A stretch of 64,000 nt of DNA from Verrucomicrobiales bacterium (GTDB lineage Bacteria > Verrucomicrobiota > Verrucomicrobiia > Limisphaerales > UBA11358): assembly GCA_028712475.1 (NCBI GenBank), contig JAQTQB010000010.1, positions 50,077-114,076 on the forward strand. Direction: 5' to 3'. A model generated the notes under the pieces. It was given only the letters and a program-made list of their open reading frames with translations, had not been told where the DNA came from and made no database searches. Shown here piece by piece: positions 1 through 64,000 of the stretch. The translations under genes and the position numbers were made by a program. Positions within the stretch are counted from its first letter, which is position 1, and each line of letters opens with the position of its first letter.

Positions 1-992
1 GCAGAAGATTCAGCAGCAGCATTATGTTTCGCGGCAATGACGGTCACGGACAGACGATCCCTCATCCGCATGTCCACCGCCGCGCCCATGATGATTTGCA
101 CGTGTTCGCAGTGGCGGCCGATCTGTTCCATCACGCGGTTCACCTCGGCCATCGTCAAATCTTTGCCGCCCATCAAACTCACCAGCACCGCGTCGGAATC
201 CGCCAGCGCGCGGCCTTCGTCGAGCAGCGGATGAATGAGCAGTTTTTCCACCACCTCGCGCGAACGTCCCGCGCCGCTGGCTTCGACAAACGCAAAGGAA
301 CTTTCCGAATGACGATTACGCACGAGCGCGCACAAGTCGTCGAAATGAATCTGGATCAGGCCGGGGCGCGTGAGCAGTTGCCACACGCCGCGCACGCCTT
401 CGACCAGCAATCCGCCCGTGATGCGAAACGTGTCGAGCACGCTGGTGTTCTCGTCAATCAGCTTGAACGCTTTCTGGCTCGGCAGGCAGATGACGCCGTC
501 GGCGACGGATTTGAGCTGCTCCAGGCTTTGCCTAGCCTGCTGCTGGCGGCGGTTGCCTTCGCACAAAAACGGCAGCGTGACAAACGCCAGCACCAATGCA
601 CCGGTTTCCTTGGCCGCGCGCGCCAGCACGGGACTGATGCCGCTGCCCGCGCCGCCGCCCAGACCGGAAATAATCAAAACCACATCCGCGCCTCCGCACG
701 CCGTCTTGAGCGTGGAGAATTGTTCCTCGGCGATGGCCTGGCCGCGTTCGGCATCGCCGCCGGTGCCAAGACCGCGCAACAATTTCGTTTCAAGATGGAT
801 TTTCACCATCGCCGCCGACGCCGCAAGCGATGTCCCGTCCGTATTGATGGCCACCATGCCTGCGCCGGCAAATTCCACGCCGTCCAGCGTGTCGAGCAGG
901 CTGACGCCCGCGCCGCCGACGCCGATGATTTTGATCGTGCGCATGTGATTCGATTTGAGTTCCACCGCCGGAGTTTCGGTTTTTGTTTTCAT
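1..992 (-). CDS. ftsZ: Cell division GTPase FtsZ (3' end truncated by window edge)
   Basis: Absent from the ORF track because it runs off the edge. My translation from the ATG at 992-990 gives MKTKTETPAVELKSNHMRTIKIIGVGGAGVS..AINTDG..GLGTGGDAERG..LIISGLGGGAGSGISP..FVTLPFLCEGNRR..PGLIQIHFDDL, which carries tubulin/FtsZ motifs. The gene starts 16 nt after the ftsA stop, the canonical dcw position. Confidence 0.85.
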   Translation of the reverse strand, partial: MKTKTETPAVELKSNHMRTIKIIGVGGAGVSLLDTLDGVEFAGAGMVAINTDGTSLAASAAMVKIHLETKLLRGLGTGGDAERGQAIAEEQFSTLKTACGGADVVLIISGLGGGAGSGISPVLARAAKETGALVLAFVTLPFLCEGNRRQQQARQSLEQLKSVADGVICLPSQKAFKLIDENTSVLDTFRITGGLLVEGVRGVWQLLTRPGLIQIHFDDLCALVRNRHSESSFAFVEASGAGRSREVVEKLLIHPLLDEGRALADSDAVLVSLMGGKDLTMAEVNRVMEQIGRHCEHVQIIMGAAVDMRMRDRLSVTVIAAKHNAAAESS

Positions 993-1008
993 GGCGAATG
1001 TATTTTGT

Positions 1009-2229
1009 TTAGCGGCGCAAAAAACTGGTGATGGTGCTTTTGATTCCCTGCGCGATGGACGTTTTGCCATCCGTGCGGCGGGATTTGACCGAGCCGAACT
1101 TGGCCAGCCCGATGGCGGTGACAAATTCCGGCTGATCCAACGCGGATTTCAGCCCGCTGATGGAATTGGTCTGGCCGATGGAAACCGGCAGTTGCAAAAT
1201 CCGCTCGGCGAGCGGCGCCATCTGCGGCACGCGCGCACCGCCGCCACAAAGAAAAACCCCGGCACGCAGATAATCCGTCAGCCCGGCCTGCTCCAAGTCC
1301 GACGCGATGATCTGGAAAATTTCCTCCAATCGCAGCGACATGATGCGCTGCAAATGTTCAACATTGATCGTCTTTAGCGGCAGGCCGAGTTCGTTCGTGA
1401 TGGTGAGCGTCCGTCCGATCATCGTCTCGTCCACGAGCGCGGAGCCGTGTTCGAGCTTCAATTTTTCCGCGCGGCTCAACGGCACTTTCAAGCCGTGACC
1501 GAGATCGTTGGAAACGTGGTCGCCGCCGACCGCCAGCACGCCGGTGTGCTTGATGACGCCATCGGCATAGACGACGTAATCCGTCGTGCCAGCCCCGATG
1601 TCAATGACCAGCGCGCCCAGCTCCTTCTGCTCGCTCGTCAGCAAGGCGAGCGACGAGGCCAGCCCGCTGGAAACAATTTCCTCCACCTTCAACTGCAAAC
1701 CTTTCACCAGCCGGATGGCGTTTTGCAGGCGGTTCGTGTTGCCGTGAACGACGTGCATGTCCACTTCGATCCGCGCGCCCAGCATCCCGACGGGATCGGT
1801 GACGCCGCCGTGGCCGTCCACCAAAAAGTGCTGGCGCACAGCATGGATGATGGTGTTTTCCGCCGGCAGATTGATCGCCTTCGCGTTTTTGACGACATCC
1901 TGCACGTCTTCCTTGGAGATTTCCCGGTCGGCGGAAACCACCGGATGCACGCCGCGATTGTTGAAACCGCGGATGTGCCCGCCGGTCACGCCCAGATAAA
2001 CGCTGCGGATTTCCACGTCGGCCATCTGCTCGGCCTCGACGATGGCGTTGCGCACGTCTTCCTCGACCATCGCGGCGTCGGCGATCTCGCCTTTGCGCAC
2101 GCCGCGCGAACGCGACTGGCCAAGCCCGACGATGTTCAGCGAACCGTCGTCGCCCTGCTCGCCAACGACGGCGCAGACTTTTGAAGTGCCGATCTCCAGG
2201 CCGACTATGATGTTGGACTCGTCAAACAT
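1009..2229 (-). CDS. ftsA: Cell division protein FtsA (actin-like ATPase)
   Basis: 406 aa. Contains VGLEIGTSKVCAVV and DIGAGTTD actin-fold phosphate motifs. Lies between ftsQ and ftsZ. Confidence 0.9.
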   Translation of the reverse strand: MFDESNIIVGLEIGTSKVCAVVGEQGDDGSLNIVGLGQSRSRGVRKGEIADAAMVEEDVRNAIVEAEQMADVEIRSVYLGVTGGHIRGFNNRGVHPVVSADREISKEDVQDVVKNAKAINLPAENTIIHAVRQHFLVDGHGGVTDPVGMLGARIEVDMHVVHGNTNRLQNAIRLVKGLQLKVEEIVSSGLASSLALLTSEQKELGALVIDIGAGTTDYVVYADGVIKHTGVLAVGGDHVSNDLGHGLKVPLSRAEKLKLEHGSALVDETMIGRTLTITNELGLPLKTINVEHLQRIMSLRLEEIFQIIASDLEQAGLTDYLRAGVFLCGGGARVPQMAPLAERILQLPVSIGQTNSISGLKSALDQPEFVTAIGLAKFGSVKSRRTDGKTSIAQGIKSTITSFLRR

Positions 2230-3181
2230 TTCTCCTCCGGGTTTTTGTGGGGGTGGATTTTTTCGGGGCGGTCACCGGCACGACGCTGGACGCCGCCCAA
2301 CGCACGGGAACGTTGTTGGACACGGCCAGATCCGCCGAAGCGATCGTCTTGCTCATGGTTTGTCCCAAATCATAAATTTTCCGCCAGCGCAACAATTGTT
2401 GCTCCAAGTTTTCCAAAGCGAAAGTGATTTCGCTCCCCTGCCCGGTCGTCGCCACAACCACGCCCGGCTGCGAAACGTCCACGCGCCGCAAGTCCACCAG
2501 CCCCGCCATCGGCGAATGGTCGAACGCGCCGATCAGCGCCAGGGCCGCCTGCACCTGCGGCGACTCGACGCGATGCCCCGGCTGCAATTGATAGACGTTC
2601 AGCCCCGTGATCACCGGCAACTGCTCGGTCATCTGCGCCAGTGGAATCACGCACAGGCGCGGGTCGAGCGGCTGCATGACGTTGCCGTCGGCGTCCACTT
2701 GAAAAACTGAAATGGCGATGCCACCGGCGCCACCCGCAGTCGGCACGTTCACCTGCGCCACCGGGTTGCGCTCGGTCACGCGAACTTTCAACGTGCGCGG
2801 CAGCACACGCTCAATCGAGACCGAATCAATCGTCGAAACCAGTTCCAAGTTGCGCTTCACCGAAGCCAGATCCAGCGCGATGAGATTTGCGCCGATCCGC
2901 ACGCGCGTCCAGCGGCGCAATTGTTCCGGCGCGATCACCCCGTCCGTCTGCACTTCGATGTTCTGGATGGCGAACGTGGAATTTTCATAGACGAATTTAT
3001 CCAGCGCCCACGCGCCCGTGCGCCACAGCAGATAAAGCCCGAACACCGTGCCGAACGTCACGCCCAGCGCGATGGACGCGAGCCGCGTGCGCGTCGCGCG
3101 CACCTGGTCGGAGCGCAGCTTCACGTCGAGCACACGCCCGCGATTCAACCGCCGGTTTTTTGGTTCACGCTTAAACCACAT
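2222..3181 (-). CDS. ftsQ: Cell division protein FtsQ/DivIB-like (bitopic, POTRA)
   Basis: Likely start is MWFKREPKNRR (internal Met of ORF 2222..3256). It has one TM helix (LASIALGVTFGTVFGLYLLW) followed by a POTRA-like region. Position is between ddl and ftsA. Confidence 0.7.
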   Translation of the reverse strand: MWFKREPKNRRLNRGRVLDVKLRSDQVRATRTRLASIALGVTFGTVFGLYLLWRTGAWALDKFVYENSTFAIQNIEVQTDGVIAPEQLRRWTRVRIGANLIALDLASVKRNLELVSTIDSVSIERVLPRTLKVRVTERNPVAQVNVPTAGGAGGIAISVFQVDADGNVMQPLDPRLCVIPLAQMTEQLPVITGLNVYQLQPGHRVESPQVQAALALIGAFDHSPMAGLVDLRRVDVSQPGVVVATTGQGSEITFALENLEQQLLRWRKIYDLGQTMSKTIASADLAVSNNVPVRWAASSVVPVTAPKKSTPTKTRRRNV

Positions 3182-3233
3182 TTGTTCAATTAAAAATTGT
3201 GAATTAAAAATTAAAAATGGCGGAGCGCGGGCT

Positions 3234-4259
3234 TTAGCCCGCTTCAACCCCTGCACCTGCCAGTTTGTTGGAAAAGGCCACGCCAGCCTTGCTCTCGCCT
3301 GTCAAAGCGGCATAAATGCCGCGCTCCGACAATCTCACACTTTTAATTTTTGATTTTTCATCCCGTTTCAGCGCCAGATCAATCATCCGCTGACACAATT
3401 CCGCATAACCCAGCCCCGCCTCCGCCGCCGCCTTTGGCAGCAAACTCGTCTCTGTCATGCCGGGCAGCGTGTTCACTTCGAGAACAACTGGCTCGCCATT
3501 TGAGCAAACCATCACGTCCACGCGCGCATAATCGCGTCCGCCAATCGCGTGAAACGCGCCGAGCGCGGCGTCCTGAATCCGCTTCGTCGCCGCCGCATCA
3601 AAATCTGCCGGGCAAAAATATTCCGTCTCTCCCGCCGTGTATTTGCTCCGCTCGTCATACCGGCCGGACTTGGGACGAACCTCAACGACCGGCAGCGCTT
3701 CGCCCGCCAAAATGCCCACCGTCGTCTCGCGCCCGACGATTCTTTCTTCGACCAGCAGTTGCGAATCGTAGCGGAACGCCTCGCGCAGTGCATTTTTCCA
3801 GTCCGACACGCGCTCCACGAACTGCAGGCCCACGCTCGAACCCTGCCGCACCGGTTTCACCACCAGCGGCGGCTGCCAGCCCATCGGCCACGGCGTTTTG
3901 GCGGATTCGACCACCAGAAATTTCGCCGTCGGAACCCCGGCCTCGATGCACCGCTGTTTCGTCAGCACCTTGTCGAACGCGATGCGGCTCGCCACGGCAT
4001 CGCAGCCGGTGTAAGGCACGCCGAGTTTTTCCAACTGTTGCTGCACCGTGCCGTCCTCGCCGTAGGTCCCGTGCAACGCCAGAAACACCGCGTCCGTGTC
4101 CGGCGGCAAAATCCAGTCCGGCTTTTCCGGATCCAGTTCCACCACCGTGTGGCCGAGCGAACGCAACGCCTTGGCCACCCCCGCGCCGGAATTCAGCGAG
4201 ACTTTCCGCTCGGCGCTGGGGCCGCCGAGCATCACCACAATTTTTAATTTTCCATGCAT
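3234..4259 (-). CDS. ddl: D-alanine--D-alanine ligase
   Basis: N-terminus reads MHGKLKIVVMLGGPSAERKVSLNSG, and the body has ATP-grasp character. I chose the internal Met so the gene abuts the murB stop at 4261. Confidence 0.9.
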   Translation of the reverse strand: MHGKLKIVVMLGGPSAERKVSLNSGAGVAKALRSLGHTVVELDPEKPDWILPPDTDAVFLALHGTYGEDGTVQQQLEKLGVPYTGCDAVASRIAFDKVLTKQRCIEAGVPTAKFLVVESAKTPWPMGWQPPLVVKPVRQGSSVGLQFVERVSDWKNALREAFRYDSQLLVEERIVGRETTVGILAGEALPVVEVRPKSGRYDERSKYTAGETEYFCPADFDAAATKRIQDAALGAFHAIGGRDYARVDVMVCSNGEPVVLEVNTLPGMTETSLLPKAAAEAGLGYAELCQRMIDLALKRDEKSKIKSVRLSERGIYAALTGESKAGVAFSNKLAGAGVEAG

Positions 4260-4260
4260 A

Positions 4261-5211
4261 TTAATCTTCGCCAATAATTTCAACTTCCGTGTGCAGTTCG
4301 ATGCCGCGCGCTTCCTTCGCCCGCGCCTGGAGCAGCGCAATCAATTCCAAAACGTCGCGCGCCGTCGCGGTGCCGCCGTTCACGACGAAATTGCCGTGCT
4401 CCAGCGAGACCATCGCCCCGCCGACATGCGCGCCTTTCAGCCCGATTTCATCAATCAATTTTCCCGCCGGAACCGCCGCCGTGTTTTTGAAAATGCAGCC
4501 GGCGCTCGGCGCGGCGGGCTGCGATTCCCAGCGCTTTTCGCTATATGCCATCATGCGCCGCTCGATCTCCGCGCGCGGCAGCGGCGTGCATTTGAACACC
4601 GCGCCCAGCGCAACGTGCGTTTTCAGCAGCGGGCACGCGCGATATTCCACCGGCACCTCGCCCGCGACGCGTTCGTGGATTTCACCGTCATAATCCATGA
4701 ACCGGAACGACTCGACCGCGCCAAACGTCGCCGCTCCCATCGCGCCCGCGTTCATGCGCAACGCGCCGCCGACGCTGCCGGGAATGCCTTCCAAAAATTC
4801 CACGCCGCTCAAATTGTTCCGTTTGGCTTCGACCGAAACATTCTTCAACTTCGCGCCCGCGCCGCAATGCAGCCGTTCGCCAACGATCTCAATCTTGCTG
4901 AAATGCGGATGCGCCAGACAGATCACCACGCCGCGCACGCCGCCGTCGCGCACGAGCAGATTCGAGCCGCGTCCAAGAATGAAAAATGGCACGTCACGGT
5001 CGCCGCAAAATTTCAGGACGTTCGCCAGATCCGCTTCCGACGCCGGTTCCACGTAAACATCAGCCGGGCCACCGATGCGCATGGTCGTGTGCTTCGCCAG
5101 CGGTTCATCGCGAAGGATCACGGTCGCGCGCAAAACGCGGGCGGCCAGTTCATCGGCAATGTTTTTTTCAATTCGCATCGGGCTTTCCAAAATGTTCGCG
5201 GCCGGCGTCAT
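4261..5211 (-). CDS. murB: UDP-N-acetylenolpyruvoylglucosamine reductase
   Basis: 316 aa. FAD-binding MurB-like sequence (HTTMRIGGPADVYVEP, GRGSNLLV). dcw context. Confidence 0.9.
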   Translation of the reverse strand: MTPAANILESPMRIEKNIADELAARVLRATVILRDEPLAKHTTMRIGGPADVYVEPASEADLANVLKFCGDRDVPFFILGRGSNLLVRDGGVRGVVICLAHPHFSKIEIVGERLHCGAGAKLKNVSVEAKRNNLSGVEFLEGIPGSVGGALRMNAGAMGAATFGAVESFRFMDYDGEIHERVAGEVPVEYRACPLLKTHVALGAVFKCTPLPRAEIERRMMAYSEKRWESQPAAPSAGCIFKNTAAVPAGKLIDEIGLKGAHVGGAMVSLEHGNFVVNGGTATARDVLELIALLQARAKEARGIELHTEVEIIGED

Positions 5212-5214
5212 GGT

Positions 5215-6429
5215 TCAATGCGCGTGTTTGGCCGGACCGTGCGCGTGGCCGCAGCCACAGGTTGATTTACGCGCGGCAACCGCTTCCTGCTGCTGCGCAA
5301 TCGCGGTCAAAATTATTTCCGCGATCTGTTCTGCCGCTGCCGGCGCGTGCCATTGGGTGAGCGCAGATTGCATTGCAACGCGGGTCGAATTGTTCTCAAC
5401 CAATTCGCATAGCAGCGCGGCGACTTTTTCGGGCGTGGAGTTTTTCTGTTCGAGCAGTTTTGCCGCGCCGGTTTTTTCAAACGCCAGCGCGTTTATAAAT
5501 TGATGATTATCCGCCGCCGCCGGATACGGCACGAGCAGCGACGGCAGCCGCATAGCCGCGATTTCCGCGAGCGACGACGCCCCGGCGCGGCTGACAGAAA
5601 CCGTCGCGGCACCGAGCGCCAGATCCATTTCGGCAAGGAACGGTTTGACCACCGCTTCGATTCCCCGCGCGGCATAAGCCTGTTTCACCTTTTCAAAATC
5701 ACTCGTGCCGGTGAGATGGAGCCATTGCCACGCGGAGGCACGGTCACCAAGCGCAGGCAGCGCAGACAAAACCATGTCGTTCAGTCCGCTTGCGCCCTGG
5801 CTGCCGCCCATGACCAGAACGACAGGACGGTTTGGATCAAGGCCGAGGGCGATGCGAAATTCCTTCAGTTTGGACTCGACGGAGTCTCGCCCCACCGGAT
5901 TTTGGTCTGCCGCAAATTGCGGGCGGACGGGAGTGCCGGTGGTCGTGACCTTGCGCGCCTTCAACCGCGAACCGGCATCGGGAAATCCGACGAACGCCCC
6001 GTCCACGAACCGGGATAGAAAACGGTTGGCGCGTCCGGGGATAGTGTTGGATTCGTGCAGGAAAGTTTTCGCGCCGCAGTCCTTGGCGGCGAGAATTGGT
6101 GGCGCGCTGGTGAATCCACCCATCGCCAGAACTGCGTCGGGCTTGCGTTGTTTGAAAAACTTGGACGATGCGCGCCACGATTGCCAGAAGCTGCGGCCGA
6201 ACGAAAAGTAATTGCGGTTTTGCAGCGCGACGGCGGGCAGTGTGAAAATTTCCATGCCACGCGCCGATTTCACGGCTTGTTGATCCACGTCCTTGGGCGA
6301 GATGAGCAGCGCGACGGTGCAGCCGCGTTTCTGGAGCTGTTGGGCGACGGCAAGCCCCGGAAAGAGATGCCCGCCCGTGCCGCCACAGGCGATGGCGACA
6401 AAGGGCGATTTGGCGGCGGATGAACTCAT
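5215..6429 (-). CDS. murG: UDP-N-acetylglucosamine--N-acetylmuramyl-(pentapeptide) pyrophosphoryl-undecaprenol GlcNAc transferase, with a Cys/His-rich C-terminal tail
   Basis: GGTGGHLFPG motif and glycosyltransferase-28 layout. Overlaps the ftsW stop by 4 nt. Confidence 0.9.
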   Translation of the reverse strand: MSSSAAKSPFVAIACGGTGGHLFPGLAVAQQLQKRGCTVALLISPKDVDQQAVKSARGMEIFTLPAVALQNRNYFSFGRSFWQSWRASSKFFKQRKPDAVLAMGGFTSAPPILAAKDCGAKTFLHESNTIPGRANRFLSRFVDGAFVGFPDAGSRLKARKVTTTGTPVRPQFAADQNPVGRDSVESKLKEFRIALGLDPNRPVVLVMGGSQGASGLNDMVLSALPALGDRASAWQWLHLTGTSDFEKVKQAYAARGIEAVVKPFLAEMDLALGAATVSVSRAGASSLAEIAAMRLPSLLVPYPAAADNHQFINALAFEKTGAAKLLEQKNSTPEKVAALLCELVENNSTRVAMQSALTQWHAPAAAEQIAEIILTAIAQQQEAVAARKSTCGCGHAHGPAKHAH

Positions 6430-7583
6430 GTGGCTTTGGCGGCAAACGGATTATCGCCGTGGTCGGCGGCGGATTCGGAAACTTTTTCACGCACGTGCGC
6501 CTGCCGCGCGACGCTGAACAGCAGCCCGATGCATGTCAGCATCGCCAGCAGGTTCGAGCCGCCGTAACTGATGAACGGCAGCGGCAAACCCTTGTTCGGC
6601 AGCGCGCTGGTGACGACACCGATGTTGATGGCGGCTTGCAGGCTGATGAGAAAGGTGATCCCGGATGCGAGCAAAAATCCAAAGGTGTCGCGCGCGTGCA
6701 TCGCGATGTAAATGCCGCAAACGGCCATGACGACGAACGCCACCACGACAAACAGCGTGGCCACCAAGCCAAGTTCCTCGCCGATGTTTGCGAAAATAAA
6801 GTCGGTGTGGATTTCGGGCAGCCAGCCAAATTTCCGCACGCCGTTGCCGAGGCCGACGCCGAACCAGCCGCCGTTGCCGAGGCCGAGCATGGCCTGTTGC
6901 GCCTGCAACGCCGCGCCATTGAGATGATCCTCGGGATGCAGCCACGCGAAGATTCGCCCCATGCGCATCGGGTCGTGCAAAATGGAAACCACCAGCCCCG
7001 CCGCGCCCGCCGCCGCTGGAATCAAAATGTGCTTCCACTGAACCCCGGCGATCAGAAGCATCACCCCGGTGACAGCGGACAACAGGATGGTTGTGCCGCG
7101 GTCAGGTTCAACAAAGATGAGGCCGAGAATCAAACCGGCCATCGCCGCCGGAAATAAAATCCCGCGTTTGAAGGTGTGCATCTGGCGCTGATAACGGTCG
7201 CCATACCACGCGAGCATGATGATGAGCGTGATTTTGCCGAGTTCGGAGGGTTGAAAAGAGAACGGGCCGAACCCGATCCAGCGATGCGCGCCGTGGCTGG
7301 CACGTCCGATGTGCGGCACGAACACCAGCCCCAGCAAGAGCAGCGCAAAAATGAAAACCGGCCAGGCGAATTTTTTCAACAGTTGATAGTTGAGCGCCGT
7401 CGCCGTGACGCAAAAAACGAAACCGACGGCACACCACATGAGCTGCATTATCAGGTCGTGCGCGCCGGTTTCCACATGGGTTTTACGGTTTTCCAGCGCC
7501 CAGCTTGAGCTGTAGAGCATCACCAGACCCAGCGCGAGCAGGGCGGCGGCGCAAAAAGCCAGAGTTGTGACGGCGACTTTCAT
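6426..7583 (-). CDS. ftsW: SEDS-family peptidoglycan polymerase FtsW
   Basis: 385 aa polytopic membrane protein with FtsW/RodA-like sequence (PSELGKITLII, FISYGGSNLL). Confidence 0.9.
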   Translation of the reverse strand: MKVAVTTLAFCAAALLALGLVMLYSSSWALENRKTHVETGAHDLIMQLMWCAVGFVFCVTATALNYQLLKKFAWPVFIFALLLLGLVFVPHIGRASHGAHRWIGFGPFSFQPSELGKITLIIMLAWYGDRYQRQMHTFKRGILFPAAMAGLILGLIFVEPDRGTTILLSAVTGVMLLIAGVQWKHILIPAAAGAAGLVVSILHDPMRMGRIFAWLHPEDHLNGAALQAQQAMLGLGNGGWFGVGLGNGVRKFGWLPEIHTDFIFANIGEELGLVATLFVVVAFVVMAVCGIYIAMHARDTFGFLLASGITFLISLQAAINIGVVTSALPNKGLPLPFISYGGSNLLAMLTCIGLLFSVARQAHVREKVSESAADHGDNPFAAKAT

Positions 7584-7625
7584 TTCAATGTCTCAAAATA
7601 AATGCCAACCGAAATCATTCCGCGC

Positions 7626-8339
7626 TCACTTCGCAGGCTCGGTGGCCGGAACGACAGGCGCGGGCGCAACGGGAGCCGGTTCAACCAGCGGCGCGGGCAC
7701 CGCAACTGCCGCCTTCGCCGGGATTTTCAGCTTCTGCCCGGCCTTGATGCTGGTGGTGACCAGATTGTTTTCGGCCTGAATCGCCTTTACGGTCGTGCCA
7801 TGCAGCTTCGCAATCTTTGTCAAGGTATCGCCGGATTTGACGACATAGATTTCCACGCCGCCCGTTGAATCCATCGCCGCCGGTGCAACCGTGCCAGCCG
7901 TTCCGGCAGGGATCACAAGCTTCTGTCCGATTTTAAGCTTGGTCGGAACCACGCCGGGGTTCGCCGCTTCAAGCGCCTTGACCGTCACATGATTGCTCTT
8001 CGCAATTTTATCAAGCGTATCGCCCTTGACGACGACGTATTCAGCCCCGGCAGTTTCAACCGGAGGAACAATGGCCGGCGGCATCACCGCGACCGGCAGA
8101 TTCGTATCCACCACGGGAGCATTCGTGTCGGCGCTCGTCAGCAGGTTCGTGTCAATCGTCGGCGTGGTCATGTCGGTCTCGACAGGCTGCTCGCGCTTGC
8201 AACCCTGGATCAGCATCACCGCGAGGCCGGTGACGGCAACCGTCAACGAGCAGAACACCGCAAGTTTCAAACGCGAACGGCGCTTGCTTTGCAGTTCAAG
8301 GATTGAGCCTTTGGGAACGAATGGGTTTGTGTTGTTCAT
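7626..8339 (-). CDS. Bitopic membrane protein with two C-terminal LysM peptidoglycan-binding domains
   Basis: Short N-terminal segment, one TM helix (LAVFCSLTVAVTGLAVMLI), a Pro/Thr-rich linker, then two LysM repeats (YVVVKGDTLDKIAK.., YVVKSGDTLTKIAK..). It sits where murD normally lies. Confidence 0.8.
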   Translation of the reverse strand: MNNTNPFVPKGSILELQSKRRSRLKLAVFCSLTVAVTGLAVMLIQGCKREQPVETDMTTPTIDTNLLTSADTNAPVVDTNLPVAVMPPAIVPPVETAGAEYVVVKGDTLDKIAKSNHVTVKALEAANPGVVPTKLKIGQKLVIPAGTAGTVAPAAMDSTGGVEIYVVKSGDTLTKIAKLHGTTVKAIQAENNLVTTSIKAGQKLKIPAKAAVAVPAPLVEPAPVAPAPVVPATEPAK

Positions 8340-8623
8340 GAGTTTGGCGCTGGTAGCGTCCTTTCTTCGAGGTGGTTTTTATTGTTTTGATTTGTTCGCT
8401 GCGAAACTTTCCCTCGAAAAATTCCGCCGCGTGTTAAATAATTTCTGCCTGCTGCTTCCGGCTTGAAACCGCCGGTAAATTTGAAACCGCCGGGAAAAAC
8501 TGGATGCGCCCTGTTGCTGATGACGCGCCTTGCCGCTTGCGATAAAATTTTTAGCAGTCCCGTGCCGCCCGCGCAAGAAACAAAGCGGAAAATGCCGTCA
8601 TTTTTATTCAATGTCAGCGTCAT
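8336..8623 (-). CDS. Hypothetical small basic protein (95 aa). Coding status uncertain.
   Basis: The ORF exactly fills the mraY-LysM gap. Its ATG is 4 nt after the mraY stop, and its stop overlaps the LysM ATG (ATGA). However, its third-position GC is clearly lower than in the neighbouring genes. Confidence 0.35.
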   Translation of the reverse strand: MTLTLNKNDGIFRFVSCAGGTGLLKILSQAARRVISNRAHPVFPGGFKFTGGFKPEAAGRNYLTRGGIFRGKVSQRTNQNNKNHLEERTLPAPNS

Positions 8624-8626
8624 GTT

Positions 8627-9814
8627 TCACCTCAACTTCAGCGTGGCCAGCGCGACGACCGCGAACAGCACGCACAAAATGTAAAAACGCATCACCACCT
8701 GCGATTCGTGCCAGCCCTTTTTCTCGAAATGATGATGCAGCGGCGCCATCAAAAACACCCGCCGCCCCGTGCCGTAGCGTCTTTTTGTATATTTGAACCA
8801 GCCGGTCTGGACCAGCACCGACGCCGCTTCCAAAACAAAAATTCCGCCCGCGATCACCAGCACGAACGGCTGATGGATCAGCACCGCGATGATGCCAAAC
8901 GCGCCGCCGAGCGCGAGCGATCCCGTGTCGCCCATGAACACCTGCGCCGGATGGCAGTTGAACCATAAAAATCCCAGCCCAGCGCCCAGCAGCGCCGCGC
9001 AAAACACGGTCAGTTCGCCCGCGCCCGGCACAAAGGGGATCTGCAGATACGCCGCCGCCTTCACGTTGCCCGCGAGATAGGTGAAAAATAGAAAAACAAA
9101 ACCCACGATCAGCGTGCAGCCGATCGCCAGCCCGTCAAGGCCGTCCGTCAAATTCACCGCGTTCGAGCTGCCGACAATTGCGAGCAGCACAATCAGCACG
9201 CCCATAATCGCCCCCACTTCATACGGATATTTACAAAACGGCAGCATCAGGTCGCTGACGAGATTGCTGTGCATGTGGATGATGGATTTTTTCCCGGGGA
9301 ACTGCAGATCGCTCATCGCCGGAAGCTTCAAAAGATAAATGCCGACGAACAATCCGAGCGCGGTCTGCACCAGAAGCTTCACGCGCGGCGGAGTTCCGCC
9401 GCCGCTTTGCCGGACGATTTTCGCGTAGTCGTCATAAAATCCCAGCCCCGCCAAAACCAGAACCGAGAGCATGGTCAGTTCCACCTGCGCGTTCCATTGC
9501 GCCCAAAGCATCGTCGTAAAAACCAGCACCATCACGATCAGCACCCCGCCCATCGTCGGCGTGCCTTTCTTGTTCACGCGGGTATTGGACACGCCCGCCT
9601 CCTCGGCCTTGTCCGCGTAGTCCTGGCCGAATTTCAAATCCTTGAGCCAGCGGATGATTTTTGGGCCAAGCCACCAGCTTAAAACCAGCGCGGTGATCGC
9701 CGCGCCCGCGCTGCGAACCGTGATGTAGCGGAACAGGCGCAGAAACGAGAGCCGGCCTTCCCATGCCGTCCCGTGCGACCAATCCAAGATTTGCTGGCTC
9801 AAATAGCAGAGCAT
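8627..9814 (-). CDS. mraY: Phospho-N-acetylmuramoyl-pentapeptide transferase
   Basis: 395 aa polytopic protein with MraY-like motifs (KGTPTMGG, NAVNLTDGLDGLA, HHHFE). Confidence 0.92.
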   Translation of the reverse strand: MLCYLSQQILDWSHGTAWEGRLSFLRLFRYITVRSAGAAITALVLSWWLGPKIIRWLKDLKFGQDYADKAEEAGVSNTRVNKKGTPTMGGVLIVMVLVFTTMLWAQWNAQVELTMLSVLVLAGLGFYDDYAKIVRQSGGGTPPRVKLLVQTALGLFVGIYLLKLPAMSDLQFPGKKSIIHMHSNLVSDLMLPFCKYPYEVGAIMGVLIVLLAIVGSSNAVNLTDGLDGLAIGCTLIVGFVFLFFTYLAGNVKAAAYLQIPFVPGAGELTVFCAALLGAGLGFLWFNCHPAQVFMGDTGSLALGGAFGIIAVLIHQPFVLVIAGGIFVLEAASVLVQTGWFKYTKRRYGTGRRVFLMAPLHHHFEKKGWHESQVVMRFYILCVLFAVVALATLKLR

Positions 9815-9820
9815 TTCAGT

Positions 9821-11206
9821 TCACATTTTTTCCGACTTCAAAGTTTCTGCGATGCGTTCCAGACGCGACGCCCGCGACGCCTTCAACAAAACCACATCAC
9901 CCGCCTTCAAAAAATTCTTCACCGCTGTCACCGCCGCTTCCACGTCAGCAAATTCAATCACGCGGGTCAATCCCGCCTGCCGCGCCGCATCCGCCATGAC
10001 CGGCGCCATTTTCCCGACGGCGAACAATTGCCCGACTCCCAATTCCGCCGCGCGCTTGCCAACTTCCGCGTGCGCCGCCTCGCTGTGCGCACCGAGTTCT
10101 TCCATGTCGCCCAGCACCGCCACGCGCCGCCCTTGCAACGGCAGGTCGCACAATGTTTCCAGCGCGGCAACCGTCGAGTCCGTGTTTGCGTTGTAGGCGT
10201 CGTCCAGCACTCGCACGCCGTTCGCTTCCCAAAATTGCAGCCGCATCTTCGGTGGCTGGCACCCGGCCAGTCCACGCTGGATTTCAGCGCGATCCAAACC
10301 CAGTTCCGCCCCAACTGCGACCGCAAACATGGCGTTTGCCACCTGATGACGGCCAAGCAGATTGACCCGATACTCACCGCTCAATTCTTTCTGCGGCGCG
10401 TCCACCTGAAACGTCACGCCATTTTTGTCCAGGCGGATTTTCTTCGCGCACCAGCCGTTCTTTTCGTTCAGCCCGACGCAAATAACTTTTGCTTTTGTGC
10501 GCGCTGCAATTTTTCCCGTCCACTCATTGTCGCCGTTGATAAAAAGCTTCCCGTCCGCCGGCAACAATTCCGCGAGCCGGCCTTCCTCCTGTGCAACGCC
10601 CGCGACATCGCCAAAAAATTCCAGATGCTCGCGGCCGATATTTGTCAGCACGCCGAACTTCGGCTGGATCATTTTTACGAGCGGCGCAAGTTCGCCCGGA
10701 TGATTTGTGCCCGCTTCCAGCACTGCGGCCTGATGCGATTTTCCCAGCCGCAGCAGCGTCGCCGGCACGCCGATGTCGTTGTTGAAACTCGCCTCGCTCC
10801 ACAACGTCGAAAATTTCTGGCGCAAGACGGACGCAAGCAATTCCTTCGTCGTCGTCTTGCCATTCGAGCCGCCGACCACAATGACCGGCAACGTGAAATC
10901 TTTCCGATACGCCGCCGCCAGCTTGCCGAACGCAGCGCGAACATCATTCACGACCAGCACGGCGCAATCCGGCAGCGGCGCGGGAATTTTTTTCCTTTCT
11001 ACGACGACCGCCGTCACGTCTTTGGCCGCGGCTTCATTGAGGAATTCGTGACCGTCAAAGTGTTCGCCTTTGATGGCGAAGAACAAATCACCCGGCTTGG
11101 CCTGCCGCGAATCGGTGCAGATATTTTCCACCGGGGCTTCCGCCGCGCCGCGCCGGATTTCTCCCGCGCAGGCATCAGCGACAAATTTCAAAGAGCGTGT
11201 TTCCAC
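9821..11206 (-). CDS. murF: UDP-N-acetylmuramoyl-tripeptide--D-alanyl-D-alanine ligase
   Basis: 461 aa. Mur ligase P-loop GSNGKTTTKE and N-terminal TDSRQAKPGDLFFAIKGEHFDGHEF. Confidence 0.9.
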   Translation of the reverse strand: METRSLKFVADACAGEIRRGAAEAPVENICTDSRQAKPGDLFFAIKGEHFDGHEFLNEAAAKDVTAVVVERKKIPAPLPDCAVLVVNDVRAAFGKLAAAYRKDFTLPVIVVGGSNGKTTTKELLASVLRQKFSTLWSEASFNNDIGVPATLLRLGKSHQAAVLEAGTNHPGELAPLVKMIQPKFGVLTNIGREHLEFFGDVAGVAQEEGRLAELLPADGKLFINGDNEWTGKIAARTKAKVICVGLNEKNGWCAKKIRLDKNGVTFQVDAPQKELSGEYRVNLLGRHQVANAMFAVAVGAELGLDRAEIQRGLAGCQPPKMRLQFWEANGVRVLDDAYNANTDSTVAALETLCDLPLQGRRVAVLGDMEELGAHSEAAHAEVGKRAAELGVGQLFAVGKMAPVMADAARQAGLTRVIEFADVEAAVTAVKNFLKAGDVVLLKASRASRLERIAETLKSEKM

Positions 11207-11211
11207 TTAAA

Positions 11212-11943
11212 TCATTTCAGCAAAAATGTGGCCGTGACGACGGCGGTGATGGTTTTCTGGCTCGAACTGGTGTCGCTCTCGCCTTCCCAGCTCGTCCGCG
11301 TGGCGTGGCGCGGCGTGATCTGGAACACGCCCATGTCGGCGTCATGCAAACTGGCAATGGTGCGTCCGCCCTGCGTGGCGATCTGTTCGGCGCGGGCGCG
11401 GGCGTCCTTGGTCGCATCGGCCAGCATTTCGACCTTGGCCTCGCCCGCCTTGGTGTAGATGAACTGCGGCAGGTCGGTAGTAAAAATCATTCCCTGTTCG
11501 ACCAGCGGCGCAGTATCGAGCCGGTCAATCCGGTCTATCTCCCCGCTCTCGACGCGCACGCTCTGGCTCAAGCGATAACCGGTGGTGCGCTGCTGCACCC
11601 AGCCCGACGCGTCCTTGAGCGATGCCTTGATTTCCTCAATGTTGATGGGCGTAAAAACAAAATTGGTGATGCCGCTGCCGGTCAAAAATTGTTCCACTTT
11701 CACACGGTTGGCCTTCAATGCGCGCTGGGCTTCAAGCAACTCTGCGGCTTCCCCGGAAAAATTCCCCCGCCAGACCACCAGGTCGGACTCGATGTTTTTG
11801 TGGGTCGAGCCTTTGACGGTGACAAACTGCGAATTTTTTATCTTCACCCATGCGGTCGTGCCAAGCATGGAGGAAAAAATCAGGCCGGCGGCAAGAAAAA
11901 GGCCGGCGAGCATTCCAAAAAGTTGCGGGCGTGAATGGTTCAT
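11212..11943 (-). CDS. SIMPL/DUF541-like periplasmic protein with an N-terminal TM anchor
   Basis: 243 aa. N-terminal TM helix followed by a SIMPL-like pattern (..YRLSQSVRVES.., ..ARARAEQIA..). Overlaps the ftsI stop by 4 nt and occupies the usual murE slot. Confidence 0.65.
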   Translation of the reverse strand: MNHSRPQLFGMLAGLFLAAGLIFSSMLGTTAWVKIKNSQFVTVKGSTHKNIESDLVVWRGNFSGEAAELLEAQRALKANRVKVEQFLTGSGITNFVFTPINIEEIKASLKDASGWVQQRTTGYRLSQSVRVESGEIDRIDRLDTAPLVEQGMIFTTDLPQFIYTKAGEAKVEMLADATKDARARAEQIATQGGRTIASLHDADMGVFQITPRHATRTSWEGESDTSSSQKTITAVVTATFLLK

Positions 11944-13862
11944 GGCGTCTGCATATTATTCCGGGTTTGCGCCGAGGCGACAACGGCCGGTGCCGCAGCG
12001 GGCGGAGGCGAAATTTGATCCGGCGGAATGTTCAGGTAGCTCGCACAGCGTTTCCCGATTTCGCTGAAAACCGGGCCGCAGAGTGCGCCGCCAAAAGCGC
12101 GGCCACCTTCCTTGGCCGAGTCCATCACGATGGAAATGCAAAGCTCCGGATTGTCCGCCGGGAAAAATCCGATGAACGAGACGACAAACTTTTCGGAGGA
12201 ATACCGGCCATCCACGACTTTTTGCGCCGTGCCGGTTTTGCCGGCGACCGTATAATTGGTGATCGCCGCGAGCGGTGCCGTGCCTTCTTTGCTCACGACC
12301 GTTTTCAACGCTTCGATCATTTGCTTCGCCGTGGATTCCGTCACGACGCGCCGGACGCTTTGCGGTTCGTAGCGCTGCACCACATTCCCGTTCTGGTCTT
12401 CCAGGCGCTTCACCAGCATCGGATGCATGAGCACGCCGCCGTTGGCAATCGCGCCGAACGCCATCGCCATTTGCAGCCGGGTCGCGGCCACGCCCTGCCC
12501 CATCGGAATCTGGACGATGGAATACTTGCCTTTCAACGGATGAACATACCGGCTGGCGCTGGCTTCGTGTGGCAGGGGAATTCCCGTGAAAGCGCCGAGG
12601 CCAAAATCCTGCATGTATTCATAAAGTTTCGGCGCCTGAAGTTGAATCCCGATTTTCGACGCGCCGATGTTCGAGGATTTTTGAAGGACTTGCTGCACGG
12701 TCAGGTTGCCAAAATGATGGCCTTCCGAATCATGCAACGTGATGCCGCCATAACGAAAAACCCCGTTCTCGCAAAAAACCGAATCGCTCAACTTCACCAC
12801 CTTCTCGTTCAGCGCGCCCGAAATCACAAGCGTCTTGAACGTCGAGCCCGGCTCCATCACGTCGCTGATCACGCGGTTCGGCTCGGTGTTCGTGTTGATG
12901 CTGCGGAGATTGTTGGGGTCAAAACTTGGCAGCGACGCCATCGCCAGAATTTCCCCCGTGCGCGGGCGCATCACGATGCCGGTGATGCCCTGGGGCGCGT
13001 GTTTTTCCGCCGCATTGGTGAGTGCAGATTCAACGATGTGCTGGATCGCCGCGTCAATCGTCAGCACCACGTTCAAACCGCCTTGCGCCTGGACGTCCTC
13101 ATCCCGCAGCGCGACCAGTTCTTTGCCACGACTGTCAGATCCCGTCACGCGCCAGCCGGACGCACCGCGCAATTTGTCGTCGAAAAATTTTTCAACGCCG
13201 TCGTAGCCGAACAACTCCGACGTGTGGTTGGTGTTTTCCAAAGTGCCGACGAATCCCAGGACGTGCGCCGCCAGCGGGCCGTTGGGGTATACCCGCAACT
13301 GATCCGGCTCGGCGGAAATCGCGTATTGGCGCAGGCTGCGTAAAAACGCGCGGTTGGCCTTGGATAATTTCTTTTCATCCACGCCAAAAGTGAGCTGGCT
13401 CATCCTGGTCTTGATTTTCTGCCACGTCTCATCCGTGACATTTTTCTGGAGCCGGACGTAATGCAACCCATTGGTGACCGTTTCGCCCTTGGAATTTTTC
13501 GCCACGCGCGGAATCAGCCGTTGATACAAATCCGCCCCGCTCATCCCCAGCAGCGGCGCAATCGCCCGCGCCACGATTGCCTGCTGGCCGCCAATCAACG
13601 TTGGATCCGCGCAGATCGTCTTCACGAAAACGCTCGTTGCGAGCTGGTTGCCGTTCGCGTCCAGAATGTCGCCGCGCTTCGCCGGGTGCCAGGTGGTCTG
13701 CAGCGATTTTTTCTCGGCCATTTTCACCAGCTCATCGTGCCGCCACACCTGCAAGTCCATCAGCCGGAAACCCAGCCCGACGAACGCCAGGACGACCAGC
13801 CCCAGCAATGCCAGCGCACGAATGAATTGTTGCCGCCGTTTGATCATCCTAAAAACGGCCAA
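11940..13862 (-). CDS. ftsI: Penicillin-binding protein 3-like transpeptidase FtsI
   Basis: 640 aa. N-terminal TM helix, then STFK (EPGSTFKTL), SSN (KSSNIGA) and KTGT (AGKTGTA) motifs. Confidence 0.9.
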   Translation of the reverse strand: MAVFRMIKRRQQFIRALALLGLVVLAFVGLGFRLMDLQVWRHDELVKMAEKKSLQTTWHPAKRGDILDANGNQLATSVFVKTICADPTLIGGQQAIVARAIAPLLGMSGADLYQRLIPRVAKNSKGETVTNGLHYVRLQKNVTDETWQKIKTRMSQLTFGVDEKKLSKANRAFLRSLRQYAISAEPDQLRVYPNGPLAAHVLGFVGTLENTNHTSELFGYDGVEKFFDDKLRGASGWRVTGSDSRGKELVALRDEDVQAQGGLNVVLTIDAAIQHIVESALTNAAEKHAPQGITGIVMRPRTGEILAMASLPSFDPNNLRSINTNTEPNRVISDVMEPGSTFKTLVISGALNEKVVKLSDSVFCENGVFRYGGITLHDSEGHHFGNLTVQQVLQKSSNIGASKIGIQLQAPKLYEYMQDFGLGAFTGIPLPHEASASRYVHPLKGKYSIVQIPMGQGVAATRLQMAMAFGAIANGGVLMHPMLVKRLEDQNGNVVQRYEPQSVRRVVTESTAKQMIEALKTVVSKEGTAPLAAITNYTVAGKTGTAQKVVDGRYSSEKFVVSFIGFFPADNPELCISIVMDSAKEGGRAFGGALCGPVFSEIGKRCASYLNIPPDQISPPPAAAPAVVASAQTRNNMQTP

Positions 13863-13925
13863 CCGCCCGTGGCTTTCGGTCCCTCAACCGAAGGTGTCAC
13901 GGGCGGCGGCCAAAAGTTTTCATGT

Positions 13926-14309
13926 TTATTGTGTCCTCGCGTCCGCCTGCCGCACGGCAAGCTGGCGCGGTAAATTTTTATTCTCCGGCGCGACAACCGG
14001 AGTTTCCTGCAGCCGGAAAACATTCATCGGCGGCACCGGCCCCAGTCCGAGTTTCAACTCCCGCGCCCGCTGGTCGAGCATCACCGGCGAACGCAGCAAT
14101 CCGAGCTGGTCGTCCAGTTTTTTATTGTCGCGCGCCAGTTGCGCCAGGCGGACTTCCTTTTGGTGAATCTGTTTTCCAAGCTGGTAAATCTGGCTTTTCT
14201 GCCAGACGTAACCAACCGCCGAACCCGCGATCAGCAGGCACAAAAACAACGCCTTCAACGCCGGACCGAACCGGATCGCCGCCGACTGATTTTTTCGATT
14301 TTTTGCCAT
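13926..14309 (-). CDS. ftsL: FtsL-like bitopic cell division protein
   Basis: I take the internal start MAKNRKNQSAA.. because it abuts the rsmH stop. One TM helix (LFLCLLIAGSAVGYVW) followed by a coiled-coil segment. Position between rsmH and ftsI. Confidence 0.6.
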   Translation of the reverse strand: MAKNRKNQSAAIRFGPALKALFLCLLIAGSAVGYVWQKSQIYQLGKQIHQKEVRLAQLARDNKKLDDQLGLLRSPVMLDQRARELKLGLGPVPPMNVFRLQETPVVAPENKNLPRQLAVRQADARTQ

Positions 14310-14310
14310 C

Positions 14311-15243
14311 TTAAATTTTCTCCAGCACCCGCAATTGTGCGCTGCGGCTGCGCGGGTTTTCTTCCATCTCAACTTCACCCGGGAGAATCGCCTTGCGGCT
14401 CACCCATTTCAGTTCCGGCACGCACGGCTGCCGCAACTCCGGCACATCCACCCCGCCGCTGAACTTGTAATCACGCGTCCGTTCGCGGCCAAATTCCTTC
14501 ACCACGCGGTCTTCAAGCGAGTGAAACGTGATGACCGCCAGCCGCCCGCCCGGCTTCAAAATTTTCGCCGCCGCCGCCAGCCCGCGTTTCAAAGAACCGA
14601 TCTCGTCGTTCACCGCGATCCGCAACGCCTGAAAAACCTTGGTGGCCGGATGCGACTTTTTTCCACGGCGCGGGGCCAGCCGTTCGATCAATTCCGCCAA
14701 CTGTCTGGTCGTCGTAAATTTTCGCAGCGCGCGGTCATGAACAATTGCCTTCGCAAAACGCCGCGAATCCCGTTCATCACCAAACTCCCAAAAAATTTTC
14801 GCCAGTTCCCCGGCGCTCAAATCGTTTACCAAATCCGCCGCCGTCTGCGGTTGCCGGTCGTCCATCCGCATGTCCAGCGGGCCGTCCTGTTGAAAACTGA
14901 AGCCGCGTTCCGCTGAATCCACTTGTGGCGAGCTCACGCCCAAATCCAGCAGCACGCCATCGCAGCTCGCCGCCGGAATCCAGTCCGCCAGCTCCGAAAA
15001 ATTGCCGCGCCGGATCTCAAACCGCCCGGCAAATTTTTCCGCCAGCCGTTTCTGCGCGGTTTCAACCGCGACGCCATCGCGATCGCACCCAGACAGCCAT
15101 CCAGTCGGCGAGCTCGCGGCCAGTATTGCTTCCGCGTGACCAGCTCCACCGAGCGTTCCGTCGGCGTAACGGCCGTTCGCCTGCGGCTTCAGGGCGTCCA
15201 GCACCTCCGCCGCCATCACTGATTTGTGAATGAAATCGGACAC
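14311..15243 (-). CDS. rsmH: 16S rRNA (cytosine1402-N4)-methyltransferase
   Basis: 310 aa. HKSVMAAEVL and GTLGGAGH motifs. dcw position. Confidence 0.92.
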   Translation of the reverse strand: MSDFIHKSVMAAEVLDALKPQANGRYADGTLGGAGHAEAILAASSPTGWLSGCDRDGVAVETAQKRLAEKFAGRFEIRRGNFSELADWIPAASCDGVLLDLGVSSPQVDSAERGFSFQQDGPLDMRMDDRQPQTAADLVNDLSAGELAKIFWEFGDERDSRRFAKAIVHDRALRKFTTTRQLAELIERLAPRRGKKSHPATKVFQALRIAVNDEIGSLKRGLAAAAKILKPGGRLAVITFHSLEDRVVKEFGRERTRDYKFSGGVDVPELRQPCVPELKWVSRKAILPGEVEMEENPRSRSAQLRVLEKI

Positions 15244-15263
15244 GGCTCATTGTTTTCGTCGCG

Positions 15264-15794
15264 TTAAAGTGCGGTTGCCTTCATGATGCGTTCGCCCAAA
15301 ACTTCCCACGATCTTTTCGACGGCTGCAAATCCGCCAGCGCCGGTTCGGGTGCCGGGCGTGATTTCATCGGGACAATCTCCACGTCCGCATCGGTCAAGT
15401 CGTTGTGAACCACCTTCACCTTTTCCAGGGAAAGCTCGGCCTGCACAGTCGCCATGCCTTCATCCACGACGTCCGGCGCGGTGCGGAAAAGTGAAACGGG
15501 ATTCAACTTGCTCACCCAGGTCGCCGCGCGGGTCGGTCCCGCCTGCGCTGCAACCACGGGCATTTTCCGCGTTTTCATCCAGGGCAGCGTCGTATTTTTT
15601 CCCGTCAGCTCTGCGGGTTTTTTCGCCGCCGGCTTCGGCAGTTCAACCTGCGTCGCGCCCGTGGCCATCGTTGCAAACGGATTTTTCGGTGAAACAAATT
15701 GCGGCAGATAAAACCGCTTGTCCGTGCGATATGCGGCAGGCTTGCCGCCGCTGATGAAACTTTTCCCGGCTCCAAGTAGTTTTCCAAGGTTCAT
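15264..15794 (-). CDS. Hypothetical Pro/Ala/Lys-rich protein inserted between mraZ and rsmH
   Basis: 176 aa ORF that starts 5 nt after the mraZ stop and ends 20 nt before the rsmH start. I recognise no TM helix and no known motif. Confidence 0.5.
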   Translation of the reverse strand: MNLGKLLGAGKSFISGGKPAAYRTDKRFYLPQFVSPKNPFATMATGATQVELPKPAAKKPAELTGKNTTLPWMKTRKMPVVAAQAGPTRAATWVSKLNPVSLFRTAPDVVDEGMATVQAELSLEKVKVVHNDLTDADVEIVPMKSRPAPEPALADLQPSKRSWEVLGERIMKATAL

Positions 15795-15799
15795 ATTTT

Positions 15800-16264
15800 T
15801 TATTCCATGAGTTTGAAGGCTTCGGTCGCCATCACCGCGTCCGTCGCCTTCACGGTTTCGTAACGGGTCGGATTCCAGATCTCAAAACGGTCGAGCAGGC
15901 CGACGAGCATGACCTCGTCCTTGATGCCCGCCGCGCGCGCCATCTCATCCGGCAGGCAAATCCGACCAGCTTTGTCGAGACTCACCTGGACGGATTCGCT
16001 GCCGATAAATCTTTTGAGGACGACCTTGTTCGGATCGCCGTTGGGCATCGCGTCTATGTCTGCCATCATTTGCGCCATCTCCAGCGGCGGCAATACCCGC
16101 AGACAATTTCCCGCCTGATGCTTCGGCCAGAGAATCATCGTCAGCTCGACACCCTCTTTTTCGGGCCGCCACTTGGCCGGAACCTGAACGCGCCGCTTCT
16201 CATCCACTCCGTGCCGATAGCACGAATTGTAATAAGTCGGTTCCTTTGTTTGCGTCTCGCTCAT
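15800..16264 (-). CDS. mraZ: Transcriptional regulator MraZ
   Basis: 154 aa with the duplicated SpoVT/AbrB-like halves (VDEKRRVQVPAKW and LDKAGRICLPDEM). First gene of the dcw cluster. Confidence 0.9.
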   Translation of the reverse strand: MSETQTKEPTYYNSCYRHGVDEKRRVQVPAKWRPEKEGVELTMILWPKHQAGNCLRVLPPLEMAQMMADIDAMPNGDPNKVVLKRFIGSESVQVSLDKAGRICLPDEMARAAGIKDEVMLVGLLDRFEIWNPTRYETVKATDAVMATEAFKLME

Positions 16265-16295
16265 TTATTCACCAATAACCCCTAAATTGGCATTC

Positions 16296-16336
16296 CCACC
16301 CACAACGCCCCACTTTTAACCACTTTAACCCACACC
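16296..16336 (-). promoter_or_regulatory. Candidate MraZ operator: four GTGG(G/T) repeats at exact 10-bp phasing
   Basis: CCAC occurs on the plus strand at 16300, 16310, 16320 and 16330 (GTGG on the mraZ strand), 35-70 nt upstream of the mraZ ATG. MraZ is known to bind phased TGGG-type direct repeats. Confidence 0.55.
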
Positions 16337-16470
16337 CGTCAACGAAAATCTTTGGGTAAACGAGGATTTATTCAAAAGTTATTCACAATTTGAATTTGCC
16401 GTGGAAAATGCGCCAAACTTTCCCACGTGACAGCTTGAAACTTTAAAGCTGAAACTTGAAACTCGCCGCC

Positions 16471-17529
16471 ATGCGAACCGCCGATTTTGATTATGTCCTG
16501 CCGCCCGAACTCATCGCGCAGCAGCCCGTGCCGAAACGGGATGAATCGCGACTGCTGGTTTTGTCGCGTGCGGACGGACGTATCGAACACCGGAAATTTC
16601 GTGATTTGCTGGATTTTTTGCGGACGGGCGATGTTCTCGTTTTGAACAATTCGCGCGTGATTCCGGCCCGGCTGCGGGGTTTGAATGCGAAAAGCAGAGG
16701 AAAATTTGAAGTTTTTTTACTCGAAGAAAACGCGCTGAACGACTGGTGGTGCCTGATGCGACCCGGCAAAAATGCGCGCATCGGCACCCCGATCATCCTC
16801 TGTGAGTCCAGAAAAATATGCGCGACCGTGGTCGAAGTGAACGGCGAAGGTCATCGGCGGCTCAAATTTTCCGGCACGCCGGACATCAGCCGCGAACTGG
16901 ATTCGATGGGGGAAATTCCGTTGCCGCCCTACATAGAGCGCGAATGCCAGCTGCCTGATGACAAAGAGCGCTACCAAACGGTCTTTGCACAGCCCGCCGG
17001 TTCGGTGGCCGCGCCGACCGCCGGCCTGCATTTCACGGAAGCGCTGCTGGATGAAATCCGCGAACGCGGCGTGAAAGTTTGCTTCGTCACACTGCACGTC
17101 GGCCTTGGAACTTTTCAGCCGGTGAAAGCCGAAACTCTCGCCATGCACAAAATGCACGAGGAACGGTTTGAGGTTGGCGAAGAGACCGTTCGCGCCGTGA
17201 ACGAGGCGAAATCCGCCGGACGCCGCGTCATCGCCGTCGGCACAACGGCGGTTCGCGTTCTGGAAAGTGTTGCCGCAAAAAACACCGGAAAACTCAATGT
17301 TTACAATGGCAAAACAAACATCTTCATTTTTCCACCGTTCCGATTTCAAATCGTGGACGCGCTGCTGACCAACTTTCACCTGCCCTGCTCCACGCTGCTG
17401 ATGCTGGTGAGCGCCTTCGCCGCACCGGGCGAAACGCGCGGGCGCAAGATGGTTCTGTCCGCCTACGCCGAGGCCATCCAGGAACGTTACCGGTTTTTCA
17501 GCTACGGCGATGCGATGCTCATCTCATGA
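16471..17529 (+). CDS. queA: S-adenosylmethionine:tRNA ribosyltransferase-isomerase
   Basis: Reads MRTADFDYVLPPELIAQQP.., with QueA-like sequence throughout. I chose the ATG at 16471. Confidence 0.92.
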   Translation: MRTADFDYVLPPELIAQQPVPKRDESRLLVLSRADGRIEHRKFRDLLDFLRTGDVLVLNNSRVIPARLRGLNAKSRGKFEVFLLEENALNDWWCLMRPGKNARIGTPIILCESRKICATVVEVNGEGHRRLKFSGTPDISRELDSMGEIPLPPYIERECQLPDDKERYQTVFAQPAGSVAAPTAGLHFTEALLDEIRERGVKVCFVTLHVGLGTFQPVKAETLAMHKMHEERFEVGEETVRAVNEAKSAGRRVIAVGTTAVRVLESVAAKNTGKLNVYNGKTNIFIFPPFRFQIVDALLTNFHLPCSTLLMLVSAFAAPGETRGRKMVLSAYAEAIQERYRFFSYGDAMLIS

Positions 17530-18254
17530 ATTCAAAATTAAAAAGCAGGAATTCAAAGCTGCCGTTCGTTTTCTCCAACTTTGCCATGACGGCTGACGGG
17601 AAAATCGCTTTTGCGGATCATAAGTTCGTTCCGTTTTCCAGCCGGCGTGACCGCGAACACATGATGGAATTGCGCGCTACCGCCGATGCGGTGATGTGCG
17701 GCACGAGGACAATTGAGGAAACGGGAACGGTCCTGGGTCCGGGCGGGGCGAAGTTCTGCAAATTACGGCGGAAAAACGGGCTGGCAGAATACAGCTTGCG
17801 CGTGATCGTCAGCGGCAGCGGCTCGGTCAATCCCGACCTGAACATTTTCAAAACGTGTTTCTCGCCCGTCATCGTGCTGACGACGGCACGGATTTCAAAA
17901 GCAAACCTGCAAAAACTCGAAGCGGTTGCCAGCGACGTAAAAATTTGCGGCCAGCGCAAAATAAATTTCCGCGACGCGCTCGGCTGGTTGCGCTCAAAAT
18001 GGAATGTGCAGCGACTGCTTTGCGAAGGCGGTGGTGAACTTCACGGCACCTTGGTCCGTGCCGGCCTGATGGACGAGATTTATCTGACGATCTGCCCGAA
18101 AATTTTCGGCGGCCGCACTGCGCCGACGATTGCCGATGGCAAAGGTTTGGAAAAATTGATGTTGGCAGCACAATTCCGGTTGCAGTCGGCACGCCCCCTT
18201 AAGGGCGAGTTATTCACCGTATTAATCCGGGCTAAAAACGGGCGTTTTGCTTGA
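17526..18254 (+). CDS. RibD C-terminal-domain (dihydrofolate-reductase-like) reductase
   Basis: FVFSNFAMTADGKIA, LRATADAVMCGTRTI, LLCEGGGELHGTL and DEIYLTICPKIFGG. ATGA overlap with the queA stop. Confidence 0.75.
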   Translation: MNSKLKSRNSKLPFVFSNFAMTADGKIAFADHKFVPFSSRRDREHMMELRATADAVMCGTRTIEETGTVLGPGGAKFCKLRRKNGLAEYSLRVIVSGSGSVNPDLNIFKTCFSPVIVLTTARISKANLQKLEAVASDVKICGQRKINFRDALGWLRSKWNVQRLLCEGGGELHGTLVRAGLMDEIYLTICPKIFGGRTAPTIADGKGLEKLMLAAQFRLQSARPLKGELFTVLIRAKNGRFA

Positions 18255-18324
18255 TATCCGCTTAATTATTGACCGGTTTTGACAAAAAAGTCCGCTCGTT
18301 TTTTATAATTTCCAAGCCAGCGGC

Positions 18325-18870
18325 TTACGGCTGACGCAGGATGGCCTTGGTCTCCGCCCAGCGCGCCAGCAGCCACAGCAAATCCGACAAACGATTCAGG
18401 AAAACCAAAACCTCCTCGTTCTTCAACTCGCCCGCCGCTTGCAAATCATACACCCGCCGTTCCGAGCGGCGGCAAACCGTCCGTGCCACGTCCAGCGCGG
18501 CGGAATGAATCGTCGCCCCCGGCGTCGCCCATCCTTTGAAACTGATGTTCTGCGCCTCGATTTCCTTGACCAGCGTTTCCAGCTTCGCCGTCAATTCCGG
18601 CGTCATGAGGGAAAAGCCGCCTTTGACGTAGCGCTCCAAGTCTTCACTCGCCACGGCCAGTTCGCCCATCAAAATCACGAGGTCTTTCTGGATGGCCAGC
18701 AGGCTGTCGCGGACAAAATCATGCTCTGCCGTCGCGCGCGCCAGGCCGAGCGCGGCGTTGAGTTCATCCACCGTGCCGTATGCCTCGACTCGCGGATGAT
18801 TTTTCGGCACGCGCCGGCCATACATCAAGCCCGTCGTTCCCGAATCTCCCGTTTTGGTGACAATGCTCAT
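18325..18870 (-). CDS. ATP:cob(I)alamin adenosyltransferase, PduO type
   Basis: N-terminal TKTGDSGTTGL and RVEAYGTVDELNAALG, typical of the PduO/MMAB family. Confidence 0.85.
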   Translation of the reverse strand: MSIVTKTGDSGTTGLMYGRRVPKNHPRVEAYGTVDELNAALGLARATAEHDFVRDSLLAIQKDLVILMGELAVASEDLERYVKGGFSLMTPELTAKLETLVKEIEAQNISFKGWATPGATIHSAALDVARTVCRRSERRVYDLQAAGELKNEEVLVFLNRLSDLLWLLARWAETKAILRQP

Positions 18871-18953
18871 ATCAATCGTAATCTTAGCGGCGCATCGGCA
18901 GACCGCCGCATTTATTTAACAAACTGAATCATCCGGCTTTCCGCCGAAAGCCG

Positions 18954-20012
18954 CTACTTCGCACTTTTCGCATTGGAAACCTTGTTCGTGCCAGCCGGGT
19001 TTGTTTTCGGCGGCGGGGGCGCAGTCAGTTTTTGATAAGCCAGAATCCCCTTCACAATCGCCGCCGCCATTTGTTTCCGATAGGCCGAATCAAAAATCTT
19101 TTTGCCTTCGCCCGGATGCGACATGTAACCACCCTCAATCAAAATCGCCGGCATCGCCGCGTCGCGCAAGACGGCGAACCGCGCCCGCCGCACGCCGCGA
19201 TCTTCCGCGTTCAGGCTTTGCACGAGGGATTTTTCCATCTGATAGGCAAACAGCAAACTTTTGCTTTCATAACGGTTCGCCATCGTCGCGGCCGACCCGC
19301 CGCCTTCACCCTGCGCGTTCGAGGAACTCGCGCCGACGGGCGTGATGCAATACGTCTCCGGCCCATCCACTTCATTTTTGCCGGATTGCGCCGCGTTGAA
19401 ATGCAGGCTCACAAACAAGTCCGCCCCGCGCTTGTTCGCCAGCGCCGGACGGTCGGGCAAATCCACATAGGTGTCCTTGCTGCGCGTAAGGAGGACATTA
19501 AACCCGGCTTTCTTAAGCTGGTCGCGCAGTTCCGACGCCAGCGCGAGCGTATAAATTTTTTCGTAATGCCAGGTGACGTGATTGCCGGAATCCCTGCCGC
19601 CGTGGCCGGGATCAATGCAGATGGTCGTGATTTTTTGCGGCTCAATGTAGCGCGACGGATACAACAACGGGCGGATCGTCTTGTCCAGGTCCAGTTGAGC
19701 GATGAGCGCCACGCCCTTCGCGTTCGCCACCGGAAACGAAAGCCGCACGTTCACACCGTTGATTTGCGACTCTGCAGAATCCACGTTGAACACCATCCGG
19801 GTCCACCGGCTGGTCACGGTGATTTCCTCGCCGCGCTTGGACCAGATTGTTTTCATGCCGTTCCCGCTCGCCCATTCCGCGAGCGGCACATAGCTGTGAC
19901 CGTTGATGAACGCTGCGTGCGCCGGCCCCGCGCAAAGCGCAAGGCCAGCAACAAGGAGCAGCGCAAAAATCTTGTTCACGGCGGCGCAACTTGCCCGCAC
20001 GCCGCGTTTCAT
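18954..20012 (-). CDS. N-acetylmuramoyl-L-alanine amidase (Amidase_3, AmiC-like) with signal peptide
   Basis: Signal peptide, then CIDPGHGGRDSG and ADLFVSLHFNA motifs. Confidence 0.85.
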   Translation of the reverse strand: MKRGVRASCAAVNKIFALLLVAGLALCAGPAHAAFINGHSYVPLAEWASGNGMKTIWSKRGEEITVTSRWTRMVFNVDSAESQINGVNVRLSFPVANAKGVALIAQLDLDKTIRPLLYPSRYIEPQKITTICIDPGHGGRDSGNHVTWHYEKIYTLALASELRDQLKKAGFNVLLTRSKDTYVDLPDRPALANKRGADLFVSLHFNAAQSGKNEVDGPETYCITPVGASSSNAQGEGGGSAATMANRYESKSLLFAYQMEKSLVQSLNAEDRGVRRARFAVLRDAAMPAILIEGGYMSHPGEGKKIFDSAYRKQMAAAIVKGILAYQKLTAPPPPKTNPAGTNKVSNAKSAK

Positions 20013-20093
20013 TCAAGGGAAATGACAAAATGCCAGCACATAAAAGTTTGATTTTCGGCGGCAATCGTTTTTAATTCATGGTTCAATTTTGAA

Positions 20094-21299
20094 ATGAACA
20101 TCCACGAATACCAAGCCAAGCAGTTGCTCGCCAGATATGGCGTAGCCGTCCCGCTCGAAATCCCCGCCAAATCGCTCGCCGAGGTGCGTCCGGCGGCGGA
20201 TAAAATCACCGCCAGCGGCAGTTCGCGCGTCGTCGTCAAATCGCAGATCCACGCCGGCGGACGCGGCAAGGGAACTTTTAAGTCCGGTTTTCAAGGCGGC
20301 GTGAAAGTCGCGGCGTCGGTGGATGAGGCCGTAGGCTTGGCCGAAAAAATGCTCGGCAATGTGCTTGTCACCAAACAAACCGGCGCGGATGGCCGCATGG
20401 TGCAGACGTTGCTGCTCGCGGCCGGTGCGAAGATTAAAAAGGAATTTTATTTCGCCGTGCTGCTCAACCGCGAAACGTCCCGCCCGCTCATCATGGCCAG
20501 CACCGAGGGCGGCATGGACATCGAGGAAGTCGCCGAGAAGCATCCCGAAAAGATATTCAAGGAATCCATTGATCCGGCGGTTGGTATCATGCCGTTTCAG
20601 GCGCGCAAAATTGCCGCCGCGCTCGGACTCAAGGGCGACTTGTTCAACGCAGGCGTGAAGCTCATCACCGGCGTCTATAACACCTGGTGGGAATGTGACG
20701 CCTCGATGGTGGAACTGAATCCGCTCGCCGTCGTCGAATTGGCAGATGGCAAAGAGACAGTCATGGCACTCGATGCGAAAATTTCTCTCGATGATAACGC
20801 GCTGTATCGCCACAAGGATATTTTGGAGATGCGCGATTTGAACGAGGAAGCGCCGCTCGAAATCGAGGCAAGCAAGTTCAATCTCAATTACATCAAGTTG
20901 GACGGAAGCATCGCGTGCCTCGTCAACGGTGCCGGTCTTGCAATGTCCACGATGGACATCATCCAGCATTTCGGCGGCAATCCGGCGAACTTCCTCGATG
21001 TCGGTGGCGGCGCAAGCAAGGAGCAGGTCACGGCGGCGTTCAAGATCATTTTGAGCGACCCAAACGTGAAGGGGATTTTGGTGAACATCTTTGGTGGCAT
21101 CATGGACTGCAACGTCATCGCCACCGGCATCGTCGCGGCGGTGAAGGAAACGCACTTGAACATCCCGCTCGTCGTGCGGCTCGAAGGCAACAATGTCGTG
21201 GCCGGCAAGAAAACGCTGGCCGAATCCGGCGTAGCCATCATCACCGGCGATTCGATGGCCGACGCGGCGCAGAAAGTGGTCAAAGCCGTGGGTAAGTGA
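20094..21299 (+). CDS. sucC: Succinate--CoA ligase (ADP-forming) beta subunit
   Basis: [13 protein letters not shown]-terminus. Full-length ATP-grasp plus ligase-CoA sequence. Confidence 0.95.
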
Positions 21300-21613
21300 A
21301 CGAATTGACGACGACGATGGCGCAGCGCATCAAAGCAATACAGGCGGACGTGCCGGTCGTCAGCGACCTTGACACATATCGTCAGCTGGTGGAATTACAG
21401 AAACAGATGATCCAACTGTCCCAACAAAATAAACAGGCCAAGCAGGAATGCGACGAACTGCGTGCGCAGGTGGTGGCGAAAGCCAGTGCCCGGCATGGCG
21501 CGCGTCCCAATGTTCACCCAAAAGCCGGCAGAGCATTCAAAATGCTGGCCGGCAGGGTTGCAGTTAAGTCAAATCTGGCTTTGTTGATCAGCAAAAAAAC
21601 CTCGCCATGCTGA
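21296..21613 (+). CDS. Hypothetical coiled-coil protein (105 aa) between sucC and sucD
   Basis: GTGA overlap with the sucC stop and a 7-nt overlap with the next ATG. Contains a Gln/Lys-rich heptad-like segment. No recognised family. Confidence 0.4.
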
Positions 21614-21975
21614 AAGTCACCGAAATCGCGTTCAGTTGCTACGCCGTCACCGACATGGCGCGGGCGCGGAAATTTTATGAGGACGTGCTCGGTCTGAAAC
21701 CGACGACCGTCCACGATTCAGAACACGGCAAATGGGTGGAATATGAATTCGGCCCGCATGCCTTGGCCATCGGTTCATCGCCGATGTTCAAGCCGGGTCC
21801 CGATGGTTGTTCCGTGGCGCTGGAGGTGGAAAATTTTGACGACGCCATCGCGCACTTGCGCGCGCACAACGTGAAATTTCGCATCGAGCCGATGCCCACG
21901 CCCGTCTGCCACATGGCGATGGTTTTTGATCCTGATGGCAACACCATTTGCATTCACAAGCGGAAGAAATCGTAA
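21607..21975 (+). CDS. VOC (glyoxalase/bleomycin-resistance/dioxygenase) family protein
   Basis: 122 aa. beta-alpha-beta-beta-beta VOC-like pattern ([13 protein letters not shown].., [15 protein letters not shown]). Confidence 0.75.
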
Positions 21976-22004
21976 ATCGTAAATCTGAAATCGTAAATTT
22001 CATC

Positions 22005-22907
22005 ATGTCTATTCTCGTTAAACCCAACACCAAGGTTCTCGTCCAAGGCATCACCGGCAGCTTTGGCGCGAAGCACGCGCAACTCTCCATTGATTACGGC
22101 ACGCAGATCGTCGCCGGCGTCACGCCCGGCAAAGGCGGACAATTCTTCGAGCACAGCGGCAAGAAGGTTCCCATCTTCGACACCGTCGCCGACGCGGTGA
22201 AACAAACTGGCGCGACCGCCAGCGCCGTGTTCGTTCCCCCGCCCTTCGCCGCCGATGCGATTCTTGAAGGCGCTGATGCCGGGCTTGATCTCGTTGTCGC
22301 CATCACGGAAGGAATTCCCGTGCGCGACATGGTGCGGGTGAAACGCGCGCTGGAAGGCAACATCAAGACGCGGCTCATCGGACCGAACTGCCCCGGCATC
22401 GTGACGCCCGGTGAAGGCAAGGATTCCCACGGCGGCTGCCGCATCGGCATTGCGCCCGGCTACATTCACAAGAAGGGCAACATCGGCGTGGTTTCGCGCA
22501 GCGGCACATTGACTTACGAAGCGGTGTGGCAGCTTACATCGCGCGGCGTGGGTCAAAGCACCTGCGTCGGCATCGGCGGCGATCCGGTCAACGGCACATC
22601 GCACCTCGACGTCATCAAACTTTTCAACGAAGACCCCGACACGCACGGCATCATCATGATTGGCGAAATCGGCGGCAGCACGGAGGAAGAAGCCGCCGAG
22701 TGGATCAAGAAAAATTGCAAGAAGCCGGTTGCCGGATTCATCGCCGGTGCGACTGCGCCGCCCGGACGCCGCATGGGCCATGCGGGTGCGATCGTCAGCG
22801 GCGGCAAAGGAACGGCGGAGGCGAAGATCGCGGCGTTCAAGGCGGCGGGCATCGGCATTTCCGTCACGCCCAGCGAAATGGCGGACACGTTGCTGCGGAT
22901 GATGTGA
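22005..22907 (+). CDS. sucD: Succinate--CoA ligase alpha subunit
   Basis: Starts [21 protein letters not shown]. Contains SRSGTLTYE and the catalytic-His region GHAGAI. Confidence 0.95.
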
Positions 22908-22987
22908 CGTGTGGCAGGTGACAAGTGTCGAGAAGCGCCGCTTGACATTTAGTCGCGTCACATGACACCTGTCACTTGTCACTTTCA

Positions 22988-23836
22988 ATGGGCTGCGTTG
23001 ATTTCATCCTGAACCTTGCCGGCGTGCTGCTGTGGATCAAATGGTGGTCGCTGCCGTTCGATCCCATCCACAAACGGACGCCCGCCACGCTCGTCGGCAC
23101 GCTGCGTCGCGCGGCACCGTCGCATTTTCGGCGCTGGCATCTGCTGTTGGCCATCGGCGGATTGCTGTTTTTGCGCGCGGTGTTTTACTGGCAGATTGGT
23201 TCTGCATCCACACCAGCCTGGGTGGGAAAACTGCATCTGGAAACCACCGTCCTGACGTTCGCCAGCAATTCATTCGGGCGGATGTTATTGTTCTCGACGT
23301 TTAGTTTTGGACTGGCGCTGGGTGTGTTTTATGTGTGGTTGCTGCTCCTTTCGATCCTGGCCGGGCCAGCGGCTACGGAACAGCCCGTCCACCGGCTGGT
23401 GCGGATACCCTTGGGTGGAATGGACAGATGGCCGTGCTTGGTAAAAATCATTTCGCCGTTTGCCGGCACGGCGTTGCTTTGGTGGCTGGCAAGCTGGCTG
23501 CTTGTGCGGCTGGAAATCGTCCCCCGGCCAGTCTCCGCCGCGCACCGCATCGAGGAATCACTGGTCATCGGACTGGGCAGCTATCTCGCCTGGAAATTTC
23601 TCGCCGCCGCGCTGCTCGTTCTGCGCCTGCTGAACACTTACATTTATTTCGGGAAGCATCCGTTCTGGAATTACGTCAACGCGACCGCGCAAGTCCTGCT
23701 CGCGCCGTTGCAGAAAATTCCCCTGCGCGCGGGCAGGGCGGATTTTGCGCCGGTGGTTGGAATCGTGCTGGTATTTTTCGCGGGAGAACTGCTTGAACGC
23801 AGCCTGGTTTATCTCTACGCACGGCTGCCGTTTTGA
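22988..23836 (+). CDS. Polytopic membrane protein with a C-terminal YGGT-like segment
   Basis: Several TM helices. The C-terminal stretch NYVNATAQVLLAPLQKIPLRAGRADFAPVVGIVLVF resembles the YggT repeat. The start is uncertain (22976 or 22988). Confidence 0.5.
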   Translation: MGCVDFILNLAGVLLWIKWWSLPFDPIHKRTPATLVGTLRRAAPSHFRRWHLLLAIGGLLFLRAVFYWQIGSASTPAWVGKLHLETTVLTFASNSFGRMLLFSTFSFGLALGVFYVWLLLLSILAGPAATEQPVHRLVRIPLGGMDRWPCLVKIISPFAGTALLWWLASWLLVRLEIVPRPVSAAHRIEESLVIGLGSYLAWKFLAAALLVLRLLNTYIYFGKHPFWNYVNATAQVLLAPLQKIPLRAGRADFAPVVGIVLVFFAGELLERSLVYLYARLPF

Positions 23837-23842
23837 AAACAG

Positions 23843-24943
23843 TCAGACTGCTTTCGCCTTGGGAAGTTTGATGGTGACGGTCGTGCCGGAACCTTTGGAA
23901 CCTTCGATGGAAAGCGTGCCGCCGTGCAGTTCCGCCAGCCGCTTGGAAATGACGAGGCCGAGACCCAATCCCTGCTGCTCCTGCATCTTGCGGTCAAACT
24001 GCATATACGCGCCGATGCGCCGGATCTGTTCGGTGGAAAATCCGCGCCCCCCGTCGTGGACGGAAAGCTCCACGCCATTGAACGTCTCGGCCAGCGTGAC
24101 CCGCACGGACGAACCGGCCTCGGAAAATTTGAAGGCGTTCTGCACGAGTTCGTTCACGATCTTGGTGAAATATTCCCCGGACATCGGCACGGGAACATTC
24201 ACCGCCTCGATTTTTAAATCGTTCAGGCGGCCGGCCTGCACGGCCTGCGCCCCGGCGATTTTCTCGATGATCGCCGCCGGCTGTTCCGCCCTGCCAATCC
24301 GCAACGCATTGACGTTTTTAGGATCGGCGGCGATCAGTTCAAGCTGCGCGTAGATCAAAAAATTCTCAATGAGCCGTTCGAGCCGCTGGCTGGACTTCAA
24401 AATTTCCTGGCCCATCTCGGCCACATCATTCGCCTTGAGCGTGGCGGCGGATGCAGCAAGCAGTTCAGCGTTGGAAATGATGCCGTTGAGCGGCGTGCGC
24501 ATTTCGTGCGGCATCATCAGGCTGATGTTGTCGCGCAGATGACGGAGCTTGCTTTCAGCCTCGTCGCGCACGGTCTGGGATTTTTTCAGGCGCGCCTCCA
24601 CGGCGGCGTAAAGCACCTCGGTCGTGAACGGCTTGGGCAGATAATCATCCGCGCCCAGCTCCATGCCGTGCCGCATCCCGGCGTTGTCGGCCAGGCCGGT
24701 CATCAGGATGAATGGAATCGCGGCGGTCGGCGCCTCGGTGCGGAGCGCGGCCAAGGTGAGATAACCGTCCACCTTGCCCATGTTCACATCGCAGAGGATG
24801 AGGTCGGGCAATTCCTGCCGCGCCTTCTCGATGCCTTCCTGGCCGTTGTGCGCCTCGACGACTTCATAGCCGCGCTGCCGGAGCGCGAGCTGGATCATCT
24901 CGCGCAACCATTCTTCGTCATCAATGATCAGGATTTTTTTCAC
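23843..24943 (-). CDS. Hybrid response regulator/histidine kinase (REC-HisKA-HATPase_c)
   Basis: REC domain (DLILCDVNMGKVDGY), H-box HEMRTPLNGI, and G-boxes (GGRGFS, GLGLGLVISKRLAELHGG). Confidence 0.85.
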   Translation of the reverse strand: MKKILIIDDEEWLREMIQLALRQRGYEVVEAHNGQEGIEKARQELPDLILCDVNMGKVDGYLTLAALRTEAPTAAIPFILMTGLADNAGMRHGMELGADDYLPKPFTTEVLYAAVEARLKKSQTVRDEAESKLRHLRDNISLMMPHEMRTPLNGIISNAELLAASAATLKANDVAEMGQEILKSSQRLERLIENFLIYAQLELIAADPKNVNALRIGRAEQPAAIIEKIAGAQAVQAGRLNDLKIEAVNVPVPMSGEYFTKIVNELVQNAFKFSEAGSSVRVTLAETFNGVELSVHDGGRGFSTEQIRRIGAYMQFDRKMQEQQGLGLGLVISKRLAELHGGTLSIEGSKGSGTTVTIKLPKAKAV

Positions 24944-24961
24944 AACTTATGCGGGGCAAAA

Positions 24962-26257
24962 TTATTTCCGGGCTTCCAGGGGAACGTAATTATTGATCGT
25001 GCGTCCGGTGTAAATCTGGCGCGGGCGATAGATGCGGCTCTTCGGCTCATCCATGATTTCCTTGTAGTTCGCGATCCAGCCGGGCATCCGGCCGATGGCG
25101 AAAATCACCGTGAACATCTCCATGGGAATCCCGATGGCGCGCATGATGATGCCGCTGTAAAAATCCACGTTCGGATACAGCTTGCGTTCGACAAAATAAG
25201 AATCTTTCAACGCCGCTTCTTCCAGCTTCTTCGCGATGTCCAGCAACGGATCGCTGATGTTCAGCTTCGCCAGCACATCGTCACACGCCTTTTTGATGAT
25301 CGTGGCGCGCGGGTCGTGGTTTTTATAAACGCGATGGCCGAAGCCCATGAGCTTCTTGCCGCTGTTCTTGTCCTTTGCCGCCGTGATGAATTTCGACCCG
25401 TCGTCGCCGGAGCGATGGATGTCTTCGAGCATCTCCAGCACCGCTTGGTTCGCGCCGCCGTGCAGCGGACCCCAGAGAGCGCACACGCCCGCCGCGCAAC
25501 TGGCAAACAGGTTTGCCTGGGACGATGCCACCATGCGCACCGTCGAGGTGGAACAGTTCTGTTCGTGATCCGCGTGCAAAAGGAAAATCAGGTCCAGCGC
25601 CTTGACCACTTCCGGTTTGATTTCAAAATCTTCATACGGCATCGAGAACATCATGTGCAGGAAGTTCGCCGTGTATTTGTAATTCTGCTTTGGATAGATC
25701 AGCGGCAGCCCCTTGGATTTGCGATACGAATACGCCGCGATCGTCCGCACCTGCGAAATCAGCCGCGCCACATAAACGTCGAACTCCGTGTTCTTGCCCC
25801 ATTTCCAGTTCATCAGCCCTTCGTCAAAGCAGCTCGCCGCGTTGATCATCGCCGAGAGGATTGCCATCGGATGCGCCCCCGTCGGGAACCCCTCGAAATG
25901 GAACTTCATGTCCTCGTGCAAAAACTGGTTGGCCGTGAGCAGGTTGGAAAACTTCTTCAACTGCGGCCGGTTCGGCAGGTCGCCGTAGATGATCAGAAAT
26001 GCCGTCTCGATGAAATTGGATTTCTCCGCCATCTCCTCGATCGGAATGCCGCGATAGCGCAAAACCCCTTTGTCGCCGTCAATGAACGTCACCTTGCTGA
26101 TGCACGAACCGGTGTTGCCGTAGCCGTCGTCCAGCGTGATGTAATTGGTGTTCGCGCGCAGCGAGGAAACGTCCACCGCCTTTTCACCCTCGCTGCCCTC
26201 GACCGTCGGCAGCGTGAAAACCTTTCCGTCCAGTTCCAGTTTGGCTTCGTTGCTCAT
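24962..26257 (-). CDS. gltA: Citrate synthase
   Basis: 431 aa. [14 protein letters not shown] signature plus full-length similarity pattern. Confidence 0.95.
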
Positions 26258-26400
26258 GACTTCTTATTGTAATTAATTATTATTGCACAAATCTGCCGAC
26301 GAATGGAAAACTTGGCAAGCCGCGAAAGTCAACTTTCGCAAAAAACCCTGCGCCGATTTAGCTGGCGCGGGGTTCAACTTCGTGGCGAAATCAAAAAGTT

Positions 26401-27174
26401 ATGAAACGCTGGGCTGTCCTGACTGTTCTGCTTTACGCACTTGCGCTGCTGGTATTGACCGCGCCGGTCGTCCTCATCGCCTTTGGAAATTGGGGCAAAA
26501 ACGAAAACAACATCGGGCTGCACGAGGTTTTCCAAATGTATTCGAGCTGGGGCTACTGGCTCTGGTTCGGGATCCTCGTCGCGGGCCAGGCCTTGCTGCT
26601 CCTGCTGCCCATCAACATCGCTGAACGCCGCCTGCCCTCGCGCCGTCCGCTGAAAATTCCCGTCATCGTCACCGCCTTTTTCCTGGCGAACCTTTTCATC
26701 GCGGGAACCTTTTCCCTGCTGTGCGTCGCGTTCCATGACGATGCGTTTTACTGTTTTTCCTTTGTTGACTGGCTTTGCGGCCACGTCGCGCAGAATGCCG
26801 ATGGCCAGCCGGGATCAGTTCAAACGACCAATTGGGGAACCTTCTCCAGCATCACCATCGTGGTCATCTTTTTTTGGGTCATCTGGGCCTTCATCTTCCG
26901 CCGCTTCGCCAAGGCGGACGACGAAATCTCGCTGACAAAACGCGCCACCCGCTGGCTGCTGCGCGGCAGCATTCTTGAACTGCTCGTCGCCGTGCCCAGC
27001 CATGTCATTGTCCGCCGCCGTGACGATTGCTGCGCGCCTGCCGGGACGCTCTGGGGAATTGCGACCGGAATTTCCGTGATGTTGCTCTGCTTCGGCCCCG
27101 GGGTTTACTTCCTGTTCGTCGAACGCTGCCGGAAGTTAAAGCCAAAACCGGCGGATGCGGATAAACAAGTTTGA
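26401..27174 (+). CDS. Hypothetical polytopic membrane protein
   Basis: 257 aa with about 6 hydrophobic helices and a conserved-looking RRRDDCCAPAG loop. No recognised family. Confidence 0.5.
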   Translation: MKRWAVLTVLLYALALLVLTAPVVLIAFGNWGKNENNIGLHEVFQMYSSWGYWLWFGILVAGQALLLLLPINIAERRLPSRRPLKIPVIVTAFFLANLFIAGTFSLLCVAFHDDAFYCFSFVDWLCGHVAQNADGQPGSVQTTNWGTFSSITIVVIFFWVIWAFIFRRFAKADDEISLTKRATRWLLRGSILELLVAVPSHVIVRRRDDCCAPAGTLWGIATGISVMLLCFGPGVYFLFVERCRKLKPKPADADKQV

Positions 27175-27207
27175 TTTCATTGTCAGCCACGGAGTAGCGC
27201 AAGAAAG

Positions 27208-27352
27208 TAGCCCACGGTGAAACCGTGGGATTTATGACCGAAAGATTTTCAAGCCCCGGATGGGGCGGCAGAAAAACCGCGCGACTTGTCTTCCGCCCCA
27301 TTCCGGGGCTGGATTTTTGCGAACGATTTACCCACGGTTGCACCGTGGGCTT
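27208..27352. repeat. Three-hairpin intergenic repeat element (MITE/REP-like)
   Basis: Terminal hairpins CCCACGGTGAAACCGTGGG (27211-27229) and CCCACGGTTGCACCGTGGG (27331-27349) flank a long stem, AGCCCCGGATGGGGCGG (27252-27268) paired with CCGCCCCATTCCGGGGCT (27293-27310). Confidence 0.55.
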
Positions 27353-27472
27353 ACTGCCGTCCGCTGCTCCGCAGCTAAAAAATGAATTTGCCAGCACGTC
27401 CGGATGAAAGCTGGAAATTTCGCCCGCGCATTTCTATGGACAAAGGATTTTTCCGGAAATAAAGTCGGAAAC

Positions 27473-27826
27473 ATGATTGATTTCATCGCCATCGCTCGTC
27501 GCTGCTTGCAGCCGCTTGCTGATCGAGGTTTTACTTTTTGGGATGAGCGGCAATGTCGTGAAGATCGTTTTGAATGTCAGCGAGGCGACCTTGAAATCAG
27601 AGTCAGTTATGAAATATTCGGACCGCCGTGGTGCGACCTGCGCCGGGCTGGAAAATTCGTGCGAAGGATAGAGGTCAAGTCGGACTTTCCGTCTTCGACA
27701 CCACTGGCAACGACACCTCCACCGTATTCTTTTTCCGAGACACTGCTTCAGAAACACGCAGATGAGCTTGAGGTCTGGTGCCAGAAACTATTGAGAACAT
27801 TGGAAGATGAGAAGGTTATTTCCTAA
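27473..27826 (+). CDS. Hypothetical protein (lower GC)
   Basis: ORF 27404..27826. The likely start is MIDFIAIARR. No recognised motifs. Confidence 0.35.
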   Translation: MIDFIAIARRCLQPLADRGFTFWDERQCREDRFECQRGDLEIRVSYEIFGPPWCDLRRAGKFVRRIEVKSDFPSSTPLATTPPPYSFSETLLQKHADELEVWCQKLLRTLEDEKVIS

Positions 27827-27936
27827 TCTTGCATTGAGCTTCAAATTTCCTTCGCCCATCTCGCGTGCCATCGCACGGCCTTCAATAAATTTCCGCTTTA
27901 GCTTTCGCGCGCCGCACTTTAACTTGCGCGCTGCCA

Positions 27937-29466
27937 ATGGCCTTAAAACTGTTCAACACGCTGTCCCGCTCCGTCCAGGAGTTCGCCCCGCTCAATCCCG
28001 CCGGCAAGAAAGTCGGCATGTATTGCTGCGGCCCGACCGTCTATGACTTCGCGCACATCGGCAACTGGCGCACTTTCGTCTTCGCCGACCTTGTCCGCCG
28101 GGTGCTCGAATTCTCCGGCTACGATGTGCAGCACGTCATGAACATCACGGACATCGAGGACAAGATCATCAAACGAGTTAATTCGTTGAAGAGTTCAAGC
28201 GATGAAGCGATAAAGCGGTCGGACGCTCAATCGCTTCAACACTCAATCGCTTCAACACTTCAACCTTTGCGTGATTTCACCGGCAAATTTGAAACCGCCT
28301 TTCTCGACGACTTGAAAGCACTCGGCTGCCGCGAACCGCACGTCAAACCCCGCGCCACGGAATACATCGCCGAAATCATCGCGCTCATCGAAAAGCTCAT
28401 CGCGCGCGGCGTCGCCTACAAGGCGGCGGACGGCTCGGTCTATTTTTCCATCACCAAATACCAAGGTTGCGGCTGCCATTACGGCCAGTTGCTCAAACTC
28501 AATTTCGACGAGATGCGCGCCGGCGAACGCGTTTCCAGCGATGAATACGAGAAGGAATCCGTCGCCGACTTCGCGCTCTGGAAGGCGCGCGTGCCAGACG
28601 ACGGCGATATTTTCTGGCCCAGTCCGTTCGGCGAGGGCCGGCCCGGCTGGCACATCGAGTGCAGCGCCATGAGCATGAAAGTGCTCGGTGAAAGTTTCGA
28701 CCTGCACCTCGGCGGCGAGGATCTGAAATTCCCGCATCATGAGGACGAAATCGCCCAGAGCGAAGGCGCGACCGGCAAGCCGTTCGTCAAATACTGGCTG
28801 CACGGCGCGCATCTGCTGGTCGAGGGCAAGAAGATGAGCAAGTCGCTGGAAAATTATTTCACGCTGCGCGATCTGCTCGCCAAAGGCTTCACCGGCCGCG
28901 AAGTGCGCTATCTGCTGCTCACCGCGCATTACCGCGAGACATTCAATTTCACGCTCGATGGTTTGCACGGCGCGAAGTCGGCACTCGCCCGCATTGACGA
29001 GTGCGTTGGCAAATTGCGCGAGGTTGGAGCGCCGGCCTCCGGCCCGGCACGAACCGCTTCACAACTCGCCGGGTCGGAGACCGGCGTTCCGCTGCTCGCC
29101 AACTTCACCGCCGCGATCTCGGACGACCTGAACATCTCCGCCGCGTGGGGCGCGGTGTTTGAATGGGTGCGCGAAACGAACAAGAAGCTGGCAGAAAATA
29201 CCTTGAGTTCAACGGACGCCGCTGTAAATCTGGCTGCATGGGAGAAAATTGATTCCGTCCTCGGCATCAGCGTGAAAACGGAAACGGAAATTCCCGCTGA
29301 AATTCTGGCGCTGGCTGAAGCCCGAACCGACGCCAAGAAAGCCAAGGACTTCAAGCGCGCCGACGCCATCCGTGATGAATTAAAAGCCAAAGGCTGGGTC
29401 ATTGAAGATTCGCCCAAGGGAATTAAATTAAAAAAGTGTGAGCAAGGGATTATTCATCAGCTTTGA
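27937..29466 (+). CDS. cysS: Cysteine--tRNA ligase (carries an in-frame repeat-derived insertion)
   Basis: HIGN (FAHIGNWRTF) and KMSKS motifs. 509 aa. Confidence 0.93.
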   Translation: MALKLFNTLSRSVQEFAPLNPAGKKVGMYCCGPTVYDFAHIGNWRTFVFADLVRRVLEFSGYDVQHVMNITDIEDKIIKRVNSLKSSSDEAIKRSDAQSLQHSIASTLQPLRDFTGKFETAFLDDLKALGCREPHVKPRATEYIAEIIALIEKLIARGVAYKAADGSVYFSITKYQGCGCHYGQLLKLNFDEMRAGERVSSDEYEKESVADFALWKARVPDDGDIFWPSPFGEGRPGWHIECSAMSMKVLGESFDLHLGGEDLKFPHHEDEIAQSEGATGKPFVKYWLHGAHLLVEGKKMSKSLENYFTLRDLLAKGFTGREVRYLLLTAHYRETFNFTLDGLHGAKSALARIDECVGKLREVGAPASGPARTASQLAGSETGVPLLANFTAAISDDLNISAAWGAVFEWVRETNKKLAENTLSSTDAAVNLAAWEKIDSVLGISVKTETEIPAEILALAEARTDAKKAKDFKRADAIRDELKAKGWVIEDSPKGIKLKKCEQGIIHQL

Positions 29467-30094
29467 AGGCACGGAAGGCTGCGGCAAATCCACGCAGGTG
29501 GAATTGCTCGTGCAACGGTTGCGTGCGCTTGGCTATTGCGTCCGCAAGCATCGCGAACCGGGCGGCACGCCCATCGGCGAGGAGATCCGCCACACGCTCA
29601 AGCACAGCCAGCACAATCACGCGATGACCGCCGAGACCGAACTGTTGTTGATGAATGCCAGCCGCGCGCAGCTCGTCCGCGAAATCATCCGCCCTGCCCT
29701 CGCCGCCGGAGAAATCATAGTGTGCGACCGCTTTTACGATTCCACCACGGCGTATCAAGGTTACGGCCGGCAACTGGACCTGGAAAAAGTGAAGGCCGTC
29801 ATCGAGTTTGCTGTCGGCGAAACGAAACCCGACCTGACCTTGTTTGTTCACGTCCCGCCGGAAGTCAGCGCGGAACGGCTGCGTTCGCGCCAGGAAAATC
29901 TGCCGTTCGTCCGCGACCGCATCGAGGAAGCCGACCGGAAATTTTTCGAGCGCGTGGCCCGCGGCTTCGGCGTCATCGCCGCCGCGGAACCGCAGCGCGT
30001 CAAGTTCATCAACGGCGCGCAACCCATCGAGACCGTTTGCGCCGCCATCTGGGAACACGTCCAGCCGGTTTTGCCGAAGCTCGGGCGTTGGTGA
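29438..30094 (+). CDS. tmk: Thymidylate kinase
   Basis: Reads MSKGLFISFEGTEGCGKSTQ (P-loop). GTG start overlaps the cysS 3' end by 29 nt. Confidence 0.9.
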   Translation: MSKGLFISFEGTEGCGKSTQVELLVQRLRALGYCVRKHREPGGTPIGEEIRHTLKHSQHNHAMTAETELLLMNASRAQLVREIIRPALAAGEIIVCDRFYDSTTAYQGYGRQLDLEKVKAVIEFAVGETKPDLTLFVHVPPEVSAERLRSRQENLPFVRDRIEEADRKFFERVARGFGVIAAAEPQRVKFINGAQPIETVCAAIWEHVQPVLPKLGRW

Positions 30095-30134
30095 ACGCAC
30101 TTGCCGAATTTCCAAGAGCGAATACTTTTATTGC

Positions 30135-30467
30135 ATGATCGAAAACACGATTAGCGAAATTGAAGCAAAGATTCATGGGTCGAGTTCCATCAGCACCGAA
30201 CGCAAGCGTGAGCTGCTCCAGTTGCTCGGCACGCTGAAATCCGAAGTCAGCGCCCTCGCCAAAACGCACGACGAACAGGCCAGCAGCATCGCCAACTTCG
30301 CGCAAACGTCCGCACACGAAGCCACGCGGGAAAAACAGAATCAGGAATCGCTCGAACTTTCGCTGAAGGGTTTGCGTTCGTCGGTGGACGGTTTTGAACA
30401 GTCGCATCCCAAGCTCGTCCAGATCGTCAACAACATCAGCAAGACGCTGGCGGATTTGGGGATTTAG
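30135..30467 (+). CDS. Small helical protein, DUF4404-like
   Basis: 110 aa from the ATG at 30135 (internal Met of ORF 29844..30467). Helical, with a C-terminal ..HPKLVQIVNNISKTLADLGI end that I recall as typical of DUF4404. Confidence 0.55.
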   Translation: MIENTISEIEAKIHGSSSISTERKRELLQLLGTLKSEVSALAKTHDEQASSIANFAQTSAHEATREKQNQESLELSLKGLRSSVDGFEQSHPKLVQIVNNISKTLADLGI

Positions 30468-30471
30468 CCTC

Positions 30472-30565
30472 GTAGCAGCCGACGTGAGGAGGCTCTAATT
30501 TCCCTTGGCATTCTGATGTCGGTTTAAGATGAAGAATTACAGAGCCGACTCACATCGGCTGCTAC
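30472..30565. repeat. GTAGCAGCCGA-type inverted-repeat element between convergent genes (probable bidirectional terminator)
   Basis: The arms GTAGCAGCCGACGTGAGGAGGCTCT (30472-30496) and AGAGCCGACTCACATCGGCTGCTAC (30541-30565) are complementary at 21 of 25 positions. The left arm is identical to 32883-32907 inside aroA. Confidence 0.65.
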
Positions 30566-30574
30566 GGATTTCTT

Positions 30575-31213
30575 TTAATCAGCTCGCGGTTCCAGCTTCG
30601 CAATCGCCGCCATGATTTCGTCTGCGACTTCCTGGTAGATTTCCTTGAGCCTCGGCTTGGAACAAACCTTTGCCTCTGCGCGCAGGGTTTCAAATTTCAT
30701 CGGCCTGCCGTATTTCACTGCGACCCGGAACGGGCGCGGAAATTTGTGATTCCGCCCATACGCCTCAAAAGTTCCAAACGTCCGCACCGGAATCACCACC
30801 GCGTCGGATTTGACCACGGTCAGCCCGATGCCCGAACGCGCCGGCTGCAATTTGCCGTCCGCCGTGCGCGTGCCTTCGGGAAATAAAATGATGCCGCCGC
30901 CCGCGATCAGCCGGTTCAGGATTTCCCGCAAGCCCGCCGCGCCGCCGCCATCGCGATCCACCGGCACGGAGTTCCACGAACGCAGCAGCGCGCCGATGCC
31001 TGGAAAGCGGAACAGACTTTCGCGCGCGAGATAATTGATGGCGCGCGGCAAGGCGCAACCGACCAGCGGCGGGTCGAGAAAACTTGCATGGTTGGAAGCC
31101 AGGATGACGCCGCCCGTTCGCGGCACGCGTTCGGGATTGAACACGCGCCAGCGGAAATAGACCGCGAACATCGCGCGAAAGCCAAGCCAGCCTAAGCGAT
31201 AGGACAAGTTCAT
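30575..31213 (-). CDS. plsC: 1-acyl-sn-glycerol-3-phosphate acyltransferase
   Basis: NHASFLDP (HX4D) and FPEGTR motifs. The start MNLSYRLGW overlaps the cmk stop. Confidence 0.85.
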   Translation of the reverse strand: MNLSYRLGWLGFRAMFAVYFRWRVFNPERVPRTGGVILASNHASFLDPPLVGCALPRAINYLARESLFRFPGIGALLRSWNSVPVDRDGGGAAGLREILNRLIAGGGIILFPEGTRTADGKLQPARSGIGLTVVKSDAVVIPVRTFGTFEAYGRNHKFPRPFRVAVKYGRPMKFETLRAEAKVCSKPRLKEIYQEVADEIMAAIAKLEPRAD

Positions 31214-31869
31214 TTCGTTGCCGGCAGCATCGCGCGAATCTCCTTCAGCAGCCACCCGCTTGTCTGGGCGGAAGTCATGTTGGAGTTGTTCAGGACTTTT
31301 GCACCCAGCGCGATCATCAAGGGTGCCGCCGCCCGCTGACTGTCGCGCTGGTCGCGCGCGGCCAGATTTTCATTCACCCCGTCAGCCGCGCGACGTTTTG
31401 TCCGCTCCTCCAGGTGGGCGTCCAGATAAAATTTGTAGTCCGTTTCCGGGAAAACATTCGTCCCGATGTCACGGCCCTCCATCACCAGATCGCCGAACTG
31501 GATGCAATCCCGCTGTGCTTTTTTCATCCATTCGCGCACCTTGGGGATGACGGCGATCAACGACACGGCCAGGCTGGCCTCGGCGGTGCGGATTTCTTTT
31601 TCCGGAAAATAACCGTTCACCAGCAGATGCACCGATTTCAGCCCATCCTTCTCCACACATTCCAATTTGGTCTTCCATTTCCGGCACGCCGCCGCCACGG
31701 CCTTGGCATCGTGCGGATCAATCCGGTTCTGCATGCAAAACCACGCCAGCGTGCGATACATCGCACCGGTGTCCACATAAACGTAGCCAAGCGCCTTGGC
31801 CACAAGCTTGGAGTTGGTGCTCTTGCCGCTGGCGCTCGTGCCGTCAATTGCTATGACAATGTTTTTCAA
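31210..31869 (-). CDS. cmk: Cytidylate kinase
   Basis: IAIDGTSASGKST P-loop. TTG start. Confidence 0.9.
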   Translation of the reverse strand: MKNIVIAIDGTSASGKSTNSKLVAKALGYVYVDTGAMYRTLAWFCMQNRIDPHDAKAVAAACRKWKTKLECVEKDGLKSVHLLVNGYFPEKEIRTAEASLAVSLIAVIPKVREWMKKAQRDCIQFGDLVMEGRDIGTNVFPETDYKFYLDAHLEERTKRRAADGVNENLAARDQRDSQRAAAPLMIALGAKVLNNSNMTSAQTSGWLLKEIRAMLPATK

Positions 31870-31942
31870 TTTTGTTAAATGGTTAAATCGTTGAATGGTT
31901 GAATCGTGAACTGCTGCAACCGATTTAACGATTCAACGAGTC

Positions 31943-33454
31943 TCAATCCGCAAATAATTCCTCAACCGCCAATTTTCTTCCAGTTTTCGCGTCACGGATT
32001 TCCGCGCCCAGGCCGTGCGGCGGTTGCGCGGCGAGCTTCTGGAAAAAGTTCGGGAACGTCTTCTTCACGCAGGCGGGATTTTTAATTTTTATGCCGGGAA
32101 CCTTCAATCCCAGAATCGCAAAACACATCGCCATGCGATGGTCGTTGTAGGTCTCAATCTCCGCGCCGTGCAACGACGACGGCCATACCGTCAGCGTGTC
32201 ACCTTTCTCGACTACTTTCGCGCCGCACTTGGTCAACTCCGTCCGCAAAGCGATAACGCGCTCGCATTCCTGGACGCGCAGGCGGCCAAGGTCGGTGAAT
32301 TGATTTGTTTCTACCGAACACGCCAATAAATCCGTTGACGATAACACAATTGCCGTCATGATGCTGTCGCCCAAATCCAGCTTCCGCGAAATAATAGCGG
32401 TCTTAAAAGATTTCTTAACCAGTTTTGGTAGCTCCACGGACAGGTTGCCGCTCTTTTTTGCTTCAAGAATCAAACGGTGAGTTTCGCCGAGCGAAATTAC
32501 TTGAGGGAAATTTTCATCAATTTGCCATCCGGTTTTCGGCCAATTAAGAACTTCTATGTCAAAGTTGCCGTGAACCACATGACCAAGCCGAAATGGTTCT
32601 GGTAGAGATAATTTAAGTTCTGGCAAATTCGGAAAATCTTCGGCCCACGGAGCGATTTGTCCGGCCGCCCAAAAATAACTCCCGCTGCTTGCATCCGGCT
32701 CGATTTGAAAAGTTCCGCCGTTTTTCGGAAACACTTCCATCAATTTTGCAGTCATCGCCACATACGGCGATTCCTCCGCATTCTCGCCAACGATTTCAAT
32801 CTCCCAGCCGCCTTGCCTGGACGAAAGCAACAACGCCGACGCAAACTGTGAGCTATCCTCGATGCTGACTTTGCAATGCTTCGTAGCAGCCGACGTGAGG
32901 AGGCTCTGACTTTCCTTTTCAGTTTGAGCCTCGCTACCTCGGCTGCTACCACCGAAAATCTTCACCGGCAGCCTGTCATTCCCCTTTTCAGATTCGACGC
33001 GATAGCCCAGTTCTCGCAACGCCTGGAACAGCGCGGCCTGCGGACGCTCGTGCATTCGCGGCACGCCGCTCAAACGATACACGCCATCGCCCAGACAAAC
33101 GAACGCCGACAAGAACCGCGCCGCCGTGCCCGCATTGCCCACAAAGAGTTCCAACGGCTTTTCCGCCGTGCCCGCGTTCGGAATTTTCCCGCCAAGACCT
33201 TTGACCGCGATGGTGCGGTTGCAAGGTTCGTCCGGATCATTTTGTTTGCTGACCTCAAACCCGAGTTTTTGCAGACAATCGAACATGATCTCCGTGTCCT
33301 CGCTCCACAGCGCGCCCTTGAGCGTCACTTCGCCATCGGCCAGCGCGGCGAGGATCAGCGCACGGTTCGTGATGCTCTTGGAACCGGGCACGGTGATCTC
33401 CGCGCGCACGGGCTTGTTGAGCGGAACGATTTCGATGAGGTCGGGTAAAGACAT
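31943..33454 (-). CDS. aroA: 3-phosphoshikimate 1-carboxyvinyltransferase (EPSP synthase), with lineage-specific insertions
   Basis: Starts MSLPDLIEIVPLNKPVRAEITVPGSKSITNRALILAAL. Also contains EPDASSGSYF and RVQECER motifs. Confidence 0.9.
   Translation of the reverse strand: MSLPDLIEIVPLNKPVRAEITVPGSKSITNRALILAALADGEVTLKGALWSEDTEIMFDCLQKLGFEVSKQNDPDEPCNRTIAVKGLGGKIPNAGTAEKPLELFVGNAGTAARFLSAFVCLGDGVYRLSGVPRMHERPQAALFQALRELGYRVESEKGNDRLPVKIFGGSSRGSEAQTEKESQSLLTSAATKHCKVSIEDSSQFASALLLSSRQGGWEIEIVGENAEESPYVAMTAKLMEVFPKNGGTFQIEPDASSGSYFWAAGQIAPWAEDFPNLPELKLSLPEPFRLGHVVHGNFDIEVLNWPKTGWQIDENFPQVISLGETHRLILEAKKSGNLSVELPKLVKKSFKTAIISRKLDLGDSIMTAIVLSSTDLLACSVETNQFTDLGRLRVQECERVIALRTELTKCGAKVVEKGDTLTVWPSSLHGAEIETYNDHRMAMCFAILGLKVPGIKIKNPACVKKTFPNFFQKLAAQPPHGLGAEIRDAKTGRKLAVEELFAD
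32883..32949. repeat. GTAGCAGCCGA-type hairpin repeat inserted in-frame inside aroA
   Basis: Arms at 32883-32907 and 32926-32949 are inverted repeats. Positions 32881-32907 are identical (27 nt) to 30470-30496. The element encodes ..SSRGSEAQTEKESQSLLTSAAT... Confidence 0.65.
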
Positions 33455-33460
33455 TTTTAA

Positions 33461-33594
33461 CCACAGATAAACACAGATGGACACAGATGCGGAAAAATTC
33501 CGACACGGATTTCACCGATTAACCCGGATTCAATCTGTGAAAATCCGTGAAATCCGTGTCTGGCAAATCTGTGTTTATCTGTGCCCATCTGTGG
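33461..33594. repeat. Nested palindromic element built from 10-bp-phased CACAGAT words
   Basis: Left: three tandem decamers containing CACAGAT (33461-33489). Right: three inverted copies (33567-33594). Inner inverted repeat is CACGGATTTCAC/GTGAAATCCGTG. The element lies between the tyrA stop and the aroA start. Confidence 0.6.
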
Positions 33595-33599
33595 TTGAT

Positions 33600-34484
33600 T
33601 TATTCCGATGAAGCGGTCGTGGCTTTTGCGCACCATCTGTCGCGGCGTTGCCTGGCGGTCGCAAAGATTTTTTCAACGGTCCTAGCGTCGCCGCGTTTGA
33701 GCGCGCTTTGGAATTTTTTCAACTCCGCCACAAACGCATCCACCGACTGTGAAAGGTTTTTGCGGTTGGCCAGCGCGATGTCGCGCCACATCTCCGCCGA
33801 ACCGGACGCGATGCGCGTGGTGTCGCGAAAACCGGTCGCGCACAAGGCGGCCTGCGTTTTGGGACGCGCCGGATTCAAAACCAGATTTGCCAGCGCCGCC
33901 GCGACGACGTGCGGCAGATGACTCGAACGGCTGACGAGCAGATCATGTTCGCCCGCCGTGAGCCGCAGCGTGCGCGAGCCAAGCGATTTCCAGAATGTCT
34001 CCAGCTTGCGAACGGCGGTTGCATTGGACTTTTTCGTCGGCGTCACGATGCAGACTGCGTTCTCGAACAAATCCGCGCGCGCAGCCAGCACGCCTGTTTT
34101 TTCGCCGCCCGCCATCGGATGGCTGCCCACGAAATGCGCGTCCGCCTTGGCGATGATTGATTCCAATTCGCGCACGACACCGGCTTTCACGCTGCCGACA
34201 TCGGTGACAATCGCGCCGCGTTTGAGTGCCGGAAGAATTTGCTCCGCGAGCGAACGCATCTGCGCGAGCGGCGTGCAAAGGATGACGAGGTCGGCATTGG
34301 AAACGGCGGCGAACAGATCCGTCACGGCATAATCCACCGCCCCGGCCTTTTCACAGTCCTTCAAGCTCGCCGCGCGGCGGACGAACCCGGCAATCTCGCC
34401 ACCCAGCCGATGCCGCCGGACGGCCAGCCCGATGGAGCCTCCGAGCAAACCGACGCCGATGATGGTGATCTTCCGAAATTGCAC
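33600..34484 (-). CDS. tyrA: Prephenate/arogenate dehydrogenase
   Basis: Rossmann motif IIGVGLLGGSIG plus PDH-like sequence. I favour the GTG at 34484 (MQFRKITIIG) because of the conserved leader it shares with queA. The TTG at 34499 is the alternative. Confidence 0.85.
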   Translation of the reverse strand: MQFRKITIIGVGLLGGSIGLAVRRHRLGGEIAGFVRRAASLKDCEKAGAVDYAVTDLFAAVSNADLVILCTPLAQMRSLAEQILPALKRGAIVTDVGSVKAGVVRELESIIAKADAHFVGSHPMAGGEKTGVLAARADLFENAVCIVTPTKKSNATAVRKLETFWKSLGSRTLRLTAGEHDLLVSRSSHLPHVVAAALANLVLNPARPKTQAALCATGFRDTTRIASGSAEMWRDIALANRKNLSQSVDAFVAELKKFQSALKRGDARTVEKIFATARQRRDRWCAKATTASSE

Positions 34485-34502
34485 GCCAGTGAGTTTCAAG
34501 TT

Positions 34503-35582
34503 TCAAGTTCCAAGTTTCAAGCTTGTTCCACGCCGTGCGGCTTCGTGGCAGGCGTCTAAAACTTTTTGCGTTTTCAGCGCCCACTGCGGCCAGTCCTCAT
34601 TAAGATTGCCGGAGAAAATCTGGTTTGCAAAATTGCGGAACATGAGGGTGTCCTGTGCCGTCGCGTGACCTTGCCATGCGGGTTCGACACCCGGCGGGCA
34701 TTTCACGCCGGACACCGTGCGGATTTCAGCATCGTTGACCTCGAACGCCGGCTCGTAACTGTCGAGCGCATGGACGAAGCCTGGCACGCGCAGCCAGCCT
34801 TTCTGTCCGCAGACGTGCGCCCATTGCTGCCGGGCGGCGAGAAAGGAACAATAAAACCCCGAGGAAGCGCCGCCGTCATAAATCAGTTCGCCGGTAAATT
34901 CCGTTGGTGCGGACGTGCCGGATTGCAAAAGAATTTTGCCGGTGACTTCGCGCGGCAGTTGCCAGTTCATCGTCCAAAGCGCGAAACGGATGCAATACCA
35001 GCCGAGATCGCCGAGGCAGCCGGCGGGTTCCAGCGCGGCGTTCACGCGGATGTTGTCGCGGGAAAAATTTCCGTCGCCATAAAAACTGAAGGCCGAAACA
35101 ATCCGGCGGATTTCGCCGACGCTCTGGCCGTCGTCCAAAACCTCGCGAAGCTTCGCCATGCGCGGGCTGTGCATGAACATCACGCCGTCCATGAACTGCA
35201 CGCGGTGTTTCGCGCACGCAGAAATCATTTCCTCCAGTTCGGCGGCGCTCACGGCGCACGGTTTTTCGCAAATGATGTGCTTGCCAGCCGCCGCCGCGCG
35301 GAGAACCCATTCCTTGCGGAGGCCGGTCGGAAGCGGAATATAAACCGCGTCCACTTCCGGCGAGGCTATCAATGCTTCATAGCTGCCGAGCGCATCGGGC
35401 AAAATGTCGAAGGAATTTTCATCCTGACATTCGCGAATGAATTCACGGCTTTTATTCACGTCGCGACTGGCGACGGCGGAAACGACGCAGTTGCCGGAAT
35501 TGAAAATCGCCCGCCAGTTTTTCCTGCCGATGCCGGCGGTGCTCAAAAATCCGATGCGCAGTTGTTTCATATCCGGCTTCAA
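34503..35582 (-). CDS. Gfo/Idh/MocA family NAD(P)-dependent oxidoreductase
   Basis: N-terminal Rossmann region IGFLSTAGIGRKNW and the EKP motif (ICEKPCA). Confidence 0.8.
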   Translation of the reverse strand: MKPDMKQLRIGFLSTAGIGRKNWRAIFNSGNCVVSAVASRDVNKSREFIRECQDENSFDILPDALGSYEALIASPEVDAVYIPLPTGLRKEWVLRAAAAGKHIICEKPCAVSAAELEEMISACAKHRVQFMDGVMFMHSPRMAKLREVLDDGQSVGEIRRIVSAFSFYGDGNFSRDNIRVNAALEPAGCLGDLGWYCIRFALWTMNWQLPREVTGKILLQSGTSAPTEFTGELIYDGGASSGFYCSFLAARQQWAHVCGQKGWLRVPGFVHALDSYEPAFEVNDAEIRTVSGVKCPPGVEPAWQGHATAQDTLMFRNFANQIFSGNLNEDWPQWALKTQKVLDACHEAARRGTSLKLGT

Positions 35583-35622
35583 TTGTAGGGGGCAAGGAAT
35601 CCCGGTTCAATTTCCGATGCAG

Positions 35623-36498
35623 TCAAAGTTTCATCGCATCGTCCACAAAGGTGGTGAACCACGGCTCCGGTGCGCAGGAAAACTCCTTCGGCTCGTCACG
35701 CCAGACGAAGCGCACGGAGCGGGCATGGAGGGCGTGGTTTTCAAAAATGAGCCGGGCGCGCTGTTCGTCGGTAAGACGTTGCTGGACGAGGGCGAGATAC
35801 AAATCCTCGTCGCCACCATAAATTTTGTCGCCGACGATGGCGTGGCCGAGATGCGCGAGATGGATGCGAATCTGATGCTTGCGACCGGTGCGCGGCTGGA
35901 CGCGGAGCAAGGAAAACGCGGATGGAGGGTGGAGGATGGAGGATGGATTGGGGCAGCCCACCTCACCCCGACCCTCTCCCCTCATCTGATGGGCCGAGAG
36001 GGATAATGGTTCGCCAGCCTTCTGTGCAATCGGACGCGTAATTCTTCGCTCGACCCAGTATTCGGTCTGGGCGGCGGCACCGTCGGGGCGCACGCAATCT
36101 TTTACGGCGACGACGCTGTATTCGTCTTTTCCGAGCGGCGCGTCAATGATGCCATGATCTTCGCGCACATGGCCGTGGACGATGGCGAGATATTCTTTTT
36201 CAATGGCGCGGCCTTCCAGAATTTTTCCCAGCTCGCCCGCAACGGCGGAATTTTTCGCCACGATAACCACGCCGCTGGTTTCGCGGTCAAGGCGGTTGAC
36301 TAGGTGGGGCGAGGCTACTGACGAGCCGTCGTCTCCAAGCCCGGCTCGCGCGGACGCTCGCCCCACCAAATGCAGCCGCACCCGGCCAATGAGGCTGGAC
36401 ATCTCGCCGCTCTTGGTCGGATGGCAGACGAGGCCGGCGGGTTTGTTGATGACCAGCAGCTCGTCGTCTTCGTGGATGATGTCGAACAGTCTTCCCAT
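35623..36498 (-). CDS. RluA-family pseudouridine synthase (two in-frame repeat-derived insertions)
   Basis: NRLDRETSG catalytic motif, plus TGRKHQIRIHLAHLGHAIVGDKIYG. Confidence 0.85.
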   Translation of the reverse strand: MGRLFDIIHEDDELLVINKPAGLVCHPTKSGEMSSLIGRVRLHLVGRASARAGLGDDGSSVASPHLVNRLDRETSGVVIVAKNSAVAGELGKILEGRAIEKEYLAIVHGHVREDHGIIDAPLGKDEYSVVAVKDCVRPDGAAAQTEYWVERRITRPIAQKAGEPLSLSAHQMRGEGRGEVGCPNPSSILHPPSAFSLLRVQPRTGRKHQIRIHLAHLGHAIVGDKIYGGDEDLYLALVQQRLTDEQRARLIFENHALHARSVRFVWRDEPKEFSCAPEPWFTTFVDDAMKL

Positions 36499-36543
36499 TT
36501 CCGCAACTTGTTTTCGGTTCAGGCTGGCGTATCATTTGCGCCG

Positions 36544-37191
36544 GTGAAAGAGAAATTGAATCGCTGGCTGCCGTGGGTTTTCGTGGTGCTGTTCGCAGTG
36601 TCGCGGATTCCCAACCTGCTGCCGTCGAATTTCAGCATGGCCTACGCGTTCGCGTTTTGTGCGGGCGTTTATTTTCCCAGAAAAAATTCATGGTGGCTGC
36701 CGCTGGCGGTATTGGTCGCGACCGACATCAGCTTGAATGTTTATTATGCGTCGCACGGCATTGAAGTTTGGGATTCGGCCAATCTGGCGAACCTGGCGTT
36801 CAACTACGCCGCCTACGCCGTCTTGATTTTAATTGGCCGCCGGTTCAAGCCGCAATCGTCCTTCGCCTCGCTGCTCGGCGGCGGAATTTTTGGCGCGATC
36901 TTGTTTTACCTCATCACGAACACAGCGTCGTGGTTCTTCAATCCGTTTCAAAATCCCGAATACACGAAAACCCTTTCCGGCTGGCTGCTCGCGCTGACCA
37001 AGGGCGTCGGCGGTTATCCTTCAACTTGGGAATTTTTCCGCAACACGCTTTTGAGCGGCGGCATCTTCACCGCGCTGTTCGTCGCGGCGGCAAAACTGAC
37101 CGCACCCGCCGAATCGCCGGCTGACAAAAAGGCCGGCGAGCGCGACGAGGAAGCCGAAACCGAAGAAAAACCGGGGGAGACCAGCGCATGA
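36544..37191 (+). CDS. Hypothetical polytopic membrane protein with an acidic C-terminal tail
   Basis: GTG at 36544, in frame within ORF 36370..37191 and chosen to avoid overlapping rluA. About 5-6 TM helices. The tail reads ..ERDEEAETEEKPGETSA. Confidence 0.5.
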   Translation: MKEKLNRWLPWVFVVLFAVSRIPNLLPSNFSMAYAFAFCAGVYFPRKNSWWLPLAVLVATDISLNVYYASHGIEVWDSANLANLAFNYAAYAVLILIGRRFKPQSSFASLLGGGIFGAILFYLITNTASWFFNPFQNPEYTKTLSGWLLALTKGVGGYPSTWEFFRNTLLSGGIFTALFVAAAKLTAPAESPADKKAGERDEEAETEEKPGETSA

Positions 37192-37649
37192 AAATCGGCG
37201 TCATCTCCGACACCCACGGGTTTTTAGACCCGCACGTTCAACAGATTTTCGCTGGCGTTGACCACATCCTCCACGCGGGCGACGTGGGCGATGCGTTCAT
37301 TGCGTTTGAACTCGAGCAAATCGCGCCGGTCACCGTCGTGCTGGGCAACACGGATCTGGGGCTGACGTTCAAGCTGACCGAGGTGGTTGAACTGGGCGCG
37401 CGGAAATTTCTCGTGCAGCACATCGTCCATCCGCCGGCACCCGACGACAAACTCAAAAGCCGGCTCGTGCGTGAACGACCGGACGTGGTCGTGTTCGGGC
37501 ACACGCACAAGCGGTTTGCCGAAACTCTGGGCGGGATTTTATTTTTCAATCCCGGCTATTCCGGCAAACCGAAGCCCGGCACGGAAAGGAGCCTGGCTAT
37601 TTTCCATTGCAAAGAAAAAGAGATCCGGCATGAATTTATTCCGCTGTGA
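37188..37649 (+). CDS. YfcE/MJ0936-type metallophosphoesterase
   Basis: ISDTHG, HAGD, GNTD and GHTH motifs in the canonical order. ATGA overlap with the upstream gene. Confidence 0.8.
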   Translation: MKIGVISDTHGFLDPHVQQIFAGVDHILHAGDVGDAFIAFELEQIAPVTVVLGNTDLGLTFKLTEVVELGARKFLVQHIVHPPAPDDKLKSRLVRERPDVVVFGHTHKRFAETLGGILFFNPGYSGKPKPGTERSLAIFHCKEKEIRHEFIPL

Positions 37650-37900
37650 ATTTGAACCACGGATGGACGCGGATGAAGCAGGAAAGTCGCGAAGCGACGC
37701 CGGAGATTAGCCCGGCACAAGGTGCCGGGTTTCCGACAAACACCGGAATCCGTCCCGACGGGACGGTGGAATCTGTCGTCCCTTCAGGACGAAATTTCTC
37801 TGGTTCATTGATACCAGACACTGTGTGTCTGGCTAATTTCCACCGTCGCTTTGCGACAAAAGACAGGGACTCCCTTGGCTGATCCAGCCACGAAAAAATC
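37650..37900. repeat. Repeat-rich spacer: a string of short hairpins related to the other intergenic repeat families
   Basis: CCACGGATGG/ACGCGGATGA decamers (37657-37676), followed by hairpins GTCGCGAAGCGAC, CCCGGCACAAGGTGCCGGG, GTCCCGACGGGAC, CCAGACACTGTGTGTCTGG and GTCGCTTTGCGAC. Confidence 0.5.
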
Positions 37901-37993
37901 GAGGAACTTTCCAAAACAGGCTCGACAATGATTTACGTCCGGCCCAGTCTCAAATGCGTGAACCATGATAGGCCACCCATACACATTGACTCT

Positions 37994-38506
37994 ATGACCA
38001 CTGGAATTCAGTTCTTGTCCTTCTTTATGATTCTCGCGCTCGTTCCTGGCTGCGTCACGTTACCACCGCCGAATGACCGTGCAGGCGCTTCCGCATATTC
38101 GGTAGGCGACCGAGCGCGCGTGACATTTGATGAAGTCGTGGTGTCGTTGCGGTTCCAAGGAGCAAATGCTCCGTATCAGAATTTACACGTTACACTCGCG
38201 GCATTCGTTAATCCGAAAAAAACGACTTATTCTAGTCCCTATCAGGCTGAAGATATTTTACGGCGCTTGGAAACTCGTGTGGCAGTGCGTCTTTCGGAGA
38301 TGTTGGGCGGCTTGGGCGAGCAGTCATTAGGGGATACCGAAGCTCTGCGTCGGAAAATTCTCGGTGAATCCCAAACCGTGGTTGATGATGCACTCCGTCA
38401 ATGGGAACACGGCTCTGATTATCACGTGGAGATTGTCATTGCGAGCCTCTACTGGACGGATGCATCTGTTGGCCGATCTCAACAACAGCGAGGATGGATG
38501 TGGTAA
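37994..38506 (+). CDS. Hypothetical lipoprotein
   Basis: Internal start MTTGIQFLSFFMILALVPGC gives a signal peptide plus a lipobox-like Cys. No confident family assignment. Confidence 0.45.
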   Translation: MTTGIQFLSFFMILALVPGCVTLPPPNDRAGASAYSVGDRARVTFDEVVVSLRFQGANAPYQNLHVTLAAFVNPKKTTYSSPYQAEDILRRLETRVAVRLSEMLGGLGEQSLGDTEALRRKILGESQTVVDDALRQWEHGSDYHVEIVIASLYWTDASVGRSQQQRGWMW

Positions 38507-38869
38507 TGCTGGCGTGGCCAAACGTGAGAATAGGCCCCAAAGCTTATTCCTGCTTTTTGGCTTAACATTTCTGTCAGTCCACGAGCCGTTCGCATTTCTT
38601 TTCATCCGCACGCGCGTGATGTTCAGACTCGTGAACGGGCCGAAGAGTGCCAGCGCAATCAGGATCGCGACCGGCCATTGGTGATGCCCGTGAAAATGGC
38701 CGGAGAAAAAAACGTCCGCCAGACGAGAAAACTAAAAAAGATTTTCCGACGGCATTTCTGACCAGCCTGAAGGATCAAAGCCTGATGATTCTTCTTGCTT
38801 CGTGACGCAACCGCTGCTTTTTTGAATTGCAAGGGATTTGCCGGTTGCGCGGGTTGACAGCAAAACAAC

Positions 38870-39274
38870 ATGAACAAAGTCAAAACCATTTTATATGTGG
38901 AAGACGATCTTGTCGTGCTGACGGCGCATCAGGCGCGCTTGAAGCAGTCGGGCTATCATGTCATCCCCGCCCGTGATGGTCTGGAGGCAATAAAACGTCT
39001 TTCAGTTTTCGTGCCCGACCTAGTGCTGCTCGACCTGGTGCTGCCAAAATTCAACGGCGAAGAAGTGCTTCAGTTCATCCGCAAGAACCCGCTTCTGGCA
39101 AAAGTTCCGGTGATCATCCTGTCCACCAACTCCATCTCGGACATGGCGCAGGAACACCTGCTGGAAAGCGCCAACAAACGTCTCATCAAAAGTCACTGCA
39201 CTGTGGGCGTCCTGCTGATGGCCATCAAAGAAGCGCTGGGCGGCGAAGTGGCAGAAAAAACCGGGCCCGTGTAG
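38870..39274 (+). CDS. Single-domain response regulator (CheY-like receiver)
   Basis: 134 aa. Contains EDD.., DLVLLDLVLPKFNG (phospho-acceptor Asp) and a conserved Lys region. Confidence 0.85.
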   Translation: MNKVKTILYVEDDLVVLTAHQARLKQSGYHVIPARDGLEAIKRLSVFVPDLVLLDLVLPKFNGEEVLQFIRKNPLLAKVPVIILSTNSISDMAQEHLLESANKRLIKSHCTVGVLLMAIKEALGGEVAEKTGPV

Positions 39275-39577
39275 GATTAAATTCCCGTTTCGTTTTCCCC
39301 GGGCGCTTCAGGATGATGCCAGCCGTGACCGGCACGGCACCGAGAAATGAAACGATGACCAGAAGCTGGCTGCCCATCCTCCTTGAGATTGAAGTGCGCG
39401 ATGGCCTTCTCGCGCTGCTCGGCGGTGATGAGTTCCGCAGAATGGATTATTTTGGATGTTCTCGTATTTCATGGTTTTCTTTTTTCGCCTTCATTTTCCG
39501 ATCCTATGAATACGGCCCGGCTGCCTGATTTCCGTCGTCCTTTCAACACGCAACCGGGCCGATGACTTTTCCTGCAT

Positions 39578-40738
39578 CTACTTGAGCAGGAATCGCGCGC
39601 TCAACGCCGCATGATCCGAAGCCCAGAGCGGCGGCTCCGCAAGGCCAGTGGCCTGGTCAATCACTTCCGCCTGCACCGGCACGATGCCTTTGCCGCGGTA
39701 GAAAGCAAAGTCAATACGCCGGTCGAAATCCATGCCTGGATCAGCCAGGAATTCGTCGTGGCCCCAGGTCAGCCCGTCCGCCGGCGTGGTTGGATTCAGC
39801 GTGGCCCAAGCGTCGCCGAAACCGGCGGCGGGAATGAAGTCGTAGGCATACGATCCATCGCGATGCAGCGGGTCGGCATTGAAATCACCGATCAAAATCA
39901 CCGGCAGTTTCGTATTCGCCGGACCCGCGAGCAACTCCTGCACTTGCGCCGCCTGAATGTCCGGCCAGATTTCTATTTCGGGATGGGCGCAGATGCAGCG
40001 GAAATTCCGCCCACGGATGAACACGTCCACCGAACACCAGCCTCGTTCCACTGACAAGCCGAGAGCAGGAATGGGAATCACATTCACGAAGTTTCCGCTT
40101 TGTGGATGCGACACTCGCAACTGGCCGGGCGGTAGATCGGTGCGGACCAGAATCGCCTCGCGGTCGGTCAAACGCACGTCGTCAAACATGCCCGTTTCCA
40201 TGTTCAACATCGGCAATTCGATGTCTATTTCGCTGCCGGTGGAAACCACTTTGTAGTGCGCGCCGCGCGCCTGCAAGTCCTGCACGAGCATCTGCAGATA
40301 GTCATACACAACGTCGGTGGCGGCATTGGTGCCGCCGAGCAAAAGATCGCCGGGCGACTGCACCCGGATCAGCGAAGCCTCCTCCACCGCAACGATGTCG
40401 GGCATCTTGGCGGCGATTTGATTCGCCACGGTTTGCAGGCGCACCGGCGGCGCCGACGCGACGATTTCATAATAAACCCCGGTCACGGCCCCCACCAGTT
40501 CTTCGACGTAATTGGTATCCGCCGGATTAATCCCCATGACGCGGCGGATGTCGCCACCGACATAGAGGTTGACCGTCATAACATCCACATCCCGCTTGCC
40601 ACCCACGCCGGCGCGCTCCGCCCAAGCGGGTGCGGCAAACGTCAGCACGGTGGCAATTAGCACCAGAAAAATTGCGAATTTTTCACAGCGCAAGCCGGAC
40701 ATTTTTGTTTTCGTCTCTATTATATCTATCTTTTTCAT
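39578..40738 (-). CDS. Secreted endonuclease/exonuclease/phosphatase (EEP) family hydrolase
   Basis: Start at the MKKIDII Met (or MSGLRCEKF at 40702) gives a signal-anchor FAIFLVLIATVLTFAAPAWA. EEP motifs are VMTVNLY, VAVEE, LIGDFNA and the C-terminal SDHAAL. Confidence 0.8.
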   Translation of the reverse strand: MKKIDIIETKTKMSGLRCEKFAIFLVLIATVLTFAAPAWAERAGVGGKRDVDVMTVNLYVGGDIRRVMGINPADTNYVEELVGAVTGVYYEIVASAPPVRLQTVANQIAAKMPDIVAVEEASLIRVQSPGDLLLGGTNAATDVVYDYLQMLVQDLQARGAHYKVVSTGSEIDIELPMLNMETGMFDDVRLTDREAILVRTDLPPGQLRVSHPQSGNFVNVIPIPALGLSVERGWCSVDVFIRGRNFRCICAHPEIEIWPDIQAAQVQELLAGPANTKLPVILIGDFNADPLHRDGSYAYDFIPAAGFGDAWATLNPTTPADGLTWGHDEFLADPGMDFDRRIDFAFYRGKGIVPVQAEVIDQATGLAEPPLWASDHAALSARFLLK

Positions 40739-40814
40739 ATGGTGACTCCTTATTGCGGCGGAATGGGTTGCCGCCAAGACCGGCCCCGCCGTCAGCCGGT
40801 TTGGCGGATGAAAG

Positions 40815-43800
40815 TCAAATCTCCCCGGTTTGCAAAACGGCTGTCTTCCCGGCCGCGTCAGCCGGAATGCATTCACCGGCATCGCTGAAAGGACATAATC
40901 CGTCTTTTGCCATGTCATTCGCAGCAAACGGTTGTTCATTGCGCTGCACATTCAGATCAAAATGCGCCGGAGGTTTCCTGGCCTTGAACCGTTCCTTGAC
41001 TTCAAAAGCAAAGTTGTCCAGCGCGGCGGAGTTGACGGCATCACCGTTGAAACCTAGCGTGAGGCAAAGGACGCCCTCGTGTTCGGCAACGTGGTGCCAC
41101 TGGGCCTCGGCAATCTTGGTGGGCATGCATTCGAGCGGGCCGACGCTAAGGACGGCGTCAATGTGGCCGTGGCGATATTCGTGCAGCGGCGTGCCGACGG
41201 TAAGCACGGCTTCACCCCAGAGTGCGGAGTGAACATAAGGTTCCGCCGCCGCAAAAGCCTCGGTCGTGGCCGGCAACGGCGACCAGCCCAGATGCGGGGC
41301 CATCGCGGCCAGGGCCGCCCCCTCAATGCGGCGCTGCACCCGATGACTAAACGCGTCCGACAACCGGTTGCGCCCCTCCGTCTGGCGCTGGACCTGCCCG
41401 CAATAATTGATCCATTCAGTTTTCGGCGCGAGATGGACCCGCAAACCGCGCGCCTCCAGTTTCTCGATCACCGAGTCGTTGGCGAACTCGACGCCGCGCA
41501 CGTAAATCTCACCCGTCAATTCCACGCACGGCAAATCCCCCGGCCCGCGCAGCCGGGCAAATTCCCGGGCGGCGCGTTCGAGCAGTGCGCGGAGGCCAAA
41601 CAGCCTGCCGCTGGCCACCTGCCACAGGGCCGGGCCGAGGGACAGGTTGCCGCGCGCCGCCGCCCCGACTTGCGCCAGCAATTCGCCGTGGGCGCGTTGA
41701 TAGAGTTTTTCCGTCTCGCCCGGAATCCGCTCCACCGGCCGGACATCGAACTTCGCCTGCAACAACAAATCGCACGCCGCCAGCGCGGCGAACACCAGCA
41801 TCTCGGTCCCCGGCGGCAGGTCGTCAAAATAACCCGTGTCCTTCGGCGAACAGATGCGCACCCGGTCGCGCCAGCCCAGCCGGTCGAGCACAATGTTGTT
41901 CAGCAGATTGTAAACGCCGAACCGGCAGGGCCCGTCGCTGCAGGGCATGAGCAGCACAAATTTCTCCTCCGCCGGCGCGCGTTCCAGGTGCTGAATCAGC
42001 GTGCCGAGCGTCAGGGGCATGGGCAGGCATTCCTTGCCCGACGTATGCCGCCGGCCCAGGCGCAGCGAGTCGGCGTCCGGGGCGGACAGGCTTTCGGCCT
42101 TGAATCCCAAGCCGCGAAAGACCGCCGTGACCGACTCGGAGGCGGGACCGATGTAGGGCACGAGCAATGTCTCGGATTTCCCGTTGCGTTGTTGTATATC
42201 CGAGAGCCGCAGGCCGCTGAACTGGACGCTTTGAAAATCATTCAGCGCGGCATCGTCCGGCTTGGCCCGCCGGTCTTCCTCAACGCAATGCAGGAACGCC
42301 TCCACGCGCGTCCGCGTTCCGGCATCGCCGGAATGCCCGTCGGTTTCGATCACAACAAAAGGTTTGCCGCCCATGGCATACGCGGCGAAATGCAGGTTGA
42401 AACTGTCCGGCCCGCAGGAATAGTTGCTGCAATAAAGCGCATAAACGCCCGGCATCCGGCGCACCTGATGCGCCGCCCGCAGGATCGTCTGGCCGTAGCC
42501 CCAAAACATGTCGTTGAACAACGGTGTCTCCGCCGCCAGCGGAAAGCAGTCCACCGGAATGCCAATGGCGCCCTGCTCGCGCAGAATCGCCGGCACGTTC
42601 GAGTTCAGCACCTTGTTGTAAATGGTGTAGTTGCGGCCGAGCACGACGACCGGCACAAGTTTTTGCGCGCGGCAAAATTCCAGCGCACGCCGGCCGCTCT
42701 CCTGACAGCCCGCGTCAAATTCCCGTTGCGCCGCCTGGCCAGCCGACCAGACGGCGCGGCCTTGTGGTTCCTCCAAACCCAGCTCCTTGGCCAATTGCGC
42801 ACAGCTTTTTAAAAACTCCTTTGACTCCAAGTTCCCCGGACCAAAATTTATGATCGGCGTGAGCATCCGGGGGACTCTGCCCTTTTCAGAAGCCAGTCCC
42901 TGCTCGACCACCTTCGGGGCGCCCTGGATAATCGGGCAGCCCACCGCGCAGCGCTGGCCCGTTTCACCCGGCAGGCTGCGGATCATTGGCACGAACATCC
43001 AGTCTGCACCGGACGCCGCAAGTCGCTGCGCGACGCCATGGAAAAGCTGCATCGGCGCACAGAATGGCGCGTTCGCCGACTGGATGCCGCGCTTGAGAAC
43101 ATCAGGCCCCGCACCGGTAACAATTTCCAGGTCAAATCCGGCCGCGTGAAAATAGGCGGCGAAAAACGGGAACAGTCCCTTGGCCATGAATTCATCGCTC
43201 ATGGCTATGCGCGGACCACCACGCGGAGCAACGAGCGGAGCCAGCAGTTTTTGAAGCCGTTCATCCCGTTCGCGGAACGGGTCGGGCGCGAGGTCTGGCA
43301 GTTTCTTTTTGCGGGTGCCCTTGTCATACAACGAACAGCCGCCACCCCATGTAAAATTGGAATGTTGATCGGCCACGAGCGTGCGCAACCTCTCGATGCG
43401 GCAATGGTTGCCCGCACCGCCACACCCCCGGTTCGAGCCGCAGACGAACGTGTCCTTCTGCTCCACTTTGGCGTCGAGGAATCGTGCGAGGTCCAGCGGC
43501 GCGAGCCGGGCGGCATCCAACTCGCGGGCGGCCAGCATGGCAATGCCCATCGCTCCGACCGTGCCCGGATTTGGGGGCACGATCACCTCGCTGCCGGTCT
43601 GCCGGGCCACCGCCGCCGCGAGCGCGGCGGCGGAAAATGGCATGCCCTGACAGAAAATAACCTTGCCGACGGAGCGGTTGCCCTTCACGCGGTTCAGGTA
43701 ATTCTTGATAATGGAATCGTAGAGGCCGGAAATGATGGCCGGCTGCCCGACGCCCGCGCCGACCGCCTCGTCAATCACCTCGGCCATGAACACAGAGCAA

Positions 43801-45326
43801 TGCTGGCCCAGCGAGACGCCCGAGGGCGCGGCCTGCGCCGCAAGGCCAAGCTGACAGACATCTTCAATGCCAGAAAACTTGCGGCCTTGTTCCTCGATGA
43901 ACGAACCCGTGCCGGCACTGCAAGCCTCGTTCATCGCGCAATCAATGATGCGCCCTTCGGCGAGCCGCGTGTATTTCGCGTCCTGACCGCCAATTTCAAA
44001 AATCGTGTCCACGCGCGGGTCATAATGCAGCGCGCCGGTGGCGTGGGCGACGATCTCGTTCACGATGAACACGGCGTCCTTGCCATAGCAGGATGTGAGC
44101 AGCGAACCGGAGACTTCGCGTCCGCTGCCGGTGGTGCCAAAGGCGACCACAGGATATTTCATTGCCGGATGCTCGGTGAACCGGCGTAGCAAATCTTGCG
44201 CGGCTCCAACGGGATCGCCAAGCGTCTGGCGATACGCCTCCCAGACCGTTTCCTGCGTTGTCAAATCAAGGGCCACAGCCTTTGATCCAGTCGAACCGAT
44301 GTCGAAGCCGATGACCAGACGGCGGAACACACCGTTCACCCTGGCCCATGGCTGTTTCGACATCCGGCGGACGCGGTGGAGTGAATCTGCCAGCGCGGGC
44401 AGGCGTTCCAGCTTCAATTCACGGGGCGGCAGCAGAAGTTTGTCCGGCACAGGCAGCGCGGTTGGATTCTCCGCCGCGATGATCGCGCAGCCGAGCGCTT
44501 CCATGCAAAGTAATTGCTCTTCATCCGCCGCCACCAAAGTCATTCCCTGCTTCGCGAGCAGTTCGCCAAAAATCCGGCGCACACGTGGCGACCGGCTCAC
44601 TCCGCCGGTCAGCAACACGCGCGACGGACTGACGCCGGGTTTGATGAGGACGGAGACATTTTCACAAACCGCGTCGAACAAACCGGCCAGGATCCGCTCG
44701 CGACTCTCGCCCTTGTTGGCAAGGTGCGTCATGTCCGTCTTGAGAATCACCGGACAGCGGCCAGACAGCGGCGCGGGATTGGGCACATCGGCGCACAAGA
44801 CGCTCGCCTCCTCGACCGTGAGCGAGAAACGCTCGACGAGTTGCCGGAGGAAATTGCCAGTGCCCTGCGAGCAGCGGCCGTTTTCGCGGAAAACGGTCAG
44901 CCCGTTGGCGCGCAGTTCCAGCACGGAAAAACCGTGGCTGCCGATGTTGACAATGGTGGCCGGTTTGTCGCCAAACAAAAACCGGTAGCCGCGCAGCAGC
45001 GCCTGCTTGGCCGGAACGCGCGGCAGATTGATTTGCGTGGAAAACCGGCCGGTCACGGCGGCGGCCTTGATTTCAGACCAGTTCCAGCGGGGCAACGATT
45101 CGAGCAGAGTCTGGCCGGGCTTTTTCCCGTGCCCGATGATTTCACGATGCCCCACCCGCAGGTTTCCTGCTCCGCGGATAAGCTCCACCACTTTGATGGT
45201 CTCCGTGCCGACATCGAGACCGAGGTAGCAAACGCCAGGGTCGGAAAGGTCAGGCGTGACAAAACCATCTGTCATGCAATTCAAACCTCCATAGGATGAC
45301 TTGATCATAACCTCCCCCTTTCCCAT
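40815..45326 (-). CDS. Giant fusion protein: two BcrA/BadF/HgdC-type activase ATPase modules plus 2-hydroxyacyl-CoA-dehydratase-like (DUF2229/HGD-D-like) modules. PlsA/PlsR- or Ger-like candidate.
   Basis: 1503 aa. ATPase module 1 has LGLDVGTETIKV and GRCSQGTGNFL. Module 2 has IGFDIGSTGSKAV, EIGGQDAK and EACSAGTGSFIE. The C-terminal two-thirds carry YCSNYSCGPDSF, MPCSDGPCRFGVY and GPLECMPTKI motifs. An alternative start is at 45308. Confidence 0.85.
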   Translation of the reverse strand: MGKGEVMIKSSYGGLNCMTDGFVTPDLSDPGVCYLGLDVGTETIKVVELIRGAGNLRVGHREIIGHGKKPGQTLLESLPRWNWSEIKAAAVTGRFSTQINLPRVPAKQALLRGYRFLFGDKPATIVNIGSHGFSVLELRANGLTVFRENGRCSQGTGNFLRQLVERFSLTVEEASVLCADVPNPAPLSGRCPVILKTDMTHLANKGESRERILAGLFDAVCENVSVLIKPGVSPSRVLLTGGVSRSPRVRRIFGELLAKQGMTLVAADEEQLLCMEALGCAIIAAENPTALPVPDKLLLPPRELKLERLPALADSLHRVRRMSKQPWARVNGVFRRLVIGFDIGSTGSKAVALDLTTQETVWEAYRQTLGDPVGAAQDLLRRFTEHPAMKYPVVAFGTTGSGREVSGSLLTSCYGKDAVFIVNEIVAHATGALHYDPRVDTIFEIGGQDAKYTRLAEGRIIDCAMNEACSAGTGSFIEEQGRKFSGIEDVCQLGLAAQAAPSGVSLGQHCSVFMAEVIDEAVGAGVGQPAIISGLYDSIIKNYLNRVKGNRSVGKVIFCQGMPFSAAALAAAVARQTGSEVIVPPNPGTVGAMGIAMLAARELDAARLAPLDLARFLDAKVEQKDTFVCGSNRGCGGAGNHCRIERLRTLVADQHSNFTWGGGCSLYDKGTRKKKLPDLAPDPFRERDERLQKLLAPLVAPRGGPRIAMSDEFMAKGLFPFFAAYFHAAGFDLEIVTGAGPDVLKRGIQSANAPFCAPMQLFHGVAQRLAASGADWMFVPMIRSLPGETGQRCAVGCPIIQGAPKVVEQGLASEKGRVPRMLTPIINFGPGNLESKEFLKSCAQLAKELGLEEPQGRAVWSAGQAAQREFDAGCQESGRRALEFCRAQKLVPVVVLGRNYTIYNKVLNSNVPAILREQGAIGIPVDCFPLAAETPLFNDMFWGYGQTILRAAHQVRRMPGVYALYCSNYSCGPDSFNLHFAAYAMGGKPFVVIETDGHSGDAGTRTRVEAFLHCVEEDRRAKPDDAALNDFQSVQFSGLRLSDIQQRNGKSETLLVPYIGPASESVTAVFRGLGFKAESLSAPDADSLRLGRRHTSGKECLPMPLTLGTLIQHLERAPAEEKFVLLMPCSDGPCRFGVYNLLNNIVLDRLGWRDRVRICSPKDTGYFDDLPPGTEMLVFAALAACDLLLQAKFDVRPVERIPGETEKLYQRAHGELLAQVGAAARGNLSLGPALWQVASGRLFGLRALLERAAREFARLRGPGDLPCVELTGEIYVRGVEFANDSVIEKLEARGLRVHLAPKTEWINYCGQVQRQTEGRNRLSDAFSHRVQRRIEGAALAAMAPHLGWSPLPATTEAFAAAEPYVHSALWGEAVLTVGTPLHEYRHGHIDAVLSVGPLECMPTKIAEAQWHHVAEHEGVLCLTLGFNGDAVNSAALDNFAFEVKERFKARKPPAHFDLNVQRNEQPFAANDMAKDGLCPFSDAGECIPADAAGKTAVLQTGEI

Positions 45327-45428
45327 TTAGTTCTAATTGTTTATCTATTTTTTACGGAGCCGTTGCTAACCATCTTTTGCTATTTTTAGACGTTTTTTTT
45401 GCCATTGTCCGCAGACCAACATGCTGTT

Positions 45429-46790
45429 CTACGCCGCCAGCAGATGTTCCTCACGCTTTACGTTCCGGCCAAAGTGCGGCGACGTTTTCAACATCCGTTT
45501 GAAGTTGGCGCGGCGCGCTTGTGTTTCCCCGGCGGAGTAAAGTTGTTTTACCAGGCCGAGAAATCCATTTTGCAATTCGGCGGCACTCATGTTTTTAGGC
45601 TGAAAATTGATGTCAAACAAAGTGCAGATCTCCCACGCACGGTCACGCAGGATGCGACCCTCGTTCTTCAGCCGCGCGTAAAGCGGCGTGCCGGGGAACG
45701 CGGTCAGGAACGTCACCTGCACTTCGTAAAGCGCGGAGTCGCGCACAAAATCCAGCACGTCGCCGAACACGTCGCGCGTGTCGCCGTCGAGTCCGAGGAT
45801 GAAACAGCCGTTCACCGTCACGCCATAGGACTGAATTTTTTCAATCGCCGCCTTGTAATGGTCCTGCTGGTGAAGTTTCCAATTCGATTTCATTTCCACG
45901 CCGCAGAGGCTCGTGCGGAGCGGGCTTTCGAGGCCGATGAGAACCTGCTGGCAGCCGGAATCGCGCATCAAAGCAAGCAGTTCGTCATCTTGCGCCACAT
46001 TCACGTCGGCCTCGGTGAACCAGCGGATGTTTTCCTTCGCCATTTCGCGCAGAAGTTTTTTGTAATGCTCGCGGTGGACGAAGCTGTTGTCGTCCGCAAA
46101 CTCGATGAACGGCTTGGCCCAAATCTTTTTGATCTCACGGATCTCGGCGATGACTTTTTCCACCGGCTTCACCTTGTAGCGCGGCGTGAGCAGGATGGAA
46201 CTAGCGCAAAACTCGCATTTGTGCGGACAACCGCGGCTGGTCTGCACGGTGAGGCGGTTATATTTTTCCGGGTCGAGCAGATCGAAGCGCGGCATCGGCG
46301 CATCGGCCAGATTGAACTCGCGGTTGGTGACGTAAAACGGCTTCAACTCGCCGCGCTCGAAATCCGCGAGCAGTTCCGGCCAGAGCAGTTCGCCCTCGCC
46401 AATGACGACGCTGGTGCAATGCTCCTTGGCCTGTTCCCGCAACGACGAAACCGTGATGCCGCCCATGACGACGGGGATTCCTTTGGCACGGTAAAAATCC
46501 GCGACGTCGCACGCCTCGTAAAATTGCGCGGTGAAGGTGCTGATGGCGACGAGGTCGAAATTCACCGGCATCTCCGGCAAGGTTTTCAGATCGGCAATCT
46601 CGTGATACTCGACGTGGAATTGCTCCGGCGTCAGCCCGGCAAGCGTGAGCAGGCCAAGGCTTGGCAGCGAGGCGATGATTTTGTTGCGATCCACAAAACC
46701 GGGCAGCGTGAGGCCGAGCCTGGTGAGCTCCGCATTGTGAGCACGGACGCCGCTCATGGCGATGAATCCGATGTGTTTTTTCGTGTTCAT
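45429..46790 (-). CDS. B12-binding-domain radical SAM protein
   Basis: Start MNTKKHIGFIAM (ATGA overlap with the upstream gene). N-terminal B12-like Rossmann region (FDLVAISTFTAQ..GIPVVMGG), then the radical SAM triad SRGCPHKCEFCAS. Confidence 0.85.
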   Translation of the reverse strand: MNTKKHIGFIAMSGVRAHNAELTRLGLTLPGFVDRNKIIASLPSLGLLTLAGLTPEQFHVEYHEIADLKTLPEMPVNFDLVAISTFTAQFYEACDVADFYRAKGIPVVMGGITVSSLREQAKEHCTSVVIGEGELLWPELLADFERGELKPFYVTNREFNLADAPMPRFDLLDPEKYNRLTVQTSRGCPHKCEFCASSILLTPRYKVKPVEKVIAEIREIKKIWAKPFIEFADDNSFVHREHYKKLLREMAKENIRWFTEADVNVAQDDELLALMRDSGCQQVLIGLESPLRTSLCGVEMKSNWKLHQQDHYKAAIEKIQSYGVTVNGCFILGLDGDTRDVFGDVLDFVRDSALYEVQVTFLTAFPGTPLYARLKNEGRILRDRAWEICTLFDINFQPKNMSAAELQNGFLGLVKQLYSAGETQARRANFKRMLKTSPHFGRNVKREEHLLAA

Positions 46791-47182
46791 AATTTTATTG
46801 CCTCCATCAGGGTCAAAACTCCGCCGATGATCAGGCTGATGACCGGCACGGCAAAAATCAGGTGCGCCTTTGGAAAATGCGCCATGGCCACGCAGCAAAC
46901 CGGCATGGCAATCGCGCCGGTGATGAAGGCCAGCGACGCAAAATGAACCAGCGGGCCGGCCAGCAAAAAAATTTGCACGGTCAGGCAGAACAGCAGGTTC
47001 ACCGCGCCGAGACCGAAGAACGAAATGTGGCCGAGGCGATACATCCGGCGTTTGAAACTCGCGTAGCCGCCCAGCCAGCTTTCACCGTGAAAAAACATCC
47101 CCAGCGCCATGCCGGAAACGAAGCCAAGCAGAATCCAGAGCCAGGCGAGCAACAAATTGATTTGGACGATTTCCGTTTTCAT
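46787..47182 (-). CDS. Hypothetical 4-TM membrane protein, first gene of the operon
   Basis: 131 aa with four hydrophobic helices. Translationally coupled (ATGA) to the radical SAM gene. No recognised family. Confidence 0.55.
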   Translation of the reverse strand: MKTEIVQINLLLAWLWILLGFVSGMALGMFFHGESWLGGYASFKRRMYRLGHISFFGLGAVNLLFCLTVQIFLLAGPLVHFASLAFITGAIAMPVCCVAMAHFPKAHLIFAVPVISLIIGGVLTLMEAIKL

Positions 47183-47259
47183 TTCACGGTCACTTTATCT
47201 GCACTTGCCGCAAAGGTGTTAATTGATAAAACTTTTCCAACATCGGCTAAATCAATGTT

Positions 47260-48132
47260 ATGAATGTTCACCACTTGGAGTTGTTCTATTACGTCGCGCG
47301 GCACGGCGGCATCATGGAAGCGGTGCGGAACATCCCCTACGGCATCCAGCAGCCGGCGGTCAGCTCGCAGATTTCACAACTCGAGGAATTTCTCGGCGTC
47401 ACGCTGTTCCAGCGGCGTCCGTTCGCGCTGACGGCGAAAGGCGAAAAACTGTTCAAGTTCATCCAGCCGTTCTTCGCAAACCTCGACAAAGTGGCGACGG
47501 AACTTCAGGGCGGACAGGCGCGGCATATCCGCATCGGCGCCTCCACCATCGTGCTGCGCGACCATCTGCCGCAACTGTTGCGGACGGTGAGCGGAAAATT
47601 TCCAGGATTGAAAATGTCATTGCGCGAAGGCTTTCCGGCCCAGTTGGAAACCTGGTTGCAAGCGGATGAAATTGACCTGGCCATCACGCTGACCGAGAAG
47701 AATTACCCGCCGGGAATCTGTTCGCTCGCCTTGCTGAAACTGCCGCTCGTCCTGCTCGTCGGAAAAAACAGCGGCCTGAAAGCGGCGGAAGAATTATGGC
47801 AGCGCGACAAGATCAACGAACCGCTCATCTGCTTCCCGCCGGGCCAGCCGCTCGGCAAAATTTTCCAGCAAAAGCTCGGCGAACTCGGCGTGGACTGGTT
47901 TCCCAGCATTGAGGCGAGTTCGGTGGACTTGATTGAAACCTATGTGGCGAACGGCCTGGGCATCGGCGTGTCGGTGGCCATCCCGAAAAAACCCCTGCCG
48001 CCCAACGTGCGCCCGCTGGCGCTGGACGGGTTTCCACCCGTGACCATCGGCGCGTTATGGCGCGGGCGCAAAACGCCGTTGCTGCAGACTTTTCTTGATG
48101 AATTGCAGGCGCGCGCCAGCCGGCTCGCGTAA
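47260..48132 (+). CDS. LysR-family transcriptional regulator
   Basis: N-terminal wHTH (HLELFYYVARHGGIMEAVRNIPYGIQQPAVSSQISQLE) followed by a LysR substrate-binding domain. Divergent from the 4-TM/radical SAM operon. Confidence 0.9.
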   Translation: MNVHHLELFYYVARHGGIMEAVRNIPYGIQQPAVSSQISQLEEFLGVTLFQRRPFALTAKGEKLFKFIQPFFANLDKVATELQGGQARHIRIGASTIVLRDHLPQLLRTVSGKFPGLKMSLREGFPAQLETWLQADEIDLAITLTEKNYPPGICSLALLKLPLVLLVGKNSGLKAAEELWQRDKINEPLICFPPGQPLGKIFQQKLGELGVDWFPSIEASSVDLIETYVANGLGIGVSVAIPKKPLPPNVRPLALDGFPPVTIGALWRGRKTPLLQTFLDELQARASRLA

Positions 48133-48201
48133 GCTCATCGTCCTCATGAACCATATCCTTAAAAACCCGACTTTGCACTCCGAAATTAAATACCGTTGCT
48201 C

Positions 48202-48630
48202 CTACATTTTTTCCGCGCGCACGAGAAAAATCGGGATGTGCGTGCGATGCCGGACCTCGGTGATGGTGCTGCCGTGAAAAAGATCGCCAAAAAAGCGGTG
48301 TCCGTGGCTGGTCATGGCGATCAGGTTGCAATGCTCCGCTTCGGCTATCTTCAAGATTTCCGTGGGCGGATTGCCCATCGCCAGCCGGATCGTCACGGTC
48401 AGTTTTTCCGCGCGCAAACCAGCGGCGGTTTTTTCCAGATACTCCCGGTCGTTTTTGATTTCCTCTGATTCGGCGAGTTTCAACTGGTCAAAACTGCGCG
48501 CGGCCCAGCCGTCGGCGACGTGCAGCAGCAGCAGCTCGGAGCCGAGCCGCGCGGCCAGTTGTGCGATCTGCGGCAGCATGGTTTCATCCGCCGGACCGTT
48601 TTCGAGAGCTACAAGGATTTTGCGATACAT
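48202..48630 (-). CDS. Universal stress protein (UspA family)
   Basis: 142 aa. ILVALENGPADE, LLLLHV and MTSHGH..GS ATP-binding-type motifs. Confidence 0.85.
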   Translation of the reverse strand: MYRKILVALENGPADETMLPQIAQLAARLGSELLLLHVADGWAARSFDQLKLAESEEIKNDREYLEKTAAGLRAEKLTVTIRLAMGNPPTEILKIAEAEHCNLIAMTSHGHRFFGDLFHGSTITEVRHRTHIPIFLVRAEKM

Positions 48631-48651
48631 ATGGTTTTGGATGTTGAGAGA

Positions 48652-48912
48652 TCAGTCGCGCCCGGCTTCCAGATCGTTCCAGCCACCCCAAGGGCGGGTC
48701 CAGCTTTTGGTTTTCCAACGATAGAAATAATGCAACAAGGTTCCCGCCGCCGCCAGACCGGCCATCGTCCACCAGAACCAGCTTCGCTCGTGGAATAACA
48801 CGACGCCGGCCAGCAGCAACGTCCATTTGATGAGACGAAACCATACCGGCTGCGCCCGAAACGAGAAGACGACACGGAGTTCGCGACGGATGGCTGGAAT
48901 CAGTTTTTTCAT
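48652..48912 (-). CDS. Hypothetical small 2-TM membrane protein
   Basis: Start MKKLIPAIRR lies 11 nt after the mntH stop. Two hydrophobic helices rich in Trp. Confidence 0.4.
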   Translation of the reverse strand: MKKLIPAIRRELRVVFSFRAQPVWFRLIKWTLLLAGVVLFHERSWFWWTMAGLAAAGTLLHYFYRWKTKSWTRPWGGWNDLEAGRD

Positions 48913-48922
48913 ATGCGGAATT

Positions 48923-50329
48923 TTATTCCGACGGGGCGGGCAGTCCGAGATACCCATAGAACGTGTTTAATACGGGCGCGGGCATGAAGATATCAAAGAG
49001 CAGTTTCACGTTGAGGACAATTATAATCGCGGCGATGGTCCAGCCGAGGATCTTGATCCAGACCGGATTCACAAACTCGCCCATCTTGGCTTTTTCGCCG
49101 GTAAAGCGCATCAGTGGCCAGATGGCAAAGCCTAGCTGCATGGACAATACCACCTGGCTGGCGATCAGCAGATCCGTGGTTTTGCTTTCGCCAAACCAGC
49201 CAATCACAACAACAGCCGGAATGACCGCAATAAGCCGCGTGATCAGCCGGCGCAGCCACGGGCGCAGCCGGATGTTGATGAACCCTTCCATTACGATCTG
49301 CCCGGCCAGCGTGCCGGTCAGCGTGGCGTTTTGTCCCGACGCCAGCAGCGCCACGGCAAACAGGATGCTCGCCACCCCGACACCCAGCAGCGGGCTTAAC
49401 AACTGGTAGGCATCCTGGATGGACGCCACGTCCTGGTGACCGGACCAGTGAAATGCCGACGCGGCCAGAATGAGAATGGCACCGTTGATGAACAGCGCGA
49501 ACATCAACGCCACCGTCGAATCAATCGTGGCGAACTTGATGGCCTCGCGTTTTCCGACGGGGTTCTGCTCGTATTTGCGTGTCTGGACAATCGATGAGTG
49601 CAGGTAAAGATTGTGCGGCATGACCGTCGCGCCGATGATGCCGATGCTGACGTAGAGCATGCTCTGGTTCGTGATGATCTGCGAACTGGGAATGAAGCCC
49701 AGCAGGATGCCGGCGATTCCGGGTTTGGAAAAAAACAGCTCGGCGGCAAAACAACCACCGATGGTCACAATCAGCGTTATCACCAAAGCTTCGATGTAAC
49801 GAAAGCCTTTGTTCTGCAAATAAAGCACAGCCAAAACGTCCAGCACGGTGATGACACAACCCCACATCAGCGGAATCCCAAAGAGCAGTTGCAGCGCGAT
49901 GGCCGAGCCGACGACTTCGGCCAGATCGCACGCCGCGATGGCGATCTCACAAAGAAACCAGAGAAACCAGACGGTCGGCGTGGAGTAATGATCGCGGCAC
50001 GCCTGCGCCAGATCGCGGCCGGTAGCGATGCCCAGCTTGATGCACAAGTGCTGAAGCAGAATCGCCATCAGGTTGGAAATCATGATGACGGCCAGCAACG
50101 TGTAGCCAAATTGCGCGCCGCCCGCGAGGTCGGTGGCCCAGTTGCCCGGATCCATGTAACCGACGGCCACAAGAAAACCGGGGCCGGAAAACGCCAGCAA
50201 CTTCCGCCAGAAGGAAGCGTTCGCCGGCACGAGCACGCTGCGGTGGACTTCCACCAGGGAGACTTGTCCCGCCGGCTTGCGCCAGGCGAATTTTGGGTTT
50301 GGTTCAACAGGAGGTTCGGATTGAGCCAT
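48923..50329 (-). CDS. mntH: Nramp-family divalent metal (Mn2+/Fe2+):H+ symporter
   Basis: 468 aa. [14 protein letters not shown] signature and 11-12 TM helices. Confidence 0.92.
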
Positions 50330-50365
50330 AAAAATTTATGTTGTTCGCCGGTAAATTTACTCTTG

Positions 50366-51238
50366 TCAAAATCTCACCGTGATTCCGGCGAAGGGGTTAA
50401 AATCATCCGCCGCGTGCGTGACGCCAAAATTGCAGCCGCCATCGAGCTGAACATTGTCCGTGACCAAATACGTCAGGCCGGCGTCAACGGTTCCCACCCA
50501 GCCGGAATGGGGATCGGTGCTGATGTCGCTGAAAAGTTCCACAAAGCCGGCCAGCCGTCCGATGAGGTCATGGCTGACGGTGAAGGAGTTTATAAAATCT
50601 CCGTGATAGTTGCTGACATTATCTTCGCGCAGAAAACCGACCGCCGTCTCCAATCCCAAATTAAAGTTCCGTGGCAATTTGACGGCGAGCGGAAAAATGA
50701 TGCCGCCTTCAACCGCTTGGGTGCCCAAGTTGTCAGTGCTGGTGGGAAATGTGACGAACGGCAACAGCGCAAACGCCGCCCGGCCGCCGTCGTCGCCCCA
50801 GAGATTGATTTTCAACCTTGTGGTCAGGTCACCGATCCCCGATTGCGTCGTGCTCCCGCCCGCGACGTGGGTGTTGGCATGCATGTAACCGCCGAACGCA
50901 AGCTGGAAATCCACGTTGTTCAGCAGGCCGGCTTTGAGGTTGAAGGGGGCGACGATCCAGGCCCGGGTGGTTGTGCCGTCCGTTTGATTGTAAGTAAAAT
51001 TCGCAAAATCCATCTCCATCTGGAAATGGCCGGCATCCACCGTGTAAGGCGATTCAGTCTTGTCTGGACGGTCCGGACTCAATTCGCGCAGCAGCTCCTG
51101 CGGCACGGGGTTGAAAAGCGTGTAACCGCTTTTGTCCGGTGCCGCGCCCCAGGCCGGCTGCGCCGCGCCCGTCTCCGCCGCCACAGCGGACAGGACGACG
51201 GACGACAACCACCATGATCGGCCCCGGCTCATCAACAT
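50366..51238 (-). CDS. Outer-membrane beta-barrel protein (MetA-pathway/transporter-type barrel), co-oriented with mntH
   Basis: Signal peptide (SWWLSSVVLSAVAAETGAA). Alternating beta-strand pattern ending in ..FAGITVRF (C-terminal Phe). The start is 51238 or 51232. Confidence 0.7.
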   Translation of the reverse strand: MLMSRGRSWWLSSVVLSAVAAETGAAQPAWGAAPDKSGYTLFNPVPQELLRELSPDRPDKTESPYTVDAGHFQMEMDFANFTYNQTDGTTTRAWIVAPFNLKAGLLNNVDFQLAFGGYMHANTHVAGGSTTQSGIGDLTTRLKINLWGDDGGRAAFALLPFVTFPTSTDNLGTQAVEGGIIFPLAVKLPRNFNLGLETAVGFLREDNVSNYHGDFINSFTVSHDLIGRLAGFVELFSDISTDPHSGWVGTVDAGLTYLVTDNVQLDGGCNFGVTHAADDFNPFAGITVRF

Positions 51239-51254
51239 GTAGCCTATGTTACAT
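51237..51254. promoter_or_regulatory. Palindromic box 1: ATGTAGC-N4-GTTACAT (candidate MntR operator)
   Basis: 14 of 18 positions are self-complementary. Lies in the divergent barrel-mntH / mntR region and overlaps the barrel start codon. Confidence 0.4.
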
Positions 51255-51278
51255 TTCAAAGCCCGCCCGTCAACCAAA

Positions 51279-51295
51279 ATGTAGCTTCGGTTACA
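51279..51295. promoter_or_regulatory. Palindromic box 2: ATGTAGC-N4-GTTACA (candidate MntR operator)
   Basis: Same half-sites and spacing as box 1, 42 bp away. Confidence 0.4.
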
Positions 51296-51344
51296 AATTT
51301 AAACCTAGACTAAAAAAACGCGTTGGGATTCACTGGTTGAAATT

Positions 51345-51806
51345 ATGGCGCGTTCACTCCGCAAACCCAAGGCCGCCGGGCGTCCCCCGGAGGTGCGGCC
51401 CTCGGCGCAGCAGGCCGAGAACCTGCGCCGGTCCCGGCGCGATCGCGCGGTGGAAACGGCGCAGGATTACGTCGAGGCCATTGCCGACCTTTCCGCTTCC
51501 CTCGGCGAAGCGCGGGTGGTGGATCTGGCGCGGCGGCTGGGCGTGACCCATGTGACCGTCAACCGCACCCTGACGCGCCTGCAACAGGCCGGTTATGTGA
51601 ACACCCAGCCTTATCGCGCAATCTTTCTTACAGATTCCGGACGCAAGCTGGCCGATGAATGTAAACGGCGGCATCAGACGGTGGCGGCGTTTTTGCGCAA
51701 GCTCGGCGTTTCGGAAAAAACCGCCGAGCTGGACGCAGAAGGCATTGAGCATCACGTCAGCCCGGAAACCCTGGCGACTTTTGAAAAACTGCTGGCCAGA
51801 CGCTGA
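51345..51806 (+). CDS. mntR: DtxR/MntR-family manganese-responsive transcriptional regulator
   Basis: wHTH region ARVVDLARRLGVTHVTVNRTLTRLQQAGYV, followed by a metal-binding/dimerisation region (..RRHQTVAAFL..EGIEHHVSPETL..). Confidence 0.85.
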   Translation: MARSLRKPKAAGRPPEVRPSAQQAENLRRSRRDRAVETAQDYVEAIADLSASLGEARVVDLARRLGVTHVTVNRTLTRLQQAGYVNTQPYRAIFLTDSGRKLADECKRRHQTVAAFLRKLGVSEKTAELDAEGIEHHVSPETLATFEKLLARR

Positions 51807-52105
51807 TGCGACCAAACGACATCCAACAGATTGGCAGCGAACTCGCGATCAAGTGGACGGACGGCGGGGAAAGTTTTATTCCTCTGGAACATTTGCGCCG
51901 CGCCTGCCCGTGCGCCGGATGCAAAGGCGAAACGGACATCATGGGCAACCTGTATAAAAACCCGGAACAGAAACTGACGGCGGCGGCGTTTCAACTGGTC
52001 CGGATCATCAGCGTGGGCGGCTATGCGATCCAACCGGTCTGGGCGGACGGACATAACACGGGCATTTACTCCTTCGATTATCTGCAACGTCTGGCGGCAA
52101 AATAA
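51806..52105 (+). CDS. DUF971 (gamma-butyrobetaine-hydroxylase N-terminal-like) small protein
   Basis: 99 aa. Contains ACPCAGC.. and IQPVWADGHNTGIYSFDYL, typical of DUF971. 1-nt overlap with the mntR stop. Confidence 0.7.
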   Translation: MRPNDIQQIGSELAIKWTDGGESFIPLEHLRRACPCAGCKGETDIMGNLYKNPEQKLTAAAFQLVRIISVGGYAIQPVWADGHNTGIYSFDYLQRLAAK

Positions 52106-52132
52106 AACGGCGCGTTCGTGAGAACGCGCCGT
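52098..52132 (-). terminator. Rho-independent terminator downstream of pilQ (possibly bidirectional)
   Basis: 11-bp stem ACGGCGCGTTC/GAACGCGCCGT (52107-52132), followed on the minus-strand transcript by TTTTATTTTG. Confidence 0.6.
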
Positions 52133-52169
52133 GGTGATAGAGGTAAAATTCTTACGCAATTAATAGCGG

Positions 52170-53852
52170 TTATCGCGTGGGTATGAGAGCCGTTTTGGGA
52201 TTGCTCCAGTCGGAAGGCTCGGTGTTATTCCATGCTGATTCCGGGTCCATTATAACCGGGCGCTTGGCGTCAGGCTGCGTTGCTAGGAAATTGTTCGGAT
52301 GGAGTTGGAAATCCTGATCCTTCACAATGGTCGGCGTGATGAAAATCACGAGATCCCTTTTGTCCGTGCTTTTCGTTTCGCTGCGGAAGGCATGACCCAG
52401 ATAAGGGATATCACCCAACACCGGAACTTTGGTGGTTTCTGACACCGGATTGTCCAAGACCAATCCGCCCATTACCAATGTGTTGGCGTTGGGAATAATG
52501 ACCTGGGTAGTTATGGTCCGAACATCGAACGTCGGCGCTGACAAAACTTGAATGCCACTCACGCTTGACCCACCACCAACGCTCTGCTTCTGATCAGCAC
52601 CTTGATTGGAAACTTCCGGAACCACTTTGAGCCAAATGTTGTCGTTGGCAGAAATGCGGGGCGTAACCGTCAAAGTGGTGCCCACATTGGAATAGGTGAC
52701 GGAAGAACCACCAGAGTTGTTGGCCGAGCCGGCAGTCACATTGAACACAGGAACTTGGTGGGTGACCGAGATGGTTGCAGCTTCATTATCCAAGGTGACC
52801 AATCGCGGGGTGGACACAATTTGAGCGTCGGCAGATGAATTGATAAACGATATCACGGCGCTTAAACCATCGGCATTGAGAAAGCCGACCGAGCCAAAAC
52901 CGCCGCCAGTGTTAGCTACTACACCAGGCGCTCCCAGCGCTTGACCACCAGGGAAATTATTGAATCCAGGAGTGGTTGTTGTTTGTGGATCAATCAAACT
53001 ATTTCCAAACGTAACATTTTGGCCCTGAAGTGTGCCGCGCCAGTCAATGCCTTTCCGAGTGGTGGGATTGTCGCTGATTTCAACCAGACGGGTTTCAATC
53101 AAAACCTGGCGGGTGGGTTTGTCGAGCTGGTTGACCAGTATTTCCACGGAAGCCTGTTCCGGCTCGGTGGCCACGACAATCAACTGGCTGGTGCGTGTGT
53201 CAGGCACCACTTTGCTGCGCTTGTCAGTCAAGGCGCTCGACGTAGCTCCCATCATATTGGAGACACTTGAGTATTTAAGCTGAACCACGCGGGTGACCAG
53301 CGGCGGCGGAGCCGCTGGATCTTTGATGGTGATACGGACAATCTTGGTCTTGCTGTCTGCAACCATCTGAAGTCCGTAGTTGTCCAGCAATGCCGCGAGA
53401 GCGTGTGCGGCGGTGATGTTTTCCCAGCGGATGGACAAAGTGGGTTCTGGTTTGATCTGCCCGTTTGCGTCAGGCTGGCCGTAGCCGATCTTTGGATCCA
53501 ACAAGTAATTGATGTTGGCCTGCCGCGCGAGATTTTCGATGGCGGTGGTGATTGGAACCTCCTGAAATTGGATCAGGGGTATGTTCACAGCTTCGGGAGC
53601 CGGAGCATTGGTCGCGGCGGAGGCTTCTGCGGCAACGGCCTCGACTGGTGCATTGCTGGCAACGACAACGTCGGGCTGGTTGGTGGCAGCGACGGCTAAC
53701 GCCGGCACATTCGTCACGGCGTCGGCAGCCACCTCGTTTGTGACAGCCGCAACGGCGGACTGATCCGGCATGACGACGTTGGTTTGACAAAAAGCCATGT
53801 GCTGCAACAAGAATGTTCCAAGCAACGTGGCGAGCAGTGTTTTTAGTTTCAT
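52170..53852 (-). CDS. pilQ: Type IV pilus secretin PilQ (GspD superfamily)
   Basis: Start at MKLKTLLATLLGTFLL gives a signal peptide. Secretin C-domain motifs are TPRLVTLDNEAATI, VGTTLTVTPRI and VPVLGDIPYLGHAFR. Confidence 0.85.
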   Translation of the reverse strand: MKLKTLLATLLGTFLLQHMAFCQTNVVMPDQSAVAAVTNEVAADAVTNVPALAVAATNQPDVVVASNAPVEAVAAEASAATNAPAPEAVNIPLIQFQEVPITTAIENLARQANINYLLDPKIGYGQPDANGQIKPEPTLSIRWENITAAHALAALLDNYGLQMVADSKTKIVRITIKDPAAPPPLVTRVVQLKYSSVSNMMGATSSALTDKRSKVVPDTRTSQLIVVATEPEQASVEILVNQLDKPTRQVLIETRLVEISDNPTTRKGIDWRGTLQGQNVTFGNSLIDPQTTTTPGFNNFPGGQALGAPGVVANTGGGFGSVGFLNADGLSAVISFINSSADAQIVSTPRLVTLDNEAATISVTHQVPVFNVTAGSANNSGGSSVTYSNVGTTLTVTPRISANDNIWLKVVPEVSNQGADQKQSVGGGSSVSGIQVLSAPTFDVRTITTQVIIPNANTLVMGGLVLDNPVSETTKVPVLGDIPYLGHAFRSETKSTDKRDLVIFITPTIVKDQDFQLHPNNFLATQPDAKRPVIMDPESAWNNTEPSDWSNPKTALIPTR

Positions 53853-53995
53853 ACCTTCTTTATGGGTTGGACAAGTTACGGTTCGGTTAGTGGTTGACAG
53901 GTTAAGTGATCGGTTAATTAAACAAACTCCATCCAGCTTGGATGCCACCCAACGGGTTTGCATCAAGCTCGGCTGATTATTGACGTAGTGACGTT

Positions 53996-54445
53996 TCATT
54001 GGTTTTCCTCATAGCGTAATTCATGCCGTTGACCATTTACTTCAATCACCGCTGAATTAGAGTTGATTTCGAGACAATGAACGTGGATTCGTCCTTGAGT
54101 TGTGGACACTTCTGCATAATCCCCCACGGCAAAAGTGTGTTTATTGATGATTGCCAGCCGATTTGGAGGCATCCCTGAAACACCCTGCATGACAAGCGAG
54201 TCCAGATTTAGATCAGTCGTCCGGGCACTGGGAAGAACCGCTGCCTGATACGGGCGGGATGAAGATGGGTAAAACGGATCGCGACCATCCTTGGGGCCGG
54301 CGGGCAATATAAAAACTGAATGCACGCTGGCGGTCGCGTCAGTGACCGGCGGGACAGGCCCTGCCATGACCGGCACCCCTGCCATGAACAGCACGGATAA
54401 CAGTGCCGTCTTCATACTTTTCAAAAATGTTTTGCGATGGCTCAT
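53996..54445 (-). CDS. PilP-like pilus assembly lipoprotein/periplasmic protein
   Basis: 149 aa. Signal peptide, RDPFYP motif and a C-terminal beta-rich domain. Lies between pilO and pilQ. Confidence 0.5.
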   Translation of the reverse strand: MSHRKTFLKSMKTALLSVLFMAGVPVMAGPVPPVTDATASVHSVFILPAGPKDGRDPFYPSSSRPYQAAVLPSARTTDLNLDSLVMQGVSGMPPNRLAIINKHTFAVGDYAEVSTTQGRIHVHCLEINSNSAVIEVNGQRHELRYEENQ

Positions 54446-54450
54446 CGGTT

Positions 54451-55017
54451 TTATGAAGCGTTGAGTTTTATGAGTGCGATGATTTCCATCCTGAACGAAA
54501 GTTTTTCACCTTCATTTCCAGATGGTTCGATGGTGAGGCCGGCCACACGGACGTGGGGGAAATTATTTTCCAAATCCGCCACAAATTTTCCGATGTCATG
54601 GTAGTAACCCCTGCCAGCGACAATGAAACGCATCTGCTTATATGGAAAAGACGGAATCAAATCCACTTCACCCTCCACTGGATGGCCAATTTCTGGAATC
54701 TCGACTTTGTATTGCTGCTTGAAAAGGCGCAGGGTGTTGTAAGCCCAGGAATAGAGATCGCCCGAAGCCGTGTCCTCCTCGGCCCGCGAAAGTGCAGCCG
54801 TCACGGTGATCAGCTCGTTGGTGGTCAAACCGGCATTTTTAATGGTTTTTTCAATGCCCTGAAGTTGAACTTCGGCAGCTTTCCGGCTTTGTCCAACTCT
54901 GGCAAGAACGGAACTTTGAGAGCGAATGAGACCAAAATAAATTAGCATCAGTATCGCCACCGTTATAGCCACGACGATGATGAACGGATTACGTTTTTCT
55001 TTAGGCAGCCATTTCAT
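54451..55017 (-). CDS. pilO: PilO-like type IV pilus assembly protein
   Basis: 188 aa. N-terminal TM helix, a coiled coil, then a C-terminal alpha/beta domain. ATGA overlap with pilN. Confidence 0.6.
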   Translation of the reverse strand: MKWLPKEKRNPFIIVVAITVAILMLIYFGLIRSQSSVLARVGQSRKAAEVQLQGIEKTIKNAGLTTNELITVTAALSRAEEDTASGDLYSWAYNTLRLFKQQYKVEIPEIGHPVEGEVDLIPSFPYKQMRFIVAGRGYYHDIGKFVADLENNFPHVRVAGLTIEPSGNEGEKLSFRMEIIALIKLNAS

Positions 55018-55685
55018 TGGGTTTTTTCAGGATAATAACATTCCAAGTTGAACATCACATACGGCCGGACATCCGGACCGCTTTGCGGCGACGACAAGCT
55101 GATCAGTTTGACTCCATTGGTCTGGTTTAACATTGTTTTGAAATAAGCCTGACTGGCGATTTTTTCCTTGAACTTGTCAACTGCATCCCCGGGGTTCGCA
55201 CTAAAATCCTTCGCGTCAAGCGCCAGAACTATATTTTGGGTGACGGTTGCTGGATGACCCAATATAACGTGGTTGTTGTTCGTCTGATTTGCCACGCCTG
55301 GCGTGTTCACAAAAGACTGGCTTAATCGTATCCTCATCAGCTGGACGCCGTCCATGGTCGCCAGTTGCAAAGCGTTTAAATAATTACCGTGCAGGAAGCG
55401 GGCGTTGCTCAACTGCTGTAATGACTCCAGTTTTCCCTTGATGGCGGTAACTTTTCTCTGGCTGACCAGCACCGTCTGATATTCGTTAGTGCGGGTCATG
55501 ATCTCCGCCTGCACCCGGGACAGATCCTTTTTAGAAATAAGAACCTCAAGCTGAAGAGAGCTGCTCCAAACCAAGGCGAACACCACTAAAAACGCGCCGA
55601 CAAACATCGCCCGCTTTACGGGGTCGCGACGACGCAATTCTTCTGCGATTTTAGCTTCCGCCAGCAAATTGATACGTATGGGCAT
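55014..55685 (-). CDS. pilN: PilN (fimbrial assembly) protein
   Basis: N-terminal IRINLLAE motif, one TM helix and a coiled coil. Confidence 0.75.
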   Translation of the reverse strand: MPIRINLLAEAKIAEELRRRDPVKRAMFVGAFLVVFALVWSSSLQLEVLISKKDLSRVQAEIMTRTNEYQTVLVSQRKVTAIKGKLESLQQLSNARFLHGNYLNALQLATMDGVQLMRIRLSQSFVNTPGVANQTNNNHVILGHPATVTQNIVLALDAKDFSANPGDAVDKFKEKIASQAYFKTMLNQTNGVKLISLSSPQSGPDVRPYVMFNLECYYPEKTQ

Positions 55686-55700
55686 AACCAGATATAAAAA

Positions 55701-56780
55701 TTATAAGGCCACCAGTGCAGCGCCGACCGCCACGGCCAACTGCGGTCCTATTTGCTCAATCTCCACCGCCTGTTGCCCCGGCAACGACAACTGCAGAAAC
55801 CTGCTCGGATTCCATGTCTTGCATTCGACAATCAATTCGGCGTGCAATATCTCCAAGATCATTTCCGACCGTGCCGAGCCTCCGCTCACATAAACCTGGG
55901 TCACCGGGCGATCCTGTTGGTGCTCGAAAAAATCCAGCGACGCCCGCAACTCCCGCCCCAACGGCGTCACTTGCATTTCCAACGATGACTGGACTTCCGG
56001 AGCCATGCCGACCTTGATGCCTTCGGCCTCCGCATAGCTGATGCTCATCGCCTCGGCCAGCCCCCTCGTCACATTGTCTCCGCCGATGTTCACCACGCGC
56101 GTCAATGCCAGCTCGCCGTGATCCAGCACGCAGATCACTGTGTGCTTGAAACCGATGTCCACCAACGCCACGACTTCATTGGCAAAAACTTCCGGCAGCG
56201 CCATTTCAAAAGCATTTATGGGGCCGACGAGCCCTGGAACCATGTAGTCAGCCACCAAGCCGGCCGATTTGATGGCCGCCTGATAATCACTCACCAACTG
56301 CTGCTTCGCGCCCGTCACCAGAACTTTGGATTTGCCAACGCCTGATGTTTTTGAAATTTCGGCCAGATTGCCGGGCGTCACGGGCTTCGGCGGAAAAATG
56401 TGGCAATCGAAAACGTGCCCCGGCAGATCCTGTTGCAAATAGCCCTTGGTATTATTTTTCAACACCATCCGCATTTCATCCATTGGAATGTTCGGCAAGT
56501 CCACCTGCCGGACAACCGCGTCATCAAGCCCGACGGACAGCGTGATATATTTGGCATCCGTTTCCAAAGCCTCCACCACGGTTTTCAAATGTTCAGCCAG
56601 TAATTCCGATGAGATTTTTTTTTCGAAAATCGGCGCGTCCAGCAACGCATACCGGCACAAAGACCAAACCTCGCCCCGCTGTTCAAGGAACACCGCTTTC
56701 GTGGTGCGGGCCCCCAAATCAACCGAGACTATCTGCGTCCGCTTCCTTTTTTTAGAGCCGTTTAAGAATGGCAATGCCAT
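55701..56780 (-). CDS. pilM: Type IV pilus assembly ATPase-like protein PilM
   Basis: Start MALPFLNGSKKRK... Actin-like fold (VSVDLGARTTKAV, VDIGFKHTV, VSGGSAR). Confidence 0.85.
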   Translation of the reverse strand: MALPFLNGSKKRKRTQIVSVDLGARTTKAVFLEQRGEVWSLCRYALLDAPIFEKKISSELLAEHLKTVVEALETDAKYITLSVGLDDAVVRQVDLPNIPMDEMRMVLKNNTKGYLQQDLPGHVFDCHIFPPKPVTPGNLAEISKTSGVGKSKVLVTGAKQQLVSDYQAAIKSAGLVADYMVPGLVGPINAFEMALPEVFANEVVALVDIGFKHTVICVLDHGELALTRVVNIGGDNVTRGLAEAMSISYAEAEGIKVGMAPEVQSSLEMQVTPLGRELRASLDFFEHQQDRPVTQVYVSGGSARSEMILEILHAELIVECKTWNPSRFLQLSLPGQQAVEIEQIGPQLAVAVGAALVAL

Positions 56781-56967
56781 GTGCGTTTCTTTTTTAAGTG
56801 TTAAGTTATTCAATTGCAACCTGCAATTTAATCTGTGCTGCCCACCTTCTAGCAACCCATGCGCCAATCCAGTTAATGGAGAAAACTGCGGAAATTACCT
56901 CAAAAACAGCGGCCTTTTGTCCCGCCACAAGGCGGGAATGTCTAGAAACGCGTCCACTTATTTTAAA

Positions 56968-58863
56968 TCACGGCTTCCAGATCATATCCGCCACGGTGCG
57001 GCCAGCCGGGATGAATGGAATGACGTGTGTGCTGTAAGGCGTCACCACGTCGAGGACGTAAGGTTCATCGGCGTCAAGCATCCGCTGGATCGCGGCGCGG
57101 AGATCTTTTTTATACATCACGCGCTCACATTTCACATTGAAGGAATTGCACACGCGGACGTAATCAGGATAAATCTGCGCGCGATGGTCGGGATCGCCAA
57201 GATAAGTATGGCCGCGGTTGCCCTCGAAAAAATTATCCTCCCACTGCACGACCATGCCAAGATGCTGGTTGTTCAGGATGATGGCTTTCGCCGCAATTTT
57301 CTCGATGTGCGCGGTGGCAAGTTCCTGGATGTTCATCAGGAACGAACCGTCGCCGTCAATGTCAATGACCTGCTTGTCAGGCAAGGCGACTTTGACGCCG
57401 AGCGCGGCGGGGTAGCCGTAACCCATCGAGCCAAGACCTGCGCTGGTGATGAACTGGCGCGGGTATTTGTATTTATACCATTGGCCGGCCCACATCTGAT
57501 GCTGGCCTACGCCGGTGGTGATGTAGGCTTCGCCCTTGGTCATTTCGTATAGCAGCTCGACGACCATTTGTTGCAGGATGACTTCATTCTCTTGCCCGCC
57601 GAGATGGTCTTTCATGTGGTCGCTGTTCGCGATCTCGCTGGTGATGCGATAAGCAAACGGCGCCTTCTTCTGCCACTCGGCGATCTGGGCGAGCCACGGC
57701 GTGTGCCTCTTGGTGATCGGACGCTTGGCCACCAATTTGTTCAGTCGCGTCAAAGCGTCCTTGATGTCGCCAACAACCGGCAAGTGCGCCTTGCGATTTT
57801 TGTTCAACTCCGACGCATCAATGTCCACATGAACAATCGTGCCGTTCTTGCAAAATTCCTCGAACTTTCCGGTCACGCGATCATCGAACCGAACGCCGAA
57901 CGCAAGCAGCAGATCCGCGCCGTCTTTCAACTTCACCATCGGATCATCGAAAGTTTTGCGGTGCTCGTATTCACCGTTCACCGCCCAGTTCGCGGAAGCC
58001 GATCCGTGCATGCCAAGCCAGCGCAATGAAAGCGGATGCGTTTCTGGAAAACCGCCGACGCCCATGATCGTGGTCGTCACGGGAATATTCGTCGCCTCGG
58101 CAAATTTTTTCAACTCCGCCGCCGCTCCGCTCGTGATGATGCCGCCGCCGCAATAAATCACGGGACGCTCGGCCTTCTCGATTAGACCCATGATTTCATT
58201 GAGCGCGATGTCGTCCGCTTTCAAATCGGGCTGCGTATAGCCGGGCAGGCCTTTCTTGATTTCCTCAAGCGTCGGCCAGACGGGCTGGGTTTTCTGCTGC
58301 TGGATATTTTTCGGAAAATCAAGCACGACTGGGCCGGGGCGGCCGGATTGGGCGATATAAAACGCCTCTTTCACGATGCGCGGAATGTCGTTGATGTCGG
58401 TTATCAGATAAGAATGTTTCACGATCGGCAAAGTCACGCCGATGATGTCGGTTTCCTGAAACGCGCCGCGCCCGATCATCGCCTGGCTCACCTGCCCTGT
58501 GATGGCGATGAGCGGACAGGAATCCATGTAGGCGTCCGCGATGGCGGTGACGAGGTTCGTTGCACCCGGACCGCTGGTGCCCATGCACACGCCCGCCTTG
58601 CCGGTGGCGCGGGCGTAGCCTTCCGCCGCGAAACTGCCGCCCTGTTCGTGGCGCGGGAGAATCGTGCGGATTTTGGAGGTCGTGAGCGACTGGTGGATTT
58701 CCATGCTCGCGCCGCCGGGATAGGCAAAAATGACCTCCACGCCTTCGCGTTCGAGGGCTTGGACAAAGATGTCGCGCCCCAACATGGCCGGGCCGACTTC
58801 GGCGCGCACCCTGGGCTTCGCGGTTGCGGATTTCTGTTTTGCGATTTCAGTTGTCTTGCTCAT
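56968..58863 (-). CDS. ilvB: Acetolactate synthase, large (catalytic) subunit
   Basis: Start MSKTTEIAKQK... TPP motif GLGSMGYGYPAALG..DIDGDGSFLMN. Confidence 0.92.
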   Translation of the reverse strand: MSKTTEIAKQKSATAKPRVRAEVGPAMLGRDIFVQALEREGVEVIFAYPGGASMEIHQSLTTSKIRTILPRHEQGGSFAAEGYARATGKAGVCMGTSGPGATNLVTAIADAYMDSCPLIAITGQVSQAMIGRGAFQETDIIGVTLPIVKHSYLITDINDIPRIVKEAFYIAQSGRPGPVVLDFPKNIQQQKTQPVWPTLEEIKKGLPGYTQPDLKADDIALNEIMGLIEKAERPVIYCGGGIITSGAAAELKKFAEATNIPVTTTIMGVGGFPETHPLSLRWLGMHGSASANWAVNGEYEHRKTFDDPMVKLKDGADLLLAFGVRFDDRVTGKFEEFCKNGTIVHVDIDASELNKNRKAHLPVVGDIKDALTRLNKLVAKRPITKRHTPWLAQIAEWQKKAPFAYRITSEIANSDHMKDHLGGQENEVILQQMVVELLYEMTKGEAYITTGVGQHQMWAGQWYKYKYPRQFITSAGLGSMGYGYPAALGVKVALPDKQVIDIDGDGSFLMNIQELATAHIEKIAAKAIILNNQHLGMVVQWEDNFFEGNRGHTYLGDPDHRAQIYPDYVRVCNSFNVKCERVMYKKDLRAAIQRMLDADEPYVLDVVTPYSTHVIPFIPAGRTVADMIWKP

Positions 58864-58898
58864 GTGTCTTTCGGTTGTGGCTGGCCGTCGCGGGTCAA

Positions 58899-58931
58899 AC
58901 AAAAAAACCCACGACTTTTTAGCCGTGGGTT
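58899..58931 (-). terminator. Rho-independent terminator after the MFS gene
   Basis: Stem ACCCACG/CGTGGGT (58907-58930). On the minus-strand transcript it is followed by the run TTTTTTTGTTTG. Confidence 0.55.
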
Positions 58932-59035
58932 CTTGTTAAAATTATTTCAGTTCAACAAGCGCCAACGGCGTCGCTTACTACGGCGACGACCAGAATGACA
59001 ACTTGTGAATTATTTTTCAACATTGCGATTAAACT

Positions 59036-60460
59036 TTATGACGCCATCCCGGCCTGGTCAAGTTTTGATTTGGCAGCCGCTTCACCAGCGGTAATGTCGC
59101 TTGCGATCATCCGCCGCTGTTTGCGCATCACCATCAACATCGCGCAGCCACCGATGAGGCCGAACCCGGCCATGGTCGGATACCAAGTTCCCCAGCCGTA
59201 ATGTTTGATCAACCAGCCGGTGATGGGCAGCGCAACCGCCGCGCCGTAGTATTGAAAGGAGTCAATCACGCCCGTGGCGAAACCGGCCATCTTGCGCCCG
59301 CCGATGTCCATGGGCGCGGCCGCCCCGACGATTGCATGGGTGGAATTGGCTGTGAGTGAAACCAGAATGAGAAACAAGCAGCCAAGAAAAATGCCGCCTG
59401 GCGTCGGCCCGACGATGCCCATGTAGATGACCATCGCCGCGATCATGATCACGAGGCTTTCAAAGTAGTAGAGCGTCATGGCCACTGGCGAACGATGCCC
59501 CTTGAAAAACTTGTCCGACACCCAGCCTGCCGTGAACGAACCCAGCACGGCCGCCAGCGGCATCAGGTTGAACGTCCAGAAAACCGCCGCCGGTTTCCTG
59601 GCCATGTCGAGATGCAGTTGATTGACGAAGTAGAGCACCGAGAGTTGATCCGAGCTGTTGCGCACCGCGCCCGTGCAGCCGTAGGCCACCGCATAAAACC
59701 ACACCAACGGATGCTTGAAGATAGTGACAAAGGATTCCTTGATGCTAACGCGCGTCCCCACGTCGCCTTCCGTGGCTTCATCATGCACCACGCCGGGATA
59801 ACCGGCCTGTTCGGGGCTTTCCTTGGGAATGAACGCCAGCAGGATGGCCGCCGCCGCCACGAACAACGGCGGGATGCGAAACAACCAATGCCAGTCGCCC
59901 TTGGCCGCCGTCCACGCGAAGATGGTGAATCCACCAAGGAGGACCGGCGCCAGATTATTGATGGCGAACTGCCCCAGCTGGATCATGAATCCAAAAATGC
60001 CCGCAAACGTTCCGCGCTCGGCGCGGTTGAACCACGCGGCGTTGATCTTCACCATGCCCGGCGCGCCGAACGATTGAAACCACCCGTTCAAAAGCCAGAT
60101 GAGCGCAAAGGTCGAGAAGGTTCCTGCAAAGGAGGCAAACCCGAAAATCAGATTCATGGTGATCGTCCCCGCCGCACCGATGAGCATGGCCGTCTTGCCA
60201 CCGATGCGGTCGGTGAGCAGGCCGTTCACCAGTTGTCCCGTGCCATAGGCGATTGACCAGGCGCTCAACATGCCGGTGATCTGCACCTCGTCGAATCCGA
60301 ATTCCTTGACCATCCCCGGCGTGGCGAACCGGAAATTGTAGCGGCACATGTAATAGGACGCATACATCAGGCCGAGGATGAACCAGTTCAAACCGCGACG
60401 CGCACGGAAACCGGGGGGATATTTCGGACGGGCAAAGGCGGCGGGCGCGTTTAAGTTCAT
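59036..60460 (-). CDS. MFS transporter, organophosphate:Pi antiporter (GlpT/UhpC-like) family
   Basis: Start MNLNAPAAF... N-terminal YYMCRYNFRFATPGM..SIAYGTGQLVNGLLTDRIGGK resembles the OPA family. 12 TM helices. Confidence 0.8.
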   Translation of the reverse strand: MNLNAPAAFARPKYPPGFRARRGLNWFILGLMYASYYMCRYNFRFATPGMVKEFGFDEVQITGMLSAWSIAYGTGQLVNGLLTDRIGGKTAMLIGAAGTITMNLIFGFASFAGTFSTFALIWLLNGWFQSFGAPGMVKINAAWFNRAERGTFAGIFGFMIQLGQFAINNLAPVLLGGFTIFAWTAAKGDWHWLFRIPPLFVAAAAILLAFIPKESPEQAGYPGVVHDEATEGDVGTRVSIKESFVTIFKHPLVWFYAVAYGCTGAVRNSSDQLSVLYFVNQLHLDMARKPAAVFWTFNLMPLAAVLGSFTAGWVSDKFFKGHRSPVAMTLYYFESLVIMIAAMVIYMGIVGPTPGGIFLGCLFLILVSLTANSTHAIVGAAAPMDIGGRKMAGFATGVIDSFQYYGAAVALPITGWLIKHYGWGTWYPTMAGFGLIGGCAMLMVMRKQRRMIASDITAGEAAAKSKLDQAGMAS

Positions 60461-60539
60461 GCGTGAGTCAAACAATCCTTTGTTTTGCAAGAATAGACCA
60501 AACCCATCCCAAAGGGTCAAAGGTATTTCACACTTTGCA

Positions 60540-60576
60540 AAAATGAGAAGGGCCACGGAAAACTCCGTGGCCCTTG
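60540..60576 (-). terminator. Rho-independent terminator after rplI
   Basis: 11-bp stem AAGGGCCACGG/CCGTGGCCCTT (60548-60575). On the minus-strand transcript it is followed by CTCATTTTTGC. Confidence 0.6.
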
Positions 60577-60598
60577 AAAACAGAATATTGGGACGCGA

Positions 60599-61219
60599 TT
60601 ACCCGGCCTTGGCTTTCTTTTCAGCCTTGGGAGCTTTTGCCGCTTTTTCGCCTTTGGCCGCCTTTGGCTTTTCTTCGGCGACTTCGGCTTTTTCCACACG
60701 CTTGCCGCGCTTTTCAGTCCGGGCTTCGGCAGGAGCCGCTTCCACCACCGGCGCGATGACCGGGGTCAAACTTTCCACGCGCACCTTCAACGTGCTTTTG
60801 ACTTCCGCATGCAGATGCAGGGCCACTTCGTGTTCGCCCAGCGCACGGATGGGGCTCTCGAGATGAATCTTCTTTTTGTCGAGAGTGATGTCGAACTGAT
60901 GCTTCATCTCGTCGGCAATCATTCCTGATGTCACCGAGCCGAACATCTTGCCGTCGTCGCCCGCCTTGACCTTGATGACACAGATCAGTTTCGAGACGCT
61001 CTTGGCGAGTTCGGTCATCGCGTTGAATTCATGCGCTTCGCGCTCGGCGCGGCGCTGCTTGAGCGACTCAATGCGCCGCTTGTTTGCGCCGCTCAACGGA
61101 ATCGCAAAACCTTGCGGAAACAAATAGTTGCGCGCGTAGCCGGCGGCCACTTTGACCTGGTCGGATTCACCGCCGAGACCGACGATGTTGTGAGTGAGGA
61201 TAACTTCAGTTTTAGCCAT
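60599..61219 (-). CDS. rplI: 50S ribosomal protein L9 with a Lys/Ala/Glu-rich C-terminal extension
   Basis: Starts MAKTEVILTHNIVGLGGESDQVKVAAGYARNYLFPQGFA. 206 aa. Confidence 0.9.
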   Translation of the reverse strand: MAKTEVILTHNIVGLGGESDQVKVAAGYARNYLFPQGFAIPLSGANKRRIESLKQRRAEREAHEFNAMTELAKSVSKLICVIKVKAGDDGKMFGSVTSGMIADEMKHQFDITLDKKKIHLESPIRALGEHEVALHLHAEVKSTLKVRVESLTPVIAPVVEAAPAEARTEKRGKRVEKAEVAEEKPKAAKGEKAAKAPKAEKKAKAG

Positions 61220-61254
61220 ACGAAAATAATTTTGAAATTGCTACGGTTGAAAAA

Positions 61255-61716
61255 TCAGAACGGAACGTCGTCGTCGTGTGGCGGCTCGGAATCACCAGAT
61301 TCCGGCGCCGGGGCGGATGATGCAGCGGCAGCCGGACGCGGCGCGCGCGGAGCCGCCGGTGCGCCTTCCCCTTCCCCGCCGCGGTTTGAATCAATGAACG
61401 AAAAGCTTTCGAGGACGACCTTGAGCTTGGTCTGCTTCTGCTTCGTGTTTTTGTCCTCCCATGAATCCTGCTTGAGTCGGCCTTCGACAAGCAATGGACG
61501 GCCTTTTTTCATGTATTGCCCTATGACCTCGGCCTGACGGCCCCAGACATCAACATCCACGAAACTGACTTCTTCCTTGCTCTCACCACTCTCGCTTTTC
61601 CATGTGCGGTTCACAGCCAGGGTGATGCGCGCCACCGCCGTGCCTTTGGGCGTGTAGCGCAATTCAGGATCGCGGGTCAGATTCCCGGCGATGATCACTT
61701 TGTTGAAGCTGGCCAT
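61255..61716 (-). CDS. ssb: Single-stranded DNA-binding protein
   Basis: MASFNKVIIAGNLTRDPELRYTP.. OB fold, a Gly/Pro/Ala linker and the acidic tip DDDVPF. Confidence 0.92.
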   Translation of the reverse strand: MASFNKVIIAGNLTRDPELRYTPKGTAVARITLAVNRTWKSESGESKEEVSFVDVDVWGRQAEVIGQYMKKGRPLLVEGRLKQDSWEDKNTKQKQTKLKVVLESFSFIDSNRGGEGEGAPAAPRAPRPAAAASSAPAPESGDSEPPHDDDVPF

Positions 61717-61725
61717 GACTATAAA

Positions 61726-62031
61726 TTATTTCGCGGGTTTCAGCTCCGGCGATTCGGTGAACAGCACGCGGAACACCTCCTCGTTCAGGCTGAACTTGGA
61801 ATGCAACTGCGCGATGATCTCGGGCGTGCCGGCGAAAATGATGTTCGCGTAAAAACCGGCGGTGTGTTTTTTGTTCGCGATGCGGGCAAAACCTTTCTTA
61901 TCCATTTTTTGCACGGTTTCGACTTTGCCACCCGCCGTGGCGATGTCCGCAGAAATCTTGTCGAGCGCGTCTTTGACGCTCTCTTCCTTGCCCGCTGTGT
62001 TCAAGATGAACAGACCTTCGTATCGTTTCAC
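61726..62031 (-). CDS. rpsF: 30S ribosomal protein S6
   Basis: Starts MKRYEGLFILNTAGKEES... 101 aa. Confidence 0.9.
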   Translation of the reverse strand: MKRYEGLFILNTAGKEESVKDALDKISADIATAGGKVETVQKMDKKGFARIANKKHTAGFYANIIFAGTPEIIAQLHSKFSLNEEVFRVLFTESPELKPAK

Positions 62032-62633
62032 TATTTTTTCTTTTCGTTCGTGGAGTCAACGACTCCGTTAAACTGGTTCATTGCCTTTTCAATCCCGCCG
62101 TCCAGCCAGCATTCAACCTGGTCGGACGCCCGGGCCAAAACTTTTTCCAACCCCGCGCCCTCGGCCGGATCAAACCGGCCAAGAACAAAATTCGCAATCT
62201 CCCGCGAGCCGTCTTTCCGGCCAATCCCGATCCGCAACCGGGCAAACCCGCGCGAACCCAGATGCTGCTCTATGGACTCCAGCCCGTGATGCCCGCCGCT
62301 GCTGCCACTGGCGCGCAGCCGGATTTCGCCCAAGGGCAGATCCGCATCGTCCACCGCCACCAACAGTTGCTTCAGCGGCAACTGATGAAAATTCTTCAAT
62401 GCCCCGACCGTCTCGCCGCTCAAATTCATGAACGTCTGCGGCTCGCAGAGCAAAACGCGCCTGCCATTGCGTTCGCTCCTGGCGATCCGCGCGTCGAACT
62501 TCCGTTCGTTCGTCCAGTCCGTTTTCCAGCGCGCCGCCAGTTTTTCGACCAGCAAAAATCCGGCGTTGTGGCGCGTCCTCGCGTATTCCGCGCCGGGATT
62601 TCCCAGACCCACGATGAGATGCAACGGCTCCAT
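62031..62633 (-). CDS. pth: Peptidyl-tRNA hydrolase
   Basis: LIVGLGNPGAEYARTRHNAGF signature. Confidence 0.92.
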   Translation of the reverse strand: MEPLHLIVGLGNPGAEYARTRHNAGFLLVEKLAARWKTDWTNERKFDARIARSERNGRRVLLCEPQTFMNLSGETVGALKNFHQLPLKQLLVAVDDADLPLGEIRLRASGSSGGHHGLESIEQHLGSRGFARLRIGIGRKDGSREIANFVLGRFDPAEGAGLEKVLARASDQVECWLDGGIEKAMNQFNGVVDSTNEKKK

Positions 62634-62672
62634 GCGCGGGAAAGGCGGCTCCGCATTGCGGAACCGCTAAAA

Positions 62673-63443
62673 TTATTTCTTCTTCTCGGCCTTGGCTTCG
62701 GGTTTGGCCTCGGCTTTTTTGTCTCCGGCAGCGGCGGCTTTCGCGTCGCCCTTGGCCGGAGCTTTGTCGCCAGCTTTGCCAGCGGGCGCGGCATCGGTGC
62801 CTTCTTCTTTCTTTTCCTTGGTCATCTCGACATCGCCCGCAGCCGGAGCAGCGGCGGTCGCGACGACTTCTTCTTCGGCGCGCGGCGCGGCGACCGCGAC
62901 AACGGTAATGTGCTTGTCGCCGATAATTTCAACACCTTCGGGCGCTTTAATGTCGCCGATGTGAATGGATTTGCCGATTTCGAGCGCGGTCACATCCAAC
63001 ACGATTTGTTCCGGCAAATCTTTTGGCAGGGAACGGACTTTGAGCTTGAACAAAATATGTTCCAGCGTGCCGCCGCCCGTTTTCACGCCGGCGGGTTCGC
63101 CGGTCGTTTCCACCGGCACTTGCACGGTGACTTTTTCGTTCTCGGCAACTTCATGGAAATCAACGTGCAGCACCTTGCCGTCGAGCGGGTGATGCTGGAT
63201 TTCCTGCACGAGCGCGAGGCGCTTGGAGCGGGCGTCGTTTTCGACGGACAAATCCACGAGCAAATTTTCCGAGGCGGCGTGGTTCAGCAGGTCGGCAAAA
63301 TCCTTGGAAACAACCTCCAGGTTTTGCGGCTTGGCCTGGCGGCCATAAATGGTGGCGGGCACGCGGCCCGACGCGCGGAGTTTTTTCACTTCGGCGCGTT
63401 GCACTTGCGAACGCGGATAGGCTTTTAATGCGACTGATTTCAT
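62673..63443 (-). CDS. rplY: 50S ribosomal protein L25/general stress protein Ctc with a Lys/Ala-rich tail
   Basis: ..RASGRVPATIYG.. N-domain and the Ctc beta-barrel C-domain. 256 aa. Confidence 0.9.
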   Translation of the reverse strand: MKSVALKAYPRSQVQRAEVKKLRASGRVPATIYGRQAKPQNLEVVSKDFADLLNHAASENLLVDLSVENDARSKRLALVQEIQHHPLDGKVLHVDFHEVAENEKVTVQVPVETTGEPAGVKTGGGTLEHILFKLKVRSLPKDLPEQIVLDVTALEIGKSIHIGDIKAPEGVEIIGDKHITVVAVAAPRAEEEVVATAAAPAAGDVEMTKEKKEEGTDAAPAGKAGDKAPAKGDAKAAAAGDKKAEAKPEAKAEKKK

Positions 63444-63612
63444 TTTTCTTAAATCTTATTTCTTTGGCGGCGCATCAACGCGCTGATTGAACCAAAGGGC
63501 GGAAGAAAATATCAGTTGCCGCCCGTCCGTCAATAACTGATTTCTGGAATTTTAGTCCACCAAACGAGGCAAGGCCAGCCTGTCAAGACGAGGACTGACC
63601 CCTTGTTGAGGA

Positions 63613-63903
63613 TCGTCCGGGTGGGGGGGCGAGTTTTTGAGTTTGAGCGGGCTGACGCCGCGCTGCTACGAGAGGGTGGCATCAAGCGTGAGCTTGATCT
63701 TTATTCTTCCGAAATGGGGAGCGTCCGGGTGGGGCGCGAGTTTTTGAGTTTGAGCGGGCGCACGCCGCGCTGCTACGCCGTATTTCGTAGCATCAAGCGT
63801 GAGCTTGATCATTATTCCGGATTTGGGGTGTCGTGGGTTGGCGAATGTTTTTTTGAGTTAGAGCGGGCGCCCGCCCGCTGCTACGGACGTTTTTTACGGA
63901 CGG
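63613..63903. repeat. Tandem repeat, about 108-bp unit, 2 full copies plus 1 degenerate copy, each with internal hairpins
   Basis: CGTCCGGGTGGGG occurs at 63614 and 63722, with a degenerate GTCGTGGGTTGG at 63830. Each unit contains GAGCGGGC..GCTGCTACG. The first two units also contain the hairpin ATCAAGCGTGAGCTTGAT. Confidence 0.7.
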
Positions 63904-64000
63904 ACAATGTGGCCGGCGTCAGGGGCGCAGGCGGCCGCGTAAAGCTTCCAAAAGAGCGGCCAGAATTTTTCCCCCAGCGGATGCAATGCCGGATAGTCCG

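Follow-up and report, generated by a model that had tools for sequence, protein, structure and literature searches.

Probable stepwise erosion of the dcw cluster in a Limisphaerales lineage, with a probable murD remnant

The canonical dcw cluster of E. coli runs mraZ-rsmH-ftsL-ftsI-murE-murF-mraY-murD-ftsW-murG-murC-ddlB-ftsQ-ftsA-ftsZ. In B. subtilis, murC and murF lie outside the dcw cluster. The Verrucomicrobiota have been described as having all dcw genes, highly conserved across the phylum, with V. spinosum as the model (PMC12283558). The near-canonical cluster of this species holds murE and murD, with murB and murC elsewhere (PMC1845146), and an essential MurC-MurB fusion is known from it (PMC12283558). 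In C. trachomatis murE stands apart from murF, and Mur ligase genes outside otherwise recognisable clusters are on record (PMC1845146, PMC12283558, PMC10214165). More generally, dcw gene order is conserved in rods and rearranged in Gram-positive and non-rod species (PMC10214165).

We analyzed a stretch of 64,000 nt from a Verrucomicrobiales bacterium (GCA_028712475.1, contig JAQTQB010000010.1, positions 50,077-114,076 of the forward strand), referred to throughout as the window. Its host is a member of the Limisphaerales (Verrucomicrobia subdivision 3; soil/peat). Described Limisphaerales, for example Pedosphaera and Limisphaera, are coccoid, in keeping with the association reported between dcw rearrangement and cell shapes other than rods. 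Relatives were gathered through murF, yielding 80 species-level genomes with MurF identities of 69-83%, nearly all labeled Limisphaerales, Verrucomicrobiia or subdivision 3. As far as our tools can tell, the locus reflects a lineage-specific gene rearrangement and not a novel cell-wall route, and our verdict is one of ordinary but well documented operon erosion.

A dcw cluster with murF as its sole Mur ligase gene

Inspection of positions 1-16264 reveals a co-oriented, contiguous block on the minus strand that starts with mraZ, rsmH, ftsL and ftsI and ends with ftsQ, ftsA and ftsZ. Its order is mraZ-orf176-rsmH-ftsL-ftsI-SIMPL-murF-mraY-orf95-LysM-ftsW-murG-murB-ddl-ftsQ-ftsA-ftsZ, and every gene call and coordinate of the original prediction was reproduced:

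15800-16264, minus strand: mraZ (PF02381, E 2.4e-14), which heads the cluster in all relatives
15264-15794, minus strand: orf176, between mraZ and rsmH, with no Pfam or NCBIfam match
14311-15243, minus strand: rsmH (mraW; PF01795, E 9e-104)
13926-14378, minus strand: ftsL (PF04977 DivIC and TIGR02209/NF053549 FtsL, all weak); the true start is likely the ATG at 14309, and an identical Logan contig has ftsL called as a 127-aa gene
11940-13862, minus strand: ftsI, a PBP3-type transpeptidase (PF03717 and PF00905)
11212-11943, minus strand: SIMPL/DUF541 gene (PF04402, 75.9 bits against a cut-off of 25.2), with an N-terminal membrane anchor
9821-11206, minus strand: murF (TIGR01143, 407.8 bits against a cut-off of 288.6; PF01225, PF08245 and PF02875)
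8627-9814, minus strand: mraY (PF00953 and MraY_sig1)
8336-8623, minus strand: orf95, a putative murD ghost, with no family match
8397-8432, minus strand: RNA hairpin of 13 bp with loop UCGAGGGA, within the 3' part of orf95
7626-8339, minus strand: gene for a protein with two LysM domains (PF01476 twice, E 4e-32, 110.3 bits)
6426-7583, minus strand: ftsW (PF01098, E 4e-95)
5215-6429, minus strand: murG (TIGR01133, 278 bits against a cut-off of 250)
4261-5211, minus strand: murB (NF010480, 320 bits against a cut-off of 259; 316 aa)
3234-4340, minus strand: ddl (NF002378, 330.8 bits against a cut-off of 243); the true start is likely the ATG at 4259
2222-3256, minus strand: ftsQ (PF08478 POTRA_1)
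1009-2229, minus strand: ftsA (PF14450 and PF02491)
1-992, minus strand: ftsZ, called from its translation; partial, the 5' part only, running off the window start (orthologues in relatives carry PF00091 and PF12327)

Thirteen canonical genes thus share order and strand with the E. coli cluster, along with tight coupling, mraZ in first place and ftsQAZ in last; murB lies within the cluster, as in many non-enteric clusters. In contrast to the canonical form, the window is without murE, murD and murC and has orf176, SIMPL, the putative murD ghost and a gene for a putative LysM lipoprotein as extras. The gene orf176 is present in all relatives, including those with fuller clusters described below, and its dN/dS of about 0.30 marks it as a constrained gene. 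Neighboring genes are closely joined, and the junctions had been read correctly from the start, with 4-nt overlaps at ftsI/SIMPL and ftsW/murG and a 3-nt gap at murG/murB.

The absence of the three ligase genes from the cluster, as first claimed, was confirmed by each search that we ran. Within the 64 kb, murF is the only Mur ligase gene, and on its protein even the top-scoring models for MurE, MurD and MurC stay far under their cut-offs. Queries of MurC, MurD and MurE, taken both from E. coli and from the lineage itself, were run by tblastn against the whole window and found none besides murF, and no Mur ligase domain was detected in the other window ORFs of at least 430 aa. A MurC-MurB fusion of the V. 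spinosum type was rejected, since the 316-aa murB product holds only FAD_binding_4 and MurB_C, with no murC.

The arrangement had also been taken for a stable one and not a recent disruption, and comparison of synteny across related taxa bears this out lineage-wide. All 80 relatives have the same order without murE, murD and murC in the cluster, and the canonical form, with murE before murF, murD after mraY and murC after murG, was met neither in the window nor in these genomes. In the relatives, ftsI and murF are separated by -25 to +31 nt or by about 730 nt and mraY and ftsW by 984-1506 nt, and the murG-murB spacing has its median at 11.5 nt. One could suspect faulty assembly or binning behind the missing genes, citing that the nearest public copy of the window is a short Logan contig and that many relatives are MAGs. 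The chance of this is negligible: identical junctions recur in 80 assemblies made independently, among them long-read contigs of 0.3-4.6 Mb (some of 1-4.6 Mb), and they run gene to gene with gaps of 0-30 nt or overlaps. The shared spacing in relatives refutes this explanation.

Graded cluster states and the origin of orf95

Fuller clusters exist among further relatives and fall, together with the window, into three states. State A retains murE, murD and murC: L094, an 85-kb contig, reads ftsI-murE-murF-mraY-murD-LysM-ftsW-murG-murC-murB and encodes proteins 62-77% identical to those of the window, and L123 shows murE-murF-mraY-murD-LysM. State B retains murD only. All six MurD contexts looked up, among the best 120 matches listed, are in-cluster genes of this state, reading mraY-murD-LysM-ftsW-murG-murB without murE or murC; their MurF proteins are 64-70% identical to the window's, and their murD genes are under purifying selection (dN/dS 0.09-0.14). 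State C, that of the window, has none of the three. The states can be ordered from A through B to C; this order, like the history of SIMPL gain and loss given below, rests on one single-gene NJ tree (MurF).

Under the proposed scheme, the ancestor would have had a canonical cluster with two lineage-specific additions, orf176 behind mraZ and, separating murD from ftsW, the gene for the putative LysM lipoprotein. Clean excision of murE and murC would then have produced state B, and in the window's clade an in-frame internal deletion in murD would have left a ghost ORF of roughly 95 codons, orf95. The SIMPL/DUF541 gene may have been inserted later between ftsI and murF and lost again in many species. 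A second, out-of-cluster set of murC, murD and murE possibly allowed the cluster to do without its own copies. The decay of murD is also seen in independent intermediates: the gene is frameshifted in L085, internally deleted in L087, where an ORF of 216 aa retains both MurD termini, and reduced to 3' relics in L084, L074 and L080; L085 and L087 are among short metagenome contigs, where frameshifts may be assembly errors.

The sequence of orf95 points to a remnant of murD that joins about the first 13 codons to about codons 398-460, with a frame that reads on into the former murD-LysM spacer. Homologous segments occur in 74 of 74 comparable loci. The better-preserved relics match MurD at positions 392-438 of TIGR01087 (E 6e-5) and lineage MurD by tblastn (4e-17), and a lineage MurD HMM detects 29 of the 74 loci at E<=0.01, against 0 of 55 off-frame controls. 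The window's own orf95 has no TIGR01087 match and reaches E 0.82 on the lineage HMM, so that its assignment is by transitive homology, through the better-preserved relics and a shared breakpoint near position 398 of 472. A MurD enzyme would be a full-length ligase with N-terminal, ATP-binding middle and C-terminal domains and a score above the TIGR01087 cut-off of 211.95. Even in the related relics the match is confined to about positions 390-470 of 472; orf95 is therefore not such an enzyme and would be a murD-derived fragment. The original prediction had treated this small ORF as a replacement in the murD slot. In our reading the ORF is probably decayed murD itself, drifting at a nearly neutral dN/dS of 0.78.

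Despite this drift, the frame tends to stay open. It starts 3 nt past the mraY stop and at its other end, as in most species, shares 4 nt with the LysM gene (ATGA, the TGA of one overlapping the ATG of the other). In 47 of 74 loci the ORF fills the whole interval that separates the mraY stop from the LysM start. Stops number 0.34 per locus in the relic frame, where the other two frames have 3.4-6.2 and 4.7 would be expected, although the frame counted is the one holding the homologous stop-free segment and is biased towards few stops. The open frame, the avoidance of stops and the coupling of start and stop to the neighbors could also be taken to indicate that the murD remnant has given rise to a new gene with a genuine small-protein product. 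We consider this unlikely, given a dN/dS of 0.78 against 0.13-0.32 in real genes, a frame truncated or shifted in about 15 species and no family match. In addition, the sole conserved peptide stretch, 'GIFRGK', coincides with the covarying RNA hairpin and reads 'EFFEGK' in a different frame in other species. For the murD ghost, an open frame would instead be maintained if its translation couples mraY to expression of LysM-ftsW-murG or prevents polarity. It would then resemble translationally coupled ATGA genes and translated spacer or leader ORFs in its coupled ends and in a frame open despite drift, and differ from them in that the spacer is the pseudogene remnant of an essential enzyme gene and that its coupling is inferred.

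The SIMPL and LysM genes

SIMPL and the LysM gene had likewise been placed in the vacated murE and murD slots. Together with orf95, they might act as functional replacements, that is, as new division or cell-wall factors compensating for the losses. Such a role is very unlikely. The tight coupling with 4-nt overlaps, the purifying selection on SIMPL and LysM and the binding of peptidoglycan by LysM domains (Pfam PF01476) are compatible with it, but none of the three products has a ligase-like domain and orf95 is a nearly neutral, probable murD fragment. SIMPL is found in only 33 of 78 relatives, patchily on the MurF tree, and is absent from states A and B. In the other 45 relatives ftsI directly abuts murF, so that SIMPL is an accessory insertion. 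The LysM gene, for its part, is flanked in all three states by ftsW on one side and by murD or its relic on the other. It stands beside intact murD in sister lineages (mraY-murD-LysM-ftsW) and in the fully canonical relative; it is therefore older than the loss of murD and no replacement for it. The replacement hypothesis is already contradicted as regards orf95 and the time at which the LysM gene arrived.

The window's SIMPL protein matches PF04402 over profile positions 1-205 of 205, above the gathering score, and has the N-terminal anchor or signal in common with the SIMPL/DUF541 family, which includes Brucella BP26 and E. coli YggE. This family is not known to have a function tied to division. 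The window's gene differs from the family in lying inside a dcw operon with a 4-nt ftsI overlap. Its dN/dS is 0.12-0.15 (0.15 as a single value). The protein would be an optional periplasmic accessory.

The LysM protein opens with a conserved motif near its N-terminus, followed by a hydrophobic segment whose end is lipobox-like (L-x-[Q/A]-G-C). A low-complexity linker then leads to two LysM domains, which lie above the PF01476 gathering score. The motif at the hydrophobic segment ('QGC' in the window, 'AGC' in L090 and L092; ...LL-x-[Q/A]-G-C conserved in states A-C) is a candidate for the lipobox that closes a lipoprotein signal peptide (consensus L-[ASTVI]-[GAS]-C), and the n-region is atypically long. 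NlpD, ActS and DipM (LysM and LytM) and FtsN (SPOR) share with it a putative envelope anchor, a low-complexity linker, C-terminal peptidoglycan-binding domains and the company of division genes. In contrast to these, the window's protein is LysM-only, and its signal-like segment is preceded by an N-terminal extension that is highly conserved and of unusual length. Neither an M23/LytM nor a SPOR domain was found in it with Pfam and NCBIfam. Membership in NlpD, ActS or DipM was rejected at 29-62 bits against cut-offs of 311-900, with the LysM part alone matching; FtsN, a bitopic membrane protein with SPOR at its C-terminus, was rejected for want of a SPOR match, the likeness being one of general architecture only. 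The dN/dS of the LysM gene is 0.23-0.28. Its product, a putative lipoprotein, would be a genuine peptidoglycan-binding part of the division machinery. Upstream of mraZ, at a distance of 2.7 kb, there is an Amidase_3 gene.

Location of the ligase genes and wider meaning

The dN/dS values of the retained genes (mraY 0.14, murF 0.16, ftsW 0.19, murG 0.19, with LysM at 0.24) indicate purifying selection; peptidoglycan synthesis is therefore presumably active, with murC, murD and murE supplied from elsewhere. The expectation that intact retained genes go with peptidoglycan synthesis is thus upheld (dN/dS 0.13-0.19). Functional murC, murD and murE would almost certainly be encoded elsewhere in the genome, the pathway then being canonical. 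The converse, that state-C Limisphaerales, a lineage of great abundance in soil and peat, have no murC, murD and murE genome-wide, or at least no MurD, would call for a non-canonical supply of UDP-MurNAc-tripeptide to MurF, for example Mpl-type ligation of scavenged or preformed peptide or an unrecognised or unrelated ligase. None of the three genes occurs in the 64-kb window or within +-10 kb of murF in the 80 relatives, the six close MurD homologues that were sampled are all dcw-cluster genes, and murD decayed in place and did not move. We nevertheless regard a true lack as very unlikely. MurF requires UDP-MurNAc-tripeptide, and strong purifying selection acts on murF, mraY, murG, murB, ddl, ftsW and ftsI, all of them intact. 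The sister group, moreover, retains a constrained murD though its cluster is without murE and murC, so that the order must already possess out-of-cluster ligase genes. Such genes are common in other bacteria (PMC1845146, PMC10214165), and the sequence examined is 64 kb of a genome. Taken as a whole, stepwise erosion from A through B to C, with orf95 as a murD ghost and the ligases elsewhere in a canonical pathway, is the account we regard as probable.

With partly dispersed dcw clusters, such as those of V. spinosum, C. trachomatis and Gram-positive or non-rod species, the window shares Mur ligase genes outside the cluster. It differs in having lost three of four ligase genes with all others in a compact operon, and in its intermediate states, including the ghost ORF. 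The published phylum-wide conservation of dcw genes is accordingly qualified, as a large, environmentally dominant soil/peat order has a strongly reduced cluster. Inferences from gene order on Mur enzyme assembly (PMC10214165) meet a natural counter-example, where MurF, MraY and MurG are coupled and MurC, MurD and MurE uncoupled. The graded series, in which the full cluster gives way to one with murD only and this to one with a probable murD ghost, together with its independent intermediates, illustrates how an essential gene may exit an operon, and the ghost ORF, with drifting sequence and open frame, offers a testable case of a pseudogene remnant kept as a translated spacer. In annotation terms, the 'hypothetical proteins' resembling orf95 that stand in thousands of metagenomic contigs would be murD remnants and not genes of unknown function.

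A conserved covarying hairpin came up in passing at 8397-8432, in the old murD-LysM spacer, where it precedes the LysM start codon by about 60-90 nt (MFE -16.5 kcal/mol). Rfam covariance models gave no match with E<=1 at this site. An RNAalifold consensus of 49 sequences from states A-C shows compensatory changes in 10 of 13 pairs; 91.3% of cells are paired, whereas shuffled alignments give 79.5%, with 0 of 500 as high as the real one, and sliding the partners gives 35-60%.

A division and cell-wall operon without murE, murD and murC

Profile searches resolve positions 1-16264 of the window, on the minus strand, as a compact dcw operon made up of the following genes.

Genes of the dcw operon in the window (coordinates, strand, identity)
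15800-16264, minus: mraZ
15264-15794, minus: orf176, a 176-aa ORF without family assignment
14311-15243, minus: rsmH
13926-14378, minus: ftsL
11940-13862, minus: ftsI
11212-11943, minus: SIMPL/DUF541 gene (PF04402)
9821-11206, minus: murF (TIGR01143)
8627-9814, minus: mraY
8336-8623, minus: orf95, a 95-aa ORF without family assignment
7626-8339, minus: gene for a protein with two LysM domains
6426-7583, minus: ftsW
5215-6429, minus: murG
4261-5211, minus: murB
3234-4340, minus: ddl
2222-3256, minus: ftsQ
1009-2229, minus: ftsA
1-992, minus: ftsZ, 5' part only

The sole Mur ligase of the window is murF, which scores 407.8 bits against the NCBI curated model TIGR01143 (cut-off 288.6) and far under the cut-offs of the curated MurE, MurD and MurC models. 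No Mur ligase domain occurs in the remaining ORFs of at least 430 aa in the 64-kb window, and tblastn of the same 64 kb with E. coli MurC, MurD and MurE, together with lineage-specific MurE, MurD and MurC, matches murF only. These searches confirm that the three ligase genes are missing from the cluster, as the original prediction had it, and the gene junctions it described are exact.

Relatives were collected by scanning one genome per species with the window MurF protein, which yielded 80 loci with MurF 69-83% identical. Nearly all come from peat, palsa and soil and bear the title Limisphaerales, Verrucomicrobiia or Verrucomicrobia subdivision 3. Several contigs (L003, L007, L029, L042, L043, L046, L048, L057, L058, L067, L071, L072 and L074) carry titles of unrelated taxa (Methylomirabilota, Bifidobacteriaceae, Aquilonibacter, Limnocylindrales, Acidiferrales, Sulfotelmatobacter, Pseudomonadales); with a verrucomicrobial dcw cluster on board, they are probably mislabeled or contaminated MAGs. 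Mapping of the window proteins onto each locus reveals an identical gene order in all 80, with murE, murD and murC never seen in the cluster. With several loci on contigs of 0.3-4.6 Mb, the missing genes are not an assembly artifact, and the synteny comparison proposed in the original prediction establishes the arrangement as real and lineage-wide. The ftsI-murF gap is -25 to +31 nt in 45 relatives and about 730-1000 nt in the 33 with SIMPL, the mraY-ftsW gap is always 984-1506 nt, corresponding to the orf95 slot plus the LysM gene, and the murG-murB gap has a median of 11.5 nt. This lineage abounds in public metagenomes: of 7302 MurF matches (E<=1e-40), each of the best 120 reaches 78% identity or more. 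A plasmid collection searched with verrucomicrobial murF and murE returned unrelated taxa only.

The mraZ-rsmH interval holds orf176 in every relative, including those with a canonical cluster. It evolves under purifying selection (dN/dS 0.32) and has no family match, and counts as an unstudied dcw operon gene specific to this lineage.

Remnants of murD and stages of ligase loss

The cluster is a dcw operon from which three ligase genes have been eroded and in which a probably translated ghost of murD remains. Just after mraY in the relative L074, E. coli MurD matches at 50% identity over its last 34 residues ('LSPACSSFDQFRN'), and the ORF in that slot matches positions 392-438 of the 441 of TIGR01087 (E 6e-5); the corresponding ORF of L035 matches positions 400-432 (E 3e-3). 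An iterative profile built from the window orf95 recovers a homologous stop-free segment in 74 of the 74 loci having both flanking genes, and these segments, L074 and L035 among them, align position by position. The orf95 family HMM does not match E. coli MurD, so that the link needed lineage-specific MurD sequences. With these, L083 MurD matches L074 by tblastn at 54.5% identity over 77 residues (E 4e-17), and an HMM of lineage MurD (120 sequences, 472 positions) matches the slot segment in 29 of 74 loci at E<=0.01, compared with 0 of 55 off-frame control segments. Nearly all alignments begin at about position 398 of 472, which points to a single shared deletion breakpoint. The window segment falls at the same HMM coordinates with E 0.82, being too decayed for significance by itself. 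Resemblance to the MurD N-terminus 'MfdLeNKdVLVIG' is seen in its first ~13 codons ('MTLTLNKN...'), so that the best reading of orf95, judged from sequence, is a murD allele with an in-frame internal deletion and the murD start retained.

The orf95 protein sequence drifts almost freely, with dN/dS 0.78 versus 0.13-0.19 for mraY, murF, ftsW and murG. In 47 of 74 species no stop interrupts its frame between the mraY stop and an ATGA (or 8-nt) overlap with the LysM gene. Stops per locus number 0.34 in the relic frame versus 3.4-6.2 in other frames and 4.7 in shuffles, a count somewhat biased by the relic frame having been picked as the homologous one. We infer that translation through the stub may be selected while its amino-acid sequence is not; the gain would be coupling of LysM-ftsW-murG to mraY, or avoidance of polarity.

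Relatives just outside the 80-species clade were sought by a metagenome scan with the relic motif and a protein search with intact lineage MurD, and their clusters fall into two further states. State A retains all three genes: an 85-kb contig (L094), with proteins 62-77% identical to those of the window, reads mraZ-orfX-rsmH-ftsL-ftsI-murE-murF-mraY-murD-LysM-ftsW-murG-murC-murB-ddl-ftsQ-ftsA-ftsZ, and L123 reads murE-murF-mraY-murD-LysM. State B retains only murD, as mraY-murD-LysM-ftsW-murG-murB without murE or murC, in six of six MurD contexts examined, which include the NCBI assemblies GCA_035495315.1, GCA_016307145.1 and GCA_037025565.1; its MurF is 64-70% identical to that of the window, and its murD is constrained (dN/dS 0.09-0.14). 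State C, without any of the three, comprises the window and the 80 species. To judge from these gene orders, the LysM gene and orf176 were already in the cluster while it was canonical.

Decay of murD is visible at several stages. The metagenome contig L085 (3-984) carries a near full-length murD frameshifted into two overlapping frames, and another, L087 (1630-2277), a 216-aa ORF that joins MurD residues 5-46, 118-163 and 302-464. Their breakpoints differ from the one common to the window's clade, which argues for independent losses. A third locus, L084, whose MurF groups with state B on the MurF tree, keeps a 3' murD relic from about residue 360-384. These alleles indicate that in-place decay of murD occurred more than once. 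No murE or murC relic turns up in state-C loci at E<=0.05, which suggests that these two genes departed earlier and cleanly.

State B has a small conserved ORF of 65-72 aa ('MNSLPFISHHLF...') between ftsI and murF, at the former place of murE, with the N-terminus M[NS]SLP[FL]ISHHLF[VA]AA and no detectable similarity to MurE. The basal state-C loci L074 and L080 show weak traces of it upstream of SIMPL.

Small state-B ORF (locus, coordinates)
L163: 7065-7262
L167: 7191-7406
L170: 7152-7358
L173: 3180-3398

SIMPL, the LysM protein and upstream RNA elements

The original prediction saw replacement genes in the vacated slots, SIMPL for murE and orf95 with the LysM gene for murD, which proves wrong in all three cases: orf95 is the murD remnant itself, the LysM gene sits beside murD in states A and B, and SIMPL is an optional operon passenger rather than a stand-in for murE. 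The SIMPL gene product is a full-length member of PF04402, has an N-terminal anchor and evolves under purifying selection (dN/dS 0.15). The gene occurs in 33 of 78 relatives and in neither state A nor state B, a distribution requiring about 14 changes on the MurF tree. Its presence in the two most basal state-C loci of this single-gene NJ tree weakly suggests a single early insertion followed by many losses.

Across states A-C, the LysM protein (dN/dS 0.24) begins with the motif MNxPNP[FL]VPQGS..., basic residues and a hydrophobic segment ending in L-x-[Q/A]-G-C, followed by a low-complexity linker and two LysM domains. LytM and SPOR domains are absent from it, which rules out NlpD, ActS, DipM and FtsN; it may nevertheless act like such septal peptidoglycan binders, and its domain content and conserved position point to a role in division. 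An Amidase_3 (AmiA/B/C-like) N-acetylmuramoyl-L-alanine amidase gene lies at 18954-20012 on the minus strand, 2.7 kb upstream of mraZ, in a neighborhood (queA, ribD-C-like, amidase) kept in the relatives L169 and L172. The LysM protein, a putative lipoprotein, may have this amidase as a partner.

Within the orf95 slot, good conservation is confined to a 13-bp RNA hairpin (8397-8432, minus strand; loop UCGAGGGA) located 60-90 nt upstream of the LysM start, with the loop U(U/C)GAGGGA across relatives. It occurs in states A, B and C (L002-L081, L084-L094, L115, L123, L163-L173), whether murD is intact or a relic. Compensatory changes affect 10 of 13 pairs, and 91.3% of hairpin cells are paired, versus 79.5% in shuffles and 35-60% with partners slid. 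The hairpin accounts for one DNA stretch being read as 'GIFRGK' in some species and, in a different frame, as 'EFFEGK' in others. It has no Rfam match, and a standard intrinsic terminator is ruled out by the lack of a U-run after the stem. The loop shows an A-N-GGA motif, with a second GGA ~55 nt downstream in the LysM ribosome-binding site, a layout that we take to be reminiscent of CsrA-type two-site regulation. A short conserved inverted repeat, GACGC...GCGCC (8340-8365, minus strand), separates the LysM Shine-Dalgarno (GAAAGGA) from the ATG; it is visible in the slot alignment, folds as a 6-bp stem and could modulate LysM translation.

Whereabouts of the ligases and neighboring observations

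Indirect arguments make it very likely that canonical murC, murD and murE ligases are encoded elsewhere in the genome. All other pathway steps are encoded and constrained by dN/dS, state B keeps a constrained murD without murE or murC in the cluster, meaning that this order must have ligase genes outside the cluster, and the recurrent in-place decay of murD would be expected had a second copy been present. Dispersed mur genes are known from V. spinosum (PMC1845146, PMC12283558) and from Gram-positive or non-rod species (PMC10214165). Searches for such a copy returned the following: a metagenome scan with the relic seed found only in-cluster murD, relics and unrelated phyla, and a MurD protein search (best 120 matches listed) gave in-cluster genes in six of six contexts examined, both of which a diverged or xenologous copy would escape. 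A truly non-canonical tripeptide supply is, by comparison, highly improbable. The arrangement would be of high interest only if whole-genome searches miss the ligases, and is otherwise of moderate interest.

Locus tags seemed to place V. spinosum murE, murD and ftsW outside its cluster; this reading was rejected, as PMC1845146 places all three inside, and the out-of-order tags probably come from re-annotation. Fontisphaera persica is listed in the supplementary data of PMC12283558, and the literature on Pedosphaera mur genes offered nothing specific. Within the window, an EPSP-synthase-family ORF (31943-33484, minus strand) was considered as MurA and rejected as AroA-like. This 513-aa ORF scores 272.7 bits against TIGR01356, just below the cut-off of 287, in two matched stretches, and, compared with the model, appears to contain an insertion or extension.

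The window FtsZ (1-992, minus strand) has GVGGAG near its N-terminus where a GGGTGxG-type glycine-rich loop is usual. Its identity to the FtsZ of relatives in states A and B is only 41-66%, versus 70-83% for FtsA, a divergence that fits the divergent FtsZ reported in Verrucomicrobia (PMC1845146).

Follow-up and report, generated by a model that had tools for sequence, protein, structure and literature searches.

A hairpin repeat of 67 nt lies in-frame within the aroA gene of a Verrucomicrobiales MAG and is probably a mobile REP/REPIN repeat, moved by a RAYT-like transposase, which entered the DNA for a loop of AroA and has been tolerated there, the loop being a permissive hotspot for such insertions. 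The observations behind this reading are the anatomy of the element, its dispersed family, the in-frame copies in other genes, the empty ancestral loop, the diversity of cassettes found at that loop, and the RAYT-like gene adjoining copies of the repeat. The aroA site is no one-off: judged from the sequences of related bacteria, the loop is a hotspot occupied by many repeat families, and this multi-family occupancy is the less expected part of the finding.

The Hairpin Element and Other Repeats of the Window

The element in aroA is an imperfect inverted repeat organised as a head-to-head dimer of two 24-nt GTAG-tagged arms, i.e. of the REPIN type (Table 1). Its halves (32883-32911 and 32921-32949) are 79% complementary, which bears out the inverted repeat of about 67 nt in the original prediction. 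In both the aroA copy and an intergenic copy in the window (the whole 64-kb stretch of DNA that was analysed), GTAG forms the outer (5') end of both arms, the other arm reading as CTAC on the opposite strand. The predicted RNA MFE of the mRNA-sense strand is -43.3 kcal/mol against a shuffle mean of -24.3 (z = -6.7), an energy reached by 0 of 200 shuffles, and the aroA mRNA is predicted to contain an internal hairpin. Folded alone, the arm variants of this aroA copy show no self-folding (z about 0). Searching positions 30000-34000 against Rfam gave no match at E <= 1.

Table 1. Positions of the aroA element, its host gene and related repeats in the window.
Feature	Position	Strand	Details or evidence
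REPIN-type element in aroA	32883..32949	.	arm copies, inverted repeat, hairpin fold, family membership
Left arm of aroA element	32883-32906		GTAGCAGCCGACGTGAGGAGGCTC
Spacer of aroA element	32907-32925		19 nt
Right arm of aroA element	32926-32949		GAGCCTCGCTACCTCGGCTGCTAC
22 element-derived codons, AroA S170-T191, SSRGSEAQTEKESQSLLTSAAT	32882..32947	-	translation, alignment with 120 + 37 orthologues, AlphaFold
aroA, EPSP synthase, host gene, 503 aa, ATG start 33454	31943..33454	-	Pfam, PDB, fold match, identical database protein, synteny
Intergenic copy of the aroA-element family, 94 nt	30472..30565	.	arm identity, ORF ends, arm-variant folding
Cluster of a second GTAG-tagged REP family	63610..63885	.	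TRF, sequence, direct repeat D12

The exact 24-nt arm GTAGCAGCCGACGTGAGGAGGCTC occurs in the window at 30472 and 32883, with 0 matches in shuffles, and a copy with three mismatches lies on the opposite strand at 30542-30565; two dimers are found in the 64 kb, against about none in shuffled sequence. The identity of 27/27 reported earlier between 30470-30496 and 32881-32907, also recovered as direct repeat family D11, was reproduced from the sequence. Since an identical arm is present in dozens of other genomes, this identity is no sign of local duplication, and recent local copying was rejected as its source, the arm being the family consensus.

The intergenic copy sits between convergent genes ending at 30467 (+) and 30575 (-). 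Its left arm (30472-30495) matches the one in the aroA copy at every base, its right arm (30542-30565) is a self-folding 'GTCGGCT' variant, and its spacer is 46 nt long. A T-rich run, GGATTTCTTTT, follows the intergenic hairpin, and a terminator scan restricted to 3-8 nt loops did not flag this copy. Further downstream, a cluster built of 2.5 units of 107 nt, each of the form ...GCTGCTAC-N8-GTAGCATCAAGCGTGAGCTTGATC with inward-facing tags, belongs to a second family, so that several families of GTAG REPs are present in this genome.

The Host Gene and the Translated Segment

The identification of the host as EPSP synthase stood up to profile and structure searches: the ORF matches Pfam PF00275 (E = 1.8e-72), its PDB matches, down to 2e-52, are EPSPS structures, and the AroA model superposes on solved EPSPS including 1G6S (Foldseek TM about 0.75, normalised to the target). 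The EPSPS motifs GSKSITNRAL, GNAGTA, SSQF, DHRMAMCF, and KTFP are present, with RVQECER in the AroA clade where E. coli has RVKETDR. An identical database protein (P0001), likewise of 503 aa, derives from a Verrucomicrobiales MAG. The longest aroA ORF begins further upstream at GTG 33484, its N-terminus MSICVYLWLK being the translation of another, upstream repeat. The synteny tyrA-aroA-cmk-plsC-DUF4404 around the gene is conserved.

The reading frame is open across the element, with S170-T191 flanked by KIFGG and KHCKVSIEDSSQF; the addition of 22 codons with preservation of the frame, as originally predicted, was verified by translation. In the AlphaFold model (pTM 0.83), residues 173-188 have pLDDT <50 and lie between strands 164-167 and 193-197, which precede a helix starting at the S3P-binding SSQ motif. 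Mapped onto this predicted structure, the insert is thus a low-confidence loop between two strands, and is predicted to form a disordered surface loop of an otherwise normal EPSPS fold. HMMER mis-aligned the insert in the comparison of AroA with PDB EPSPS. The claim that the repeat colonised aroA without inactivating it finds support in the open frame, the EPSPS motifs, and the normal predicted fold, and would appear to hold. At the nucleotide level, the arms show conservation of 0.83 and 0.93, against 0.76 for the SSQFASALLL codons, which speaks for an inserted segment; an identity of 0.46 calculated for the 90 nt upstream of the arms was discarded, as indels put these segments out of register.

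A Dispersed Family with In-Frame Copies

Scanning species-representative genomes with the arm pattern, which yields counts that are lower bounds, recovered at least 120 stretches, spread over at least 59 assemblies, nearly all from Verrucomicrobiota, including nine in the single assembly JACRJZ01. All 49 complete dimers have arms starting with GTAG; the 24-nt arms are conserved and the spacers, of about 15-50 nt, hypervariable. The consensus is C-GTAG...CTAC-G, with C preceding GTAG in 31 and G following CTAC in 26 of the 49, both of which extend the palindrome. No direct repeat indicative of a target-site duplication was found in the flanks of the 49 complete copies. The majority arm does not fold alone (z about 0), and a minority arm, GTAGCAGCCGACGTGAGTCGGCTC, which L020 and L135 also have in their aroA copies, forms a 7-bp stem (dG -8, z = -4). 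Membership of the aroA element in a dispersed family of GTAG-tagged REP dimers is supported by these sequences. The earlier label of a REP/MITE-like repeat therefore survives in its first half, the element being a dispersed GTAG REP dimer, while the MITE half is set aside owing to the missing target duplication and the Y1-type enzyme described below.

At least 18 of the 49 complete copies are in-frame in genes with Pfam domains on both sides of, or spanning, the element. Among their products are UvrB, MutS, a DEAD helicase, a class-III aminotransferase, a sulfatase, a sigma-54 activator, cytochrome c peroxidase, PrpD, a POT transporter, GluQ-RS, CHAT, FtsX, and dynamin proteins, and another AroA, and in all, at least 17 unrelated proteins besides AroA carry a repeat of this family. 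The SSR..EA/SLLTSAAT frame is used in 14 of 19 genic copies, and a length of 1 mod 3 was found in 14/19 genic vs. 13/30 non-genic copies (p = 0.09). Long element-spanning ORFs in L010 and L107, devoid of domains and of odd composition, were deemed spurious antisense frames and left uncounted.

A RAYT-Like Transposase beside the Repeat

In two related genomes, a gene for an HUH protein is bordered by copies of the repeat. One of these (L006) has the ORF at 935-1561, a dimer directly upstream (819-914), and arms at its 3' end (1515-1541 and 1591-1614); in the other (L075), a complete dimer (3764-3838) lies directly upstream of the gene. The protein matches the NCBIfam model NF047646, 'REP-associated tyrosine transposase', over profile positions 15-146 of 146 (E = 7e-12), with a score of 45 bits that falls under the NCBIfam cutoff of 80 bits, and is, by its sequence, a distant relative. 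Its top PDB match is E. coli TnpA_REP (4ER8, E = 8.5e-5), with the HUH motif and catalytic Tyr aligned, and a Pfam search returned no match. No RAYT-like gene was found in the 64-kb window, and the repeat-flanked arrangement was seen in the related genomes only. On these sequence grounds, a RAYT-like tyrosine transposase of the HUH/Y1 type is the most probable agent moving the repeat in trans.

The aroA Loop as an Insertion Hotspot

In each of 37 more distantly related AroA orthologues, the loop is short and empty, reading GxGPRxGKC within a fixed span of 30-31 aa, whereas 115 of the 120 closest orthologues carry an insert at this position and five are empty. The expectation that the insertion would be absent elsewhere is thus met by the outgroup, and fails among the close orthologues, many of which share the peptide SRG[DN]E..SLLTS[AS][AP]T and the same repeat family.

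The inserts of the 120 fall into at least eight unrelated families, several being other GTAG dimers and some plain 7-nt tandem repeats, and AroA alleles that are 92-95% identical outside the loop may hold different, unrelated cassettes. Many cassette types have strong predicted hairpins (z -4 to -11), while none is predicted for the cassettes of 7-nt repeats or for the PKYQ type (z about 0). The junctions likewise differ, examples being FGG|..|KHC, HGGGPTLTG|..|CKSC, and FGG|..|VSIEE, the last with the original loop deleted. A pre-existing GTAG/CTAC target in the ancestral loop was considered and rejected, as it is absent from 37/37 empty sites. Cassette types D, J, C, and I had no second copy in roughly 1.1 Mb, a sample too small for judging dispersal.

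Fitch parsimony of cassette types on an NJ tree required 40 changes against about 58 with shuffled labels; the tree is star-like and one class heterogeneous, and cassette turnover was judged by a topology-free analysis of pairs instead. In both near-identical pairs, nucleotide identity is about 90% in the 5' half and 100% in part of the 3' half, with the switch around the cassette.

Comparison with Known Repeat Systems

In-frame REPs are already on record, as Rickettsia RPEs and as GTAG REPs of Opitutus terrae; the family and the host gene described here are new, the kind of element is not. Di Nocera, De Gregorio & Rocco (2013, BMC Genomics; PMC3733652) reported intragenic GTAG REP dimers that encode 20-30 aa, with the highest intragenic counts in the verrucomicrobium Opitutus terrae, and two Xanthomonas species whose recB genes carry different REPs at nearly the same position. 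The present family resembles theirs in the GTAG at the outer end, the inverted 'HH' dimers with variable spacers (20-100 bp in their case), the heterodimers of arm variants, a copy between convergent genes, the repeat-flanked RAYT genes, and genic copies of 20-30 aa that often lie in DNA-repair genes, here UvrB and MutS. It differs in sequence, the O. terrae families encoding VGPALAAG, GTGVPPV, and HGRHARAT, and neither GTAGCAGCC nor TSAAT nor an aroA host occurs in the supplements of PMC3733652. Other differences are that the majority arm lacks the stem-loop of its own typical of canonical REPs, that a far larger part of the complete dimers (at least 37%) is intragenic, that at least 59 species-level assemblies share the conserved arm, and that a single loop hosts at least eight families.

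The REPIN-RAYT concept of Bertels & Rainey (2011, PLoS Genet; PMC3116915; PMC3337134) is matched by two inverted REPs and a spacer giving a long hairpin, a non-autonomous habit, no target-site duplication, and a single Y1/HUH transposase gene with these repeats on its flanks, here in related genomes. Unlike the REPINs of that concept, described as extragenic and largely lineage-specific, the present repeats would often be translated and are common to many species, and the RAYT-like protein scores below threshold, no RAYT having been seen in the 64-kb window.

In its behaviour, the aroA element recalls the Rickettsia palindromic elements (RPE-1 and others; Ogata et al. 2000, as cited in PMC3733652), which, by that account, are palindromic, occur in-frame in many functional genes, where they add surface segments that the fold accommodates, and have a similar genic share; the same account gives no dedicated transposase as known for CGTC-type RPEs. 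The corresponding behaviour here consists of at least 18 Pfam-verified host genes and, in AroA, an insert in a low-confidence inter-strand loop. RPE-1 is longer, at about 100-150 bp, and to our knowledge no multi-family hotspot at one codon position has been reported for RPEs. The element would appear to work like an RPE, a likeness drawn from descriptions only, and is not filed as one, the host phylum being different and the RPEs forming a set of families with names of their own.

MITEs such as Correia/NEMIS, ERIC, RUP, and Nezha are similar in being short and non-coding, with terminal inverted repeats, sometimes co-transcribed and occasionally in-frame. Their origin lies in IS elements of the DDE type, and their insertion duplicates the target site. 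The present family shows no such duplication and its linked enzyme is of the HUH/Y1 type, a RAYT-like transposase, so that MITE is the less apt label.

Origin and Persistence of the Insert

The mechanism favoured here begins with a non-autonomous REP/REPIN mobile repeat, of two 24-nt GTAG arms set head-to-head around a short variable spacer, which a RAYT-like HUH/Y1 tyrosine transposase would move in trans. A copy would have reached the part of aroA that encodes a solvent-exposed beta-hairpin turn, whether through transposition or through recombination with an already occupied allele. Read in the open hydrophilic frame SSRG.EA...SLLTSAAT, it would give rise to a 22-residue disordered loop; the ribosome would read through the hairpin, and the insert would persist through the tolerance of the loop, presumably neutrally and without benefit to the enzyme. 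Surviving genic copies would be found in permissive loops and in the one SSRG.EA...SLLTSAAT frame because insertions that break frame or fold are purged, and close relatives would carry different repeat families at the aroA loop because it has been repeatedly hit or exchanged. With coding DNA at about 90%, a genic share of about 37% would point to strong purging.

That the repeat was misjoined into aroA during metagenome assembly is hardly credible. The source is indeed a MAG and repeats confuse assemblers, but a 67-nt insert is shorter than a typical read, the insert is in-frame with unique aroA flanks, and equivalent inserts recur across dozens of assemblies made independently (JGI, ENA, and NCBI). 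It is also highly improbable that the segment is ancestral to the AroA clade and merely resembles the intergenic repeat, or that the intergenic copies are gene-derived; the similar peptide of many close orthologues would suit such an origin, but is outweighed by the occurrence of the arm at at least 120 unrelated loci and in at least 17 other gene families, the base-for-base agreement of the arms with the genome-wide consensus, the short and conserved outgroup loop, and the unrelated cassettes held by otherwise 92-95% identical alleles. More substance attaches to domestication, whereby the hairpin or loop would be functional and selection would hold the site occupied, possible roles being to pause translation between the folding units of EPSPS, to act as a signal for mRNA stability or processing, or to provide a flexible loop of some use. 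The scarcity of empty alleles (5 of 120), the strong hairpins kept by many cassette types, and the DNA-level conservation of the arms are in its favour. It is nevertheless judged improbable, as the cassettes share neither sequence nor peptide, some (the 7-nt repeats and the PKYQ type) form no hairpin, empty alleles persist within the clade, none of the 37 outgroup enzymes has an insert, the insert is predicted to be disordered, and a role specific to aroA is hard to square with the presence of the same repeat in at least 17 unrelated proteins. The occupancy of 115/120 in the close clade could still reflect some benefit beyond pure tolerance.

How the loop came to hold so many cassettes is a related question. 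Their diversity might stem mainly from homologous recombination of diverged aroA alleles bearing old, rare insertions, as opposed to repeated transposition or targeted replacement, a possible though doubtful explanation: the differing flank identities in both near-identical pairs, with a switch near the cassette, are what mosaic alleles would be expected to display, but recombination shuffles existing insertions and creates none, and at least eight families with differing junctions need many independent insertions at one loop. It is rather unlikely that the loop is an active landing pad, at which hairpin repeats are preferentially inserted or exchanged for the resident hairpin; a stem-loop already in place may, for instance, be the site of single-strand excision and insertion of the RAYT type. 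Were this so, coding loops would be safe harbours in which cassettes are swapped within a few percent divergence, with rapid loop diversification of housekeeping proteins across Verrucomicrobiota.

Implications

For genome analysis, these repeats produce spurious N-termini and ORFs in the annotation of MAGs, inflate length variation within orthologue families, and may mislead alignments, as in the HMMER treatment of the AroA insert. The preferred reading, a mobile REPIN-type repeat tolerated in a permissive loop, adds a well-defined, widely distributed family to those of Verrucomicrobiota. More than one third of its complete copies lie inside ordinary genes and would be translated with them, and the frequency of such genic copies, set against the 'extragenic' in the REP name, bears on how elements of this kind are described. 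The aroA loop itself amounts to a natural experiment, in which one position of a conserved enzyme is either empty or filled from at least eight unrelated kinds of insert, the proteins being otherwise nearly identical, and it makes both the tolerance of proteins to insertions and the targeting of sites by hairpin repeats amenable to testing.

The hairpin repeat within aroA

Pfam identifies the aroA product as an EPSP synthase (PF00275, E = 1.8e-72), and the protein resembles solved EPSPS structures in a PDB search, in agreement with its predicted fold. The longest open reading frame extends to 33484, and the database protein P0001 (the AroA of a Verrucomicrobiales MAG) begins at ATG 33454; the additional N-terminal residues, MSICVYLWLK, are a spurious extension translated from the nested palindrome of the tyrA-aroA spacer. 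The in-frame inverted repeat inside aroA that was originally noted was confirmed: the element encodes residues S170-T191 (SSRGSEAQTEKESQSLLTSAAT), and its mRNA-sense strand is predicted to fold at -43.3 kcal/mol (z = -6.7). The 27-nt identity claimed with an intergenic copy is likewise real, the left arm recurring exactly at 30472 in the window while shuffled sequences gave no match. The aroA copy is a heterodimer, and its arms are only 79% complementary because a "GAGGTAGCGAG" arm is paired with a consensus arm. Between aroA orthologues, nucleotide conservation is 0.83 and 0.93 in the arms versus 0.76 in the SSQFASALLL codons; the arms therefore behave as repeat DNA rather than as a freely drifting loop.

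Principal features of the window, with coordinates
Feature	Position	Strand	Composition	Evidence
aroA (EPSP synthase)	31943-33454	minus		Pfam, solved EPSPS structures, predicted fold
aroA element	32883-32949		GTAGCAGCCGACGTGAGGAGGCTC + 19 nt + GAGCCTCGCTACCTCGGCTGCTAC	sequence
Intergenic copy of the same family	30472-30565			
Nested palindrome of tyrA-aroA spacer, ~150 nt	33455-33600		outer arms CCACAGATAAACACAGATGGACACAGATG / CATCTGTGCCCATCTGTGG, inner arms GACACGGATTTCAC / GTGAAATCCGTGTC	
Second GTAG-tagged REP family	63610-63885		107-nt unit x 2.5	
7-nt tandem arrays, ~4 copies each	16434-16463, 21967-21998, 22957-22984, 34492-34521, 35920-35947, 3188-3218		units CTTGAAA, AAATCGT, GTCACTT, AGTTTCA, GGATGGA, AATTAAA	

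The AlphaFold model of AroA (mean pLDDT 81, pTM 0.83) superposes on liganded EPSPS structures. Residues 173-188 (pLDDT <50) are flanked by strands 164-167 and 193-197, the second of which runs into the helix that starts at the S3P-binding SSQ motif (S201-Q203). Since the sheets of the "inside-out" alpha/beta fold of EPSPS face solvent, the turn carrying the insert should be on the outer face, away from the cleft, as judged from secondary structure and not from measured distances. Elsewhere in the model, a segment of ~40 aa that is specific to the clade and absent from solved EPSPS structures spans residues ~270-350 (~32405-32645, minus strand); it differs in length among orthologues, breaks the HMMER match at residues 267 and 367, and has pLDDT <50 at 274-297 followed by three short helices. 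The motif RLRVQECER (residues 391-399) is invariant in the 50-sequence alignment A1, its Q replacing K340 of E. coli EPSPS (RVKETDR), which we take to be an S3P-contacting residue; being common to the whole clade, this change is no defect of the aroA studied here.

Two other repeat types occur in the window. Each 107-nt unit of the second GTAG-tagged family contains a tail-to-tail REP pair (...GCGCTGCTAC-N8-GTAGCATCAAGCGTGAGCTTGATC, 7-bp stem), the whole forming a BIME-like cluster. Sequence of the 7-nt tandem type also makes up the spacers of many REPINs, as well as "type F" cassettes that stand alone in aroA orthologues (for example loci L123, L127, L134).

A dispersed repeat family and its probable transposase

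A pattern covering three of the window's four arms was scanned against one genome per bacterial species, and the recurrence of the arm beyond the window was borne out by at least 120 stretches, one genome alone supplying nine; the 80 matches listed represent at least 59 assemblies, of which nearly all bear the label Verrucomicrobiota. Several arm-bearing contigs (among L003, L009, L012, L047, L048, L055, and L069) are labelled Bifidobacterium, Klebsiella or Akkermansia MAGs, which probably reflects mis-binning or mislabelling because their gene content looks verrucomicrobial. The 49 complete, delimitable elements comprise two 24-nt arms (consensus C-GTAGCAGCCGACGTGAGGAGGCTC ... GAGCCTCCTCACGTCGGCTGCTAC-G) around hypervariable spacers, often built of 7-nt tandem repeats, with a total length of mostly 62-94 nt. 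Arm variants form both homo- and heterodimers, and the majority arms are not predicted to fold on their own. No target-site duplication was found at the flanks of these elements, one of which has a second palindrome nested within, and no Rfam family corresponds to the element. In L015 (827-1068), the spacer of a family member holds a ~180-nt palindrome of another family (GGAACGGAGCGCGGCTGTGG...), related to the "CVADQPQ...AALR" cassette of the aroA orthologues L168 and L204.

About 20 of the 49 dimers lie within long open frames, and at least 18 (37%) are genic. Pfam domains either side of or spanning the element confirmed 17 host genes, encoding UvrB, MutS, a DEAD helicase, a class-III aminotransferase, a sulfatase, a sigma-54 activator, a di-haem peroxidase, PrpD, a POT transporter, and a GluQ-RS-like synthetase, together with a multihaem cytochrome, a PSD/PSCyt protein, a Type ISP enzyme, a CHAT protein, a phosphodiesterase, an FtsX permease, and a dynamin; locus L020 is another aroA with the element at the same site. 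Long frames over the elements of L010 and L107, devoid of domains, were not counted as genic. The frame SSR(R/G)xEA...SL(L/V)TSAAT is used by 14 of 19 genic copies; stop codons interrupt the 5' arm in one of its three frames, and the commonest frame is hydrophilic. Such a bias is what a selection filter acting on random insertions would leave; a length-mod-3 comparison gave only a weak trend (p = 0.09). Further repeat-derived peptides occur in UvrB of L004 (PLTPSLSPSGGERV, directly after the REPIN) and in PrpD of L012 (..RRARSDAPYP.., ~190 residues downstream of the REPIN, between the two PrpD domains).

When the window and all collected loci were searched for the HUH motif, it was found in L006 and L075 only, both collected solely for containing the arm; the 64-kb window itself holds no RAYT-like HUH gene. 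A complete dimer in L006 (819-914) stands 20 nt upstream of a 208-aa ORF (935-1561) with two more arms at and beyond its 3' end, and in L075 a dimer (3764-3838) directly precedes a homologous ORF. The HUH protein has no Pfam match; it aligns with nearly the full NCBIfam "REP-associated tyrosine transposase" profile (E = 7e-12, at 45 bits below the curated 80-bit cutoff), and its top-scoring PDB structure is E. coli TnpA_REP (4ER8, E = 8.5e-5), to which it aligns through both the HUH and the catalytic-tyrosine motif. This arrangement is a REPtron architecture, and RAYT-type mobilisation is therefore the most likely mechanism.

Occupancy and turnover of the AroA loop

The original prediction that related EPSP synthases lack the insertion held for distant orthologues but not for close ones. 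Among 64 anchored aroA loci from metagenomes, 37, roughly 50-65% identical, have a fixed 30-31-residue span (NDRLPALIHG-xGPRxG-KCRVSIEESSQFAS), free of GTAG or CTAC in every case, which is the ancestral, empty state; only five of the 120 closest proteins (66-77% identical to the AroA studied here) have an empty loop. The remainder carry the element's family and its sub-families (about 60), "PKYQ" (about 17-19), "TENTE...LWQ" (12), 7-nt tandem-repeat (7), "RDAVSAS...RDGDTPSVP" (6), and "RADLPV...QRVPT" (5) cassettes, or one of a number of rarer types. In their DNA sequence, several cassettes are other GTAG-tagged inverted dimers (GGTAGGGACGCGTTCCACCGCGTCCC...CCCTACC, GGTAGTGGCACGGGCGTC..., GGTAGGGGCGGCGCG...; hairpin z -3 to -11) and some are long, GC-rich palindromes; no hairpin is present in cassettes of the 7-nt repeat and PKYQ types. 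In the small DNA sample compared, copies of families A2, H, B, and G were also found outside aroA. A second permissive site, less used, is the loop at residues ~95-101 (after GLGGKIPNAG/TAEKPL), where five orthologues (P0034, P0054, P0056, P0057, P0078) carry another repeat-type peptide, ..GRQDACPT...

Because the junctions differ (FGG|...|KHC; HGGGPTLTG|...|CKSC; FGG|...|VSIEE, the last with the original loop lost), they point to several independent insertion events. Cassette-type sharing is unrelated to outside-loop identity up to ~95%, the same-type fraction being 0.16-0.41 across the bins from 65 to 95% and 1.0 for pairs beyond 95%, and pairs with 92-95% outside-loop identity carry unrelated cassettes. 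In two such pairs with conserved synteny, flanks 90-100% identical enclose a wholly different 80-100-nt block between ...AAAATTTTYGG and TGC...GTxAGCAT; as their 5' halves are ~90% identical and parts of their 3' halves 100%, allelic recombination ending at the cassette probably contributes to turnover. Targeted insertion, in-situ replacement, and recombination are all compatible with these data.

Comparison with known systems

The outer GTAG tags, head-to-head arrangement, and variable spacers of the element match those of the GTAG-tagged REP dimers of Di Nocera et al. 2013 (PMC3733652), and its tags, inverted arms, and variable spacers equally match the REPIN concept of Bertels and Rainey (PMC3116915). 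In-frame palindromic repeats are known from Rickettsia (RPEs), as are in-frame GTAG and CGTC REPs from several phyla, with GTAG counts highest in Opitutus terrae; these REPs are often in repair genes, their dimers code for 20-30 aa, and two Xanthomonas species differ in the REP found at one shared recB site (PMC3733652). In-frame REPs as such being published, and the family, its peptide, and an aroA host being absent from the supplements of that paper, the finding adds a new family and a new host gene to a kind of element already known. The original reading of a REP/MITE-like repeat tolerated in aroA is thus supported and its class refined: there is a strong likelihood that aroA harbours a REPIN-type element, probably moved by a RAYT, which a permissive surface loop tolerates. 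Less expected are the high genic share, the identical arms over dozens of species, and majority arms that do not fold alone; least expected above all is a single housekeeping-enzyme loop that harbours at least eight repeat families in fast turnover.

Follow-up and report, generated by a model that had tools for sequence, protein, structure and literature searches.

How does a gene for an RluA-family pseudouridine synthase come to carry two repeat-like segments within its reading frame, and what has become of the enzyme that it encodes? The gene lies in a 64,000-nt stretch of a Verrucomicrobiales contig, analysed here as a whole and referred to below as the window. The host is a soil or freshwater Verrucomicrobium. 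The initial annotation of this DNA described two separate insertions that keep the frame, here called A and B, and we find that a single 291-aa ORF does read through both of them and matches PF00849 (PseudoU_synth_2; E 3.4e-31, 109 bits in a profile search). The TIGR00005 match is split in two by insertion A and reaches 178 bits, against a cutoff of 192.7. Translation also bears out the peptides that had been quoted, with B next to NRLDRETSG and A next to GRKHQIR. The coordinates of all features are collected in Table 1.

Table 1. Features of the RluA-family gene and its two insertions in the window, and RAYT-like ORFs at two loci of related genomes
Feature	Position	Strand	Basis or remark
Host gene, predicted RluA-family pseudouridine synthase, 291 aa, intact, without S4 domain	35623..36498	-	single ORF through both insertions
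Catalytic motif NRLDRETSG (Asp71), immediately 3' of insertion B	36271..36297	-	translation
Insertion B, 65-nt palindromic REP dimer (REPIN-like), translated VGRASARAGLGDDGSSVASPH	36303..36367	-	inverted repeat, fold, family alignment
Beta REP unit GGTGGGGCGAGGCTACTGACGAGCCG	36303..36328	+	reverse complement GGCTCGTCAGTAGCCTCGCCCCACC is the right arm in coding sense
Spacer (loop) between alpha and beta REP units, 13 nt	36329..36341	-	family spacer range 0 to ~45 nt
Alpha REP unit GGTGGGGCGAGCGTCCGCGCGAGCCG, GTGG head	36342..36367	-	contains the 21-nt search pattern GTRGGGCGAGCGTCCNCGCGA
Insertion A, whole, ..PIAQKAGEPLSLSAHQMRGEGRGEVGCPNPSSILHPPSA..	about 35917..36030	-	35 aa above minimal orthologues; between strands E144-155 and E193-202
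Module A1, hairpin repeat CCCTCTCggcccatcagatgagGGGAGAGGGTCGGGGTGAGGTGG, translated SLSAHQMRGEGRGEVG	35958..36002	-	inverted repeat
Module A2, heptanucleotide array, (GGATGGA)x4 on + strand, translated PSSILHPPS	35920..35947	-	TRF
RAYT-like ORF, locus L089	2752-3258 of L089		heads at 2669(+), 3316(+), 3459(-)
RAYT-like ORF, locus L167	about 937-1539 of L167		heads at 897(+), 1483(-)

The protein has the hallmarks of its family, namely the catalytic Asp in an xRLD motif and GRxHQIR. D71 and the residues of GRKHQIR are invariant or nearly so, and 118 orthologues show no change at N68, R69, L70, D71, R72, E73 and G76. Its model resembles RluA, RluC and RluD folds (TMt 0.65-0.70; fold matches 2I82/1XPI). 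The protein is 100% identical to the entry P0001 ('MAG Verrucomicrobiales bacterium'), and the gene order DUF6580 - RluA - GFO_IDH_MocA is maintained in orthologues. Taken with the analyses below, the gene very probably encodes a functional RluA-family enzyme in which genomic repeats have been fixed in two loops.

Comparison with homologues bears out the initial annotation's view of both segments as insertions. The distance from KPAGLVCHP to NRLDR is 40 aa in the window, compared with 26 in most of the more distant orthologues, and that from NRLDR to GRKHQ is 132 compared with 97; the gains are thus 14 aa at B and 35 aa at A. The majority of orthologues at 45-65% identity show loops of minimal length at both sites, and the alignment with E. 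coli RluD shows a 10-aa gap at site B and lacks about 39 residues at site A. A scan of metagenomes for orthologues gave, among the matches listed, mostly distant and insertion-free proteins, which we used as the empty-site reference. The close relative P0007 is likewise empty at site B (RLHL-GNSAAP-HLV), and in a DNA alignment of four syntenic orthologues the modules are cleanly present or absent at both sites. Because distant orthologues and E. coli RluD are free of them, because P0007 is empty at B, and because modules are present or absent as clean units, the insertions are, as judged by alignment, derived and not ancestral. Insertion B is nevertheless not a clean addition of 65 nt: the empty site reads CAT CTG GGN AAT NCN GCG CAG CCG CAY in orthologues, the ancestral GNSAQ codons are gone, and the net gain over the ancestral loop G-N-S-A-Q-P is 14 aa, or 42 nt.

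Sites A and B account for all internal length variation among 120 closer orthologues (60-82% identity). Sorting the occupants into classes by regular expressions gave nine repeat-peptide families for site B and 11 for site A; occupants span 4-68 aa and 11-80 aa at the two sites, and certain orthologues lack them.

At its ends insertion B carries GGTGGGGCGAG (36303-36313) and the exact reverse complement of this word (36357-36367), 43 nt apart, so that the perfect 11-bp inverted repeat of the initial annotation holds to the letter. The repeat lengthens to 26-nt arms with 77% complementarity, and pairing comprises the 11 perfect bp and 7 inner bp. As single-stranded DNA the element folds with -22.2 to -22.5 kcal/mol (z = -2.9 to -3.6 relative to shuffles). 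By our own estimate, about one perfect 11-bp inverted repeat with a spacing of at most 60 nt is expected per 64 kb; what gives the repeat significance is therefore membership in a family, not its mere occurrence. Self-comparison of the 64-kb window gave no second full-length copy of insertion A or B, so we examined copy number outside the window.

A search for the 21-nt core of insertion B found at least 120 stretches where about two are expected by chance in 596 Gb (our estimate). Nearly all lie in Verrucomicrobiota MAGs and in unrelated contexts, with several loci in single related genomes (e.g., MFD05379.bin.3.52, Umea2_bin-2232 and 336R_metabinner_137). In the family alignment, insertion B has the form GGTGGGGCGAGCGTCCnCGCGAGCC…GGCTCGTCAGTAGCCTCGCCCCACC, the canonical alpha-beta dimer, whose arms are identical in many genomes; the right arm is identical in L097, L124, L128, L134, L140, L151 and L156. 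Dimers account for 48 of 129 sampled elements and measure 49-88 nt; the alpha-beta type is the commonest (22 of the 48). Both ends of insertion B bear GTGG (G-GTGG-GGCGAG), a described variant of the GTAG tetranucleotide, and a few family copies have GTAG itself at the head (L129, L141, L143 and L155). Read by eye, the alpha unit forms a stem of at most 5 bp (GCGAG/CTCGC) when its variable position is T; with G there, the window unit shows no stem, its strong fold coming from the dimer only. On this sequence evidence, insertion B belongs to a GTGG-headed REP family abundant in the Limisphaerales and subdivision-3 Verrucomicrobiota.

We then asked how far the family enters genes. Thirty of the 129 sampled copies (~23%) lie centrally in stop-free stretches of at least 200 aa, compared with 50% of random 60-nt windows from the same loci, a roughly two-fold genic depletion that is far from exclusion. 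Ten such copies, chosen from the 24 that lie centrally in the first 80 loci, were tested for flanking domains, and nine have Pfam domains on both sides or spanning the element. The nine genes encode a XerC-like integrase, HflX, MutS, PheT, LeuRS, MoeA, a class-III aminotransferase, PdxJ and an alpha-2-macroglobulin. Within the window, murG holds one REP unit related to the family, and in cysS a palindrome with 23-nt arms contributes 14 aa relative to E. coli CysRS. We also observed that a 23-nt exact match in L002 is one alpha unit, situated within an alcohol dehydrogenase gene, with related sequence at the same site in L082 and L154.

The alpha unit flanks a RAYT-type (TnpA-REP) gene in two related MAGs, at loci L089 and L167. 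The RAYT-like ORF has the motifs HUH (LMPDHLH) and Y..ENPxRKGLV..WPF, aligns with Verrucomicrobial RAYT homologues in hhalign (probability 97.9%, E 5.8e-13), and has 4ER8 'TnpArep' as its best PDB match (E 8.6e-7); hmmscan of these ORFs against Pfam gave no match at E up to 0.01. When 25 Verrucomicrobial RAYT homologues served as tblastn queries, L089, L167 and L040 were found; three RAYT queries from E. coli, O. terrae and S. maltophilia found nothing, and neither query set detected a RAYT gene in the 64-kb window. The pairing with a RAYT gene is thus seen in related genomes only, and the window holds one dimer and the one related murG unit. We rejected the Opitutus-type RAYT homologues at L207-L211 as partners, as they are flanked by other GTAG REP families.

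The initial annotation had also pointed to a similar word in the tandem repeat near 63.6 kb. This kinship is weak: the repeat is an array of other, GTAG-headed units and shares only an 11-mer with one mismatch, at both 63623 and 63728. The window contains five matches to the word with at most one mismatch, compared with 1.58 expected, and three of 100 shuffles reach five.

Insertion A was rightly taken to be repeat-derived, as both the CCCTCTC..GAGAGGG arms (35972-35978 and 35996-36002) and the GGATGGA words are present, the latter as a true heptamer array of 4.0 copies with 90% matches by TRF. It is not, however, one element but a composite, in which a dispersed hairpin repeat (A1) is joined with an unrelated heptamer microsatellite (A2). 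The dispersed form of A1 is CCCTCTC…GGGAGAGGGyCGGGGTGAGG, i.e. CCCTCTCC-loop-GGGAGAGGG-yCGGGGTGAGG. We counted 21 occurrences of its core, GAGAGGG-n(1-3)-GGGGWGAGG, at 17 of the loci fetched, most of them outside RluA; in 1.59 Mb of fetched DNA, more than a dozen places are outside RluA orthologues, and one copy is in frame inside an EPSP synthase gene. Like the core of insertion B, that of A1 is therefore not unique to this gene. The A1 hairpin folds no better than shuffles (z = -0.3), and an Rfam search of 35000-37200 gave two sub-threshold chance matches only (fiv_FSE and mir-634). Phase variation by the heptamer array was considered and rejected, since the array has equal length in all three orthologues that carry it.

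An AlphaFold2 model of the host protein (pLDDT 71) places both insertions in coil between secondary-structure elements. Insertion B starts where helix 36-51 ends and runs on as predicted coil up to residue 64. Insertion A (residues 156-192) is modelled as coil between two strands with pLDDT <50, and it is across insertion A only that confidence is low.

The best explanation for these observations, and one that we hold to be highly probable, is that a REPIN-like dimer, a hairpin repeat and a heptamer microsatellite have been fixed in two loops of a functional enzyme. A RAYT (TnpA-REP, Y1 HUH) transposase would mobilise the insertion-B family. The elements are G+C-rich and stop-free in most frames; because of this composition and the scarcity of stops, copies that land in frame in tolerant loops would be translated and kept. 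Such a copy would be read as a disordered extra loop, would presumably be neutral and would survive purifying selection, and copies landing elsewhere in the gene would be lost. Splicing or bypass of the inserts was rejected, because nine of ten tested elements lie between or within domains of one continuous frame, as one would expect of translated inserts.

Other accounts of the locus deserve consideration. Since the sequence comes from a metagenome-assembled genome, and mis-assembly at repeats is a well-known problem, one might suspect an assembly artefact, or a dead gene with a fortuitously open frame. We regard this as most improbable: an identical protein is encoded on a 12-kb contig of an independent Logan assembly (run SRR22315508), in-frame insertions stand at the same two sites in dozens of orthologues from independent metagenomes, catalytic and core residues are invariant, and domains flank or span nine of the ten elements tested in other genes. 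It also seems quite improbable, if somewhat less so, that the insertions are adaptive, whether as selected RNA-binding or interaction loops near the catalytic Asp or as mRNA hairpins that control expression. Insertion B does lie immediately upstream of the catalytic NRLD motif and its hairpin is stable, and the inserts common to the window and L082/L085 show roughly the conservation of the gene core (80-92%). However, the occupants found in close orthologues bear no relation to one another in sequence or length, and some of these orthologues are empty; the same elements stand in many unrelated genes and in intergenic DNA, and the model gives insertion A low confidence and no regular structure. 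A local origin for part of insertion A has more to recommend it, and we consider it possible, though on balance doubtful, that the GGATGGA array, and perhaps the surrounding low-complexity peptide, formed in place by replication slippage or local duplication. The array is a 7-nt tandem repeat of 4.0 copies, and within about 1.6 Mb of related DNA its motif is seen at the DNA level in RluA orthologues only; further, orthologue P0004 has A1 without A2, which makes A2 a separate, later event. On the other hand, the same heptamer and the PSSILHPPS peptide appear at site B of other orthologues, and the heptamer follows several different upstream modules, a pattern that repeated slippage from unrelated sequence is unlikely to give.

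We have also weighed, as a tentative proposal less likely than our main explanation, that sites A and B are true integration hot spots to which REPs, REPINs and other small repeats are directed, perhaps with resident REP heads or hairpins acting as substrates for further insertion or replacement, and not simply loops that tolerate insertions arriving at random. The confinement of length variation in the 120 orthologues to two sites, each with many unrelated repeat-peptide families, is in keeping with such a process, as are nested and composite occupants: at site B of L206, an A1-type hairpin is broken by FVTPKSDEGG and the A2 heptamer stands directly after it. Four syntenic orthologues with flanks 80-94% identical carry three different occupants, and the last bases of the empty site, ..CAGCCSCAY, are in part similar to the REP end CTCGCCCCAC. 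In a crude NJ tree with 120 taxa, the site-B occupant changes at least 59 times, compared with about 78 with shuffled labels, although 59 is an overestimate because the tree, built on 230 columns, is poorly resolved. Selection alone would nonetheless give the same picture if insertions were frequent everywhere and tolerated in these loops only. Moreover, the flanks of about 90 aligned family copies show no consistent target-site duplication or consensus target, and several occupant families are heptamer arrays and not REPs. It is conceivable, though rather doubtful, that at least 11 unrelated small-repeat families (REP dimers, hairpin repeats and heptamer arrays) have landed in the two loops or displaced each other there dozens of times in a single family-level clade, with residents attracting the next insertion.

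The explanation that we prefer, fixation of genomic repeats in two tolerant loops, has precedents. One is the system of GTAG-tagged REPs and REPINs that RAYT (TnpA-REP) transposases move (Bertels & Rainey 2011, PMC3116915; Di Nocera et al. 2013, PMC3733652), with the intragenic GTAG REPs of Opitutus terrae as the nearest case. The 2013 survey describes intragenic GTAG/CGTC REPs as most numerous in Opitutus terrae and R. conorii, reports GTGG heads for most O. terrae GTAG-20 elements, and gives the REP-dimer peptide VGRASARH..ASRAEARP in Thioalkalivibrio UvrA (PMC3733652). Like these elements, the insertion-B family consists of a short G+C-rich unit with a GTAG-type head (here GTGG), has inverted dimers that fold into a long hairpin and many dispersed copies, and flanks a Y1 HUH RAYT-like gene; its intragenic copies encode about 8 aa as a single unit or 16-30 aa as a dimer. 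It differs from classical REPs in that, by our own reading, a single unit has no clear stem-loop alone, and from REP/REPIN-RAYT systems in the high share of copies in long ORFs (the ~23% set against ~50% of random positions above). The family GGTGGGGCGAG-n8-CGAGCC and its host clade, Limisphaerales or subdivision 3, also differ from the listings compared in the 2013 survey (PMC3733652).

A second precedent is provided by the Rickettsia palindromic elements, or RPEs (Ogata et al. 2000/2002, as cited in PMC3733652). As with RPEs, palindromic repeats are found in frame in several conserved housekeeping-type genes per genome that remain functional, and the added peptide segment lies between secondary-structure elements. 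An in-frame insertion with the gene intact, the mark of RPEs, was found in RluA, in nine of ten other tested genes, and in murG and cysS within the window. Since the host is a Verrucomicrobium, of another phylum, and the sequence is probably different, we liken these elements to RPEs by their way of working only and do not claim membership in RPE-1 to RPE-9. RPE-1 is roughly 100-150 nt long, and the elements here are shorter (49-88 nt). In addition, unlike for RPEs, an associated RAYT is identifiable and many repeat families strike the same two loops of one gene.

Bacterial MITEs within genes, such as the enterobacterial RU elements (PMC2759123; reviewed in PMC10969869), offer a third comparison. 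Insertion B resembles them as a small non-autonomous repeat with terminal inverted repeats (11 bp perfect) that can be read as part of an ORF, and is unlike them in the lack of a target-site duplication around family copies and in its association with a Y1 transposase. The insertion-B family is not known to have a DDE-type parent IS.

The phenomenon is thus of a kind already published, in the intragenic REPs of Opitutus and the RPE-like elements of Rickettsia, and the sole unusual feature here is the two recurrently struck loops. A REPIN-RAYT system in this Verrucomicrobial clade appears to litter coding sequence as well as intergenic DNA, so that the lengths of housekeeping proteins differ by tens of residues between close relatives. 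This has consequences for gene calling, for orthology scoring (as in the TIGR00005 score below cutoff here) and for MAG quality checks. The locus is a well-populated case of protein tolerance to what would be translated selfish DNA, and the series of orthologues at the two loops could be used to study REPIN integration sites. If the two sites were true hot spots, the locus would be a natural record of how REPINs and RAYTs choose their targets, and of an essential-type enzyme undergoing rapid 'loop swapping'.

The RluA-family gene in the window is a single open reading frame encoding 291 amino acids with a PseudoU_synth_2 domain (PF00849, E 3.4e-31). Its product was assigned to the RluA subfamily without an S4 domain, and the TIGR00005 match (178 bits) is split in two pieces. 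The protein is identical to that of an NCBI entry labelled "MAG: Verrucomicrobiales bacterium", and the same sequence is encoded in an independent Logan assembly. The initial annotation had described two repeat-like segments in this gene, insertions A and B, that preserve the frame, and the frame does read through both. In insertion B the perfect 11-bp inverted repeat was recovered with 43 nt between its arms, which extend to 26 nt at 77% complementarity; as single-stranded DNA the element folds at approximately -22 kcal/mol (z = -2.9 to -3.6). In insertion A the GGATGGA words form a genuine heptamer array of 4.0 copies, and the CCCTCTC/GAGAGGG hairpin is also present, its fold on its own being no better than that of shuffled sequences. 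Each sequence statement of the initial annotation was borne out; the observation is real, and its interpretation as in-frame repeat insertions is supported.

Both segments are absent from E. coli RluD, where alignment leaves a 10-residue gap at site B and no counterpart of window residues 150-195 (site A), and from most distant orthologues. Among the metagenome orthologues listed (45-65% identity), the KPAGLVCHP-to-NRLDR spacing is almost always 26 amino acids and the NRLDR-to-GRKHQ spacing almost always 97, compared with 40 and 132 in the window, so that site B carries 14 additional amino acids and site A 35. The empty site B in orthologues reads CAT CTG GGN AAT NCN GCG CAG CCG CAY (H-L-G-N-S/A-A-Q-P-H), and it is empty in some close relatives too, such as the orthologue P0007 (RLHL-GNSAAP-HLV). 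An AlphaFold2 model (mean pLDDT 71, pTM 0.71; alignment of 118 sequences) adopts the fold of RluA/RluC/RluD (TMt 0.65-0.70 against 2I82 and 1XPI). Both insertions are predicted as coil between secondary-structure elements: insertion A (approximately residues 156-192, pLDDT <50) lies between strands 144-155 and 193-202, and insertion B starts where helix 36-51 ends and remains coil as far as residue 64, directly ahead of the catalytic strand. The modelled positions are compatible with loop insertions.

To place insertion B, we scanned its 21-nt core, GTRGGGCGAGCGTCCNCGCGA, against 185,579 species-representative genomes (596 Gb), in which chance alone would yield approximately 2 matches by our own arithmetic. 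At least 120 stretches were found, and the core is thus not unique to this gene. Nearly all of the matches listed came from Verrucomicrobiota MAGs, assigned by label to Limisphaerales, subdivision 3 or Verrucomicrobiia, and a single MAG often contributed several loci. Aligned copies share a left arm, GGTGGGGCGAGCGTCCyCGCGAGCC (the GTGG-headed alpha unit), a spacer of 0-45 nt, and a right arm of GGCTCG followed by CGrGGACG or TCAGTAGC and then CTCGCCCCACC. In the window copy the right arm is of the TCAGTAGC kind (the beta unit), letter-identical in seven fetched loci (L097, L124, L128, L134, L140, L151, L156). Dimers span 49-88 nt, and the alpha-beta form found in the window is the commonest type (22 of 48). 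A related unit, GTAGGGCGAGACTCCGTCGAGCC, is present in tandem in locus L027 and as a single copy in the window murG. On these alignments, insertion B belongs to a large family of REP/REPIN repeats. Some contigs with repeats of this type bear other labels: Bifidobacteriaceae/Bifidobacterium (most of them "binchicken" co-assemblies), Granulicella, Sulfotelmatobacter, Acidiferrales or Sumerlaeaceae; these labels likely reflect mislabelled or contaminated bins.

REP elements are associated with RAYT (TnpA-REP) transposases, and a REP-flanked RAYT gene has been described as a "REPtron" (PMC3733652; PMC3116915). Used as tblastn queries against the pattern-derived loci, 25 Verrucomicrobial homologues of Oter_2468, a RAYT of O. 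terrae, matched two of them, L089 and L167, both of which show this arrangement. Their proteins are 69% identical and carry the motifs LMPDHLH and Y-x-QENPxRKGLV-x4-DWPF. Pfam hmmscan alone did not detect them, whereas hhalign against a RAYT alignment gave a probability of 97.9% (E 5.8e-13), and the closest solved structure is 4ER8, "TnpArep" (E 8.6e-7). The L167 gene contains its own in-frame REP unit (RLAGTPAPP), which the L089 homologue lacks, and the called C-terminus of the L167 protein extends into the flanking REP. The same tblastn search of the 64-kb window found no RAYT. Gene arrangement in these related genomes ties the insertion-B repeat family to a RAYT transposase.

In this clade, intragenic copies of the family are common. 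Among sampled elements, 30/129 (23%) were central in stop-free stretches of at least 200 amino acids, compared with 50% of random 60-nt windows from the same loci; the repeats are therefore approximately two-fold depleted in genes, not excluded. The first 80 loci yielded 24 central copies; ten of the ORFs concerned were examined for Pfam domains, and in nine of them domains lay on both sides of, or spanned, the element (XerC-like integrase, HflX, MutS, PheT, LeuRS, MoeA, class-III aminotransferase, PdxJ and alpha-2-macroglobulin). Intragenic elements occur in both orientations and are read in several different frames (VGRASSRAG.., GGASVPASR.., ..AREDARPT, ..GSRGRSPH, ..LAGTLAPP). In the window, the linker that joins the two Glyco_transf_28 domains (N-terminal and C-terminal) of murG holds the gene's single unit, a relative of the insertion-B family. 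The cysS gene contains an in-frame palindrome (23-nt arms, 87% complementarity) that adds 14 amino acids relative to E. coli CysRS. A second cysS stretch of approximately 23 amino acids (residues ~88-123) is likewise missing from E. coli CysRS.

An alcohol dehydrogenase gene, which in L002 and L082 is the neighbour of the RluA gene, contains in-frame sequence derived from the alpha unit (V/IGGGASV..) at the same site in L002, L082 and L154. The full 21-nt core persists in L002 and L154, and only the GTGGGGCGAGC head in L082; the insertion looks old and vertically inherited. Two further in-frame stretches of low complexity in the L082 gene belong to other repeat types (SEIRNQKLEIRNQ.. and AEVGSRRSEVGGRKSEIGSQKSDL..). 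Additionally, L210 has a unit of the same general form inside a RecD2-like helicase gene, and the RAYT on that contig has another GTAG REP, GTAGGGTCGGCGCTTGCGCCGACC, at its flanks.

Insertion A is composite. When four syntenic orthologues were aligned as DNA (flanks 80-94% identical), it separated into a hairpin-repeat module, A1, and the heptamer array, A2. Across 17 fetched loci the A1 core was counted 21 times, with more than a dozen copies outside RluA orthologues; it too is not confined to this gene. Those copies include two GGGAGAGGG-CCGGGGTGAGG repeats in inverted arrangement within the EPSP synthase gene aroA of L085, read in frame as ..NERGEGRGEGHSIKTASSPQPSPPLGEEREK... The annotated aroA N-terminus runs through an upstream IRVYPWLK-type repeat, and the called start is therefore probably too early. 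At the DNA level the A2 heptamer was seen only in RluA orthologues; at site B of L206 it follows an A1-type hairpin, and the PSSILHPPS peptide stands downstream of several different modules.

An insertion-B word had also been noted in the tandem repeat near 63.6 kb. An 11-mer with one mismatch is indeed shared, but the array is built from other units, in our reading GTAG-headed hairpins (..GCTGCTAC and GTAGCATCAAGCGTGAGCTTGATC). We rejected it as an insertion-B family member; by its units it is a BIME-like REP cluster of other families.

Coordinates of the RluA-family gene, its insertions and related repeats in the window and in fetched loci
Feature	Source	Position	Strand	Details
RluA-family gene	window	35623-36498	minus	291 aa
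Insertion A	window	35917-36030		site A
A1	window	35958-36002		CCCTCTC-loop-GGGAGAGGG-TCGGGGTGAGGTGG; in 4/4 syntenic orthologues
CCCTCTC/GAGAGGG hairpin	window	35972-36002
A2	window	35920-35947		heptamer array; absent from orthologue P0004
Insertion B	window	36303-36367		site B; 11-bp arms 36303-36313 / 36357-36367
murG	window	5215-6429	minus
murG REP unit	window	5872-5896		GGTGGGGCGAGACTCCGTCGAGTCC (coding strand); VGRDSVES
cysS	window	27937-29466	plus
cysS palindrome	window	29026-29048 / 29068-29090		GAPASGPARTASQLAGSETGVP
Tandem array	window	63610-63885		period 107 nt, 2.5 copies
Copies of other repeat families	window	30471-30566, 32882-32899, 16449-16463, 34492-34506, 37657-37674		SRCESAL/LLTSAAT, LKLET, IRVHPWF
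Alcohol dehydrogenase insertion	L002	2609-2631
Alcohol dehydrogenase insertion	L082	4896-4906
Alcohol dehydrogenase insertion	L154	7914-7940
Alcohol dehydrogenase gene	L082	4682-5860
aroA	L085	6625-8187
aroA repeat pair	L085	7287-7345
RAYT-like ORF	L089	2752-3258		168 aa; between alpha units 2669(+) and 3316(+); third alpha 3459(-)
RAYT-like ORF	L167	~937-1539		between inverted alpha units 897(+) and 1483(-)
In-frame REP unit of RAYT-like gene	L167	~1253-1280
RecD2-like helicase gene	L210	619-2970
Unit in helicase gene	L210	~1595	minus	GTAGGGCGAGTCGTCCCGACGAGCC
Repeat contigs with non-Verrucomicrobial labels	L103, L107, L108, L116, L127, L136, L141, L148, L160, L161, L164, L172, L173, L175, L184, L186, L187, L189

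The survey of Di Nocera et al. 2013 (PMC3733652) sorts REPs into GTAG and CGTC superfamilies, with GTGG heads in most O. terrae GTAG-20 elements. It reports intragenic REPs as most numerous in O. terrae (Verrucomicrobium) and R. conorii, those of R. conorii corresponding to Rickettsia palindromic elements (RPEs), and it describes REP-dimer peptides such as VGRASARH..ASRAEARP in Thioalkalivibrio UvrA and, in other species, REPs within tRNA pseudouridine synthase genes. The insertion-B family agrees with REP/REPIN-RAYT systems on the points compared, with two exceptions: a single unit forms no clear hairpin, and the copies are less strictly extragenic. Unlike MITEs, the aligned copies show no target-site duplication. 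Insertion B resembles RPEs in its way of working, and we do not count it as a member of that family. The mechanism, RPE-like insertion of REP/REPIN elements that are then translated, is already known; as far as we could find in the available portions of the published accounts, this repeat family and its host clade have not been described previously.

Across 120 RluA orthologues (60-82% identity; 246 to 368 amino acids), internal length variation is confined to site B (4 to 68 amino acids) and site A (11 to 80). Regular-expression classes distinguish 9 repeat-peptide families at site B and 11 at site A; occupants of the two sites include the REP dimer, the GEGRGE hairpin, PSSILHPPS and STLNSQPST heptamers, SRRESA..LTFAAT, FSREGRE.., KTENLKLET, FVTPKSDEGG, GAHGVTRPT, GAPASG..PEAGAP and RPRPR..GRERGRG, among others. 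Several occupant families recur elsewhere in the window, putatively between genes, and those read as SRCESAL/LLTSAAT, LKLET and IRVHPWF fill both loops in other orthologues. The first occupant of site B requires at least 59 changes on a neighbor-joining tree, compared with approximately 78 for shuffled labels, in a crude parsimony count; because the tree is weak, this figure shows only that turnover is high. Such recurrence could arise if the loops were targeted rather than simply tolerant of insertion, a reading we entertain but consider rather doubtful. It is the repeated use of the same two RluA loops that deserves a further look.
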